NCBI RefSeq assembly: GCF_947568905.1
Contig: NC_079173.1
Coordinates: 18,414,001-18,478,000 of the forward strand
DNA length: 64,000 bases
From: Ostrea edulis
Taxonomy: Eukaryota
Direction: 5' to 3'
A program made the translations under genes and the position numbers. A model generated the notes under the pieces. The model made no database searches. It was not told the DNA's origin and worked only from the letters and a program-made list of their open reading frames with translations. Below are positions 1 through 64,000 of the stretch, one piece after another. Position 1 is the first letter of the stretch. Every line of letters begins with the position of its first letter.

Positions 1-13520: not shown

Positions 13521-13746
13521 CTTTCACTCATATGGTGAGGTTACTATTTCTCGTGAAGGCCTGCAAAATTTAGGCCTATTTTCGATGCTTAAGGCCTTTC
13601 AGCAGGGATGAATCTTTATCGTGAAACACTTGCTGTGGCACGAAGCCTCGGCTTTTGCAGTCTTATCCGAAGGTCTGTCCTATTTAGTCACCTCTTACGA
13701 CACGCAAGGGGTGCTAAGGACATATTTTACCCCGGAATCCCACGGG
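13521..13746 (-). mobile_element. SINE (same family as 896-1141), diverged
   Basis: CTTTCACTCATATGG...TTAGTCACCTCTTACGACACGCAAGGGG...CCCGGAATCCCACGGG is the reverse complement of the SINE, retaining the GTCGTAAGAGG.GACTAA core. Confidence 0.65.
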
Positions 13747-14171
13747 AGTGCTGGTTGTGGAACCGATGTAAGATATATGGTACTTTGTTAAACGTAGTAC
13801 ATGTACAGTGTTGTAGTGCAGTTTCTCGTGCTTTATATGGCCATCACAACATTATACTGCAATGATTATGAAAGGTGAAGATAACGAACAGTGATCAATC
13901 TATATCTGGCGACGTTTGTATCTTAAAGTCATACCGTATTAAAGGAAACTGGAAAAATATCAACCCTTCCAGACTCCTGTTGTATTTCGACATAACAAAT
14001 CATGATAATTTATGTTTAAAGTTCGTTTAAAGCTAAGTTGACAAAATGCCAATGGTTACACTGACAACCCTGTTGAATTCCACAGTTAGTGTTTAATGGT
14101 ATGAACCCTGCATTGTTCCGCGGTAAATGTTCAGTATCATATTCAATTACGCAAGCTCCCGCGGTGATTGA

Positions 14172-14353
14172 TGGAAGGTGAAGATAACGAATAGTGATCA
14201 ATTTCATAACTCCTATAAGCAATACAAAAATATAGTTGGGCAAAGACAGGCCCCTGAACACACCAGAGGTGGGATCAGGTGCATAGGAGGAGTAAGCACC
14301 CCCTGTCGACCGGTCACACCCGTCGTGAACCCTATATCCTGATTAGGTAAACG
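14172..14353 (-). mobile_element. PLE 3' fragment
   Basis: GGTGAAGATAACGAATAGTGATCAATTTCATAACTCCTATAAGCAATAC...CAGGTGCATAGGAGGAGTAAGCA. Confidence 0.75.
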
Positions 14354-17300
14354 TTAAAAATTCTACAATTATAGAGTCCTTAAGTGTGTGAACTCTGTAG
14401 TCCCACAGTGAATGGTCGATTGGGGTATTCAATACAACCACCCAGTATGGTCAGCTCTGAGTACGACGCTGTTATATGTAAATCAATCTAGATCTGAAGT
14501 GATGCTGATGAAGCTGTAGTGGGAGACGTCCTGGTCTTAAATCAGTTTCTCGGAGCTCTCCTAAATCTAGGCCTCGATATACGTTCATCCTAACTTTAGG
14601 GCATCTTAATCTGTTTGTATAAATATGGCGACAATCTTGATATTGATATGAAGAACTCATATAAATCTTGAAAGTATATTTAGAGATACGACAACCCATT
14701 AGATTGCTTAAATGTATTCAGTTGAGAAATTTGGGTTCCTCTTCTTGCCGTTCACTGTTCGTTATCGTCACCTTTCATAACATACTAATCCATACAACTC
14801 ACTAATCAAATACAAATTGGTTTGACATTTCTTTGAATAACGATTGTCCAATCATTTCTATCTATCACATTGACGAGAGTACATGTAAGTATGTCTCCTC
14901 TTTCCAGAAGGGGAACACATTGTTTATTGTGTATTAGTCTTCCGCTTTTCAGTAAAAGTTTGTCCGGTCCATAACATTTTTTGCCTTTTGACATAGGCCT
15001 TTGATATTTGATATGTTGGTATACCATGATATGAGAGTGTGTCACGTGTTATTTTTGACGACCTTTCACTTTGACCTTTTATGTAAAGGTAAAATGATAC
15101 AATGTTTTGGACATTCTTGATAATATTTGACCTTGACTTTTTATGTCAAAGTCAAATAATAAAAACAATTGGAACATGTTTTTTTTTCGGAAATGGATAG
15201 GGAGACATCAGTTTCAGTGTGCTAAAACAATTCTTTCAGCTTGTCAATGTATATTGGTTCCATTCTTAAATACTTCTCTAAAGGTAATGCGTGGCTCAGT
15301 AGTTTCGAATTGAATTCATTATAAAAAACACAATAGTAAATATATATACGTGTGTTCTAGTATCACGATATCTGTATATTTTTAGAATGCTTATTCAAAG
15401 TAAGGAAATAAATATACTAGTATATGAAACATACTTGTATGGGTTCGAGTATCACGGTATCCGTTTATCTTTTTTATTTTTATATTCAAAATTGTAAAAA
15501 AACATACTAGGTACATGCCAAACGCATATGATATCCGTTTCTTTCTCATATATTTTCTTACTTTATTGAAAGATGTAAATGGTCTTACAATTTTCTAGTT
15601 AATAACATAATTATATTGCATATACGATATCTCTAAATTTACATAAATAATACTATTTGTCTTTTCTCTACCTGTATGTGTCTAGATTTTAATTGTTTAT
15701 TCATAAATAGGTCACAAATAGTATGTGCATATATAAAATAATAAAAAATGAATAGCAATAGCCATGAGTAGTGAGGACGTCCTAACTTAAAATGTTCCTA
15801 AGATATCGAGAAACATCCTAAGACGTGTCCTAAGTTGACCTTGGGATGTTCATAACGTTTTCCTAAGTTCTGTCTTGCGACAAATGTTAAGAAAGTTTCG
15901 TGAACATGTCTGCAGGTCCCCACAAAATACTTCTGCAGACGATGAATATCTGTTTAGTGAATGCTGTATTATTTTTACGGAATTAATAGATAAAATAAAA
16001 TCACCAAACGCACCACGTGTCACACACCGGTTATTTAAACAACAAGTCAATTAGGATTCATCACACAACAGATTGACGGTTTTATTAACGGCAACCATTG
16101 TGCACAACTTTATTACCTACATATAATGTGAAAACTCAATTCGAGATTTGTAATATCACAGTATGTTGCAGCTCTTCATTCTCTGATTCTGTCGCTGATA
16201 ACGATATAATGTGAAAACTGTAAAATAACTATCTGTTGAAATTTCAGGTTTGTCTCCTTTCTCTGACTAAGTGCACGATAGCGATGTAACGGAGTAATAT
16301 TATGGAACGTAATAACATTTATGTTTATAGAGTATACATGTGTCAATTATCCTATTTGGGACCACGCAGAACTTTACCCTATTGGGGGCCTCACGTTTTC
16401 GTAGCCAATCACTAGCTTGGCAAGGCGTGCGATAGCTTGTGTTTTGCATGCGTTAGCCTTTCCATATACATGGAATTTAGTTACAATGTAATATAATTTG
16501 TAGAGTGGATAAAAGAAATTCAATATGTTAAAACACCCACCACCCCAACTTTCTTTCTCAATGCTGAAGAATACTCAGGTGCTATGCAACTTTCTATATA
16601 ATGTGGGTTAATGATGCTATGTAATGTGTTTAGATGTTTATTTTACACGTCTTTAATACTGTGTCATGATAAAAAGATGATTGCCAATAATTTGTGTTTA
16701 TTTGTCATCTTATAACGTTGTTTTTGGCCTTATTTGTTCGCCGTCGTTTTGCTCTGGTTTTGTTTTGCATTTTTATTTGTCATCCTATAACGTAGTATTA
16801 TTTTCGTTATTTTGTCTTCTTTGGGGGAAATCAGACTTTGAGTGATTTAGCCTCGCAGGTACTTTGATGCACAATTGTATTAGCTGATTTTCCCAGCAGT
16901 CTTCTGTTGAAAATTTCTTTTATCATTTTGAACTTAATGTTAGCCGACTCTAGAATGTGACATATTTTGAGTGATATTACCTTTTTTGTTCATGTCTACA
17001 GTACCCCAAAACACATACGTGGGAAAGGCATATTCCATAACCATGACTGATCTTTTTCGAAGTCCTGCTTGCTATAAAACATTCAAAACCGTGTATGTTA
17101 AGCTCTTCAATGATTACAAATTTCTAACGATGGTGTTAGTTTTGATAGAACGACGTCATGACCATGATGAGGTTTTAAAGAGTGTTGTGAGATATTCAAT
17201 GTCAGTTTAAGATGATTGTAAAAATTGCTCACTGTATACATCCATGTGATTAGGTTTATCCACTTTCTATCGTAAACACCCTTAACAAACACTAGGGAAG

Positions 17301-17769
17301 TATATAATATCTATTCTAAACATATCAAACAAAAACTACGAAAAGATGTATTTTTATTTTACGAAAGTGTATTATTTATGTTACGAAAAAAGAAAGCTGC
17401 ATATTTCTATGTCAAATGACTTAAATGTTTTTATGCCAATATGTATTTATGTTGATGGATATTTGGATGGTACTTTGTGTTTCAGGAAGAGGGAAGTCAA
17501 TAAACGCCTTTAGAATTTTTCGTATGTTAGCGGAAATTCCTGGTTATCATCATGACAATCATTATCAATAAAGGTGAAAGATCACTCCAACACAAGGAAG
17601 TTTACTGACAGTTTATCACACACCATGTCAACACGAAAACAACAGATAAACAACCTGGAAAATGAAAACAAAATGGAAAAAGACCGATGAAGCAAACACC
17701 ATAACACGGAAACTTAAAGGACACATAACATGTATTTACCACATGATTCTGTTTGGCAAAAAGATGCTT

Positions 17770-19035
17770 AAGAACTGCACACAGAATGTTTTGCCCTCGT
17801 TTTATTTTTGTCGCTTTTGCCCTCGTTGTCAGTGGACAAATTTCTCTTTTGACACAACTCTGGCAACTGTGTCTAAGCGAATTTGAAAGGGGTGATACAG
17901 TTAGCAAATGCAGAAAGGCGAAAATAACACTGATCGAAAGCAGCCTGCATACTGTACAGTAAACATATATAATGAAATAAAAACTGAGAAAGTCTCGGGG
18001 ATATACCACGATTTTAGATTTTCAATAAAGAGCAGATGATATTTCAATGAAAAAGTGAAAATAATAAACATAGATCAATTTCATAACATCTGTCGGCTGT
18101 TCACATCCGCCGCAATCCCTATGTCTTGATCAGGTAAACGGAGTATTTTGTGGTCAACATCAGTGTGTAAAGAACGGCCGCCATTGGTATGAAGCATGGG
18201 AGAAAGTACTTTCCCTAATAGCAGGTTATATTGATAAATGAGAACGTTTTAAGACCATTCATTTTGCAAAATGCTGACTTTAAATGAGAGTGTTGACTGT
18301 TCTAAGGTACGATTCAAATTGAATTTGACGATTTGATCAATCTAAATGAGCGTGTTTCTAGGCTTTGATTGGTGAAACTGATCTTTATAGAAATGAGGTA
18401 ACCGTAAATTTGTGTGCACATCTGGATATATCTCTGGATACCAAATATGAACTTCAAGTCTATTATAGGTGCTCTTATCAACTTCCTGTCAACAAAATTT
18501 TAATGAAGCTTCAATTGCTATAAAAAACATTCGGAATATAACGTCCGTCGTGAAGAGATGAATAAAATCCATGTACGTTGAGACACTACAGTATAAGTAC
18601 ATATATCCGTGGTTTCCGCAACAATCCTATCGACCAATTTAGCTAATTGCGCTTTGTTGACATATTGTAATAAGTTTAATATTTGAGACTGCATTTCCGT
18701 CCGTTACAATTTAGAATAACAGGCAATTTGATATCCAATATGATACTTTCTGAGATTCTCGAAAAAAGTTGAAATGCAGTTTATATTAGACAAAGTGTCT
18801 TACGCTACTTCATAGCATATAAAATAAGCAAAATTTACCTTTATTCCTGAAAAAGAAATAATACTGAGAGAGAGAGAGAGAGAGATATCGCATTAAGTGT
18901 CAGCGTTCTTAGGTATAGCAATGAATACAAATACCTCTATCGATCTATATGTCTATTTATACATGCTACTTTATTCTAAATGTCAAATAAAACACCCGGA
19001 TACTGTCATAATATGAGCTGATATTTTTAAAACTC
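17770..19035 (+). repeat. Local duplication, copy 1 (copy 2 at 20090-21390)
   Basis: Collinear shared anchors: CAGAAAGGCGAAAATAACAC, CGCAATCCCTAT, AAAACATTCGGAATA, TCCGTCCGTTACAAT, CTGAAAAAGAAATAATA, GGATACTGTCATAAT. Confidence 0.85.
18866..18885. repeat. (GA)n microsatellite
   Basis: Direct reading. Confidence 0.95.
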
Positions 19036-19092
19036 CGTGTATGGTGTGTGGTGTATGGTGTAGTGTTACCTAGGTAACACATAATTTATTGT

Positions 19093-19094
<2 letters not shown>

Positions 19095-19138
<44 letters not shown>
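19095..19138. repeat. (CT)n microsatellite
   Basis: Direct reading. Confidence 0.95.
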
Positions 19139-19141
<3 letters not shown>

Positions 19142-20089
19142 TTTTATCACTATATGACACCTTTAAGAAAATTCATGAAATCATACTTATCTCTGTTCCC
19201 AACCATTATCATAGATCGATCATCATACTGCAATTTATTTATATTATGCTTGAAGAATTCGTTCTAGAATTTGAATTAAAATTATCTTGGTGATTTATTT
19301 GTACACATGAATGCAAGGTGAAGATAACGAACGGTATACATATATGCTTGCATGTGTTGGTAGTACATGGTATGATACCACTGATATCAATTTAATCAAA
19401 TTCGACTTTAATAATAAAAAAAAAATCGAAAACAATAATCCATCCCATTTGTGCTATATTTTTAACCCCAGAACATACTCTTTTCAGATAGGGTAACGTT
19501 TGGAGAACTTTGCATTCAATGAAACAATCAACAGTGACTCTGTATTTGAGGAAAAACGATGGTATCCTCGATGGAGAAGAAAATGAGATTGAATTATGCG
19601 AATTCGACGTGCAATCAAATATTTGTATTTCAGAAAATTGCATGGATAGGATATGTATAAAGACCTGGGACGCTACATTTAACCATTTATCTTGATGTGT
19701 AGTGGCATTATTTCTGTTGCCTGCCTCACTTTTACTCTTATCAACAATACTCAATCGTTTGATCCTAGCATGTTTAAATCATTAAATAAGTGCTAACTGT
19801 CATTTCAGATTGGATGATAATAATATGGAGTGTGAATTATTTCACGAATGCTATATACTATAAGAAAACGCTAAACATATCTTATACATGCATCAAAACA
19901 ACAGACCTGGAGAAAATAAATAAGTGGACAAGCATAAGTAATTACGCCACATAATGGCATTTCCCATCGTATCCCATTTTAACTTATAAACAATCCTTGC
20001 TATTTCAAATATTATCAAACGGAATTCGATGGAATAACCTAGCATACATAAGATATATTTACCATATGATATTGTTTTTGAAGTTTTAA

Positions 20090-21390
20090 GAAACGCATTT
20101 TTGCCTCGTTTTAATTTGGCCTCTTTTGCCTTCGTTGTCAATGGGCAAATTTAAAACAGGGCGAATCTGCTTCTCCTCTAATCGTTTTTGACAGAAATGT
20201 AAAAGAATTTAAAAGGGGCAAAACCTTCAACAAATACAGAAAGGCGAAAATAACACGGATCCAACTCAACCCCGCATATTGTATGGTAAACATTTATAAT
20301 GAAATAACTAACACAAACCTGGAGGATACACCACAAGTTTACATGTTCAAACAGATGATGTTTCAATGAAAAGGTGAAAATAACCAAGATTTATCAATCT
20401 TAGAGCTCCTGTCGACTGTTCACACCCACCGCAATCCCTATATTTTAATCAGGTAAACGGATTTATCTGTAGTCAACATCAGTGTGCAAAGAATTGCCTC
20501 AATGGGTATGAAATATGTGACAGTGTTTTACCCAATATTATGGTGTATTGGTAAATCAGAATGTTTAAAGGTAAGAAAGTTTGCAAAATGCTGACTTTCA
20601 ACTGCAGTGTTAAATGCTATAAACAAAGATATCCGTTTGCCCGTTTTAAGAATGACATAGAATTGAAAAGAAATTAGAATATTGGATATCAGACATGGAT
20701 TTCAAGTCTATTGTATTTGCTTCTTATCAACTTCATTGAAACAATTTTAATGAAGCTTTGATTGGTATAAAACATTCGGAATACAACGTCCATAGTGAAG
20801 AGATTAATAAGTTCCGAGTACTTTCAGACACTACAATAAAAGTACATATATCCGTGTTTTCCATAACAATCGTTTTCGATAATTTAGCTAACTGCGCTTT
20901 GTTGGCATATTGTGATATAAATATTTTTTGATATTGCACTTCCGTCCGTTACAATATAGAATAACAGTCAATTTAACGTTTAATATCATACTTTCTGAGA
21001 TTCTCGAATAGGGTTACGATGCAGTTTATGATAGACAGATTGCCCTAAGTTACTTCATAGCATATACCATCAGCAAAAATTACCTTCATTCCTGAAAAAG
21101 AAATAATANNNNNNNNNNNNNNNNNNNNNNNNNNNNNNNNNNNNNNNNNNNNNNNNNNNNNNNNNNNNNNNNNNNNNNNNNNNNNNNNNNNNNNNNNNNN
21201 NNNNNNNNNNNNNNNNNNNNNNNNNNNNNNNNNNNNNNNNNNNNNNNNNNNNNNNNNNNTTAAATTTGTGTATAGCAATGAATGCACATCTATCTATCGA
21301 TCTGTATGTATATTTATACATGCTACTTCATTCTAAATATTAAAACACCTGGATACTGTCATAATTTGAGTTGATATCTTTAACATTTCG
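20090..21390 (+). repeat. Local duplication, copy 2
   Basis: See 17770-19035; spans the N gap. Confidence 0.85.
21109..21259. other. Assembly gap (151 N)
   Basis: Direct reading. Confidence 1.
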
Positions 21391-21631
21391 TGTTTAACAA
21401 ATGAAACACCCAATTTCCTTTGTTACTGTTGTAAAACCTGGACGAATATAAAGTCATTTTTCTTCAAATGAATTAAAGCACATTGTATGTTTAGAGCGCA
21501 AAAGCACATGGTATGTTTAAAGACTAAGTAATTATATTGATGGGAACGTTAACTCCGGACTATCTGTGTCGCTTTCGTTATGTGCGTGTCTGGTTACTTC
21601 TTGAAGACGGTTCCATCTGAATGCACATAAT

Positions 21632-21844
21632 TACTGTATATCACGAAATTAACTCGCGGAGGTAATTTACGATATATTCGCTGAAACAAAATTTCCGCGA
21701 ATTCAACATTCAGTGAATTAATATTTCATATTGATACGAAATTGGGTTCAGGGTATTAAGATTTGGTTTTCCGTGAATTAAACCGACCGCGATTTTTTGC
21801 GAAATGAAAAAAAAATTGCAATTTTTTTAACCTACTATACAGTA
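21632..21844. mobile_element. Tc1/mariner-type MITE (TA-flanked)
   Basis: TACTGTATA...TATACAGTA terminal inverted repeat, ~210 bp, no coding capacity. Confidence 0.65.
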
Positions 21845-22223
21845 AATCCTTAGTATTTTCTGCTGATTTTGCAAGTTTTACTCTCTGCTTTAACACTAAA
21901 GATTTACAAACATACATTCTGAATAGAGAAGGAGAATGGGTTGATTCCTTTATATTATCTCCTATCCAGTGTTGAATATCTACCACTGCACAAATTATTA
22001 TAAGGCAAAAATTCCAAGTATTTTCTTGGATATTCCCGATATTTGTTTTAATGGACACGGATATGCATATGCTGACACGAGATCAGATGACGTACGTCCT
22101 TGCGTTAGAGACAGGGTCCATAATGACTCAGCTCTTGTACTAACAAGGAAGAAAAGGTTGAATAGCTATAGTTTAATGAGATTAGATAAATTAAACTGTC
22201 CATTACATACATATGTAATAACT

Positions 22224-22402
22224 ATGCGGCTGGTGGTTCGGGTGTCTGTTGTGCTCTCTGTGCTTTACAGCCAGGGGACGAACGCCTGTCCTGACGAGTG
22301 TTACTGTGAACAGTCATCTTACTGTAATGGGACTTCTGTACATTGTGGTTCTAGAGGACTGAGCGGAGTACCAACTAACATCCCCACGGACACTTGTTAT
22401 AT
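22224..22402 (+). CDS. Exon 1 of a secreted/cell-surface LRR protein: signal peptide + LRRNT
   Basis: MRLVVRVSVVLSVLYSQGTNA|CPDECYCEQSSYCNGTSVHCGSRGLSGVPTNIPTDTCY: hydrophobic leader, CPxxCxC...VxCxxxxLxxVPxxIP LRRNT motif, ends AT|GTAAGT (phase-2 donor at 22403). Confidence 0.92.
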
Positions 22403-23402
22403 GTAAGTTATTCGAAGCATCTTAGAAAGTATAACACATGTTAACAAGGTTAAATAGTTGTTATAGAGCTATATTAATTGTGTTATTGCATTATGGGAAC
22501 ATTTTTTTTCGTAAATGAAATCCCGCAATTAACAAATACATGTGATATAAAAACATCAGCGTTATAAGACACGTATTTTTAATTCTAACAAATGATATAA
22601 ATAGTCAGTGTTTGAAGACACGCCTTTAAAAAAAAGAATGCATTGGGATCTATACACTGCGTTCAATGAATTCTATCAGCGTACTGAGGTTGTCGTTAAA
22701 CGTCATTTCTAGGTTCATTTAAGAAATAAGGATAGCACATTCCGGTGTGAAGCATCACACTTAGGGGCCCGTGTTTGGCCAACTCTCTATTCTGGATTTA
22801 TGAGATTAATCACTGTTCGTTATCTCCACCTTTCACAGTTCATACCTAAATTGTTTTCTAAAATGAAATTTCTTTTTTATATTTACGTTTTCCTCTCACC
22901 TCTGTCCGACTTCTTATACACAGTATATATATCAAATATATATACGTTCATACTTGCTTTACTAAGAATTAAATTGCGTTTGTGAATATTTGTTTATCAT
23001 TACATTTTGTAAATATACCAAAGGCAAAAACATCGGAAAGGTAATGATGCCAAAGTGATAAGTATTAGTTGGAATGTAGATTCGTTGTAATGCTACACAT
23101 GCTCATCAATTATGCAGTACTTATGCAGTACTTTTCGGGTTGCGAAATCTAAAACTCAGATAAGATACAGTACGAATCTATATCGATGGCCTCAAAAACG
23201 CAGACGCTTCTCCATAAATGTCAAAATACGGACACTTCCATATTGTTTAAAAACGAGTGAACATAATGAGGATGGTGAACTTGTTTTGCATTGTCAAATC
23301 TGTAGTTTGATTCTGCTTGTATTGTGCAAGGTGGATGACCTGTATAATTTAATAAATGATATAATTTATATGTATAAATTAATAATTAATGTATAATTTA
23401 TA

Positions 23403-23670
23403 AAAACACGGAACACTAGACATACCAAAGGAAGGATCAGGTGCTTAGGAAGAATTAACAACCCGCGTTAACTGACCACAACCGCCATGAGACCTATGTC
23501 TTCATCAGGTAAACGGAGTTAACTATAGTCAAAATCAGAATGTAAAGAGCGGTATATATTGCTATGAAATACGTTAGACAGCATTCGATAAAGTAGTAGT
23601 TCGTATTTGCAAATTTACCATTATGACAATCATAAAATTCGCAAAATGTTGACTTTAAAGAAGACTATAT
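23403..23670 (-). mobile_element. PLE 3' fragment
   Basis: GACATACCAAAGGAAGGATCAGGTGCTTAGG...TCAGGTAAACGGAGTT...GCAAAATGTTGACTTTAAA. Confidence 0.65.
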
Positions 23671-24272
23671 TGAGAATCGATAAATGAAATGTCGTCGACA
23701 TATATAAACGACGAAATAATGGTCACATCAGGATGTTTTTCCATTGCCACAGAAGATGAAATTAAAACCAATATACTAGTTGATGGATTTCAGTTTTACA
23801 CATTATGATAATATCTTATTAGTGTAGCCTGACATGGGGTAATGGTAATGTGCAATGGTTATGTAAGGACGGCCAATTTCACTGTAATGGGGTGTAATGG
23901 GTTTTGTTACATTGCAAGAAATGTTAATCTAATATATTAGTTGTAGAAAATATATTGTTTTGCTCATTCCAGTATACCCATCACATTTACATTACGTCAA
24001 ATATTTGATGATATGTTGGAGGTTTAGATCAATTCATTATATTAGTGATTGATTTTTAGATTTTTAGACTTTATGAACAAAACGCTTAACTTCATGGCTA
24101 TTGTCTTTAATAGTTAAAAGCATTTATTGAACCACATTTTAGTTCTAATACCTATGGTAAACCAACACAAAATATTTATTGAATGTTTATCTAGGGTTAT
24201 TTGTAAGGTTTCAAAGTAGACTGTTGTGAACTGTTTTCAGAAATTCTATCTATATTCTTCTTTCTATCTGAG

Positions 24273-25032
24273 TGAAAGGTGAAGATAATGAAGAGTATCA
24301 ATCTCATAACTCCTGTAAGCAATATAAAATAAAGAGTTGGGCAAACACAGACCCATGGATATACTTGTTAGAGCCAATGAACACATACTTTCAACAAAAA
24401 TGGAAAAGGGAAACATTCTTATTAAGTGATCATTCATCTAAAATAATCTCTGATTCCACGCACAAGTACTCTGAAGTTGAAATAAAAAATATGCTACAGT
24501 TTCTCTTTGACAATATCTTCGTGGTCTTCGGTGAGGAAGTTTTCCAATAGTCTGGTGGAATTCCCATTGGTTTGAATCGTGATCCTTTGTTAGCTAATGT
24601 GTTTCTATATTCATATACAACATAATTTATTCTGCGTATATTCAGTTGTTAAATCGAGACAAGCTACTAACAAACAAGTTGATGGTACAATGATTTCAAC
24701 ATTCTCGATTGAAGATAACATTTTGCAAATGTTGTGGTCATTATAGCGATCTAGTTCGTTAATACAACCTATCATTGGGTCAAATGCTTTCTGACGTGTT
24801 TTATACCGATTGTTAGACCGTTCTTGGTACACTGATTTTGACTACGGATAACTCCATTTACCTGGTCAGAATATAGGGCTCACGGCATGTGTGACCGGTT
24901 GACAGGGGATGTTTACTCCTCCTAGGCACCTGATTCTACCCCTGGTGTGTCCAGGGGTCCGTGTTTGCCAAACTATCTATTTTGTATTGCTTATAGGAGT
25001 TGATATTGATCACTGTTCGTTATAGTCGCCTG
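24273..25032 (+). mobile_element. 5'-truncated PLE (RT relic) carrying an inverted copy of its own 3' end at its 5' side
   Basis: 24273-24355 is the reverse complement of ~24955-25030; internal KYSEVEIKNMLQFLFDNIFVVFGEEVFQ*SGGIPIG is the RT motif region. Confidence 0.8.
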
Positions 25033-25119
25033 TTTTAGCCAGTTAATGTTACCAACTATAGTACTAGTGATAGAAAAGAAAGCTGACCACATCAGCACTG
25101 CTATATTTTAAAGCTGGAT

Positions 25120-26610
25120 AAATTTTCCTTTTCCAATTGTTGAAAGTTCAAATTTTAGGAGAATTGTTGGAAAATTGGACCGACCCCTGATATCAGATGC
25201 CCAGTCTTAAATGTCTTTCAAAGAAATCATTCGTGAGAAATATATGGAGGTAAAAGGGAATCTTAAAATTCCACTTTCTCAAACCAAAAGCATATACTTA
25301 ACTATGGATTTGCCGTCATATAGACATATAGAAGCTTTCATAGGAATTACTTGCTATTTCATTATATATTGGACAATTTATTCTGTAACATTATGCTGCA
25401 AACTGTTTAAAGAGAAACATTCTGCAGAAAAGACCCGCGGAGATTAGAAACAAACACTTGCAGTTTGATATTGGAAACAAAATGTGCACCATAGTTACTG
25501 AAAATCACTCAAATATGGTTAACATATATAAGATTTTCTGGCCTGGTTTTCATTTTGACAATGAAGATGAGTCTGAAGATAATGATAATGCATGGGGCAA
25601 CAATAAGGGGATGCCTCCTCCTCCTAGGCACCTGATCCCATCTCTGGTGCTTGTCTAACTATCTATTTTGTATTGTTTATATGATATTGATCATTGGTCG
25701 TTATTTTCACCTTTAATGGATGACACAGAAAATGAGGACAAGGAAGATAATATTGAACACTTGCCAAAACATTCTAAATGCGCACTTCCTGTAGGGGGTT
25801 CTTAAGAATGGTTTGAAGAATTGTTCTTTTTATTTAAACAATATAATTGCCAAAGCATCTCAAATTGTTAACTTTGTCAGGAGATCAATTCATGCATCAG
25901 AGTATTTATAATATGAATGAAGATAACAGGGCTCAAATGCAATCAAGTGGGACTCTCAGCTGAAAATGATCAGATCCGTCTTGAAGAGAAACTCAACAAT
26001 ATAAATAGTTCCTTGCATCAAATGAGCGTAATATATTTAAGGACTTAATTAACATCCATCCTCGACCCATTTGAATACGAAACACTTCTGATACAAGGAA
26101 ATGAAAGTGTTAGTCTTACTATTCCGTTCATTCTTGAACTTAAACACCAAGTCCATGCAAATATTTTATCTTTAGTGTACAATAACAAAATGATGAGCGC
26201 ATCGAAATAATCTTTGTCATTGCTACTTTCTGTGTTTGAATATCGGTATTTCATTTTAGTTGCAGTATTAAATCCAAAATTCTAGATAAGGCGGTGTTAG
26301 CCTCAGTAAATCAATAGCTAGTAAAAACGAAACATTGAAATATGCAGTTCTATCTCAGGAAAATTATAATAACGAAGAAGCCGATGAAGAACAATTACTT
26401 CCGCCAAAGAGAGTTTAGAAATATTTCTTCAGATTTATGTCTCAGTCAACTATTGAGATAATTCGAGATAAGTCTGGAGTGTCAGGAATTGATAGATATC
26501 TGTCTGAGCCATGTATTGATATGCATGATAGTGTTGTAAAATTCTGGAAAGACAATAATTGTAGATATCTAATACAACATTGAGATACCTAGCTATTCCT
26601 GCCACTTGCG
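25120..26610 (+). pseudogene. Decayed hAT (ZBED-like) transposase
   Basis: Fragments across frames: SIYLTMDL...FIGITCYF...LCCKLFKEKHSAE; FDIGNKMCTIVTENHSNM; KASQIVNFVRRSIHASEYL; LVAVLNPKF; IDRYLSEP...FWKDN...YLAIPATC (dimerisation domain). Stops, frameshifts and a PLE insert at ~25610-25715. Confidence 0.85.
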
Positions 26611-27152
26611 TTCAGTATTGAATGAAAGATATACAGAACAAGTCAATGTTTTCTGAAATATTGATGACAAAATGCAATAAATAACTTAGATACATTTCTG
26701 AAATTCATTGATATGCTGTGTTTATACTACTGTATCTTTTAATTCATAAATCCAGTGTAAATAAATATTTTTCAACCATTTGTTTAGTATCAGTATGATA
26801 TGTAATGTGTAATGCAATGTACTTTCAATTACATTTCAAAAGTATATCAGATCGCGCACTTTGTCGATAGTTGATTGTTGCACTTGAAATATCAATTAGA
26901 ATGATTATTTATGTGATAAAACGATATTGTGTAGATATATTTGTCTATTCTCATACTGATATTGTATATATTTTCCTAATGTATTTTGAATGCGGAAACC
27001 TCATAATAATACAAAACCAGATCATATGAATTTGCTCCAACAGATGTAATTAAAACCAAATGATGGTTTTCATTTTCATATATCATAATACATGTACAGC
27101 ATAATTGTAGCGTTGATCAATAAAGGTGAATCAATATATCTTTATCATTTAG

Positions 27153-27202
27153 AGAACTGAGCTACGATAGCGTAACAACGCTAAAGAATGGGGTGTATGA
27201 TG
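27153..27202 (+). pseudogene. Degenerate LRR cassette exon (5' two-thirds only)
   Basis: GCGTTGATCAAT...ATCATTTAG|A GAA CTG AGC TAC GAT AGC GTA ACA ACG CTA AAG AAT GGG GTG TAT GAT = ELSYDSVTTLKNGVYD; LRR Asn replaced by Asp; no GT at +72. Confidence 0.7.
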
Positions 27203-27250
27203 TTTATTATCACACTACTACTATCTCAATTGACAGACCCTGAGGCGTAC

Positions 27251-29416
27251 TACTACACCAGTGAAAGGGTGAACGAACGTTGAACGGTTTTGTTTAGAAA
27301 AAAAAGTTAATGGGTTTAAACGGTGCGGTTTTCAGCGAGAACGGACGGTTTCTAACGGAAACGGAACGCTTTGGGATTGGGAATGAACGGTTCTCATCGG
27401 GGATGGAACGCTTTGTTCAAATATAGGAGCAAGCGTTTTGGCCTCGATTTCAAATTATACATTTTGGACACTTTTGGTACTCTTTATTCATACATAGGTA
27501 TTGTAGGGAACAATATATTACTTGCCACACTGAAAGTTTAATATTTTTATTGAAATCATGAACACTGAAGGGAAGGGAATTGAAGTTAATTAATATTACA
27601 AGTATACGTGCCTTAAATTTCACATTGGGCTATTTATATTTATGTAATGTAATCAATAGACAACAACTTCAAACTTTCACCAACAAAAAATACAAATCGA
27701 ATTGCGTCAATTCAGGCTTTGTTCGCTGTCCCTATCATAATATTGTCACCCTTTACTGATGAAATGTTATATTTTTTCGATTATTTGAAACACAGAAAGG
27801 TATTTACACAGGTGATTTTAAAGAGGAATTTAGTTTGTACATGATTGCATTGCATGCATTTTTGTAACCTTTAATCAATGCTCATATACTATACAAATGT
27901 ACATTACAGTTAATATAACGTGCCAACCCATTTGAAATTTTCATCATATCCACATTCAGAATAAATGTATCCAAAACGAGATGGATATATGTGCATCAAA
28001 GGGAAAGATAACAAACAATGATCAACCTCATAACTCTTAGAAACAATACAAAAAGATAAATGGGGAAATACGGACCTCTGGACAACCAGAGGTGGGATCA
28101 GGTACCTAGGAGGAGTAAGCATCCCCAGTGGACCGGTCACACCCGCCTTGAGTCCTTGATAAGGTAAAAGGAGTTATTCGTAGGCAAAATCAGAAAACCA
28201 AGAACAGTCAAAAAAACGGTATGAAACACACTAAACACCATTTGATTCAATGCTAGGTTGAATTTGCAAACTAGATCGTTATAACGACCATATAATTTGC
28301 AAAATGCTGACTTTAAACGAGACTGTTGAAACCTCTATACCATCAAGTTGTCTCAATTTAAAAATTTACCATAAGGAGAACAAGTATTGCGTATCGAATT
28401 TAATGATAATTGATAATAAAGGATTCTAATTTCAAAACCAGTGTAATTAATTATCTTCAATAGAAATAATTCATTTTGCGTTTAAGTCAGATTGGGGAAT
28501 ACCCCCATTGTTTCAGTATCACGGTGACTTTTGAAGTTGTTTGATGGTATCTGTAAATGTACGAATTCCATACACCTACATTAAAAGGCTTTGACGAAAC
28601 CTGCCAAATCTAAAGAGGGATATCAAGAAAGCCAATTTCATCTGAAACGGGGACCTATAGTATGTACACTGTGACCACTCACCCATAGACTGGTACACGT
28701 GTACCGTTACATTAGCAACTCTTAGTGTCTCGATCACCTTATAACTTCTTTTGAAGACGACACCACACCAGTTGAATTCATTTTATTTTCCCAACATTTT
28801 CACTATTTTGAAATATGTCAAACTCCCATTAGTCAAAGAGTTATGTGCACTTACAACAGCTCTTATAATTTGATATTTTGTTTGTTTAGAAATCCCCTAT
28901 TGACAACATTGATGATAATGATAATAGCAATGATGATAAAAGAATCACCACTGCACGAAACTTTTCTTTTAATCAACAGTAGCATTGCTGCTATTTAATT
29001 ATTGGTTTCAAAATGATAAGCCCAGTGCACAAATTTTCTTATTCAGTATGTTGGTGTTCGTTCAGAATCTTAATGGAAGTAAATTTGCCGTTTATCCCAA
29101 ATTAAAATATATCCTTTCATGTCGTGATGAGCTGGTGATTTGTCTGTAAACTCTTACGGATTTGAACTGTAGAATTATCCACCTTTGTATAACTTTAAAA
29201 TATGTTCAATCAGAAGCTGTAGTCTACTATCTGGACCAAGCGCCATATTGACCTACAATATGAAACTGACGCACAGTTCCGAATGGCTATTCGGCAACGA
29301 AAACTATGAGGGAACGAATGCTTTGGTCTGGAAACGGAACGTTTTGGGTCCGAAATGGAACGTTAAACGGTTTAAACGGAAGGGTTTAATATGGGAACGG
29401 TTCAAATGGTGCAGTA
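27251..29416. mobile_element. Putative non-autonomous DNA transposon with AACGG-rich subterminal regions
   Basis: TACTACACCA ... TGGTGCAGTA (9/10 inverted match); (G)AACGG clusters at 27270-27415 and 29300-29400; PLE insert at ~27996-28400. Superfamily not assignable. Confidence 0.45.
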
Positions 29417-31209
29417 ATATGCTTCAGGATCGGTATCTAGTATTGTTGTTTTGTCGAAGTCGTTTTCTTGACATAGTTTACAGTAAGCAATACATAGCAT
29501 CATGGTGCGACGTTATAATCAAGCATGCGCAGTACATGTCATATATTACCATATGATTATATGAACATGCTTAAAGTTAATGTGATCAATCTTATTCACA
29601 AATCTCTATTGGCACAGGCATTTTTCATGTACAATATTTTGCTTAAAGCTTGTATTCACCAGTGAATTGCATATGGGACCAGTATCGGTGACATTAGTGA
29701 TAAACCGCGATTTCCTTATTAATCACTTGGATTATATAAATAAACAACACACTACCTTTAAAGTAATTAGATTTCTTTACTTTCATCGAAAAATTCCAAT
29801 TCCATGGGTATGTCAATTGAATATATATTTGTAACAAAAACATGTCACTTTGTATTCCTAAAACGTTGACGTCACCTATTCCGGTGACCATTGTTAATAT
29901 AGGTTTGCAAAAAGTATGTAACTGTAAAAATGTATATACAGGTGGAATGTACAACTAAACGTCAATTGATAAAATAACATAGTGTAGACTTTAAACTTTA
30001 AACTTTTAGTATGCAAGGTGAAGATAACGAACAGTGATCAATCTCATAACTCCTACAAGCAATACAAAATAGATAGTTGGGCTTTATATTGATTTGAAGG
30101 TTTGCTTGCAAAAGTAATAAGTAAATAGACTTATTTTTGGATTGCCCAAGTTGATATTTTTCTCATACTCTCCTTCTAGCAGTTGATTAACGGAAAAAAA
30201 AGACTTGTTCTACATGTGTATGTTTGAAAACAATACAGTGAATTTGATGACGTAATCAAAATCCGGAAGAGACAACACGCACACGTAAACAAAAGGTTAT
30301 TGATTCTGGTCAATCATTGTAATAAGGACAGTCGACGATATTTTTGTTTATGGTCTAGTTATTTTGCAAAATGAGGCAAAATCAACGAAAGTAAAGTACT
30401 TCTGAATTGTTATGACAACGGCATTGGGCACATTTAATGGCACCTGTGATTTTATTTTTCGGCTAATCTCTTCAGAAATATTTGCATATAAGCTATCCCT
30501 GTTGTAATCACGATCGCAGCGTAAATTCAATGCTACATCATCTTTGAACGCTACCCATCAAGAACATGATGATTTCCGACAAACACCTATGTATCAAATG
30601 AAGAATTCCAGTTAATTTAAAGACTTTAACCAGCTCAACATATCCAAATCAAAATTAATGAATTTCTACTTTCACTTTGGAAAAGGGACATAACCTGTCT
30701 TGATCATGAATATACTTGGAAAACGCATTACAGTCAAGAGTCGAGGTGATATAGATTTTTAAAAAAAACTCGCATAATTTCACAATAGCGCAAGTTTTAA
30801 AATCAATTTACTTTCTTAAAATGAAATCTGACATCTCTAATTTTTTATATGTAATACTGGTAGATACGATCTACCTGTGGTTATGTTTCTGCACAAATTT
30901 TAAACAAATTCTTTCATTTTTAGTCAATTGTTTTGGTATTTGAGGGCATATGTTTCGTGTCAAGGGGTTGCAGGAAATCGATTTTATTTTTTAAACATTA
31001 CACACAACATAGCTTAATGAAACAAATGAAAAATGAATACACACATTTTTATAAATGAAAATTCATCATTTGTTGAGGCTCACGTCTTTGCACAAAGTCG
31101 GATGTCTAATTATCATGGAAACACGAATCAAATCACATTTTTAAAGGTGCCATTATATGTATACTTTGTGTAAAATTTCGACAAACTCCGTGTCCGTCGT
31201 TTTCCACAT

Positions 31210-31690
31210 GTTTTGATGCTTACAGAAAATAACACTTAAGTTTATGTAAATGCGTTCGTCCGAGATCTGTTGATGAACCTCCTTTAAGAAATTATCTTTG
31301 TCAATGACAACATTAGTAGAACTTTTGTCTGCCTTTTTAATGGCAATATTATCCCGGTTTGTTAATGGTTGCAATGCCGACCTTTCTTCTTTGTTTAGAT
31401 TGTCTCGGGTTAAATCTGGCTTTGAAAGGATTTTGTCTATTTCTTTATCCACTACATCAATAAGACTCCAAAAACACAACATTTGCCTAGAGGTGGTTCC
31501 CAAGTGTTTCTGGGTCTGTGGAGAGGTTGCTACATTAAATTGTCAGCTGCATCTTGGGGTTGGGGGAGGCTCTGTTATATTAGAAGTCCTTGCGGGAGAA
31601 ATGTTCCTTAAGCTACAGTCGGCCGGAGACTGTTCTAGTATCCTCTATCATTTGTTGATCAATGAATTCACATAACATGTCCATTCATAA
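31210..31690 (-). mobile_element. PLE RT N-terminal relic of a second (Neptune/Penelope-like) family
   Basis: DKEIDKILSKPDLTRDNLNKEERSALQPLTNRDNIAIKKADKSSTNVVIDKDNFLKEVHQQISDERIY matches the NL.xEE.xAL..L....I.IK.ADK motif; upstream RL*LKEHF. Confidence 0.75.
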
Positions 31691-32215
31691 CTCAGGTCCA
31701 CAAATTAGATCACCTCATTTATAGTTTACTTTATTGTCAGATTATTTTTTAAAAAAAATTAGAAATGTGATATGTTTGAAAAGATTGCAAAACCATTCAG
31801 AATCTCCCCCATGCACCACAGAATATAACGGCATTTTCATTTAAGAGTCCATTTTAATTCTGTGATTTATAGAATGTTTCATAGCTTGAAAATTGAAAAT
31901 AAGTTGCGTGCTTTAAACAAATTCATGATCCGTTCATATTCAATATGAACGGATTGTGTGCTGCGCTGAAATTGGTTGATTCGTAGAGGAAAATGCGATT
32001 TGTAATATCAATATTCTTGTATAAACATTATGTGTTCTAGTTTGTACATTATACATCTAAGAATGTGAAACACAATGCTTGATATAAAAGTTTGTCGTTT
32101 TGAGGCATTGGTAAGCTAATAGCGATATGATGATTTCAATAGCAAGTATGTATAATCAAAGTTTGCATTTCCTAAATTAAAATTCTAGTGACATTTTAAT
32201 TAGACATAGCTGTAA

Positions 32216-32246
<31 letters not shown>

Positions 32247-32589
32247 CAATAGAGAAATTTCGTCATTTTTTCCCCGATATTTTGTCATACACTTCCTATA
32301 TAAACCCAAGACACGGGTGCCACATTTGACTGCTTGAAACACAATGTCTTATATATCCTGATAAAAAAGAATAAAGATATCGAAACAGAGTAGTACATTA
32401 GAAAAAGACGTGCACACTTTAGCCGAAAATGTGGATAATTTTGTTTTTGTTTTTATACGTTTGCATATGGACGCAGACATTCGCAGTACACATATCAAAG
32501 TATGTAGCAAGCGTGTTAAAAGTCCTTTATCAGGATAGTATGATACATGTATATTGAAATACTTAGAAACTATCAATTTACATTTGATA

Positions 32590-33500
32590 GAGATACATAT
32601 AGTATTACCTACAACTATACTTCTACTATTGCATTCAAGTTTTCTAATTGTAAACAATCTTTGCAGTGCTTAGATATAGACCATCTTCTACGTAATCCAC
32701 CAACATATTCTTCATATTTTTTTCAACTATCGTTCAGCTGGGCATGTCATTACTAGTGATATTAATATAGTTGAATATGAGGACCTCAACTCACTTATTC
32801 TAAAAGTCATAAATACAGATAATCTCGGTTTTTCAATTGGTGAGATAATTTCATACCTATTATGAATTATGTCGAAGAATATGTCAGACAATGGAACAAA
32901 TAGAAATAGGGCTTGCTACATTTTCAGAATAAATTAAAAGTATAAGACGAATATTAAAATCCCGCATTAGACATATAAAAACAAAAGTACCTACCATCTA
33001 TCCCTTGTGTTTAGTAAACCAGAGGTGATAAAAGAATTAGGTTATATGAGGAATATGTTTTGGTTGCAGCTGACAACGCTTGTAACACTATTTCTTTGTA
33101 AGGTTCACTATTACAACTGTATTATATACGAACTTGGCATTCATTCCACTTTTGGTAATCGTACTTATGCTCCAACTGCCCTTTCAAAAGAGGACATTCT
33201 TCAAAACCATGTTTCAGTTTTGACACATTTAATATCCCAGTTAATGGATTAAATGAATATGAAGATTCCTATACTATATAAAAACCCTAACAAACAAAGA
33301 GACATTGCTGTATCCAGTAAGTGCTTCATTGACAATATCTTCGTGGTCTTTGGTGAGCAGTTCGTCCTACAGTATGTTGTAATTTACCATGGGCAACAAT
33401 TTTGCTCATTTATTAGCTGACCTGTTTTTATCCTATGAAGCAGAATCTATTCAAAAACCTCTACATGAGAAGAAACAATATCTTGCACTTTCAACAGTGA
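32590..33500 (+). mobile_element. PLE (possibly Naiad-type) RT relic, N-terminal and core parts with deletions
   Basis: KQSLQCLDIDHLLRNPPT; VFSKPEVIKEL; KVHYYNCIIYELGIHSTFGNRTYAPTALSKEDILQNH; IDNIFVVFGEQ; YEAESIQKPLHEKK. Confidence 0.75.
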
Positions 33501-33944
33501 ATTACTATGATATATCCATTCAATAAAAATAAAATCATACTTTATATTTTCACTAATGAAAATAGCAACTGATTGTGACGTCATGTTAACTGATAGTGAC
33601 GTTATGTTGTGTTTTACTATACCATCCAGTAAGATTTGAAACAAACTTCTTCTGAAACAAAAGAAATAAATTCCATAGCCAACTACAAACAAATTGTACA
33701 TTTACAAATAGCTCAACAGCATTTAATTATCTGTATCATTTGTTTCTAACCAATCAAACGTCAGTATCACGTCAACAATTAACTAACATTTTGTTATCAA
33801 TAATTAGGGTAGTGTTACAATCAGAAAAGTGTTTTACTCCTCAATAACAGAACTACAGTCAGAATCACTTTGTGGAATATCACCAGCATATAATAAAGAT
33901 TTAGGAAAATTTAAGCTTGAATCATACTGTTGTCCCTGTAACAT

Positions 33945-35490
33945 TTAATACCCTAGGTACCAAAGTACACTGGAAACATGGGCACATTTTGCCACTCTGA
34001 CTCCAACTTTGCACGTGCCGTACCATCCAGTTATTACCCAATCTAAGTTGTTCTGTACAAACAAAGTGTGTGTGATACTATTTCTGTGACGGGACTGCAT
34101 TTTGATGTTTAGAAGGTTTTCTTTGATTTTACAAACATTCAGTTCGTATGAGTTGTTCTTCTTCATTTGCTCTATCGCATCTAATGGCGCTTCCTCTAAT
34201 TGATAAATGTCTAATGTGATTTGACGCAGTTTTTCCTCACTAATTACAGTGAAGTATTTCAGCTGGTCAGACGATCCGTCTACAACTGTATACACTGATC
34301 TCTTCTTCAGCAAGTCCTCTTGTTCTATCAGACTCTGGATATGGTTTCCCTGTTTACTCTTTTCAAGCATTTCCTCTGTTAATTTGATACCGTCTGGATT
34401 TTGTCTTGCAAGCAGCGGTCGATATCTATTTCATATTGTTGAAACCAATCTAATTAATTCACCAATATATGGTATGTAATGATCAGAAACAACTTTGTCG
34501 AAAACCTGCCACTGCTTCAGCCTTCCATTTTCACTCTCGACAAATCCATCTGATTTTTATAACAAGCTGACTAGCATTTGCATCTTCCGTAGAATGTTGT
34601 TTGGTACCCTTCTTCAAACACATTGACATATGTACTGACAATCCCTATTCCTCAAGAAACTCCACCACATCCCGAAAACCTATATCTATTATGCACAAAT
34701 CATTTTCCTGAAGCCAATCATTCAATCCCTTGGCGTTTAAAGTGATCATGTGCTTTTTAATTGCTGTATAATTATTCTAGCCATCTGAAAAGTATGGGCC
34801 TAATACAAACAGTATATATCCATCAATTCCAACGATGACCATTGGCTTCACCAAAGGACACTGCTTGTGCAGACTGTATGACTGGCGTTGGAACTTATAG
34901 TTAGAACTTTTTTTGAAGTTTGAATGACGAATGGAAGTGGAAAAAGCTGCTAAATCTTCAAACTGATCTTTTGTTAAGCCTGTTAGATTGTAACAACCGT
35001 CTTCAGTCAATGATGAAGCGTTGTCAAATTTTAACACAGCAGTCCTTGAGAGAGTTGTCCTCACAATTCCAAGAAGTGAACGTATATCAGTACGATTGAA
35101 GTAAGACGTTGAATACTTGGATTTCAAAGCTACCAAAACAGTTTGTGAAACATACTGTCCTTCTAAATGAGGGGCGTAACACCTTGTCTTTGTATTTACA
35201 AAAAGCGAATTGTGTATGTAAACCTGCGTTCTTTCACTCAGTGGGATTACACAAAGCCTCACTCTTTGATATTTTTTTTCTACAAACAACTCAGTATTTA
35301 TGGGACAAATATGTTGACGGAATGTTGAACTGAATTGTTTTCGGGGTCATAGAATTAGTGTTAGATGGTTCTGGAACACAATATTCAGAATCATCATTCT
35401 CATGATTTCTAATGTTGCTGTCATCATTTTGAGTGTAGTTACCTGGTGTCCTCAGAGACTTATGATAACCCGCCCTACACTTGCTACACA
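33945..35490 (-). pseudogene. Decayed DDE_Tnp_4-type (PIF/Harbinger-ISL2EU group) transposase with C-terminal SWIM-like finger
   Basis: FQRQSYSLHKQCPLVKPMVIVGIDGYILFVLGPYFSDG; DIGFRD; EDANASQLV; C-terminal ITGWYGTCKVGVRVAKCAHVSSVLWYLGY. Stops and frameshifts. Confidence 0.75.
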
Positions 35491-36784
35491 AAACTTCCGT
35501 GTCACTAACTTCCCTTCCTACTCGTTTTGCTACATAGTTGCTACATATTTTCTAATAGCTGGTAATTTCAGTGGACGTCTATCTTTCACATTCGATATTA
35601 GACACAAGGTACAGCTGTATGATTTTGGCATCTGGAAAAGTAACTTTCGATATTCCACACAAGGTACAGCTGTATGATTTTGGCATCTGGAATAGTACTA
35701 AACAACTTTGAATATACGTACATGTAATCTTAAATCCACGTGTTTCTGAAAATGTTACTTAATTATTATGAATGTATGGATTAAAAACATCAAGACTACA
35801 TGACGAGATTGTATAGTTCTAAACTTATGAATAAATATGCACAATCAACAAATTACAGCTCTATTCTTGTTTTACAATATATATTTATTTAAAAGACAGC
35901 AGAATAATATGCACATGGATATTACATGTATATATTTATATTAAACCGTTTTAATTGATATTTATTTAATATGTGCAACTCCATTAAATTATAACACTGT
36001 ACAACTATATTGTACAGTGGCTGGTCGTTTTGTACTGATATATATGTATATATTATTCCTTATTCAGAAGTGTAAACATTAACAAGACTGTTTATGTAAT
36101 TATTCTTTAATCAGGTTTTAATTGTAATATTTCAACAAACACACAACTTTGATTCATATCCAAGTACAAGATATACGTTTTGGTTACTCTTAAAGGACAC
36201 ATCGCATGTTTCTAAACTTATCAATTTTGTTCAGCAAAATTAATCCATTTCATGCCTAAAACTACTTTACATGTGTTTCAAATGAAACAGTTTGCGTAGT
36301 TTTCAAGTTTGAAAGCGATTTCCTTCGATATTTTATGCGCCATTATCTGTGACGTCATATGTGACCTCGAGCGAAAAAAATTGGAAACAGTTGTTAGCCA
36401 TTTCATACACAGATTAGATTTAAGTGACAAAAAACCAATTATCACATTAACGGCTTGTAAATAACACTGCATTAGGGTGTTTTGTGCCGTTGAAGGCTGT
36501 ACTTGTTGTCAATAGAGAGGATTTGGACTGTGTTTTTTTTTTCAACTTTCGAAGGAAAGTATGAGGGACAAGACGTGAATATTTTTTGTGGGCACAACGA
36601 CTTTCCAATAAAAATCAGTAGATTTTGTCCCTGTACTCTTTCAAACATGCACGTGGACAAAGACGTAGATAGATTGCGAGAAAATGGTTCTATCGAAGCT
36701 ATGCTCTGTAACATATAGGCCTACGGCATGTGTTTTCCGTTCAGCTCTCAAATTCAATACACACTGTCACCAACCGATCTTGAC

Positions 36785-38375
36785 TTTTGTATACAAGTAA
36801 TATGAATGTTCTAAAATCAAATATTGTGGAAAGAGTTTATCATCGTTACTATTTACATTGTATTGACATTATTTTTAATGTTGTTTTGATTTTTCAAAAA
36901 AATGTTTTAGATGACTTTAAACTACATTTAAAATGTTTATCATTATATTGTTTATATATCTCAACTGATTCAATATACAAAAACTTGTTCTGCGTATAAT
37001 CAGTTTTTAAATTGAGGTAAGCTACTGACAAACAAGTTGATGATGCAGGGGTTTCAACAGTCAGCATTTAGTAAATTGTATGGTCGTTATAACGATCTAG
37101 TTCGTCAATACAACCTCGTATTGGGTCAAATGCTGTCTGACGTGTTTCATACCGATTGTAAGCCGTTCTTGGCACAGTGATTTTGACTGCGGATAACTCC
37201 GTTTACCTGATCAAGATATACGGCTCACGGCGTTTGTGAGCGGTCAACAGGGGATGCTTACTTCTCCTAGACATCTGATCCCACTTCTGGTGTGTGTCCA
37301 GGGGTCCGTGTTTACCCAACTATCTATTTTGTATTGCTTATAGGAGTTATGAAATTGACCGATATTCGTTCATCTTCACCTTTTATTCATTTGAAGAGAA
37401 TGAATGTTCTATGTACAAAGAGCTACATAGTTTAATATAATCTAAATAGTTTTTGATATTGTTGTTGGTGTTTTGATTTTTCAAAAAATGTTTGAATTTA
37501 CTTTTTTTGTTCAATGAAATGCATTAAAAATATATCATATTCTTTTCAGTTGTACAGAGAGTATTTTCTAAGTCCAAGGAGTGAAAAAAAAGTTTCTTTC
37601 ATTTACACCTACATGTTCTATGTCCAATAACATTTTAATTTTGAAATAAATTCAAACTCTTCTCAAATGAAATGCTTTATGTCCATTTTTATGATCCAAA
37701 TTCAACTTTGTTAATAATTAACAAAAATAAGTGATTTATTTTAAATAAAATATGACAAAAAACTTGTAATGAGGTCGATTGTTGTTATTCAGATGGCAAT
37801 CCATTAGGAAATGCACACCTCTGAATGTTGAAGCCATTTACCCAACATTTGACACAGTACCTATAGAACATTATAATTTCCAGGCGATGTAACCCATCCC
37901 ATTGACTAGAATGTTGAATATGTCTAAAATTGGGACATCAATTGTGTCTAAAACTAAAGCATGATTTTTGAGAATGTTGTCTTTGGAAAGGGTAGTTGAA
38001 GGATAAGTACGCTTACCAAATTTAGAATCTATGCCAAATTTGTTTAGAATACAGTTGTAATAATGAACCTTACAAATAAAGAAAATGTTGTTACAAGCTT
38101 TGTCAGTTAGAACCAAAACACATTCCTCATGTAAGCTATCTAATTCTTTTATTACTTCTGGTTTACACAGAAGAATAAATTGTACGTACTTTCGTTTGGA
38201 TGTGCCTAATGCGAGGTTTTGATACTCCTATTATACTTTTGATCCATTCTGACAAGGTATCAAGAGATATGTATTCTATCAAAATGACGAGTTATTCTTA
38301 AATCCACGAAATACATTGATGAAAATGCTATCAATATAGTCTACTATTGAGTACATCAAATAGTTTCAATGTTTG
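36785..38375 (+). repeat. Local duplication, copy 1 (copy 2 at 41415-42710); includes sense and antisense PLE relics
   Basis: Shared anchors GTAATATGAATG..CTAAAATCAAAT, CAAAGAGCTACA, AGATGGCAATCCATTAG, antisense RT fragments (DKACNNIFFICKVHYYNCILN / EKACNKILFAFKAHYYNCILN), TTGAGTACATCAAATAGTTTCAA. Confidence 0.85.
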
Positions 38376-38986
38376 ATATAAAGTTGGTAGATAGTCTGTG
38401 ATCCTTTTTCAACATTTGAAAGCAAAATTGCAAATACAGAGCTGCCACCCATACATCAGTTTTATTTGAAATTATAGTTTGGAAACTTCCTTTTAGTCAG
38501 TGCGAAATTACAAACCATTTTGCTCATACGCACAAAATGTACCCGAATATCGAATTAGTTGGATACCACACCCAGGTGATAATAAAATATTACTGCATAG
38601 ATATGCACAGGGTAAGATGGAGAAATAATCATTTTCATTTCATTTGTATTTGTTTCAATTAATGTATTTTATACAGTGGAGGAAAATAAAACACCAAAAT
38701 ATGAAACAGATGATCACTGTTCGTTATCTTAACCTTTCATTTGGAAGAATATATGGAGTTTTAATTGAAGTTTACAGGATTATATCATATTAACATATTC
38801 GTGCAAATGATGATTGTTGGATGCATGTAATAGATAAATCATCGTTGATGTACCTAAATGTCATATCTAAAGCCATATTTTGTGCAAACACTTTGTTTCT
38901 GCGTATTGAATCAATATACACAGTAATCGATTTTAATATTGTAGTGTTCATCAATTAAAGTTAATCAGGTAATCTTTCTGATTCAG

Positions 38987-39058
38987 AAACCTGTGGTACA
39001 ATAAGATAACAACGTTGCAGAATGGAATCTTTGATGAGTTGACAAATCTACATACACT
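38987..39058 (+). CDS. LRR exon A (72 nt, phase 2-2)
   Basis: TTTCTGATTCAG|A AAC CTG TGG TAC AAT AAG ATA ACA ACG TTG CAG AAT GGA ATC TTT GAT GAG TTG ACA AAT CTA CAT ACA CT|GTAAAT = NLWYNKITTLQNGIFDELTNLHTL; in frame with exon 1. Confidence 0.88.
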
Positions 39059-39481
39059 GTAAATATTTTGATATAAATACCAATTATTTACAATGCAAGG
39101 GTGAATACAACAGAGAGTAATGAAAATCATAAAAACTTTTAAACAGTATTTCCTGTTTGATAACATAATGTAAATAACATGAAATGTATACTATTTATAT
39201 ACACACTTATTCATGATTCCCTTTAAAAAGTATGAAATGGCAGTGGTTATATATCATTCCATGAATAACATTGATATAGATAATGCACTGGAGGTTATTG
39301 AGAATATATGTAAGTCATGAAATGTTTCTGTTCTCAAATAATGCATACATTTCACATACCTGACACATACATTACAAATCAGACCCGCATTCTAACCACA
39401 TACTATACATATTGTACAAATAAATATGACATATGTACGCATGAGCACTTGTGTTACATATTCGAATATGTATGTCATAAT

Positions 39482-39803
39482 GTTAGTTCCCGAGGGTCTC
39501 TACAGCCCAGTAGCTAAGTACTTCGTTACAAGCTTGAAAATACGGATGTATCTTTAATTGCTGTTATAAAATTTAGAAATTCATTTCAAAATTAGGGATT
39601 ATCTCCCTCATGCCTAGCTGTTATCCTTGGACGAATTTGGCTCCACTTTTTTGGCACGCTGGTTTTCGCTATATTTAGCTCTAAAACTTCATAGTTATTT
39701 CGGATTTCAAACATTTCGGTTGATCATCACTGAAGAGACATCATTTGTCGAAATGCGCATCTGGTGCATCAAAATTGGTACCATATAAGTTTTACTTTAT
39801 GAA
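39482..39803 (+). repeat. Dispersed ~350-bp repeat (family also at 47690 and 48590)
   Basis: CCCGAGGGTCTCTACAGCCCAGTAGCTAAGTACTTCGTTAC...GAAATGCGCATCTGGTGCATCAAAATTGGTACC. Confidence 0.8.
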
Positions 39804-41414
39804 TATATTTACCGTGTTTTTTTGTTTGCTTTCTAAATTTGTTTTCAAACATACATTATATGAATGTTTACAAAAAATGAATAGCATATTACGTCATATG
39901 ATTAAAGGTCTTTGAAATCATCATACAGATAAGAATAAAAGTAACAATGTATAATAATGCTTTCTATATGAATAGAAACCATGAACGTTGAAGATAACGA
40001 ACAATGATGAATCTTATAACAGCTATAAGCAATGCAGATTCTGGAGAGAGATCTGGTAATACGATTGTGAGTCGGCCGACTTTGATGTTGATTTAACAAA
40101 AGTCATACAATAAATTCCTTTTTCTCTGTGGTTGATTTAACAAAGCAATGATTAAACTTTAAAAGTTGTATTCCTGTTTTCGATTACAGTGTCACATTTA
40201 TTTTCACACTTGACCATTAGAGTTACTGAAAACCGTGAAAATAAAATTTCACAGATTCCGATCGTTTAAACTTGTGAAACTTAAGAAATGTAAAAAAAAA
40301 AAGTGAAAAAAAGAAAAGAAAAAAAAATAATTGAAATGTGTTAATTGCAAATATATACTAACTTTAACATTGAAAATGCAGAATACATATTTCTCTTTTC
40401 AAAAAGTTTATTCTGGTTATGTTCAAACGCAATGAATCTTTTTAATCTTGATAAAAGTTGGACACTGTTAAACTTATTATCGACATTAAAAACCACATGA
40501 GGAGTTTGGAGAATATAATATCCATATGTAATATAGAAAATTCTATTTGAAAACTACTTTTAACAATTATCATATGCACATTTTAAGGCTGATTGTTTTT
40601 AAAAGTAAAATTTCATTTCTTAAATAAAGATTGTTCTAGTACAAGACAGGAACGAATACACTTAATCTAATGTTTATTTTGAAGTTTGAATGAAATATAC
40701 CATTCTGATACTTAACTTGGATTTTATCCACACAGTATTTTCCTTGTTTACATGTAAAATTAGAATAATCGAAGTGGTCGCCTTTTCGTCTATAAGACAG
40801 AAAAAAATAACCTGGTTTTGAACTGCATCGACCTCTCTCCCGCCTCTCCCTAACGATTTAGGGTTTGGATATATCGATTAAAGGATTTTCTGAATGTGAA
40901 TTAATTTTTGAAGTCGAAGAAAGTTACCGTCTTGCCAAGAAGAAAGAAATAGTTTGTGTCCATGCTGAAATGTATGCCTGCACAAGGCAATGGATATTTT
41001 GAAATGTCATGCAAATTATCAAAAACCCAAAAGAAGTGAAATTATACATATACAGGGACTGTTAGAGTTAAAGTAGATAATGTGTGTATGTTGTGTTGTT
41101 TACAAAACGATCATTTTTGTGTGTTGATGTGACAAAAATATAATCTAGTGCGTTGTCATGATTTATGATCACTGCTCGTCGCTAATGGACATTGGCTGTG
41201 TTCATTGTGTCACAGGAATACATTCCAAATAAATGATTTGATTCGCAGAATAGGCAAGTTTACACTATGTCCCTGCCGATCAAATCTAATTTGATTTATT
41301 CGTTTGAAATTGATTTTTGTTATTTTATCATCTTAAAAACAATTTGGTTTTGTACATGTATATATTGTTTAAAATTACAAAGGAAAAAGAAATTTTATAA
41401 ATTATTCGATTTTT

Positions 41415-42710
41415 GTATACAGGTAATATGAATGTCCTAAAATCAAATTTTGTGGAAAGAGTTTATTATCGTTGCCATTTACATTGTATTGAAAATTACT
41501 TTTGATGTTGTTGTTTTGATTTTTCAAAAATGTTTTAATTGACTTTAAACTGCATTTAAAATGCTTCACATTATATTGGGCTCACGGCGAGTTTGACCGG
41601 TCGACATGGGATGTTTACTCCTCCTAGGCACCTGATTCCACCTCTGGTGTGTCCAGGAGTCCGTGTTTGCCTAACTATCTATTTTGTGTTGCTTATAGGA
41701 GTTATTAGATTTATCGCTGTTCGTTATCTTCACCTTTCATTCATTTGAACAAAATGAAGTTCTGAGTCCAAAGAGCTACACAGTTTAATATAATGTTAGA
41801 AATAGTTTTTGATATTGTTGTTAGTGTTTTCATTTTTCAAAAATGTTTGAATTGACTTTTCTTCAATAAAATGCATTAGAAATGTGTCATGTTGTTTTCA
41901 GCTGTAAAGAAAGTATTTTTAAGTCCAAAGAGTGAAAAACAAGTTTCGTTTATTTACACCTAAATGCTCTATGTCCAAAAACATTTTAACTTTGAAATAA
42001 ATTCAAACTCTTCTCAAATGAAATGTTCTATGTCCATGTTATGATCAAAATTCAACTGTGTCTGTTAATCATTAACAAAAACTAGTGTTTTATTTTAAAT
42101 GAAATATTACAATAAACTTGTTATGAGGTAGATTTTTGTTATTTAGATGGCAATCCATTAGAAAATACACACCTCTGAACGTTGAAATCATTTCCCCAAA
42201 ATTCGAGACAATGCCTATAGAACATTACCATTGACTAGAATATTGAATATGTCTAAAATTGGTACATCAATTGTGTCTAAAACTGAAGCATGATTTTGAA
42301 GAATTCTATCTTTGGAAAGGGTAGTTGAAGGATAAGTACGCTTACCAAAAGTAGAATTAATGCCAAGTTTGTTTAAAATACAGTTGTAATAATGAGCCTT
42401 AAAAGCAAATAAAATTTTGTTACAAGCTTTTTCAGTTAGAACCAAGACACATTTCTCATGTCAGCTATCTAATTCTTTTATTAATTTTGGTTTACCCGAA
42501 AAAAAAAAATAGATTGTACGTACTTTCGTTTGGATGTGCCTTATGCTGGATTTTGATACTCCTTTTATACTTTTGATCCATTCCGACAAGGTATCAAGAG
42601 ATATGTATTCTATCAAAATGACGAGTTATTCTTAAATCCACGAAATACATTGATGAAAATGCTATCAATATAGTTTAATATTGAGTACATCAAATAGTTT
42701 CAAAGTTTAA
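41415..42710 (+). repeat. Local duplication, copy 2
   Basis: See 36785-38375; lacks ~270 bp of the sense PLE piece present in copy 1. Confidence 0.85.
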
Positions 42711-42939
42711 TGTCCTATAATTTAGTATCGGAGATGTACTTGTTACCTGTCGAAGCTACTCGTACAGGTAAATCGAAGATACTGGTGTGAAGTGAAGTGT
42801 AGCGAAACCCGTCCCCTTATACATTGTATACCATGCGAAACTGATACATAGAACGACAGAATATCAAAGTAATATGGCGGATTATCAGAGAAATATGGCG
42901 GATCTATAGAATTGCACTAGATTTATTAATTCATGACAG

Positions 42940-44045
42940 TTTTTACGGCAAACTGACAATTCAACTGTATGACAAACAGGATGAGTTCACCTTCTCCATC
43001 GTTAACTTCCCCTATTTATGTAACAATATTCTAGTATCACCTGCATATGATGTTCATATCTCTCAACTGAAGCAAAATCTTGTTTTTCGTGTGGTCAATT
43101 AGTACAGCAAGGCAAGGTATTGGCGAACAAGGTGATGGTACAGGGGTTACAACAGTCTCGATTGAAGTGAGCATTTCCCAATTTCTATGGTCGTTATAAC
43201 GATCTAGTTCGTCAATACAACCTATCATTGGGTCATATGCTGTCGGACGTGTTTCATGCCGATTGTTAGGCCGTTCTTGGCACACTTATTTTGACTACGG
43301 ATAACTGTGTTTACCTGATTAGGATATAGGGCTCACGGAGAGTGTGACCCGCTTATATGAGTTATGAGATCGATCATTATTCGTTATCTTCACCTTTCCA
43401 ATAAGGAATACAAAAAAAGGAGTTCGACAAATACGGACCCCTGGATATACCAGAGTTGGGATAAGATGGTTAGAAAGAGTAATCATACCTGTGACCGGTC
43501 ACATCCTTACTGAGTCCTATATCTTGATAATGAAAACAGAATAATGGGTAGTTAGAATCAGTGTGTACAAAACACAATTGATACGAAACACGTCAAACAT
43601 TGTTTGACGCAATGACAGGTTGTATTTGCAAACTAGATCATTATAACGACCATATAAATTGCAAAATGTTAACATTAAACAAGACTGTTGAAATTTTGTA
43701 ACGAGCCCGTCTTGCTTTAAAAAAAAATCATAAAGAGAACAGGGTTTTGCGTTCCGAATCAGTTGAGTAGATATGTACACTATTTACAGTTGATGATGGA
43801 CTAGGTGCTACCTGTAAAGTAGATATGGGAAGTTAATGGAGAAGTTCAAATCATACCTTGTTTCATTAGTTTGCCGATAAGATCTATTTTAAATAAAATA
43901 TCTAAGTACGAAGCAGGTGTAGAGTTGTATGTGGTGTTTTTTATTATTTTTTTTTTGTGGATATATCGAATCGATATATGAATGAAAATGATTTTGTTAA
44001 TAGGTAAAACGTGGTTGATGTATCTAAATGTAAAGTTGATAATCT
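42940..44045. mobile_element. Tail-to-tail PLE RT C-terminal relics (sense 42940-43399, antisense 43400-44045)
   Basis: GKLTIQLYDKQDEFTFSIVNFPYLCNNILVSPAYDVHISQL; the two 3' ends abut at ~43400. Confidence 0.75.
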
Positions 44046-45303
44046 AACAACTATAGTTCTAAGAATTTACTGGTCACTATCACCGATGGACGAATTGACT
44101 GTAACCATATCAAGCTAACACATTAAAAAGTCACAATGTAGATATAAAGAGTTTATTATGTACAATATCTCATAAAGAACATGATCCTAATTCCACAAGT
44201 GTCTATGATCTTGGCTCATTAGCGTAGACCTCTGTGGGTGTGACGGATGTACCCACTCCTGGAGTTTGTTTGCCCTTGTACTATACGATTACTCTCCACA
44301 TCCTGCATACACTGATTATATGAGGATAACTGTAGTAGACCACAGGGAGAGGACCTGTTTTGATACACATCCATAGAATGTAATATATTATTTATACGCT
44401 CTGAGTGGCGTTACATTACACATAAATACACACATAAAATTATCTTATTTGCAGATAACATCCTGGACATGTCTTCTGTTTAAGACAATACATTTATACT
44501 TTTGTCTATTGGAAAGACTCCACAAAGACATTGAAGTTTTACATTGCATTTACAGATATTGGACAAAATCTACTTTATGACTATAATACTGCACCATACA
44601 CTGAACACTTGTTTGAATTAGTACCATTTTGAAACGAATGAAAATCACATGCATGGAATTAAGTTAACACTAAGGAACTCGGTAACTGGATGTTTTAGGA
44701 CAGTTAAAATAACATAAAACAATACACAAGCTGCTGAGTAGTAAATAAAACACCTTACCTCAGAAAAGCTGGATCATATGCTGTATCATGTATACGACAT
44801 GCATAGAATCGGAAAAGGTTTGTTGATCAATATAAACTGATATGCAGAGAAGTATGAAAACGTCAATCCTACTAGACTGCCGTGTCCAAACTGAATTCCG
44901 CACAGGTTGGTTGTTTAAAGTCCAATCAAGTTAGGTTCCAATTAGGGCACAGTAAAAAGAGGTTCCAAAAAGGAGAATTTAATGCGACAGTCACTTTTCA
45001 ACATTGGTTCACGTTATAGGGCAAATTTGATTATAAGGTGTTGCCACCCGTGCATATATTTAAACTTTAAGTTGGTAAATTGTTTTGAGTCAATGCGGAA
45101 TTAGAAACCAAAATTAGCCAAACACTAATGCGCTTGTTTTTCGAAACATTTGAGGAACGTAGATATCATACCCAAGTGATAGTGGGATATTTCTATATAC
45201 ATATAGGAATTTGATGGTGACGGGCCTTAATTTTTCTTAGCTGCCGTAAACCTTATGTGTTCGTTTACCATTAACATCCCAAATCAATAAAAAGAGAGAT
45301 TCA

Positions 45304-48300
45304 ATACAGACAACAATCATAGTATTTTTCTCGAAGTTCTCATGGAAATTCGAAGTATAACAATTTCACACTCTTCTTTTAAGAAAAAAGAAAGAGACAG
45401 GCTTGAAAAAAAATTACTGGAAGAGATTGAAATCATAGAGTCGGACTATAACATTAATTTTAAACTTTTAGAGGAAAAAAAGGTTGAACTTGAAATTGTA
45501 AGGAAGGAAAAATTATAAGGTCACATCATTAGATCGCGGGCTAAATGGGTAGAAGAAGGGGAAAAACCTAGTAAATATTTCTGTTCTTTAGAATCCCGTA
45601 ATTTTTTAAACAAAACTATCAAAAAAGTAGAAACACATAAAGATCAGGTCATATATGACCAAGCGGATAGTCTTCATCATGTCAAAGATTTTTATGAAAC
45701 TCTTTACACATGTAAAGATTCAGATCTCTTAGATATAAATTTGGAAGATATCATAAATGTCTCGGACACCCCTAGGTTAGACAAGACAGCTTCAAACTCT
45801 TTGGATGACAAGATATCTGAAAGTGAAATATATACAGTTCTTAAAAATATGAAAAATAATAAATCACCAGGAAGTGATGGCTCCACCGTAGAATTTTTTA
45901 AATTGTTTTGGAAGGACCTCAAAAACCACATTGTATCAGCTGTTAATCATATTTTTGAGAAAAAGGAAATCCCTTTATCACAAAGACTGGGGATTATTAC
46001 ATGTTTGCCAAAAGATGACAAAGCCAGACAATTTCTGAAAAACTGACGTTCAATTACTCTTCCAAATGTGCTTTATAAACTTATATCGGGGTGTCTCAGT
46101 TATAGAATAAAATCTACCTTAGATTATTTGATATCGGAAACTCAGTCTGGGTTTATAAAAGGCAGGTACATAGGAGAAAACAGTAGGTATGTGTATGATC
46201 TCATGTCTTTCACTGAATCCAGCAACACACCAGGTTTACTTGTACTGATAGATTTTGAATTTTATATATAAGGTTTTAAGTTATTTTGGTTTTGGGGATT
46301 GCATAATTACTTGGATAAAAACCTTAAATACAAATATTAAAACATCTGTATTACAAAGTGGTTTCCAATCAGAGCAATTTGATATATAGAGAGGCTGTAG
46401 ACAAGGCGACCTTATTCCTCCTTATTTATTTATTCTTTGTGCAGAAATTTTAGCTATTCTTGTGAAACAGAATACAGATATCAAAGGTATAATAGTGAAT
46501 GGTAACGAACACAAAATTTCCCAATATGCTGACGACACAACTTTGGCTCTTGATGGTTCACCAAAATCTCTTTTTGCTGCACTTGACACTATAGATTACT
46601 AATCAAGTTTCTCTGGATTAAAAATAAACAGCTCAAAAACAAAAATTGTTTGGATAGGCTCTGAAAAATTCTCTAGTCAAGTATATCACCACACAAGATG
46701 GAAACTAGAGTGGGGATGCACTACTTTCAACTTACTAGGAATAGAATTTTCTGTGGATATGAAAAAAAAATAGTCGATTTAAATTATAATATTCAGATAC
46801 CAAAAATTAAAGCGTTGATACGCCAGTGGAATAGAAGAATACTCACCCCCATTGGTCGAGTCACAGTCACCAAATCACTGATTTTACCTAAGCTAAACCA
46901 TCTGTTTATTACACTACCAAATCCTGATAAAGATATCTTGTCTTTTCTGAATAACTGTTTTTTTTTTAAATTATATGGAATTCAAAGATTGACAAGGTCA
47001 AGAGACAAATTGTCACCTAAGATTACTTAAAAGGTTGCGTGAAAATGGTTGAGGTGAACAATTTTATAATGTCTTTAAAATGTTTTTGGATTAAAACATT
47101 AACAAACAGTCACAAACCATGGGTGGATATTCTTTGGCAGTACATGGCAGTGAGGTGGTAAAAAATGTGATATATTTTGGAGATGAATATATTTATACTA
47201 TTATAAACCATAGCAATGATTTTTGGCGTGATGTTTTTCAATCATGGTTAGCAATGATTCGAGAAATGGATGAAAAGTATTTCATGCAAAAACTCAGTTC
47301 TATTCCAGTATGGCATAACACAAATATGTGTGTTGGTAATAAAGACATTTATGTTAAAACATGGTATCAACATGGTGTGAAAATAATTGGAGACTTTTTA
47401 GATAAATATGGAATTCTTTTATTACTACAAGATTTTTCACAAAAATTTAGACTAGCAAATGTATGTACAATGCAATACAACAGTATTACCAGTACTATAT
47501 CTAAGTTTTTAAAGACTTTGTCTGTAAAGAGATCAGATGTTAAAGAAAATTGTATACCATTTATTCCTTTTTACTTTGAATTTATACTGTTGAATGATAA
47601 ATGTTCCAGAGTGTTATATGATATGATAAGTAGTAATGATCTCATACCCAAATCAATTCAAAAATGGAACACTGAATTATCTGTCCACTTGATTGGCACG
47701 CTGTTTTTGGCTATATTTAGATCTAAAACTTTCGGTTGAGTATCACTTAAGAGACATTATTTGTCGAAATGCGCATCTGGTGCGTCAAAATTGGTACCGT
47801 ACAAGTTTTACATTTAGAAGGCAATGTTTCTGTCAAAGAGCTGTTTAAAGTTTGTTTTAAAACAAGTACTGATACCCAAGTTCAGTGGTTGCAGTACCGA
47901 ATTCTTTACCAGCTTCTTCCTACGAAATATTACCCCAAGAAAATCAGTATAATTTCAAATGACTGTTGTTCGTTTTGTAAAGAAAATGTAGAAACAATGC
48001 AACATATCTTTATGTCTTGTTCTTATACTTTAGCACTGTGGAATAATCTTTCCATGCATATTTTCAGAAAAAAAACATAAAAAAGAATTGGTTTTAATGT
48101 TAGTAATGTTATTTTGGGTGAAACACCTCTCAGTTTGTGTAATAAAGTTGTTAATTTCATAATTATGTATACCAAACAATATGTTTTCAATTGTTCAAAA
48201 CAAAACAAAATTCCTCATATCACTGGGCTGATATATTATCTTTCTTTCAAATACAAAGTTGAAAATTTTGTAGCAATTAAATCATGTGAAGTTTTGAAAT

Positions 48301-48487
48301 TTGACAGACTTTGGGAAAACTGGAACATTATTTTTGATCTGTAACCTAGAATAAGAAGTATTCAACCAATAATGCTGAACTAGTAGTGTGAAAGATTGTG
48401 AGAATGTATAAAATGATTAATATGTATCTTCATAACTATTACTGATGATTATGTGAATATGGAAAAAAAAATAAATTATAATAAAAA
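45304..48487 (+). mobile_element. 5'-truncated L1/Tx1-clade LINE (ORF2 RT + C-terminal cysteine finger), disrupted
   Basis: IRSRAKWVEEGEKPSKYF; NNKSPGSDG..VEFFKLFW; QSGFIKGRYIGEN; IDFE; YADDT; CSFCKENVETMQHIFMSC; A-rich tail; 15-bp TSD AAAAAGAGAGATTCA at 45289-45303 and 48488-48502. Confidence 0.93.
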
Positions 48488-48589
48488 AAAAAGAGAGATT
48501 CAGATATAAATCACAGATAGAGGAGTGTGTTAAAAATTATGTAATGCTTTTAGATCGAGTTGACTGGGTACTTTCTGATCAATATAAAA

Positions 48590-49057
48590 CGTATACGGTA
48601 CCAATTAAATATACATCCGTATTTTTAAGCTAATAGCGAAGTACTTAAATACTGGGCTGTATAGAACCTCGGGGACTAACAGTCCACCAGCAGAGGCCTC
48701 GACCCAGGGGTCATAATGTAAAATTTATACGGTACCAATTTTGATGCACCAGATGCGCATTTCGACAAATAATGTCTCTCCAGTGATGATACTCAACTGA
48801 AATGTTTGAAATCCGAAATAACAATGAAGTTTTAGAGCTATTATAGCCAAAAACAGCGTGCCCAAAAAGTGGAGTCAAATTCGTCTAAGGATAAGAGCTA
48901 TGCATGAGGGAGATAATCCTTAATTTTGAAATGAATTTCTAAATTTTATAACAGCAATTAAATATGCTTCCGTATTTTCAAACTAGTAACGAAGTACTTA
49001 GCTACTGGGCTGTAGAGACCCTCGGGGACTAACAGTCCACCAGCAGAGGCCTCGACC
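48590..49057 (-). repeat. ~350-bp repeat family, ~1.3 tandem units
   Basis: 48603-48715 is repeated at 48956-49057 (offset 353 bp); reverse complement of 39482-39803. Confidence 0.8.
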
Positions 49058-49227
49058 AAATGGAAAATATAATTTTTAGAATATAGACAAGCCATTCATG
49101 ATAGATTTAAACTACTTGTTTACTGCAAATAGCATGCATTTGCGTATTGAATCATTTTAGAAAATTATATATTTCATCCTTTGAGCGTTGATCAATTAAG
49201 ATTAATCAGGAAATATTTTTCATTCAG

Positions 49228-49299
49228 AAACTTGGGTAACAATGACATAACAACGTTACCAAATGGAATCTTTGATGCATTGACGAAGCTACAGAAACT
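49228..49299 (+). CDS. LRR exon B (72 nt, phase 2-2)
   Basis: TTTTCATTCAG|A AAC TTG GGT AAC AAT GAC ATA ACA ACG TTA CCA AAT GGA ATC TTT GAT GCA TTG ACG AAG CTA CAG AAA CT|GTAAGT = NLGNNDITTLPNGIFDALTKLQKL. Confidence 0.92.
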
Positions 49300-49344
49300 G
49301 TAAGTATATATGTATACATAACAATTATTTGTATGCAGAGGAAT

Positions 49345-49990
49345 TGAAGAAAATAGACAATGTTGAACAGTGTTGAATCTTATATCTGCATGTATTATAA
49401 GCAATGTAAAATTAAGAATTGGAGAAACATGGACCCCTGGGTAAACCAGACATGGGAACAGGTGTTTAAGAAGGGTAAGCATTCCCTATTGACCGACTAA
49501 GTATCCCCTGTCGACCGGTCACATCCACCATGAGCCCTATAATCGGAGTGATCCGTAGTCAACGTTAATGTGTAAAGAATGGCCTAACAATTAGTATGGA
49601 ACATATTAGACATAATTTGACTCAACGACAGGTTGTACTGGTAAGTTAGATCGTTGTAACGAGCATATATTTTGCGAAATGTTGACTTTAATCGAGACTG
49701 TTGAGACTCCTGCAATATAAACTTTTTTTTGAGGATTTTGCCTCGATTAAAAAAAAATATCATAAGCATAGCAATTCAGGCACATACATACCTAATAAAA
49801 GTGATAATTGAATACTGCTAAATAGATATAAATCAAGGTTAACGATGGAGAAGCTGAAGTCATCGTGTTTTTCATCAGGTTGAGTGCCTAGTTTCCTTTT
49901 AAAATGTATGTTCAATAACATTTCTAAGTACGATACAGAAATAGAAGGCTATATGGTTTCTTTTATTTCGACTTCACAATATATCGAAAT
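49345..49990 (-). mobile_element. PLE 3'/RT C-terminal relic
   Basis: ORF 49584..49769(-): LQESQQSRLKSTFRKIYARYNDLTYQYNLSLSQIMSNMFHTNC. Confidence 0.75.
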
Positions 49991-50668
49991 GACTATTTGA
50001 AGGCCAGGAAAGATGTTATTTGTCATGTAGAATCCTTTGAATAAATTCTACTTCATGAGAATATAAAACAGATCAGCTAACAAAGGAGCATAATTCGTGT
50101 CCATTTGAATTCTAACAGACCGTTAGAAGACCTGGTCACCAAAGACTACGGATATATATTTTTAGTGAGAACATCCAACATCTTTTTAAAATCAACTTCA
50201 GAGTACGTGTTTGCCTAGTCAGGGTGCTGTTGAACAAAATGATTTCTTGATTGACTGATCAATAGAGATTAATATTTCTCTTTTCCATACGATATGTGTA
50301 ACAAAATAAAATCAATATCGATGTTTTACATCACACAGAGGATGCTTACTCTTCCTAGGCACCTTATTCCACCTCTGGTGTGTCCAGGGTCCGTGTTTGC
50401 CCAACTGTCTATTTTGTATTGCTTTGGTAGGTCAAATTTTAAAACAATTCTCTATACAATGTATCCCAGACTGTGCATCTTTTTTTTCTCCATTATATTC
50501 CCCCAACAGAGTTTGGGAACACACTGTTTTACTCTGTTTCTTCTTATTATTATTATCATTATTATTATGTTCCCGAACTAAGTTTGGGAACATTTTTTAC
50601 TCTGTTTCTTATTATTATCACACAAAGTTTTGGAACATATTGTTTTTACTCTCTTTCTTATTAAGGTC

Positions 50669-52245
50669 TTATTAAGGTCTTCCGTTTCCAAATGAAGACC
50701 TTTTTTCTTATTCTTATGTTTCTTGTCCTCTTTTTTGTCATTATTATTATTATTGTTATTATTGTTTTTTCCCGATTTTGTGCACGCCATTTCTTGGAAA
50801 TAACCTGACAGATTTTTATCAAACTTTCAGGAAAGATGCACCATAAAATGAACTAAATTCCTTTTCTTTTTTCGATATTTACTTCCGGTCGTTAATTATG
50901 TCCAATATATCAGTGATGATATATCTCGACTTCAAGTTGTGACATACGCATATCATTTATTCGGCCGTCAATTTCGCTCGTCACCGGAAGTGAACGAAGA
51001 AAACGTCAAATTCAAAATTATGCGTCTAAAACGACACTGGCATGGTATGATTAGGTCTCTTTAATAGTTTCAGAAAATGTGATACTTGCCGGAAAAACAC
51101 TTACTGTTAAAAAAAGTAACTTCCGCGTTATGGAGAGAAATGTTGAAAAATTGGTCTTTCTTTGTCACTATATATCTCGCTAATAAATCAAGTCTTTGAT
51201 TTGATTTTCACATATATTATTGACATTATCTATTTCTAGAGTAACGTCCATTTTTTTTCCAAAATGTTTCTTCAATACGTGAGATATGTCCGATTTTCGA
51301 TTTTAAAAAGAGATTTTGTCAAGGCGTTTTGTCATAAACGTTCAAATATTTCACTTTTAGAGATAATAGATCTTGACAGATGTGACATACACATATAATT
51401 ATTTTGGCCGTCACTTCCGATCGTCATCGGAAGTGAACAAAGAAAACGTCAAATTTCAAAACTCTGTGCTTGAGACGAAATTGGCATGATGAAATAAGGT
51501 TTCTTTTATAGTTTCAAAAGTGCAATACTTACCGGAAGTTAAAACAGCAACTTCCGGTTTATTGAGAAAAACTTCAAAAAATGGTTATTTCTTTGTCCTC
51601 ATAAATCACGCTTGTAAATCATGTGTTTAATATGATTTTCACATATATTATTAACATTATCCATTTTAAGATCACCGTCAATTTGTTTTTCAAAATTCAC
51701 TGTCATTTGTGAGATATGTCCAATATTTGTTAATATTTTCTGCGGCTATTTTCTCGTAAACGGTCTAATATTGAGTCTTGAACATTTCAGGGTTGTTAAA
51801 TGGTGACTTGTATACGTAACATACGAGTTTAACTTACGTTTCCGTCAATTCGGTCGTCCACCGGAAGTAGCTTAAATATGTAATTTTTCATTTTTTTCAT
51901 TTCCAATGCTCATAATATCGTCTAGTAGAGTATAACAAGTCATATTATTTCAAACGTAAGTTGATTATTAGAAACCGGAATTTGTCCAAAAATTCTGTAT
52001 TTTTCATCAAGACTTTTAGTGGGGATTTCTGCACGCTCAATGTGGACTTTTTAGTCGTTTTATGGACTTCAGAGATACCGGAAGTGAATGAAATAAAACG
52101 TATGTTGTTTATCATTGACAAATAATATCTTTTATTTGTTTATCGCTCTATTTTTAATAATGTAGATATTTATTCCTTTCATATCAAGTCAATCTTCACT
52201 AATTGAATTATTCCAGTTAATATCCTGTCTCGTCAGAAATTGGAT

Positions 52246-52277
<32 letters not shown>

Positions 52278-52285
52278 AGTGTAGT
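50669..52285 (+). mobile_element. Helentron-like non-autonomous element (HINE), nested in another HINE
   Basis: 5' AAGGTCTTCC with hairpin GTCTTCCGTTTCCAAATGAAGAC, (ATT)n tract, internal ~440-bp CCGGAAGT-bearing repeats, 3' subTIR GGAAGACCT (52246-54) and hairpin CTCGTTGCTCGCAACGAG (52256-73). Confidence 0.75.
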
Positions 52286-52805
52286 TATTATTATTATTTT
52301 TCTCCGGTACTTTTGTGTCTGGGAGTGTTCCCAGAAACTGCAAAAGGTATTGATATGAAACTTTCAAGGGTGGTAGTATGGTGTTTGTAAATGTGCAGAA
52401 CGATAGTCATTTTGTTCGCACATGCATGCACGCACACGCACGTGCATTATAATTTGGGTATAAAAATTGGAAAATCAGAATATACAAGGGATCGATATGA
52501 AACCTTTATAGGATGATAGTATATCATTTGTAGATGTGAAAAACGATTTTCGTACTCTAACTTTGTAACCAGTCTCACTTTTTGTTGTTCGTGGAAATGG
52601 TTTGAAATCCATGTCTTAGGTAGGTATTGATATCCTTAACTGATCTAAATGGTCACAATTACCAATCTGCATGCACTTGCACGTGCGCTTCATTTTGATT
52701 GGATAATACTAAAATGTCTGTAACTCCCTTATGAATGATGCGAATTATTTGATATTCACAGCATAGGTAGATAATATGTGTATCTATATATTGGCGTAAT
52801 AAAAG

Positions 52806-53070
52806 ATTGGGTCCAATGCTGTCTGACGTGTTTCATGCCGACTGTTAGGCCGTTCTTGGCACACTGTTTTTGACTACGGATAATTCCGTTTACCTGATCA
52901 AGATATAGGGCTCACGGTGGGTGTGACCGATCGACAGGGGGTAGTTACTCTTCCTATGCACCCGATCCCACCTCTGGTATATCCAGGGATCCGTGTTTGC
53001 CCAACTCTCTGCTTTGTATTGCTTATAGGAGTTATGAGATTGATCACTTTTCGTTGTCTTCGCCTTTCAT
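52806..53070 (+). mobile_element. PLE 3' fragment
   Basis: TGCTGTCTGACGTGTTTCATGCCGACTGTTAG...TTTCGTTGTCTTCGCCTTTCA. Confidence 0.75.
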
Positions 53071-53521
53071 TCTTTGTTATTTTGAGGCGGTGCTCAATTG
53101 CAATCCAAATAGATCATAAGCAAAAATTGCGCTAATGAAATGAATCAACTGAGAGACACAGGTACGGTAAATAGGTGATAATTAAATATCGCTACATAGA
53201 TATAGGAACTGATGATAGAGAACGTGAAAATATCCCATTTGCCATAAAGGATATCAGTTCAATTACCATCAACGTCTCCGTTCTGTAAAGAAGAAATATC
53301 TAAATATAGAATAACATCTCTGTGGTGTTTTATTTTGGAATTCACTGGGTTATTTTCTATTCAATATATGTATGAAAATTATATTTGTTAGAAAATAAAT
53401 AAATGGTGGCCGATGGACCTAATTCCCATGTTTAAAGCCATACTTATGCGCTCGTGTATTAAATCAGTTTACAGAATAATATATTTCATCATTGTAGTGT
53501 TGATCAATGAAACTTAATTAG

Positions 53522-53576
53522 TACATAAAACGTTAAAGAATGGAATCATCGGTACACTGACGAAACTATGGATATT
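53522..53576 (+). pseudogene. Degenerate LRR cassette exon (acceptor and 5' part deleted)
   Basis: GTGTTGATCAATGAAACTTAATTAG-TACATAAA ACG TTA AAG AAT GGA ATC ATC GGT ACA CTG ACG AAA CTA TGG ATA TT|GTAAGG = TLKNGIIGTLTKLWIL; only 55 nt from the nearest AG, so not frame-preserving. Confidence 0.75.
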
Positions 53577-54035
53577 GTAAGGATATCTATATAGATACCG
53601 ATTATTTGTATGACAATTAAATATTGTCGATGAGAGTAATTGTACGAAAAGTGTTAATTTGAAATTGGTCTTGATTTGTGTTACTTTACCCAATGAAAGG
53701 TGAAAACAAAGAACAGTGATATATCTTATAATGAATGATGCAAAATTATTTCAGTTGCTCATACAAATTCAATTGTCCGAAGAAATTATTCTATCTGATC
53801 TCTCATAAAATTGATCACTGTCCGTTATCCTCGCCCTTCAATGTTTCAGATGTTATTTTGAGGCAGTGCAAATTTACAATCCAAATTGATCAGAAGAAAA
53901 AACAAATGCACTAGTAAAATGAATCAGTTGGAATACATCGGTACGATAACTACGTGATGATGGAATATCGCTACATAGATATTTGAACTAATGATGGATA
54001 ACCTGGAATTATCCCATTTGCCATAAAATGTAAGT

Positions 54036-54790
54036 AAGGTGAAGATAACGAACAGTGATCAATTTCATAACTCCTATAAGCAATACAAAATAGATAGTTG
54101 GGCAAACACGGACTCCTGGACACACCGGAGGTGAGATCAGGTGCCTAGGAGGAGTACGCATCCACTGTTGACCGGTCACACCCGCCGTGAGCCCTATATC
54201 CTGATCAGGTAAACGGAGTTATCCGCAGTCAAAATCAGTGTGCCAAGAACGGCTTAACAATCAGTATGAAACACGTCAGACAGCATTTGACCCAATGCCA
54301 GGTTGTACTGACGAACTAGATCGTTATAACGACCATAGAATTTGCAAAATGCTGACTTCAATCGAGACTGTTGAAATCCCTGTACCATCAACTTGCTTGT
54401 CAGTAGCTTAACTCGATTTAAAAACTGACTATACGCAGAACAAGCTATTGCATATCGAATCAGTTGAGATATATAAACACCATATGCAGGTGATAATGGA
54501 ATATTGCTACATAAATATGGGAAGATGACGATGGAGAAGCAGAAATCATCCCGTTTGTCATACAGTTGAGTTGTCAGTTTCCCGTTAATGTTTACTTTCA
54601 ATAAAATATCTAAGTATGAAACAGAAGTGGACGACTCTGTGGTGTCCTTTATTTCCAGCTTACAGGGAGATATCAAATCGACATATGAATGAAAGCTATC
54701 ATTGCTAATAAACAAAACGTCATCGATATATCTAAAAGTCGAATTGAAGGTCACAGCGAGAGATTTTTTCTTCTCAAATAAAAGTTTTTG
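54036..54790 (-). mobile_element. Well-preserved PLE RT 3' half (open frame through YIDD to the stop)
   Basis: IQKLLFEKKKSLAVTFNSTFRYIDDVL...SYLDILLKVNINGKLTTQLYDKRDDF...QLIRYAIACS...YNDLVRQYNLALGQMLSDVFHTDC* within ORF 54254..54955. Confidence 0.9.
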
Positions 54791-55071
54791 AATTAATTGA
54801 ATAAATATAAGTTCATTTACCATTAACTTCTCCATTCTGTAAATAAAAAGATCTAAATATAAAACAACATCTCTGTGTTCTTTTATTTTGGAGTTGACCT
54901 GGTTATTTCTATTGAATATATGTATAGAAATTATATTTGTTAGAAAATACATCAACCTTGGTTGATGGATCTAATTCCCATATTTAAATTCATACTTATG
55001 CGCTCGTGCATTAAATCAGTGTACCGAATAATATATTTCATCATTATAGTGTTGATCAATTAAGCTTAATA

Positions 55072-55975
55072 TAATAATAATAATAATGTTCTTTTTAAAA
55101 ACAGGATAGCACAATTAGTTTAAAACTAGTTTACATTGTGGTCCTGAAAACATGTATAGAGACAGCAGTATTATACAGATACAATATAAAAAAGTATATG
55201 AAGGTAATTTGTATACATACATGTATGTTATTTACATATTTAAAACTGAAAATAAAACACAATAAATAAATAAACAAATAAAAATAAAGCTGAAAATAAT
55301 CAAAAACATATCTATATGGTTTTAACTTCCCGAATGAAAAAAAAATTAAGATAAGCGGATTTAAAAGTTTCCAATGTTGGGTAACATTTTAAAAATGCTG
55401 GCATATTATTCCATAACTACGAACCGTAAATTGTAAAATATCTTCTAAACTATTGTGTCTTTGCTCTCTGGATATATAATGAATTACTTTGACTTAATCT
55501 GGTAGATCTACTGCTAATTTCATGAACATACTGAAAAACATCTAAATAATCGGGGGTTGGACTATGTAAAATTTTGAAGACAAGAATGATAGTTCCCTAT
55601 ACAAAATAGTTTGACAGATGCATCCATCTAAGTTGCTGCATCATTTCTGTTGTAGGTGTATAAATCTTTCTATTTAAATTCCACTCTAGCAGCTTGTTTT
55701 TGAAGTTTGCATAATTTGTAAAGACCGTCCTTGTTTTTCATATTGCCCCACACTGTATAACAGTAGTTAAAATGATGAAAAACAATTGTATTACAATTTT
55801 TCAGTAATAATTCAGTTGACAAGAATGAACGTAATCTAGATAACACACCTATTTTGTTTGTAAGTCTTTTGGTTAAAACTTCAACATGTTCAGACCACGT
55901 GAGACATCTATCAATATAAACACCAAGTAGTTTTGCACACGATACATATTCGATTGCGATATTGTCCACTTTTAT
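55072..55975 (-). mobile_element. 5'-truncated CR1/L2-type LINE relic
   Basis: CAKLLGVYIDRCLTWSEHVEVLTKRLTNKIGVLSRLRSFL...FHHFNYCYTVWGN (KxLGVxID..LxW..H motif); (AAT)n tail at ~55070-55086. Confidence 0.75.
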
Positions 55976-57269
55976 CGAAAGTTTTTTTTTTGAATGAATT
56001 TTGAATTAAAATACCCGGGTGTTCCGAGCAAATAATAGTAAACATTCGGTCATTCATGTTGCGCATGAATACATGGTGTAAGCAAATTGTGTGTTTAAAT
56101 ATATCAAGAACGAAAATAGATTCGTAAACATGAAACAAATAACTTGTAAGTAAATATTTTATAGTAAAGAAAGTAATATTTCGCTTTCTTCGGTTTGAAA
56201 GCATAGTACATGTAAATATTTGAAAACGGTATTGATCTATTACGACCTATCATACTCCCCGTCGATGCCTCTTAGAAAGTGTATCAAAGCTTAAACCATG
56301 TGACTATTTCTGCGGGCATCTACTGGGATGAGACGAAGAGCGCACGTTCAGTTTGTTATGTTTTCGCTTTCAGACTATTCTACAGTCACATATAGATTAT
56401 CACATATAGGTCTACCGTATTTTGCCGAATATATTTAATATATGCATCCCCTTTTTGGGGCCTGTAAATTGTGGAAATACCATTGTTCATGTGTATAATC
56501 ACATTAAACTTCACGATAATATGATAGAATTCAAACGTAAGCTTCTTAAACGTCGCTGCATTTAGATGGGTAAGTACATCTGTCGTTTACTGCAAAGGAG
56601 AAGATAAAACTAACAAGTAATCGCATATTCCCATACCCATGAAAAACGTGCAACATGCAGAAATCTGACAAATCAAGTGACAAAGGACGTGTACACAAAA
56701 CATGTGTTACTCACGGTATCATAATATCATGGCAGTTTTAAAAATTACTCGGTGATCAATTTCAATTGGCTATTTCATAATAATTAGTTATAGGGTGAAA
56801 GATGATTTTTTAAAAACCATTTTACACTTTTAAATAAGTAAACAACGAGGCGAACAAAATGAGTCAAAAACCTTTTGTGGTATGTTGTATGTATCCCTTC
56901 TCATAAAAATACTGAAAAGTGCGTAATACATTTGGTTAAATACGAGCGTAAATTTATAAGCATAATGCATTATTCCGATTGTATTTTTTTCTAGAATTAT
57001 GGAAGCCCATTAATGTTATGGGAAAGAAATATATTTCTAAATTGATGTGACCGTATATGAGATTATGTAAACAATTACTTATGCCCCTTTCAAAGAAGAA
57101 AATGTTACTTTGTACTTGTCGTTTGGCAGACCTCATGTTCGCTCAATATCTTGGGAACAATTCACTTGATCGCTATGATATTTCATATGTTGGTTGGTTA
57201 TGAGTAGAAGAGGGTCCCTATTGATTTTTAGGTCAAACAGTGTCCACTCTGAACATATGAATATACTGT

Positions 57270-58578
57270 CTGTTCAATATCTGTCGTCTGTCCGTCTGTC
57301 TGTAATTTTTTTTATATTTTCGATTTCTGCTCCAGAACCCTGTAATCAATTTCAACCAAACACGGCCAAAAGCATCCTTGGGTAAAGGGATTTCAGGTTT
57401 GTGCAAATGAAGGGTCATGTCCCTTTGAAAGGGGAAATAATTACAATTAATGGGGTCATTTAAAAATCTTCTCCTCAAGAACCACTGGGCCAGAAAAACT
57501 GAAATTTACGAATTCACGTGAAAATTTCCTGATATAGTGCAGATTTAAGTCTGTTAAAATCATGCCCCGGCGGTTGGATCGGACCACAATAAGGGATCAA
57601 AATTTTACATAGAAATATATAGAAAAAAATCTTTCATAATCCTCTTCTCAAGAACCACTGAGACAGAAAAGATGACATTTACGTGAAAGCATCCTAAGAT
57701 AGTGCAGATTCAAGTCCGTTAAAATCATGGCCCCGGGAGTTGGATGAGTTCACAATAGGGATCAAAGTTTTACATACAAATATGTAGCAAAAATCTTTAA
57801 AAATCTTCTCAAGAACCACTGAGCTAGACAAATTGATATTTACGTGAACGCCTCCTGAAATAATGCAGATTCAAATTTGTTAAAAGTATGCTCCCTGGGT
57901 TGGATGGGGCCACAATGGGCGATCAAAGTTTTACATACACTGTACAAATATATAGGGAAAATCTTTTAAAATATTCTTCTCAAGGAACCACTGACCCAGA
58001 ACAGCTGATATTTACATGAGAGTTTCCTAACACAGTGCAGATTCAAATTTGTAAAAATAATGGCCCTGGAGCGAGGACAGGGCCACAAGGGGGGATCAAA
58101 CTTTTACATAGAAATATATAGGGAAAATTGTTTGAAATCTTCTAAAAAACTACTGGGCCAAAAAATGGAAATTGACATAAAAGCTTTCTGAAATAGTGCA
58201 TATTGGAGTTTGTTAAAACAATGGCCCTCGAGGATAGGATGGACCACATTAGGAAATCAACGTTTTGCATAGGGGAAATCTTTAAAAATCTTCTTTAAAA
58301 ACTACTGGTCCAGTAAAGTTGAAATTTACGAGAAACCTTCCTGACATAGTGCAGATTTAATGTTATCAAAATCATGGCCCCCGGGTGTAAGATGAGGCGA
58401 CAATAGGAGGATCAAACTTTTACATACAAATATATGGGGATAATCATTTAAAAAATCTGAAAAATCACTGGCCTAGAACAGTTTACATTCACATGAAAGC
58501 TTCCTGACAGTCCAGATTCAATAAAAATTGGCCCGCAGGAGTAGTTTGGGGCCATAATAGGGATCAAACTTTTACATG

Positions 58579-58580
<2 letters not shown>
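57270..58580 (+). repeat. Cg170/HindIII-type ~165-bp satellite array (~7 monomers) in a HINE-like element
   Basis: GTCTGTCCGTCTG leader, then repeating AAGAACCACTG...AAAATCATGGCCCC...GGGATCAAAGTTTTACAT at ~57480, 57650, 57810, 57985, 58150, 58300, 58465. Confidence 0.85.

Positions 58581-58582
<2 letters not shown>

Positions 58583-58636
<54 letters not shown>
58583..58636. repeat. (TA)n microsatellite
   Basis: Direct reading. Confidence 0.95.
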
Positions 58637-58641
<5 letters not shown>

Positions 58642-58821
58642 TTCGTCATCCTTGATTACTGCTATATTTTACATCACATAATTTCATTGTTTAGATTGAA
58701 ATTGGTCACTGTTTGTTTCTTCACTTTTTCACACTCTAATCGTTATATCTAGCATAATGAAAGAATAGTGAATGAACCTCCATCATAAAAGAGCTGATAT
58801 ATCGAAAATTGCATATTAATG

Positions 58822-59420
58822 AAAGGTGAATATAACGAAAAGTGACCAATCTTACAACTCATACACACAATACAAAATAGAGAGTTGGGCAAACACAGAC
58901 CCCTGGATATACCGGATGTGGGACTTGGAGCCTTGAATTAGTAAGCATCCCCTATTGACCGGTCACCTCCGCCGTGAGCCCTATATCTTGATCAGGTAAA
59001 CGATGTTATCCGTAGTCAACATCAGTGTACCAAGAACGGCCTAACAATCAATATGAAACATGTCAGACATCATTTGACACAACTGTAGGTTGTATTTGCA
59101 AACTAGATCGTTATAACGACGATAGAAGTTGACTTTAAACGAGGCATTGTCAGTAGCCTGATTCAATTCAAAAACTAACCATACACAGTATAAGCTCTTG
59201 TGTATTGAATCAGTCGAGATATAAAATGACCATACGCAGGTTTTAATGAAATATTGTTACATCAATATGGGTTGACGATGGAGAAGTTGAAATAATCCCG
59301 TTTGTCGTAAAATCGAGCTGTTGGTTTGCCGTTAATATCCACTTTTAATAAAATATCTAAGTATGGCGCAGGAGCGGACGACTCTGTGGTGTCTTTATTT
59401 CGAGTTCACTCGGATATATC
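58822..59420 (-). mobile_element. PLE 3'/RT C-terminal relic
   Basis: TGAAAGGTGAATATAACG terminus through ACTCTGTGGTGTCTTTATTTCGAGTTCACT (reverse of ELEIKDTTES). Confidence 0.8.
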
Positions 59421-61157
59421 GCTTTTTCTTTTGGTTATCTTAAAAATCATTGCAAACTTTCAAATAGGTTCTATTACAAACGTTAATCTAATCAGAAATT
59501 GATATTAAAAAAAAACTTATTCTAAAGACTCCTCAAATGCGGATGTCATACTAAAGTCACTGAAAAACATAAGGAAAGTAGATTACAAGAAACGCAGCGT
59601 AGTTTACCAGATTATCATTTAGCAATTAAATACTAAAACTAATGAATATTTAGATGAGTAATTGAAGATAAATTCTCTTATTGTCTTTAAAACACCTTTA
59701 CTACCTCTAATGATGTCATTTATTACCTGAATTCCTTATCCAACAACATGACAACATTTCAAGCAATACAGAGTACGTTATAACCATCAAACATCAGACC
59801 CTTTTACTCTGTTACTTTAAACGCACACTTTGTCGTTGCTTTTCCTTTTTAAAATTTATTTCCAATTCTGTCATGATTAATGGGTTCAGAGACTTCGTTA
59901 TTTGCTTTAATTTGTGAAACTCGTAGCTCATCAGGATTACTTGACAATTTAAACAAGGTTCGCGCTCCTGGTAATGTTTCTGTCTTCCGTGCAAAAAAGT
60001 AATGAAAACTTCATCGTCGTTTTCGTCAACTTTAAGAAACAAATCTATGATTATCGTAGCAAGTAGAAACGTACTGACCCACATTAACTCCATGGACGGT
60101 CTTCAGTCATTAAAAACATGGCTATGCTCTTCATGTGCAGTTTTTCTATTCCGATGTCACAATGTATTTGCATTGCTCCTATCACTGGGGCAAATAGTTC
60201 CGCTAATCCATCTCAATTACTAGTAGTTGCACAATCTTCAGCATTTACAAACACATAATTAAAACGTGTGTGATATCGATAATTCAACGCATGTTGGACG
60301 GTTATCGCCCCCTGTTGTATAATGAGAAGAACTCTTCTATAAAACTCGGTTTACATTGGCAACGGTCGTCGTGTGATTATTTAGTATGTTGTTTTCTGTA
60401 CGATTTAGGGCATCTCAAGAAGTTATTGCATATTGTTTATATTTCAGTGCTATTTTTACACGATTTATTGTAAAGAGGTTCGGGGAAATTTGTATGATGG
60501 TCGTATGAAAATTGTTAGATTATCGAATACTTTTATAATAGCCCATGTGCGATCTCCCAAAGTCGTTCGAGAGCTCTGAAAAGTCCTTTGAATGCCCCAC
60601 GACACTACACTATTTGTAAAATTAATTGTTTGCACAACAAACTTAAATTACAGTACGTTTAATGTCCGATTAGCAACGTTCGTTCGTGCAATGAGTGTGT
60701 GGAAGTCGTACAATACAATATACAACATGTACACGGGGTGCGCGATTCTCTGGTGCAATCCCAGTTACTGTGTCATTGCAAGGAAGCAGCATAGCAAGGT
60801 AGATATGATATCCACACAAATTAAAACTAAAAATTAGCAGTATCTATTTAAGAAATGAACATCACTTTTTAGCTGTACATAAAATGTAATACATGTATAT
60901 TATGTATACGCACAGAGTGGCGTTACATTACACGTAAATACACACACAACATTAGCTTATTTCCAGATAATATCCTGGATATACCTTCTGTTAAGAATAT
61001 ACATTTATACTTTTGTCAATTGGAAAGGCTCTGTATACCTTTTACTCCACAATCACATAGAAGTTTTACATTGCATTGTTATGCATTTACACATGTGGGA
61101 CAAAGTTTACTTGATGACTACAATGCCGCACCATACAGTGAACACTTGATTCAATTA

Positions 61158-62069
61158 CCGTATATCAGGGTTTTTCCTCGTGTATCTATTTTCCGCTTTG
61201 TTCGCGACGATTTCTGAATCGCGGAGAATAAATCCTAGTAAATTTGAGTCAAAGTTTTGTTTTTGTAGTAGAGTTATATAGCATAAGGTAATAGTGCGGT
61301 GAAAGTTCTGTGTTCAGTTCCCCCTATATCTGATAATCGCCAAGTAACAGGTGTGTACGCTTCGGTGTTTATATTCAAAATATGACAATCTATTGAAATG
61401 GGCCACGTTCTTTGCTTCAATCAATATATAATTATACCTGAGCTACTCATACATGTAACAGTGCATGGTTTATCGTTTCAAACTGAAAATAATTATCGAT
61501 ATATATTTTGTATGAGTATTATTATAGTTAACGAACAATAATTTATGTTACTATACCGGCAAATTGTGCATATTTACAATACATTTGAGTGTAAACGAAA
61601 GTGTACAATTCTTTTTGAAAACTGGTTCGCAGCACAGGAGGGTGATCCCCGGAGCGCGTCTTTAAAAATTGACGAGGTGTGGTTCGATTTATTTCTCACC
61701 TGGATCAAGCCACTTGGAGCAAAATGGCTGACAAAGTTCTATGATTACGTGCAAACAAAACTCGAAATGGTCCGAGATGGATTCAGAGAAATAGGAATAT
61801 CATCCATATTCAGATTTGATTATAATTGCGACAGTAACTACGAAATCTTGTAAATCGTTTCATTGACTGAATTTTACATAAACAATTACGAGTTATAGGT
61901 AAAAATGCTGGCTTCTCCCCTCAACTCCTTTATAAGTTTAAATAATCGTGAATTATTTTTTCGCTATAACTTTGAAATAATGAATATTTCATTCGCGTAG
62001 ATTTGATATACTGTTTTAGGTTCTGAACTCGCGGGAAAAATATGACGCGGAAAAAAACCTGATATACAG
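61158..62069 (+). mobile_element. Internally deleted pogo-like Tc1/mariner element with TA target-site duplication
   Basis: TA(61156-57)-CCGTATATCAGGGTTTTT ... AAAAAAACCTGATATACAG-TA(62070-71); internal DLFLTWIKPLGAKWLTKFYDY...VRDGFREIGI resembles a pogo/DDE_1 C-terminus; empty site with a single TA at 44619-20 in the paralogous unit. Confidence 0.85.
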
Positions 62070-63074
62070 TAGTGTCATTTTGATACTAATGAAAATCACA
62101 TGTATGAAATTAAGTTAACACAAAGGAACTCCGTAACTAGATGTTTTATGACTTTTAAAATAACAAAACAATATACAAATGGCTGAGTAGTAAATAAAAC
62201 ACCTTGCCTCAGAGAAGCTGGATTATATGCAGCTTTACATATATGTCATGTATAGAAATGGGGAAAGTTTGCTGAATAATATAAACTGTTATACAGAGAA
62301 GTATAAAAGCGTCCTTTCTGCTAGACTGCCGTGTCCAAATTGAATTCAGCACCGACTGGCGGTTTAAAGTCCAGTGAAGTGAGGTTCCAATTAGGGCACA
62401 ATAAAAAAGGCTCCAAACAGAATTTGAGGTGTGTTATATACACAGAATAAGAGAATAGTATTTACATTACATACAAAATGAGAATATGGGGAATTTAACT
62501 TAACATTCATTTTTCAATATCGGTTCAGATTTTAAAGTAAATTGCATATAAGTATGTTTCCACCTGTTCATTTATACAAACTATAAGTTGGGAATTTCTT
62601 TTGAGTCAATGAGAAATTAAAAAGCTAAATCAATAATACACAGATGCGCTTGTCTATCGAATCATTTGGGTGACGCAGATATCATACACATGTGATAGTG
62701 AACTATTTTTACATACATATAGGAAGTTGATGGTGACGGACCTTATTTTTTTTCTTAGCTGCCATAAAACTTATGTGTTCGTTTACCATTAACGTCCCAA
62801 ATCAATAAGAATGAAATTCAAATATAAAACACAGATAGAGAATTCTGTGATGTTTTTATTTCGAGTTGACTGGATAATTTCTGATCAACACGTTTAAAAC
62901 AAAATATAATTATTAGATAATTGACTAACCGTTTGTGATGGATTGAAATTACTTGTTTAAAACCAAATTTAGTGCAAAATATGCTGTCGCAGATTGGATC
63001 AGTCTAGAAAATGATTTATTTCTTCATTTGAGCGTTGATCGATTAAGGTTAATCAGGAAATATTTTTGATTCAG

Positions 63075-63146
63075 ATCCTTGTGGGGAAATAAAATAGCAA
63101 CGTTACCAAATGGAATTTTTAATGCATTGACGAAGCTAGAGACACT
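63075..63146 (+). CDS. LRR exon C (72 nt, phase 2-2)
   Basis: TTTTTGATTCAG|A TCC TTG TGG GGA AAT AAA ATA GCA ACG TTA CCA AAT GGA ATT TTT AAT GCA TTG ACG AAG CTA GAG ACA CT|GTAAGT = SLWGNKIATLPNGIFNALTKLETL. Confidence 0.92.
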
Positions 63147-63189
63147 GTAAGTATATCTATATACATAATTATTATTTGTATGCAGAGGA

Positions 63190-63890
63190 GGTGAAGATAA
63201 TGAACAATGTGAAACAGTGATGAATCTTATATCTATTATAAGCAATACGAAATTAAGAGTTGGACAAACATGGACCCCTGGGTAAACCAGACATGGGAAC
63301 AGGTGTTCAAGAAAAGTAAGGATCCCCTGTCGACCGGTCACATCTATCATGGGCCCTCCAGTCAACACCAGTGTGTAAAGAATGACCTATCAATTAGTAT
63401 GAAACACATTAGACATAACTTGACTCAATAGCAGGTTGTATTGGTAATTTAGATCGTTATAATGAGCATATAATTCGCAAAATGGTCTCCTTAAACGAGA
63501 CTGTTGCATGTCCTGTAATATCAACTTGCAATTGTTTGTCAGAAACCTGCCTTAATAAAACAGATCATAAGGAGAACAAGGTTTTGGGTATCGAATCAGT
63601 TGAGATAGTAAACATCATATATAGGTTACAATGGAATACTGCTACATGTTATGTAGATATTGGAAGCTGATGGAGAAGCTAAAATAGTTTGGTGTGTCGT
63701 TAGTTTGTCGTAAAGATTTATTTTCAATAAAATAACTAAGTACAAAGCATTTGTAGATGTATATGTTGCGGGTTTTTTATTTGAAGTTCATGTGGAAATA
63801 TCCAATCCACATAGGATTGAAAATGATTTTGTTAATAGGTAAAAGGGTGTTGGTATCTCTATAGGTAGAGTTGAAGGACTAGCAACTGTA
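63190..63890 (-). mobile_element. PLE 3'/RT C-terminal relic (paralogous to 49345-49990)
   Basis: Shares ACATGGACCCCTGGGTAAACCAGACATGGGAACAGGTGTT with 49428-49467. Confidence 0.75.
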
Positions 63891-64000
63891 CGTTGGACTT
63901 ATTACTAGTTACTTTTCAACATTAGTTCTCATTATAATGTAAATTTGCCTCTAAGGTGTTGCCACCCGTACACCTATATAAACTATAAGTTGGGAATTTA

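What the first reader, a model, noticed from the sequence alone, without database searches (positions are those of the whole stretch)
22224..63146. Hidden VLR-like LRR receptor gene built from an array of single-repeat 72-nt cassette exons, intact and decayed
Seen: a signal peptide + LRRNT exon ending in phase 2, then three intact 72-nt phase 2-2 exons 10-17 kb apart. They splice to ...TDTCYI-NLWYNKITTLQNGIFDELTNLHTL-NLGNNDITTLPNGIFDALTKLQKL-SLWGNKIATLPNGIFNALTKLETL. Two decayed cassettes (27153, 53522) and an exon-less cassette (~55070) lie among them. None of the LRR exons appears in the ORF track except as antisense shadows. Established: the 24-aa LxLxxNxIxxLPxGxFDxLTxLxxL module with an ACP..C.C LRRNT is the type used by agnathan variable lymphocyte receptors and related LRR proteins; 72-nt phase-2 exons are also normal in Slit/LGR-type genes. 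Inference: a recognition receptor whose LRR number and content turn over by cassette birth and death, a candidate diversifying immune or recognition locus in a bivalve. Orthology to VLR is not claimed.
Basis: partly seen in the sequence, partly recalled or inferred. Interest (0 to 1): 0.88.

Follow-up and report, generated by a model that had tools for sequence, protein, structure and literature searches.

The report
Oyster one-repeat-per-exon LRR receptor gene
The window holds the first four exons of an ordinary spliced oyster gene for a small secreted or membrane leucine-rich-repeat protein; each 24-residue repeat is its own 72-base exon, and the binding-face codons have changed faster than the neighbouring introns.

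Summary
There is a signal-peptide plus LRRNT exon (22224-22402, phase 2) and three 72-nt phase 2-2 LRR exons (38987, 49228, 63075) with AG/GT sites. Three decayed cassettes lie at about 27.1, 53.5 and 55.05 kb.

It is not a VLR-type system. It is the 5' part of a member of an oyster-expanded gene family that RefSeq already models in Ostrea edulis as 'slit homolog 2/3-like', 'LRRC15-like' and 'vasorin-like'. Family products run signal peptide, LRRNT, n x 24-aa LRR, LRRCT, Thr-rich stalk, then a short tail or a transmembrane segment. In three mapped paralogues every LRR is one exon (19 of 72 nt, one of 75) and the exons are joined by normal splicing.

The window has no LRRCT exon, so the gene runs off the 3' end.

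Cassette death here is old: two pseudo-exons carry the same lesions as their counterparts in a paralogous gene.

Concave-face codons vary more than the flanking introns, and framework codons vary less. This holds in the window and is much stronger in one paralogue. RefSeq isoforms of three paralogous genes differ by exactly one 24-aa repeat.

An immune role is untested. This is a new member of a known kind, of moderate interest. Other readers of this scan noted similar loci elsewhere in this genome.

The parts
21884..22223 (+). Promoter-proximal / 5' region shared with the paralogous gene in L001
   Evidence: Window 21884-22582 aligns to L001 9664-10354 (77%). The 340 nt upstream of the ATG are 80% identical. 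No promoter test was done.
22224..22402 (+). Exon 1: start codon, signal peptide, LRRNT cysteine cap, first residues of LRR1. Ends in phase 2.
   Evidence: Pfam LRRNT E 5.5e-4. 83% identity to O. edulis XP_056008138 residues 1-58, E 3.7e-24.
27066..27250 (+). Pseudo-exon: acceptor kept, insertion in mid-exon, donor lost
   Evidence: nhmmer E 7.6e-13 and alignment A1. It carries the same insertion as L001:16014-16141.
38987..39058 (+). LRR exon 2, 72 nt, phase 2-2
   Evidence: AG/GT sites and reading frame. Positional counterpart of the L001 exon at 18213; the surrounding 550 nt are 84% identical.
45741..48080 (+). Decayed non-LTR retrotransposon inside intron 2. It separates exon 3 from the upstream segment of its unit.
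   Evidence: ORFs. zf-RVT E 6e-11.
49228..49299 (+). LRR exon 3, 72 nt, phase 2-2
   Evidence: Flanks are 85-89% identical to L001 cassettes and to exon 4.
49365..49969 (+). Old relic of an abundant ~700-bp interspersed repeat, part of the duplicated cassette unit
   Evidence: 68% identical to the reference copy at 54036-54750. The same relic follows exon 4.
53446..53612 (+). Pseudo-exon: ~35-nt deletion removing the acceptor and the 5' part of the exon
   Evidence: nhmmer E 1.3e-18. Identical deletion in L001:51450-51623.
54985..55070 (+). Cassette remnant: upstream flank only
   Evidence: Window 54811-55071 aligns to L001 51261-51518 at 82%.
63075..63146 (+). LRR exon 4, 72 nt, phase 2-2; last coding piece seen before the window ends
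   Evidence: Window 62710-63999 aligns to L001 36589-37924 at 80%.
63213..63877 (+). Repeat relic downstream of exon 4, part of the duplicated unit

Best explanation
The window carries the first four exons, spread over at least 41 kb, of a conventional protein-coding gene. The genome is probably Ostrea edulis or a close relative.

The gene belongs to a family expanded in oysters. Family products consist of a signal peptide, an LRRNT cap, a variable number of 24-residue LRRs, an LRRCT cap and a Thr/Ser-rich stalk. They end either in a short Cys-containing tail (secreted form) or in a transmembrane segment with a Tyr-rich cytoplasmic tail.

Each LRR is one symmetric 72-nt phase-2 exon, and the mRNA is made by ordinary splicing. 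The remaining LRR exons, the LRRCT exon and the stalk/tail exons should lie beyond base 64000.

Inferred history:
- Repeats were added by tandem duplication of ~1.5-kb units (exon plus flanks plus an old repeat relic).
- Some copies died by indels.
- The introns were later inflated by transposon insertions.

After duplication, codons for the exposed beta-strand (concave-face) positions x2, x3, x5, x7, x8 and x10 changed faster than the flanking introns, while framework codons changed more slowly. The protein is therefore most likely a ligand-recognition module under diversifying selection.

Because every LRR exon is symmetric, skipping one keeps the reading frame. Annotated isoforms of paralogues do this.

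Status of each claim:
- Shown: exon anatomy, family membership, the shared exon plan, the ancient pseudo-exons, the substitution pattern.
- Inferred: expression of this copy, its 3' end, a recognition function.
- Speculative: an immune role.
For: Anatomy.

Homologues: exon 1 matches O. edulis proteins at E 3.7e-24 down to 1e-11. Names and species are (O. edulis, Saccostrea cucullata, S. echinata, Magallana gigas).

Exon plan: mapped in L001, L002 and L003. All 20 mapped LRRs are single exons (19 of 72 nt, one of 75) with AG/GTAAGT sites, followed by LRRCT, stalk and tail exons.

Paralogy: the window is paralogous to L001, not identical, with collinear single-copy blocks at 77-84%.

Selection, as minimum changes per site:
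- Window exons: x-codons 0.78, flanks 0.47, framework 0.22. Framework below flank, P=0.005.
- Window/L001 cluster: 1.06, 0.44, 0.31 (P=0.012).
- L002: 0.44, 0.05, 0.02 (P=2e-5).

Isoforms differing by exactly one 24-aa LRR: P0073/P0006, P0073/P0072, P0074/P0034 and P0082/P0028. Secreted versus transmembrane isoforms: P0005/P0029.

Fold: an AlphaFold model of paralogue P0002 has pLDDT above 90 in the solenoid. Its best matches are LRRTM2, Nogo receptor, VLRs and SALM3.
Against: - No transcript evidence exists for this copy.
- No product with this N-terminus was found among database proteins of 180-574 aa. The copy may be unannotated, only partly modelled, or not expressed.
- No LRRCT exon lies in the window. 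After 55 kb the order of homologous blocks differs from L001, so exon 4 could belong to a rearranged or separate unit.
- Exon 1 is no better conserved than its flanks against L001 (82% versus 80%).
- The selection tests use few sites. The pairs are not independent, and only ungapped flank columns were counted, which understates flank divergence.
- RefSeq isoforms are computer models. In genes with near-identical exons they could reflect read-mapping ambiguity.
Confidence: 0.75

Rival explanations
1. It is a dead or dying paralogue. A 5' gene fragment lost its LRRCT end through rearrangement, and its exons still look intact only because too little time has passed.
For: No LRRCT exon is in the window. 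In L001 the LRRCT exon lies 1.2 kb after the pseudo-exon that corresponds to window 53.5 kb. In the window that position is followed by transposon sequence and then by blocks that come earlier in L001. No matching protein of 180-574 aa is in the database. Exon 1 is no more conserved than its flanks.
Against: All four exons are open and all six splice sites are canonical. Framework codons of the three LRR exons vary less than their flanks (0.22 versus 0.47 changes per site, P=0.005), which points to purifying selection over most of their history. The block order also fits a tandem duplication of an internal segment, with the 3' end lying further downstream.
Confidence: 0.15
2. The locus is a splicing-based diversity generator. 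The symmetric LRR exons are included in varying combinations, so one gene yields many receptors with different repeat number and content, as in Dscam.
For: All LRR exons are 72 nt and phase 2-2, so any subset stays in frame. RefSeq isoforms of three paralogous genes in two species differ by exactly one LRR exon.
Against: Only single-exon skips are annotated, and none for this gene. There is no RNA pairing signal between intron 1 and the conserved sequence upstream of the cassettes: duplex energies equal those of shuffled controls. The conserved flanks are no better conserved than the more distal unit sequence, so they look like shared ancestry rather than regulatory elements. Exons 10-17 kb apart are unlike known mutually exclusive clusters.
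Confidence: 0.15
3. It is a VLR-type system. The germline cassettes are templates copied into an incomplete gene by somatic gene conversion.
For: Only the protein module type and layout resemble VLRs. VLRs are among the best sequence and fold matches.
Against: Every intact cassette has an AG acceptor and a GT donor in the right phase. All cassettes are on the + strand, in exon order. Paralogous mRNA models join such cassettes by splicing. VLRs are not closer than LRRTM2, IGFALS, LRRC15 or Nogo receptor.
Confidence: 0.01

Closest known systems
Ostrea edulis RefSeq models XP_056008138 ('vasorin-like'), XP_056008141 ('slit homolog 3 protein-like'), XP_056007243 ('LRRC15-like'), and relatives in Saccostrea and Magallana
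   Same: The signal-peptide/LRRNT exon is 83%, 74% and 69% identical. The 24-aa LRR consensus is the same. The exon plan is the same: a phase-2 exon 1, then 72-nt LRR exons separated by long introns. Pseudo-exons are shared with the XP_056008141 gene.
   Different: This copy matches none of the retrieved proteins exactly. The best per-exon identities are 18-19 of 24 residues. Its 3' end is outside the window, and the order of its blocks differs from the XP_056008141 gene after 55 kb.
Agnathan variable lymphocyte receptors (VLRA/B/C)
   Same: The modules are alike: signal peptide, LRRNT, 24-aa LRRs with variable concave-face residues, LRRCT, Thr-rich stalk. Hagfish VLRA 2o6q aligns to the paralogue model at TM 0.86 by target and 36% identity.
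   Different: The cassettes here are spliced exons, not donor templates. There is no connecting peptide before the LRRCT. No somatic assembly is indicated. VLRs are not the single closest relatives.
Slit and LGR / glycoprotein-hormone-receptor genes (exon plan; from my own knowledge)
   Same: One LRR per ~72-nt symmetric exon after an LRRNT exon. Slit of the annelid Owenia and an LGR5-like protein appear among the distant hits to exon 1.
   Different: Family products are 235-436 aa with a single LRR domain. Pfam finds no EGF, LamG, CTCK or 7TM domain.
Nogo receptor, LRRTM2, LRRC15, GPIb-IX-V subunits (capped extracellular LRR ectodomains on a stalk)
   Same: They are the best fold and sequence matches. 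The LRRCT is of the same four-Cys type.
   Different: These vertebrate genes encode the LRR domain in one or a few exons (my knowledge). They are not known for exon-level turnover.
Amphioxus VLR-like protein Bf66946 (PMC4731796) and scallop LRR-only pattern-recognition proteins CfLRRop (reviewed in PMC5877582)
   Same: They are small invertebrate LRR proteins proposed or shown to bind microbes through the concave face.
   Different: No sequence comparison was made here. No binding or expression data exist for the oyster family.

Membership tests
Oyster SP-LRRNT-LRR(n)-LRRCT-stalk family (RefSeq 'slit homolog 2/3-like', 'LRRC15-like', 'vasorin-like') | Homologous signal-peptide/LRRNT first exon | tested here: met
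   E 3.7e-24, 83% identity to P0001; ten further family hits at E<=1e-10.
Oyster SP-LRRNT-LRR(n)-LRRCT-stalk family (RefSeq 'slit homolog 2/3-like', 'LRRC15-like', 'vasorin-like') | Each 24-aa LRR is one 72-nt phase-2 exon with AG/GTAAGT sites | tested here: met
   Window. Paralogues L001, L002, L003.
Oyster SP-LRRNT-LRR(n)-LRRCT-stalk family (RefSeq 'slit homolog 2/3-like', 'LRRC15-like', 'vasorin-like') | LRRCT exon followed by Thr/Ser-rich stalk and tail exons | not testable with these tools
   Absent from the window and expected beyond base 64000. The window cannot be extended.
Agnathan VLR | Incomplete germline gene whose flanking LRR cassettes lack splice sites and are copied in somatically | tested here: not met
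   The cassettes have in-phase AG/GT sites. All lie on the + strand in exon order. Paralogue mRNAs splice them.
Agnathan VLR | Module order LRRNT-LRR1-LRRV-LRRVe-connecting peptide-LRRCT-stalk | tested here: inconclusive
   Paralogues have LRRNT, 24-aa LRRs, LRRCT and a Thr-rich stalk. The last LRR runs straight into NPLxCxC with no connecting peptide.
Agnathan VLR | Dependence on AID/APOBEC-type cytidine deaminases and clonal expression | not testable with these tools
   This needs cell-level DNA and RNA data.
Slit | Four capped LRR domains plus EGF repeats, LamG and a C-terminal cystine knot | tested here: not met
   Pfam on six family proteins finds only LRR and LRRNT models; lengths are 283-436 aa.
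LGR / glycoprotein hormone receptors | LRR ectodomain joined to a seven-transmembrane domain | tested here: not met
   No 7TM family was found in the paralogues. One isoform has a single transmembrane segment (P0029).
Dscam-type mutually exclusive exon clusters | Docking and selector intronic RNA pairing | tested here: not met
   Duplex energies of the 90 nt upstream of each cassette against the first 600 nt of intron 1 equal those of shuffled controls. Only that part of the intron was tested.
Bivalve LRR-only pattern-recognition proteins | Binding of microbial ligands, induction in haemocytes | not testable with these tools
   Known for scallop CfLRRop (PMC5877582). No data exist for this family.

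The most novel reading that the evidence does not exclude
Oysters run a germline, exon-level route to LRR receptor diversity. Units of ~1.5 kb, each carrying one symmetric LRR exon, are duplicated or kept homogeneous, while selection drives apart only the handful of concave-face codons. In paralogue L002 the units are 98% identical over ~780 nt, yet 17-44% of x-codon bases differ. Exon skipping then varies repeat number. The result would be a family-wide repertoire of recognition surfaces that functionally parallels VLRs but is built by duplication and splicing.
Probability: 0.15. Interest if true: 0.75.

Novelty: new member of a known kind. Interest (0 to 1): 0.45.

Why it matters
Bivalves lack antibody-type immunity, yet they expand recognition gene families on a large scale. 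This family is compact and has one repeat per exon. Neutral flanks sit directly beside each exon, so selection on the binding face can be read off exon by exon.

If these proteins bind microbes or parasites such as Bonamia, the family could supply candidate markers for oyster disease resistance. It would also be a clean case of convergent use of the VLR/GPIb-type scaffold.

As it stands, the window shows one ordinary and rather old member of the family. The striking pattern lies in a paralogue on another chromosome.

Tried and rejected
- **Dscam-like docking/selector pairing** between intron 1 and the conserved sequence upstream of the cassettes: no signal above shuffled controls (the first attempt, timed out).
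- **Further LRR or LRRCT exons in the window**: none found by motif scan or by tblastn with 17 family proteins.
- **This copy's own product in the protein collection**: a search with the N-terminal region of P0002 returned only P0002 and P0004. Whole-protein searches were swamped by generic LRR words. Proteins under 180 aa were not covered.
- **DNA of the closest paralogue, P0001**: Look-ups of the shorter isoforms P0056 and P0006 found nothing, because only the longest product of a gene is on record.
No matching upstream copy in the same orientation was found, and none lies next to exon 2.
- **Pfam on nine other intron ORFs**: no hit at E<=0.01. Only one ORF, with zf-RVT, was placed.
- **Literature**: seven searches found no paper on this oyster family or on 72-nt LRR exons in Slit. 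The Slit/LGR exon statement therefore rests on my own knowledge.


Full report
**1. What is in the sequence**

The window is 64 kb, about 33% G+C, with one run of 151 N at 21109-21259.

On the + strand an ATG at 22224 opens a 179-nt exon that ends at 22402 before GTAAGT. It encodes a hydrophobic signal peptide and a cysteine cap of the pattern C-P-x2-C-x-C ... C ... C. After the cap come the residues VPTNIPTDTCY and two bases of the next codon. Pfam LRRNT matches residues 21-54 at E 5.5e-4, below the curated cut-off.

Three further exons lie at 38987-39058, 49228-49299 and 63075-63146. Each is exactly 72 nt. Each is preceded by a pyrimidine-rich stretch ending TTCAG and followed by GTAAAT or GTAAGT. 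The introns measure 16.6, 10.2 and 13.8 kb.

Motif scans in six frames, and tblastn with 17 family proteins, find no other LRR exon and no LRRCT exon anywhere in the window. A profile built from ten intact cassettes finds three decayed ones in the window, all on the + strand:
- 27066-27250 has an insertion and no donor.
- 53446-53612 has lost about 35 nt, including the acceptor.
- 54985-55070 keeps only the upstream flank.

**2. What family it belongs to**

A full HMMER scan of 1.84 billion representative proteins with exon 1 gave 28 hits, 11 of them at E<=1e-10. Of those 11, nine are RefSeq models from oysters: eight from Ostrea edulis and one from Saccostrea cucullata. The O. edulis models are named 'vasorin-like', 'slit homolog 2/3 protein-like' and 'LRRC15-like'; a further family member found later is named 'carboxypeptidase N subunit 2-like'. 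Weaker oyster hits come from S. cucullata, S. echinata and Magallana gigas. Beyond the oysters the hits are Slit, MXRA5 and LGR5-like proteins of other phyla.

Complete family members are 235-436 aa. They consist of a signal peptide, LRRNT, three to eight 24-aa LRRs, and an LRRCT of the pattern NPLxCxC...C...C. A Thr/Ser-rich stalk follows, and then either a short Cys-containing tail or, in one isoform (P0029), a transmembrane segment with a Tyr-rich cytoplasmic tail. One gene adds an Ig-like segment (P0030). Pfam sees only LRR and LRRNT models, with no EGF, LamG or 7TM domain.

The best hit, P0001, is 83% identical in exon 1. None of the retrieved proteins contains the window's exons exactly; the best match per exon is 18-19 of 24 residues.

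All close hits are from O. edulis. Interspersed repeats in the window are up to 94% identical to copies in an O. edulis locus. The window is therefore from O. edulis or a close relative, and this particular copy was not recovered as a protein of 180-574 aa.

**3. The exon plan is a family trait, and the exons are spliced**

I fetched three O. edulis loci and mapped their products onto them:
- P0002 on L001 (OX387713.1): seven LRR exons of 72 nt.
- P0073 on L002 (OX387712.1): five LRR exons of 72 nt.
- P0074 on L003 (OX387705.1): seven LRR exons of 72 nt and one of 75 nt.

In all three, exon 1 ends in phase 2. Every LRR is a separate exon with AG and GTAAGT sites, spaced 0.7 to 26 kb apart. One LRRCT exon follows, then one or two stalk and tail exons. 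The model for P0001 spans 289 kb for 156 aa.

The window shows the same plan up to its end. Its missing LRRCT and stalk exons are therefore expected downstream.

This settles the mechanism in favour of ordinary splicing. VLR donor cassettes, by contrast, lack splice sites and are copied in somatically.

**4. History of the cassettes**

Homology between cassettes extends beyond the exon. It covers about 90 nt upstream and 60 to 400 nt downstream, at 71-88% identity.

In L001 three cassettes sit only ~1.5 kb apart and share the whole unit. The unit includes an old relic of an abundant ~700-bp interspersed repeat, about 140 nt downstream of the exon. The same relic follows window exons 3 and 4.

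Most of the remaining intron sequence is transposon-derived. So the likely sequence of events is tandem duplication of small units, followed by inflation of the introns.

The window gene and the L001 gene are collinear from about 3.5 kb upstream of the ATG to just beyond the first LRR exon. Window exon 2 corresponds to the L001 exon at 18213.

The pseudo-exon at 27.1 kb carries the same insertion as the one at L001:16014. The pseudo-exon at 53.5 kb carries the same ~35-nt deletion as the one at L001:51450. Both deaths therefore predate the duplication that separated the two genes, which now differ by roughly 20% in non-coding sequence. Birth and death of cassettes is real in this family, but at this locus it is old rather than ongoing.

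After 55 kb the block order differs from L001. Window 59.4-60.8 kb matches L001 43.3-46.1 kb, and exon 4 follows it. The simplest reading is an internal segmental duplication, with the true 3' end further on. A truncating rearrangement is the alternative.

**5. Selection**

Before counting, I labelled the codons by LRR position. Positions x2, x3, x5, x7, x8 and x10 are the exposed beta-strand residues; the remaining 17 full codons are framework.

Between window exons 3 and 4, 11 of the 14 differences fall in the six x-codons. That is 61% of x-codon bases, against 6% of framework bases and 14% of flank bases.

Minimum changes per site:

| Set | x-codons | Flanks | Framework | Test |
|---|---|---|---|---|
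| Three window exons | 0.78 | 0.47 | 0.22 | framework below flank, P=0.005; x above flank, P=0.049 |
| Six related cassettes (window + L001) | 1.06 | 0.44 | 0.31 | x above flank, P=0.012 |
| L002, four exons with full flanks | 0.44 | 0.05 | 0.02 | x above flank, P=2e-5 |

The L002 paralogue is the extreme case. Among these four exons the flanks are 97.7-98.4% identical over ~780 nt. Framework codons differ at 0-1 of 51 bases, while x-codons differ at 3-7 of 18. Almost all variation sits in the first 13 nt of the exon.

Across 76 repeats of the family, entropy peaks at x5, x7, x8 and x3.

This pattern is what diversifying selection on the binding face, combined with purifying selection on the scaffold, would produce. 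It also argues that the window's exons have been functional.

Caveats:
- The number of sites is small.
- The pairs are related, not independent.
- Only ungapped flank columns were counted.
- Gene conversion that homogenises units while selection preserves x-codon differences would give the same picture. That would still be selection for diversity.

**6. Splice variation**

Because all LRR exons are symmetric, skipping one preserves the frame. RefSeq isoforms differ by exactly one 24-aa LRR in three genes:
- O. edulis P0073 versus P0006, and P0073 versus P0072 (a different exon, plus a 5-aa stalk difference).
- O. edulis P0074 versus P0034 (the first LRR exon).
- S. echinata P0082 versus P0028 (the last LRR).

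Other isoform pairs differ at the C-terminus, for example secreted P0005 against transmembrane P0029.

These are computed models, and no such evidence exists for the window's own gene. A test for Dscam-like intronic pairing was negative.

**7. Comparison with known systems**

By sequence, the closest solved structures to paralogue P0002 are an engineered LRRTM2, IGFALS, lamprey and hagfish VLRs, LRRC15, LRIG1 and LGR4. Its LRRCT matches LRRC15, Slit2, GPIb-beta and Toll caps.

An AlphaFold model of P0002 has mean pLDDT 80, above 90 across the solenoid and below 50 in the stalk and tail. It superposes best on LRRTM2, Nogo receptor, VLRs and SALM3.

The one-repeat-per-72-nt-exon plan is the one I know from Slit and LGR genes. 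I could not find a paper in the library to cite for that.

Among invertebrates, the nearest described analogues are the amphioxus VLR-like protein Bf66946, which binds Gram-positive bacteria through its concave face (PMC4731796). The scallop LRR-only pattern-recognition proteins are another (PMC5877582). No paper on this oyster family turned up.

**8. Verdict**

The finding is real and accurately described. Its headline overstates the case: this is a conventional, rather old member of an already machine-annotated oyster LRR family, not a hidden VLR-like system.

What is worth keeping is the family-level pattern of exon-by-exon duplication, hypervariable concave-face codons and in-frame exon skipping. 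That pattern is much sharper in paralogues than in this window.

Earlier notes of this scan describe similar loci elsewhere in this genome. They were used as leads only.

Noticed in passing
L002:28611-54078 (O. edulis OX387712.1, gene of P0073): Among the four LRR exons whose full flanks align, the flanks are 97.7-98.4% identical over ~780 nt. The exons differ almost only in their first 13 nt (codons x5, x7, x8): 3-7 of 18 x-codon bases against 0-1 of 51 framework bases.
   Followed up: partly
L002:20024-20095: A sixth cassette not used in the RefSeq model has GG in place of the AG acceptor and a diverged upstream flank (77%), although its reading frame is still open.
   Followed up: no
window 21109-21259 and flanks 18367-18990, 20679-21107: A 151-N run lies 1 kb upstream of exon 1. 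Two window segments, one ending at the N run and one about 2.1 kb further upstream, both match the same upstream region of the paralogue (L001 ~9000-9617, 81%). This points to a local duplication at the gap. The N run was left as it is.
   Followed up: no
window 54036-54955 and about 30 other places: An abundant ~700-bp interspersed repeat occurs in both orientations throughout the window. The copy at 54036 is 93-94% identical to copies in O. edulis L001. A minus-strand ORF (54254-54955) contains an RYIDD reverse-transcriptase-like motif but gave no Pfam hit. Earlier notes call it Penelope-like.
   Followed up: partly
window 45741-48080: A decayed non-LTR retrotransposon (zf-RVT, E 6e-11) sits in intron 2.
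   Followed up: partly
P0029 (O. edulis XP_056002185), C-terminal 60 residues: The membrane isoform of one family gene has a cytoplasmic tail with YDAI and YLEV motifs eight residues apart, an ITAM-like spacing, plus further Tyr motifs. Its sister isoform P0005 ends after the stalk and would be secreted.
   Followed up: no
P0001 gene model (O. edulis GCA_947568905.1, 48.99-Mb chromosome): The closest paralogue is modelled as a 156-aa product without LRRCT, spread over 289 kb. It is probably an incomplete or chimeric model that may run across other family copies.
   Followed up: no
window 49192-49482 (-) and 63024-63368 (-): Antisense ORFs of 96 and 114 aa lie over LRR exons 3 and 4 and are similar to each other. 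They are shadow frames of the duplicated unit, not genes.
   Followed up: no

What the first reader, a model, noticed from the sequence alone, without database searches (positions are those of the whole stretch)
38750..63890. LRR exons are sandwiched between same-orientation PLE relics: a built-in substrate for one-exon gain or loss
Seen: cassettes A, B, C and 53522 share a common flank design. It runs: old antisense PLE RT sequence (reverse of ...YVDSIYPSELEIKDT..., at ~38760-38800, ~48555-48585, ~53315-53370, ~62845-62885), a shared intron block (GTTGATCAATTAAG.TTAATCAGG...ATTCAG), the exon, a shared GTAA.TATAT...ATTATTTGTATG-like block, then an antisense PLE 3' end (clear in B and C, degenerate in A and 53522). 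In B and C the upstream and downstream PLE pieces cover overlapping parts of the RT C-terminus in the same orientation. Inference: unequal crossover between these repeats would duplicate or delete one frame-preserving LRR exon, so retroelement debris could drive receptor diversification. PLE-mediated transduction of the exon is an alternative.
Basis: partly seen in the sequence, partly recalled or inferred. Interest (0 to 1): 0.78.

Follow-up and report, generated by a model that had tools for sequence, protein, structure and literature searches.

The report
LRR exon array carrying retroelement relics
In this oyster-like genome, each small exon coding one leucine-rich repeat does sit between two old antisense fragments of a Naiad-type Penelope-like retroelement, but that is because one exon-plus-intron unit holding both fragments was copied many times, not because the fragments recombine with each other.

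Summary
Exons A (38987-39058), B (49228-49299), C (63075-63146) and the decayed copy at about 53529 share one flank design. An antisense retroelement relic (U) lies upstream, then a shared intron block, the 72-nt exon, about 47 shared nt, and a second antisense relic (D). Both come from a Naiad-type Penelope-like element (PLE) with an N-terminal GIY-YIG nuclease. They overlap by about 290 nt of the reverse transcriptase C-terminus.

The window is the 5' edge of a very large array. I found 23 cassettes in 284 kb and 122 exon-motif hits genome-wide. Nearly all lie in two inverted clusters on one chromosome.

The repeat unit is about 1.44 kb. U and D have the same truncation points in every canonical unit, so each inserted once and was then copied with the exon.

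The proposed U-by-D crossover is not supported:
- U and D form separate clades with no hybrids.
- They were already about 0.2 substitutions per site apart when copying began.
- They now share exact runs of at most 27 nt, against up to 168 nt between whole units.
- Every exon-loss junction I mapped lies outside the U/D overlap.

Dispersal by retrotransposition is also unsupported. One recombinant junction inside a PLE relic does exist, in the D relic beside exon B.

Earlier first-reader notes of this scan (s1-271497, s1-274733, s1-279174) describe similar arrays elsewhere in this genome.

The parts
38413..38830 (-). Spacer plus U relic of cassette A (old antisense Naiad RT C-terminus, residues ~768-861)
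   Evidence: Aligns to reference unit R positions 894-1085; tblastn E 4e-8 and 8e-5
38868..38986 (+). Shared intron block with acceptor, cassette A
   Evidence: Aligns to R 1391-1506; alignment A1
38987..39058 (+). LRR exon A: 72 nt, AG/GT, NLWYNKITTLQNGIFDELTNLHT
39059..39107 (+). Post-exon shared block of A. Homology to other units stops where D would begin, and no D relic is detectable
   Evidence: R 73-120 aligned; PLE test z 0.7
43397..44078 (-). Orphan canonical D relic (element nt 3336->2661). Its exon and the 3' end of D were replaced by sense-oriented PLE pieces at 42942-43396
   Evidence: falls in the canonical D clade
44989..45304 (-). Spacer and 3' part of B's U relic (R 871-1253), split from the rest by an insertion carrying a LINE-like ORF
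   Evidence: the ORFs at 45741-48080 look LINE-like by eye but had no Pfam match
48495..48582 (-).
   Evidence: Aligns to C's U at 62813-62888, z 22
49059..49227 (+). Shared intron block with acceptor, cassette B (a SINE-like insert lies just upstream at ~48590-49050)
49228..49299 (+). LRR exon B: 72 nt, AG/GT, NLGNNDITTLPNGIFDALTKLQK
49365..50286 (-). B-type D relic (element nt 3358->2372). It is a chimera: the 3' part shares descent with canonical D, the 5' part comes from another Naiad lineage
53107..53400 (-). U relic of the decayed cassette psi (residues 768-862)
53529..53577 (+). Exon remnant psi: the 3' ~49 nt only; acceptor and 5' part removed by a small deletion
53810..54027 (-). 3' part of the U relic of exon-less unit X, separated from its 5' part by a young Naiad insertion
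   Evidence: 53810-54027 aligns to 53039-53248 at 78%; falls in the U clade
54029..54798 (-). Young 5'-truncated Naiad copy (element nt 2610-3379, 95% to a full-length copy), inserted into U of unit X
   Evidence: open frame at 54254-54955
54805..55070 (-). 5' part of U plus the intron block of unit X. It ends in a (TAA)n run before the acceptor; the exon is lost. Only the U part carries the - strand label
58819..59420 (-). Antisense Naiad 3' fragment of another, younger lineage (78% to the reference copy); not canonical D
62511..62952 (-). Spacer plus U relic of cassette C (residues 764-851)
62953..63074 (+). Shared intron block with acceptor, cassette C
63075..63146 (+). LRR exon C: 72 nt, AG/GT, SLWGNKIATLPNGIFNALTKLET
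63213..63877 (-). Canonical D relic of cassette C (element nt 3357->2658)

Best explanation
The stretch is the 5' edge of a megabase-scale tandem array of single-repeat LRR exons.

The ancestral repeat unit is about 1.44 kb. It holds one 72-nt exon of symmetric phase plus one intron. About 1.0 kb of that ~1.37-kb intron comes from two old, 5'-truncated, antisense relics of Naiad-type Penelope-like elements.
- D starts about 47 nt after the splice donor and covers element nt 3377->2658, followed by a 36-nt tail.
- A ~120-nt spacer follows.
- U covers element nt 2981->2688 and ends about 140 nt before the next acceptor.

Each relic inserted once, before the canonical units multiplied. DNA-level tandem and segmental duplication then copied exon and intron together. 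Every exon therefore inherits U from the intron before it and D from the intron after it. The sandwich is a product of the amplification, not its engine.

Later changes in exon number came from three sources: exchange or conversion between whole units, small deletions, and new transposon insertions.

Shown here: the unit anatomy, the shared truncation points, the separate U and D lineages, and the junction positions. Inferred: that the copying was by unequal crossing-over or segmental duplication, and that the intron was only about 190 nt long before the PLE insertions.
For: 1. PLE identity. [quoted passage not shown] No hammerhead ribozyme was found by Rfam. The genome search gave 73,542 candidate matches. 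This fits the Naiad description in PMC8557442.

2. Constant geometry. D starts 66-68 nt after the exon end and spans element nt 2658-3358 in at least 12 units. U (nt 2880-2964 core) lies ~430 nt upstream of at least 10 exons. Compact units have periods of 1220-1506 nt. The same unit is present in the second, inverted cluster (L001).

3. Lineages. In the tree of 66 relic segments, all U pieces and all canonical D pieces form separate, well supported clades (97/95 and 98/93). Copies from both clusters fall inside each clade.

4. Co-duplication. Nearest neighbours are the same across U, block, exon, post-exon, D 3' half and D 5' half for most units, for example 65954 with 104470, 67174 with 105824 and 98068 with 129017. 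Blocks of 24-35 kb repeat at 91-96% identity.

5. Confinement. Exon-motif matches number 122 against 0 for the control, and 120 of them lie at C10 18.46-19.29 Mb (+) or 26.28-27.53 Mb (-). The top 40 cassette matches are all in those two clusters.
Against: - A tandem array is cyclic, so the original duplication breakpoints cannot be read from it. A role for the relics in the very first duplication cannot be excluded.
- The chimeric D of B-type units shows that exchange inside PLE sequence has happened at least once.
- Cassette A has U but no detectable D. D may therefore have arrived after the first duplications, which complicates the 'one ancestral unit' picture.
- There is no RNA evidence that the exons are spliced together.
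Confidence: 0.75

Rival explanations
1. One reading: the upstream and downstream relics of one exon pair out of register and cross over, adding or deleting exactly that exon. This process built and still reshapes the array.
For: U and D are direct repeats in the same orientation, overlap over element nt 2688-2981 and flank a frame-preserving exon. Weak homology is detectable: 71% over 87 nt within the reference unit and z 12.
Against: - No U/D hybrid appears among 66 relic segments, and the U and D stems are ~0.21 substitutions per site apart.
- The longest exact run between U and D is 5-27 nt.
- The canonical intron keeps complete D plus spacer plus complete U, not the single hybrid this crossover predicts.
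- The 995-bp units in the second cluster are a deletion of R 490-877, not a hybrid.
- Exon-loss junctions lie in the intron block, in non-PLE 'extra' sequence or at a new PLE insertion.
Confidence: 0.06
2. PLE machinery copied the unit. Either the exon with its flanks was host DNA framed by PLE terminal repeats and mobilised in trans, or it was carried by read-through from D and inserted head to tail.
For: Penelope elements can move intron-containing host DNA framed by pseudo-LTRs, possibly including an LRR gene (PMC3846280). Naiad and Chlamys elements form partial tandems and multicopy head-to-tail insertions (PMC8557442). In element orientation, U-spacer-D resembles a partial tandem.
Against: - Copies are not dispersed: 120 of 122 lie in two clusters on one chromosome.
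- U lacks the PLE 3' terminus (it stops at nt 2981), which is the part expected to act in cis.
- U and D belong to different lineages, so they are not two copies from one template.
- Repeats of 24-35 kb at 91-96% identity point to DNA-level duplication.
Confidence: 0.07
3. PLE debris matters indirectly. By stretching a ~190-nt intron to ~1.37 kb, the relics raised the homology per unit about five-fold and made unit-by-unit unequal exchange efficient. Exchange between D and unrelated Naiad copies set the boundaries of the larger repeat blocks. This is compatible with the best explanation.
For: - D, tail and U make up about 1.0 kb of the 1.44-kb unit.
- The longest exact runs between units are up to 168 nt.
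- The identity of B-type D to canonical D drops from ~0.84 (nt above 3040) to ~0.63 (nt 2700-3000). That is below either one's identity to a modern copy, and there is no indel in element coordinates.
- B-type units start each higher-order block.
Against: - Mosaic switches between units also occur at the block/exon boundary and just after the exon, not only in PLE sequence.
- There is only one PLE-internal junction, and its resolution is about 60 nt.
- No comparison was made with LRR exon arrays that lack PLE relics.
Confidence: 0.3

Closest known systems
Naiad clade of Penelope-like elements (N-terminal GIY-YIG endonuclease plus RT; Craig et al. 2021, PMC8557442)
   Same: [quoted passage not shown] Copies are heavily 5'-truncated, occur as adjacent direct and inverted fragments, and include very short 3'-terminal pieces. 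No canonical hammerhead ribozyme was found. The genome search returned tens of thousands of candidate matches.
   Different: U and D are old, dead relics at 67-79% identity to modern copies. No clade-level phylogeny or CxC-motif check was done here.
Repeat-mediated exon duplication or deletion by non-allelic homologous recombination (for example Alu-Alu events in human genes)
   Same: Same-orientation retroelement fragments flank an exon whose length preserves the reading frame.
   Different: Here the two flanking relics are too diverged to be the preferred substrate, and no recombinant between them is seen. The whole 1.44-kb unit is the better one.
Penelope-mediated mobilisation of intron-containing host genes in Adineta vaga (Arkhipova et al. 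2013, PMC3846280)
   Same: Host coding sequence lies between direct PLE-derived repeats, and an LRR gene was one of the candidate cases in that paper.
   Different: The copies here are tandem and confined to two clusters. The upstream repeat lacks the PLE 3' terminus. No target-site duplications were found or tested.
Tandem arrays of single-LRR exons or cassettes in immune-type receptors (lamprey VLR cassettes; one-repeat-per-exon LRR genes)
   Same: Many 24-residue LRR modules, with variation concentrated at the x positions of LxxLxLxxN.
   Different: These modules carry splice sites and look like ordinary exons. There is no evidence of somatic assembly, and expression was not shown.

Membership tests
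Naiad-type Penelope-like element | GIY-YIG endonuclease at the N-terminus, RT at the C-terminus, in one ORF | tested here: met
   L012:1709-4462 (minus strand), 917 aa: GIY-YIG at residues 47-137 (E 1.2e-5, above the Pfam cut-off); RVT_1 at 655-767 (E 1.7e-4, below the cut-off)
Naiad-type Penelope-like element | No canonical hammerhead ribozyme in the terminal repeats | tested here: met
   Rfam gathering scan of the whole window found nothing, although the window holds more than 35 fragments of the element
Naiad-type Penelope-like element | Frequent 5' truncation, partial tandems or inverted adjacent copies, high copy number | tested here: met
   Most fragments end at element nt ~3372-3379 and start at varied points. 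An inverted pair lies at 42942-44039. The genome search gave 73,542 candidates.
Naiad-type Penelope-like element | CxC linker motif and placement inside the Naiad clade in an RT phylogeny | not tested
   No clade reference sequences were fetched
Exon gain or loss by recombination between the flanking relics (U x D) | Direct repeats with alignable homology on both sides of the exon | tested here: met
   Overlap at element nt 2688-2981, same orientation, but only 14-124 nt align at 68-93%
Exon gain or loss by recombination between the flanking relics (U x D) | Recombinant (hybrid) relic at the junction of gained or lost units | tested here: not met
   No hybrid among 66 segments; four mapped exon-loss junctions lie elsewhere; the 995-bp units are a simple deletion
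Exon gain or loss by recombination between the flanking relics (U x D) | Copy-number differences between haplotypes with junctions in PLE homology | not testable with these tools
   Only short contigs of low-coverage runs were available; the joints reported had sides of ~20 nt inside repeats
Retrotransposon-mediated transduction or mobilisation of an exon | Copies at unlinked sites | tested here: not met
   120 of 122 motif matches lie in two clusters on one chromosome
Retrotransposon-mediated transduction or mobilisation of an exon | Target-site duplications around the mobilised unit | not tested

The most novel reading that the evidence does not exclude
An old Naiad insertion turned a short intron of an LRR gene into a long, repeat-rich one, and this triggered runaway unit-by-unit unequal exchange. 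The result is more than 120 cassette exons in two inverted megabase clusters. Exchange between PLE relics of different origin (as in the chimeric D next to B-type exons) would set the limits of the larger repeat blocks.
Probability: 0.15. Interest if true: 0.65.

Novelty: new member of a known kind. Interest (0 to 1): 0.33.

Why it matters
The result separates cause from consequence. Transposon relics around duplicated exons look like recombination substrates, but here they are passengers of a copied unit. That is a useful caution for reading similar arrays, several of which this scan has flagged in the same genome.

The array itself may matter more than the relics:
- It holds well over a hundred single-repeat LRR exons.
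- Variation is concentrated at the ligand-facing positions.
- The exons lie in two inverted clusters about 7 Mb apart.

It is a candidate for a fast-evolving recognition gene family in a bivalve. The two inverted clusters are also a possible substrate for a large inversion.

Tried and rejected
- First idea, that U and D are two halves of one relic split by later insertions: rejected. They overlap in element coordinates (nt 2688-2981 against 2658-3377) and sit together in compact introns.
- The ~995-bp units in the second cluster as the predicted D/U hybrids: rejected. They join R 489 to R 878, which is a plain 388-nt deletion.
- The psi/X pair as a D-free 'empty site': inconclusive. A 20-nt trace of D's 3' end remains after psi.
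- The intron block or spacer as hidden PLE sequence, or as copies of each other: no signal (z 0.8 or less, apart from the colinear weak hits that extend U).
- RNA and population data: one run search found no run on record as RNA. Laying four runs on L004:1-6000 gave only 100-270-nt contigs. Depth peaked on a young PLE tail, nothing lay on the exons in the possible RNA run, and the joints had ~20-nt sides inside repeats. This is uninformative in either direction.
- Pfam on short TE ORFs in the window gave nothing.
Single exons of 24 residues are too short for the protein searches.
- Known flat-oyster inversions are on C2, C5 and C8, not on this chromosome.


Full report
**Coordinates and reference.** The window is C10:18,414,001-18,478,000 (+) of an 895-Mb genome. 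Earlier notes of this scan call it a flat oyster. I joined the window to 220 kb fetched downstream (L004, L005, L014-L033). In that 284-kb string, position x equals C10 18,414,000 + x, so positions up to 64,000 are window coordinates.

The reference unit R is string 99,493-101,070 (L015:5493-7070). 'Element nt' counts along a full-length retroelement copy taken from L012 with 400 nt of upstream flank: the ORF is nt 401-3154 and the 3' end is at nt ~3377.

**The observation.** There are three intact 72-nt exons on the + strand: 38987-39058, 49228-49299 and 63075-63146.
- Each has AG/GT splice sites.
- Each has one base before and two bases after 23 whole codons, so any number of these exons keeps the reading frame.
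- Each codes a classic 24-residue LRR.

The copy near 53522 keeps only its 3' ~49 nt. A small deletion removed the acceptor and the 5' part.

All four share an intron block upstream and about 47 nt downstream.

The upstream relic, which I call U, matches the RT C-terminus on the minus strand in A, psi (the decayed exon at ~53529) and C, with E values from 4e-8 to 3e-7.

The downstream relic, D, is clear in B and C. After psi only a 20-nt trace remains. Next to A nothing is detectable, and homology to other units stops at about the point where D would begin.

U covers element nt 2688-2981 and D covers nt 2658-3377.

**What the retroelement is.** The open frame at 54254-54955 (minus strand) has no Pfam match. 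In the genome search it gave 73,542 candidate matches, the best at 90-93% identity. [quoted passage not shown]

Rfam finds no hammerhead ribozyme in the window. These are the traits of the Naiad clade of Penelope-like elements (PLEs), which also shows heavy 5' truncation, partial tandems, inverted neighbours and short 'tails' (PMC8557442). I did not do a clade-level phylogeny.

**The wider setting.** The cassette is not local to this window.
- A search with cassette B gave 348 candidates. The 40 that were scored are all on C10, at 18.46-19.23 Mb (+) and 26.27-27.52 Mb (-), at 86-100% identity.
- A degenerate pattern for TLPNGIFDxLT gave 122 matches against 0 for the reversed control. All but two fall in those two clusters.
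- In the 284 kb examined there are 23 cassettes. They form larger repeat blocks of 24-35 kb at 91-96% identity. Then comes a 105-kb stretch without cassettes, after which cassettes resume.

The window is therefore the 5' edge of a very large array.

**Anatomy of the repeat unit.** Compact units have periods of 1220-1506 nt. In R the order is:

| R positions | Part |
|---|---|
| 1-72 | exon |
| 73-~119 | shared post-exon block |
| ~119-841 | D (element nt 3377->2658) |
| 842-877 | 36-nt tail after D's 5' end |
| 878-996 | spacer with no PLE signal |
| 997-~1365 | U (element nt 2981->2688) |
| 1366-1506 | intron block with the acceptor |
| 1507-1578 | next exon |

R also carries a 58-nt young PLE tail at 1085-1143 that most units lack.

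The blast-detected part of D begins 66-68 nt after the exon end and spans element nt 2658-3358 in at least 12 units. The U core (nt 2880-2964) sits about 430 nt before at least 10 exons. The same unit is present in the inverted cluster (L001).

Identical truncation points in many units mean one insertion each, made before the units multiplied. Without D, tail, spacer and U, the intron would be about 190 nt. That last figure is inference.

**Test of the proposed crossover.**

1. *Lineages.* I built a maximum-likelihood tree of the shared segment (element nt 2860-2985) from 66 copies, including young and sense-oriented ones.
   - All U pieces fall in one clade (support 97/95 for 22 rows, 84/80 for all 26).
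   - All canonical D pieces fall in another (98/93).
   - Members of both clusters sit inside each clade.
   - Three rows that my position rule labelled D are in fact the U of the exon-less unit X.
   - There is no hybrid.
   - The path between the two crown nodes is about 0.21 substitutions per site. The two relics were therefore already only about 80% alike when the canonical units began to multiply.
2. *Present-day substrate.* U and D flanking the same exon align over 14-124 nt with exact runs of 5-27 nt. Whole units align over 1.1-1.5 kb at 80-96%, with a median exact run of 39 nt and a maximum of 168 nt.
3. *Predicted product.* A U-by-D crossover would leave a single hybrid relic in the new intron. 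The canonical intron instead holds complete D, spacer and complete U.
4. *The short units.* The ~995-bp units of the second cluster join R 489 to R 878. That is a plain deletion, not a hybrid.

**Where exons were actually lost.**
- Psi lost its acceptor and 5' part by a small deletion.
- Unit X (53810-55070) stops in a (TAA)n run inside the intron block.
- At string 64,484 and 132,816, R 1446 (about 60 nt before the acceptor) is joined to non-PLE sequence about 105 nt beyond D's tail. The paralogous block keeps a 1,042-nt segment there holding the exon and D.
- At 43397, and in its four paralogous copies, the exon and D's 3' end are replaced by a sense-oriented Naiad fragment lying head to head with D.
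- Other units carry point changes at splice sites: AA acceptors at 99,493 and 130,437, a TT donor at 98,068, and an AT donor at 129,017, whose alignment also shifts near its 3' end.

None of these junctions lies in the U/D overlap.

**Exchange between units.** For most units the nearest relative is the same across U, block, exon, post-exon block and both halves of D, so they were copied whole. Some are mosaics. Unit 100,999 matches 105,824 and 67,174 at 94-100% from -310 to -61. Its exon and post-exon block then match other units best: 117,508 for the exon, and 63,075 and 117,508 among the canonical units just after it. Its D matches a copy 800 kb away. The switches fall at the block/exon boundary and just after the exon.

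**One junction inside PLE sequence.** The D next to B-type exons (49365-50286 and its copies) is about 84% identical to canonical D from the exon out to element nt ~3040. From nt 3000 to 2700 it is only about 63% identical. That is lower than either one's identity to a modern copy (0.70 and 0.77), and there is no indel in element coordinates.

In the tree these copies form their own clade (100/99), outside both U and canonical D. One of the two D types is therefore a recombinant or conversion product with a third Naiad copy. PLE homology has thus been used at least once, though not between U and D.

**Transduction alternative.** Penelope elements can move intron-containing host DNA framed by their terminal repeats (PMC3846280). 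Here, however:
- the copies are confined to two clusters;
- U lacks the element's 3' end;
- U and D are of different lineages;
- the larger repeat blocks point to DNA-level duplication.

**Are the exons functional?** All 29 full-length exon copies examined are open. 27 have an AG acceptor and 25 a GT donor. The exons are no better conserved than their flanks: mean pairwise identity is 0.81, against 0.81 for the intron block and 0.85 for the post-exon block. Variation is concentrated at residues 1, 3, 4, 6, 22 and 23, while the scaffold residues are almost invariant. This fits diversifying change on the ligand-facing strand together with recent copying.

No RNA evidence was available. No run on record as RNA was found, and the laid contigs were too short to be informative.

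**Verdict.**
- The description is right, with one correction: A has no detectable downstream relic.
- The sandwich is an inherited property of a 1.44-kb unit that was amplified as a whole.
- The proposed crossover between the two relics and the transduction alternative are both unsupported.
- A weaker form of the idea remains open: PLE debris supplies most of the homology between units, and it has served once as an exchange site.

Similar arrays elsewhere in this genome were flagged by first readers of this scan (s1-271497, s1-274733, s1-279174). I did not examine them.

Noticed in passing
C10:18.46-19.29 Mb (+) and C10:26.28-27.53 Mb (-): The LRR cassette family fills two megabase-scale clusters in opposite orientation about 7 Mb apart on one chromosome. 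Inverted arrays of this size could mediate a large inversion. The published flat-oyster inversions are on C2, C5 and C8, not here.
   Followed up: partly
window 38987-63146 and 26 further exon copies in L001-L005, L014-L033: Variation among exon copies is concentrated at residues 1, 3, 4, 6, 22 and 23 (the x positions of the LRR beta-strand). The scaffold is nearly invariant, also at silent sites. The first 40 nt of the exon are more diverged than the adjoining intron.
   Followed up: partly
window 27109-27202: A further decayed cassette about 12 kb upstream of exon A: an intron block with acceptor and the first ~50 nt of an LRR exon (ELSYDSVTTLKNGVYD), then unrelated sequence.
   Followed up: no
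window 57459-58600 and 7113-7789: A tandem repeat of ~160-170 bp units (about 6-7 copies, 61-80% alike), with a related block 50 kb upstream. It gave no Rfam match.
   Followed up: no
window 8523-10313: A 1.8-kb array of short tandem repeats at ~80% identity in every register.
   Followed up: no
window 39481-39802 and 48711-49034: Two copies of a ~320-bp SINE-like element in opposite orientation, 92% identical. The second sits inside B's upstream relic, about 180 nt before the exon.
   Followed up: no
string 64120-64187 (L004:120-187), 100576-100643, 132452-132519: A 68-nt piece of the Naiad 3' terminus, 96-97% identical to modern copies, sits at the same spot inside U in three units. Similar tiny 3'-terminal pieces are scattered through the window (13867-13901, 30009-80, 39981-40036).
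   Followed up: partly
string 68048-69036, 101875-103886, 106679-107674: In the longer units, 1-2 kb of unidentified 'extra' sequence lies between D's tail (R ~880) and the spacer (R ~871), with about 10 nt of R repeated on both sides. It may be an old insertion with a target-site duplication.
   Followed up: no
window 37216-38377 and 41573-42711: A 1.16-kb segmental duplication (86% identity) just upstream of cassette A. It contains an antisense Naiad RT fragment (element nt 1653-1990).
   Followed up: no
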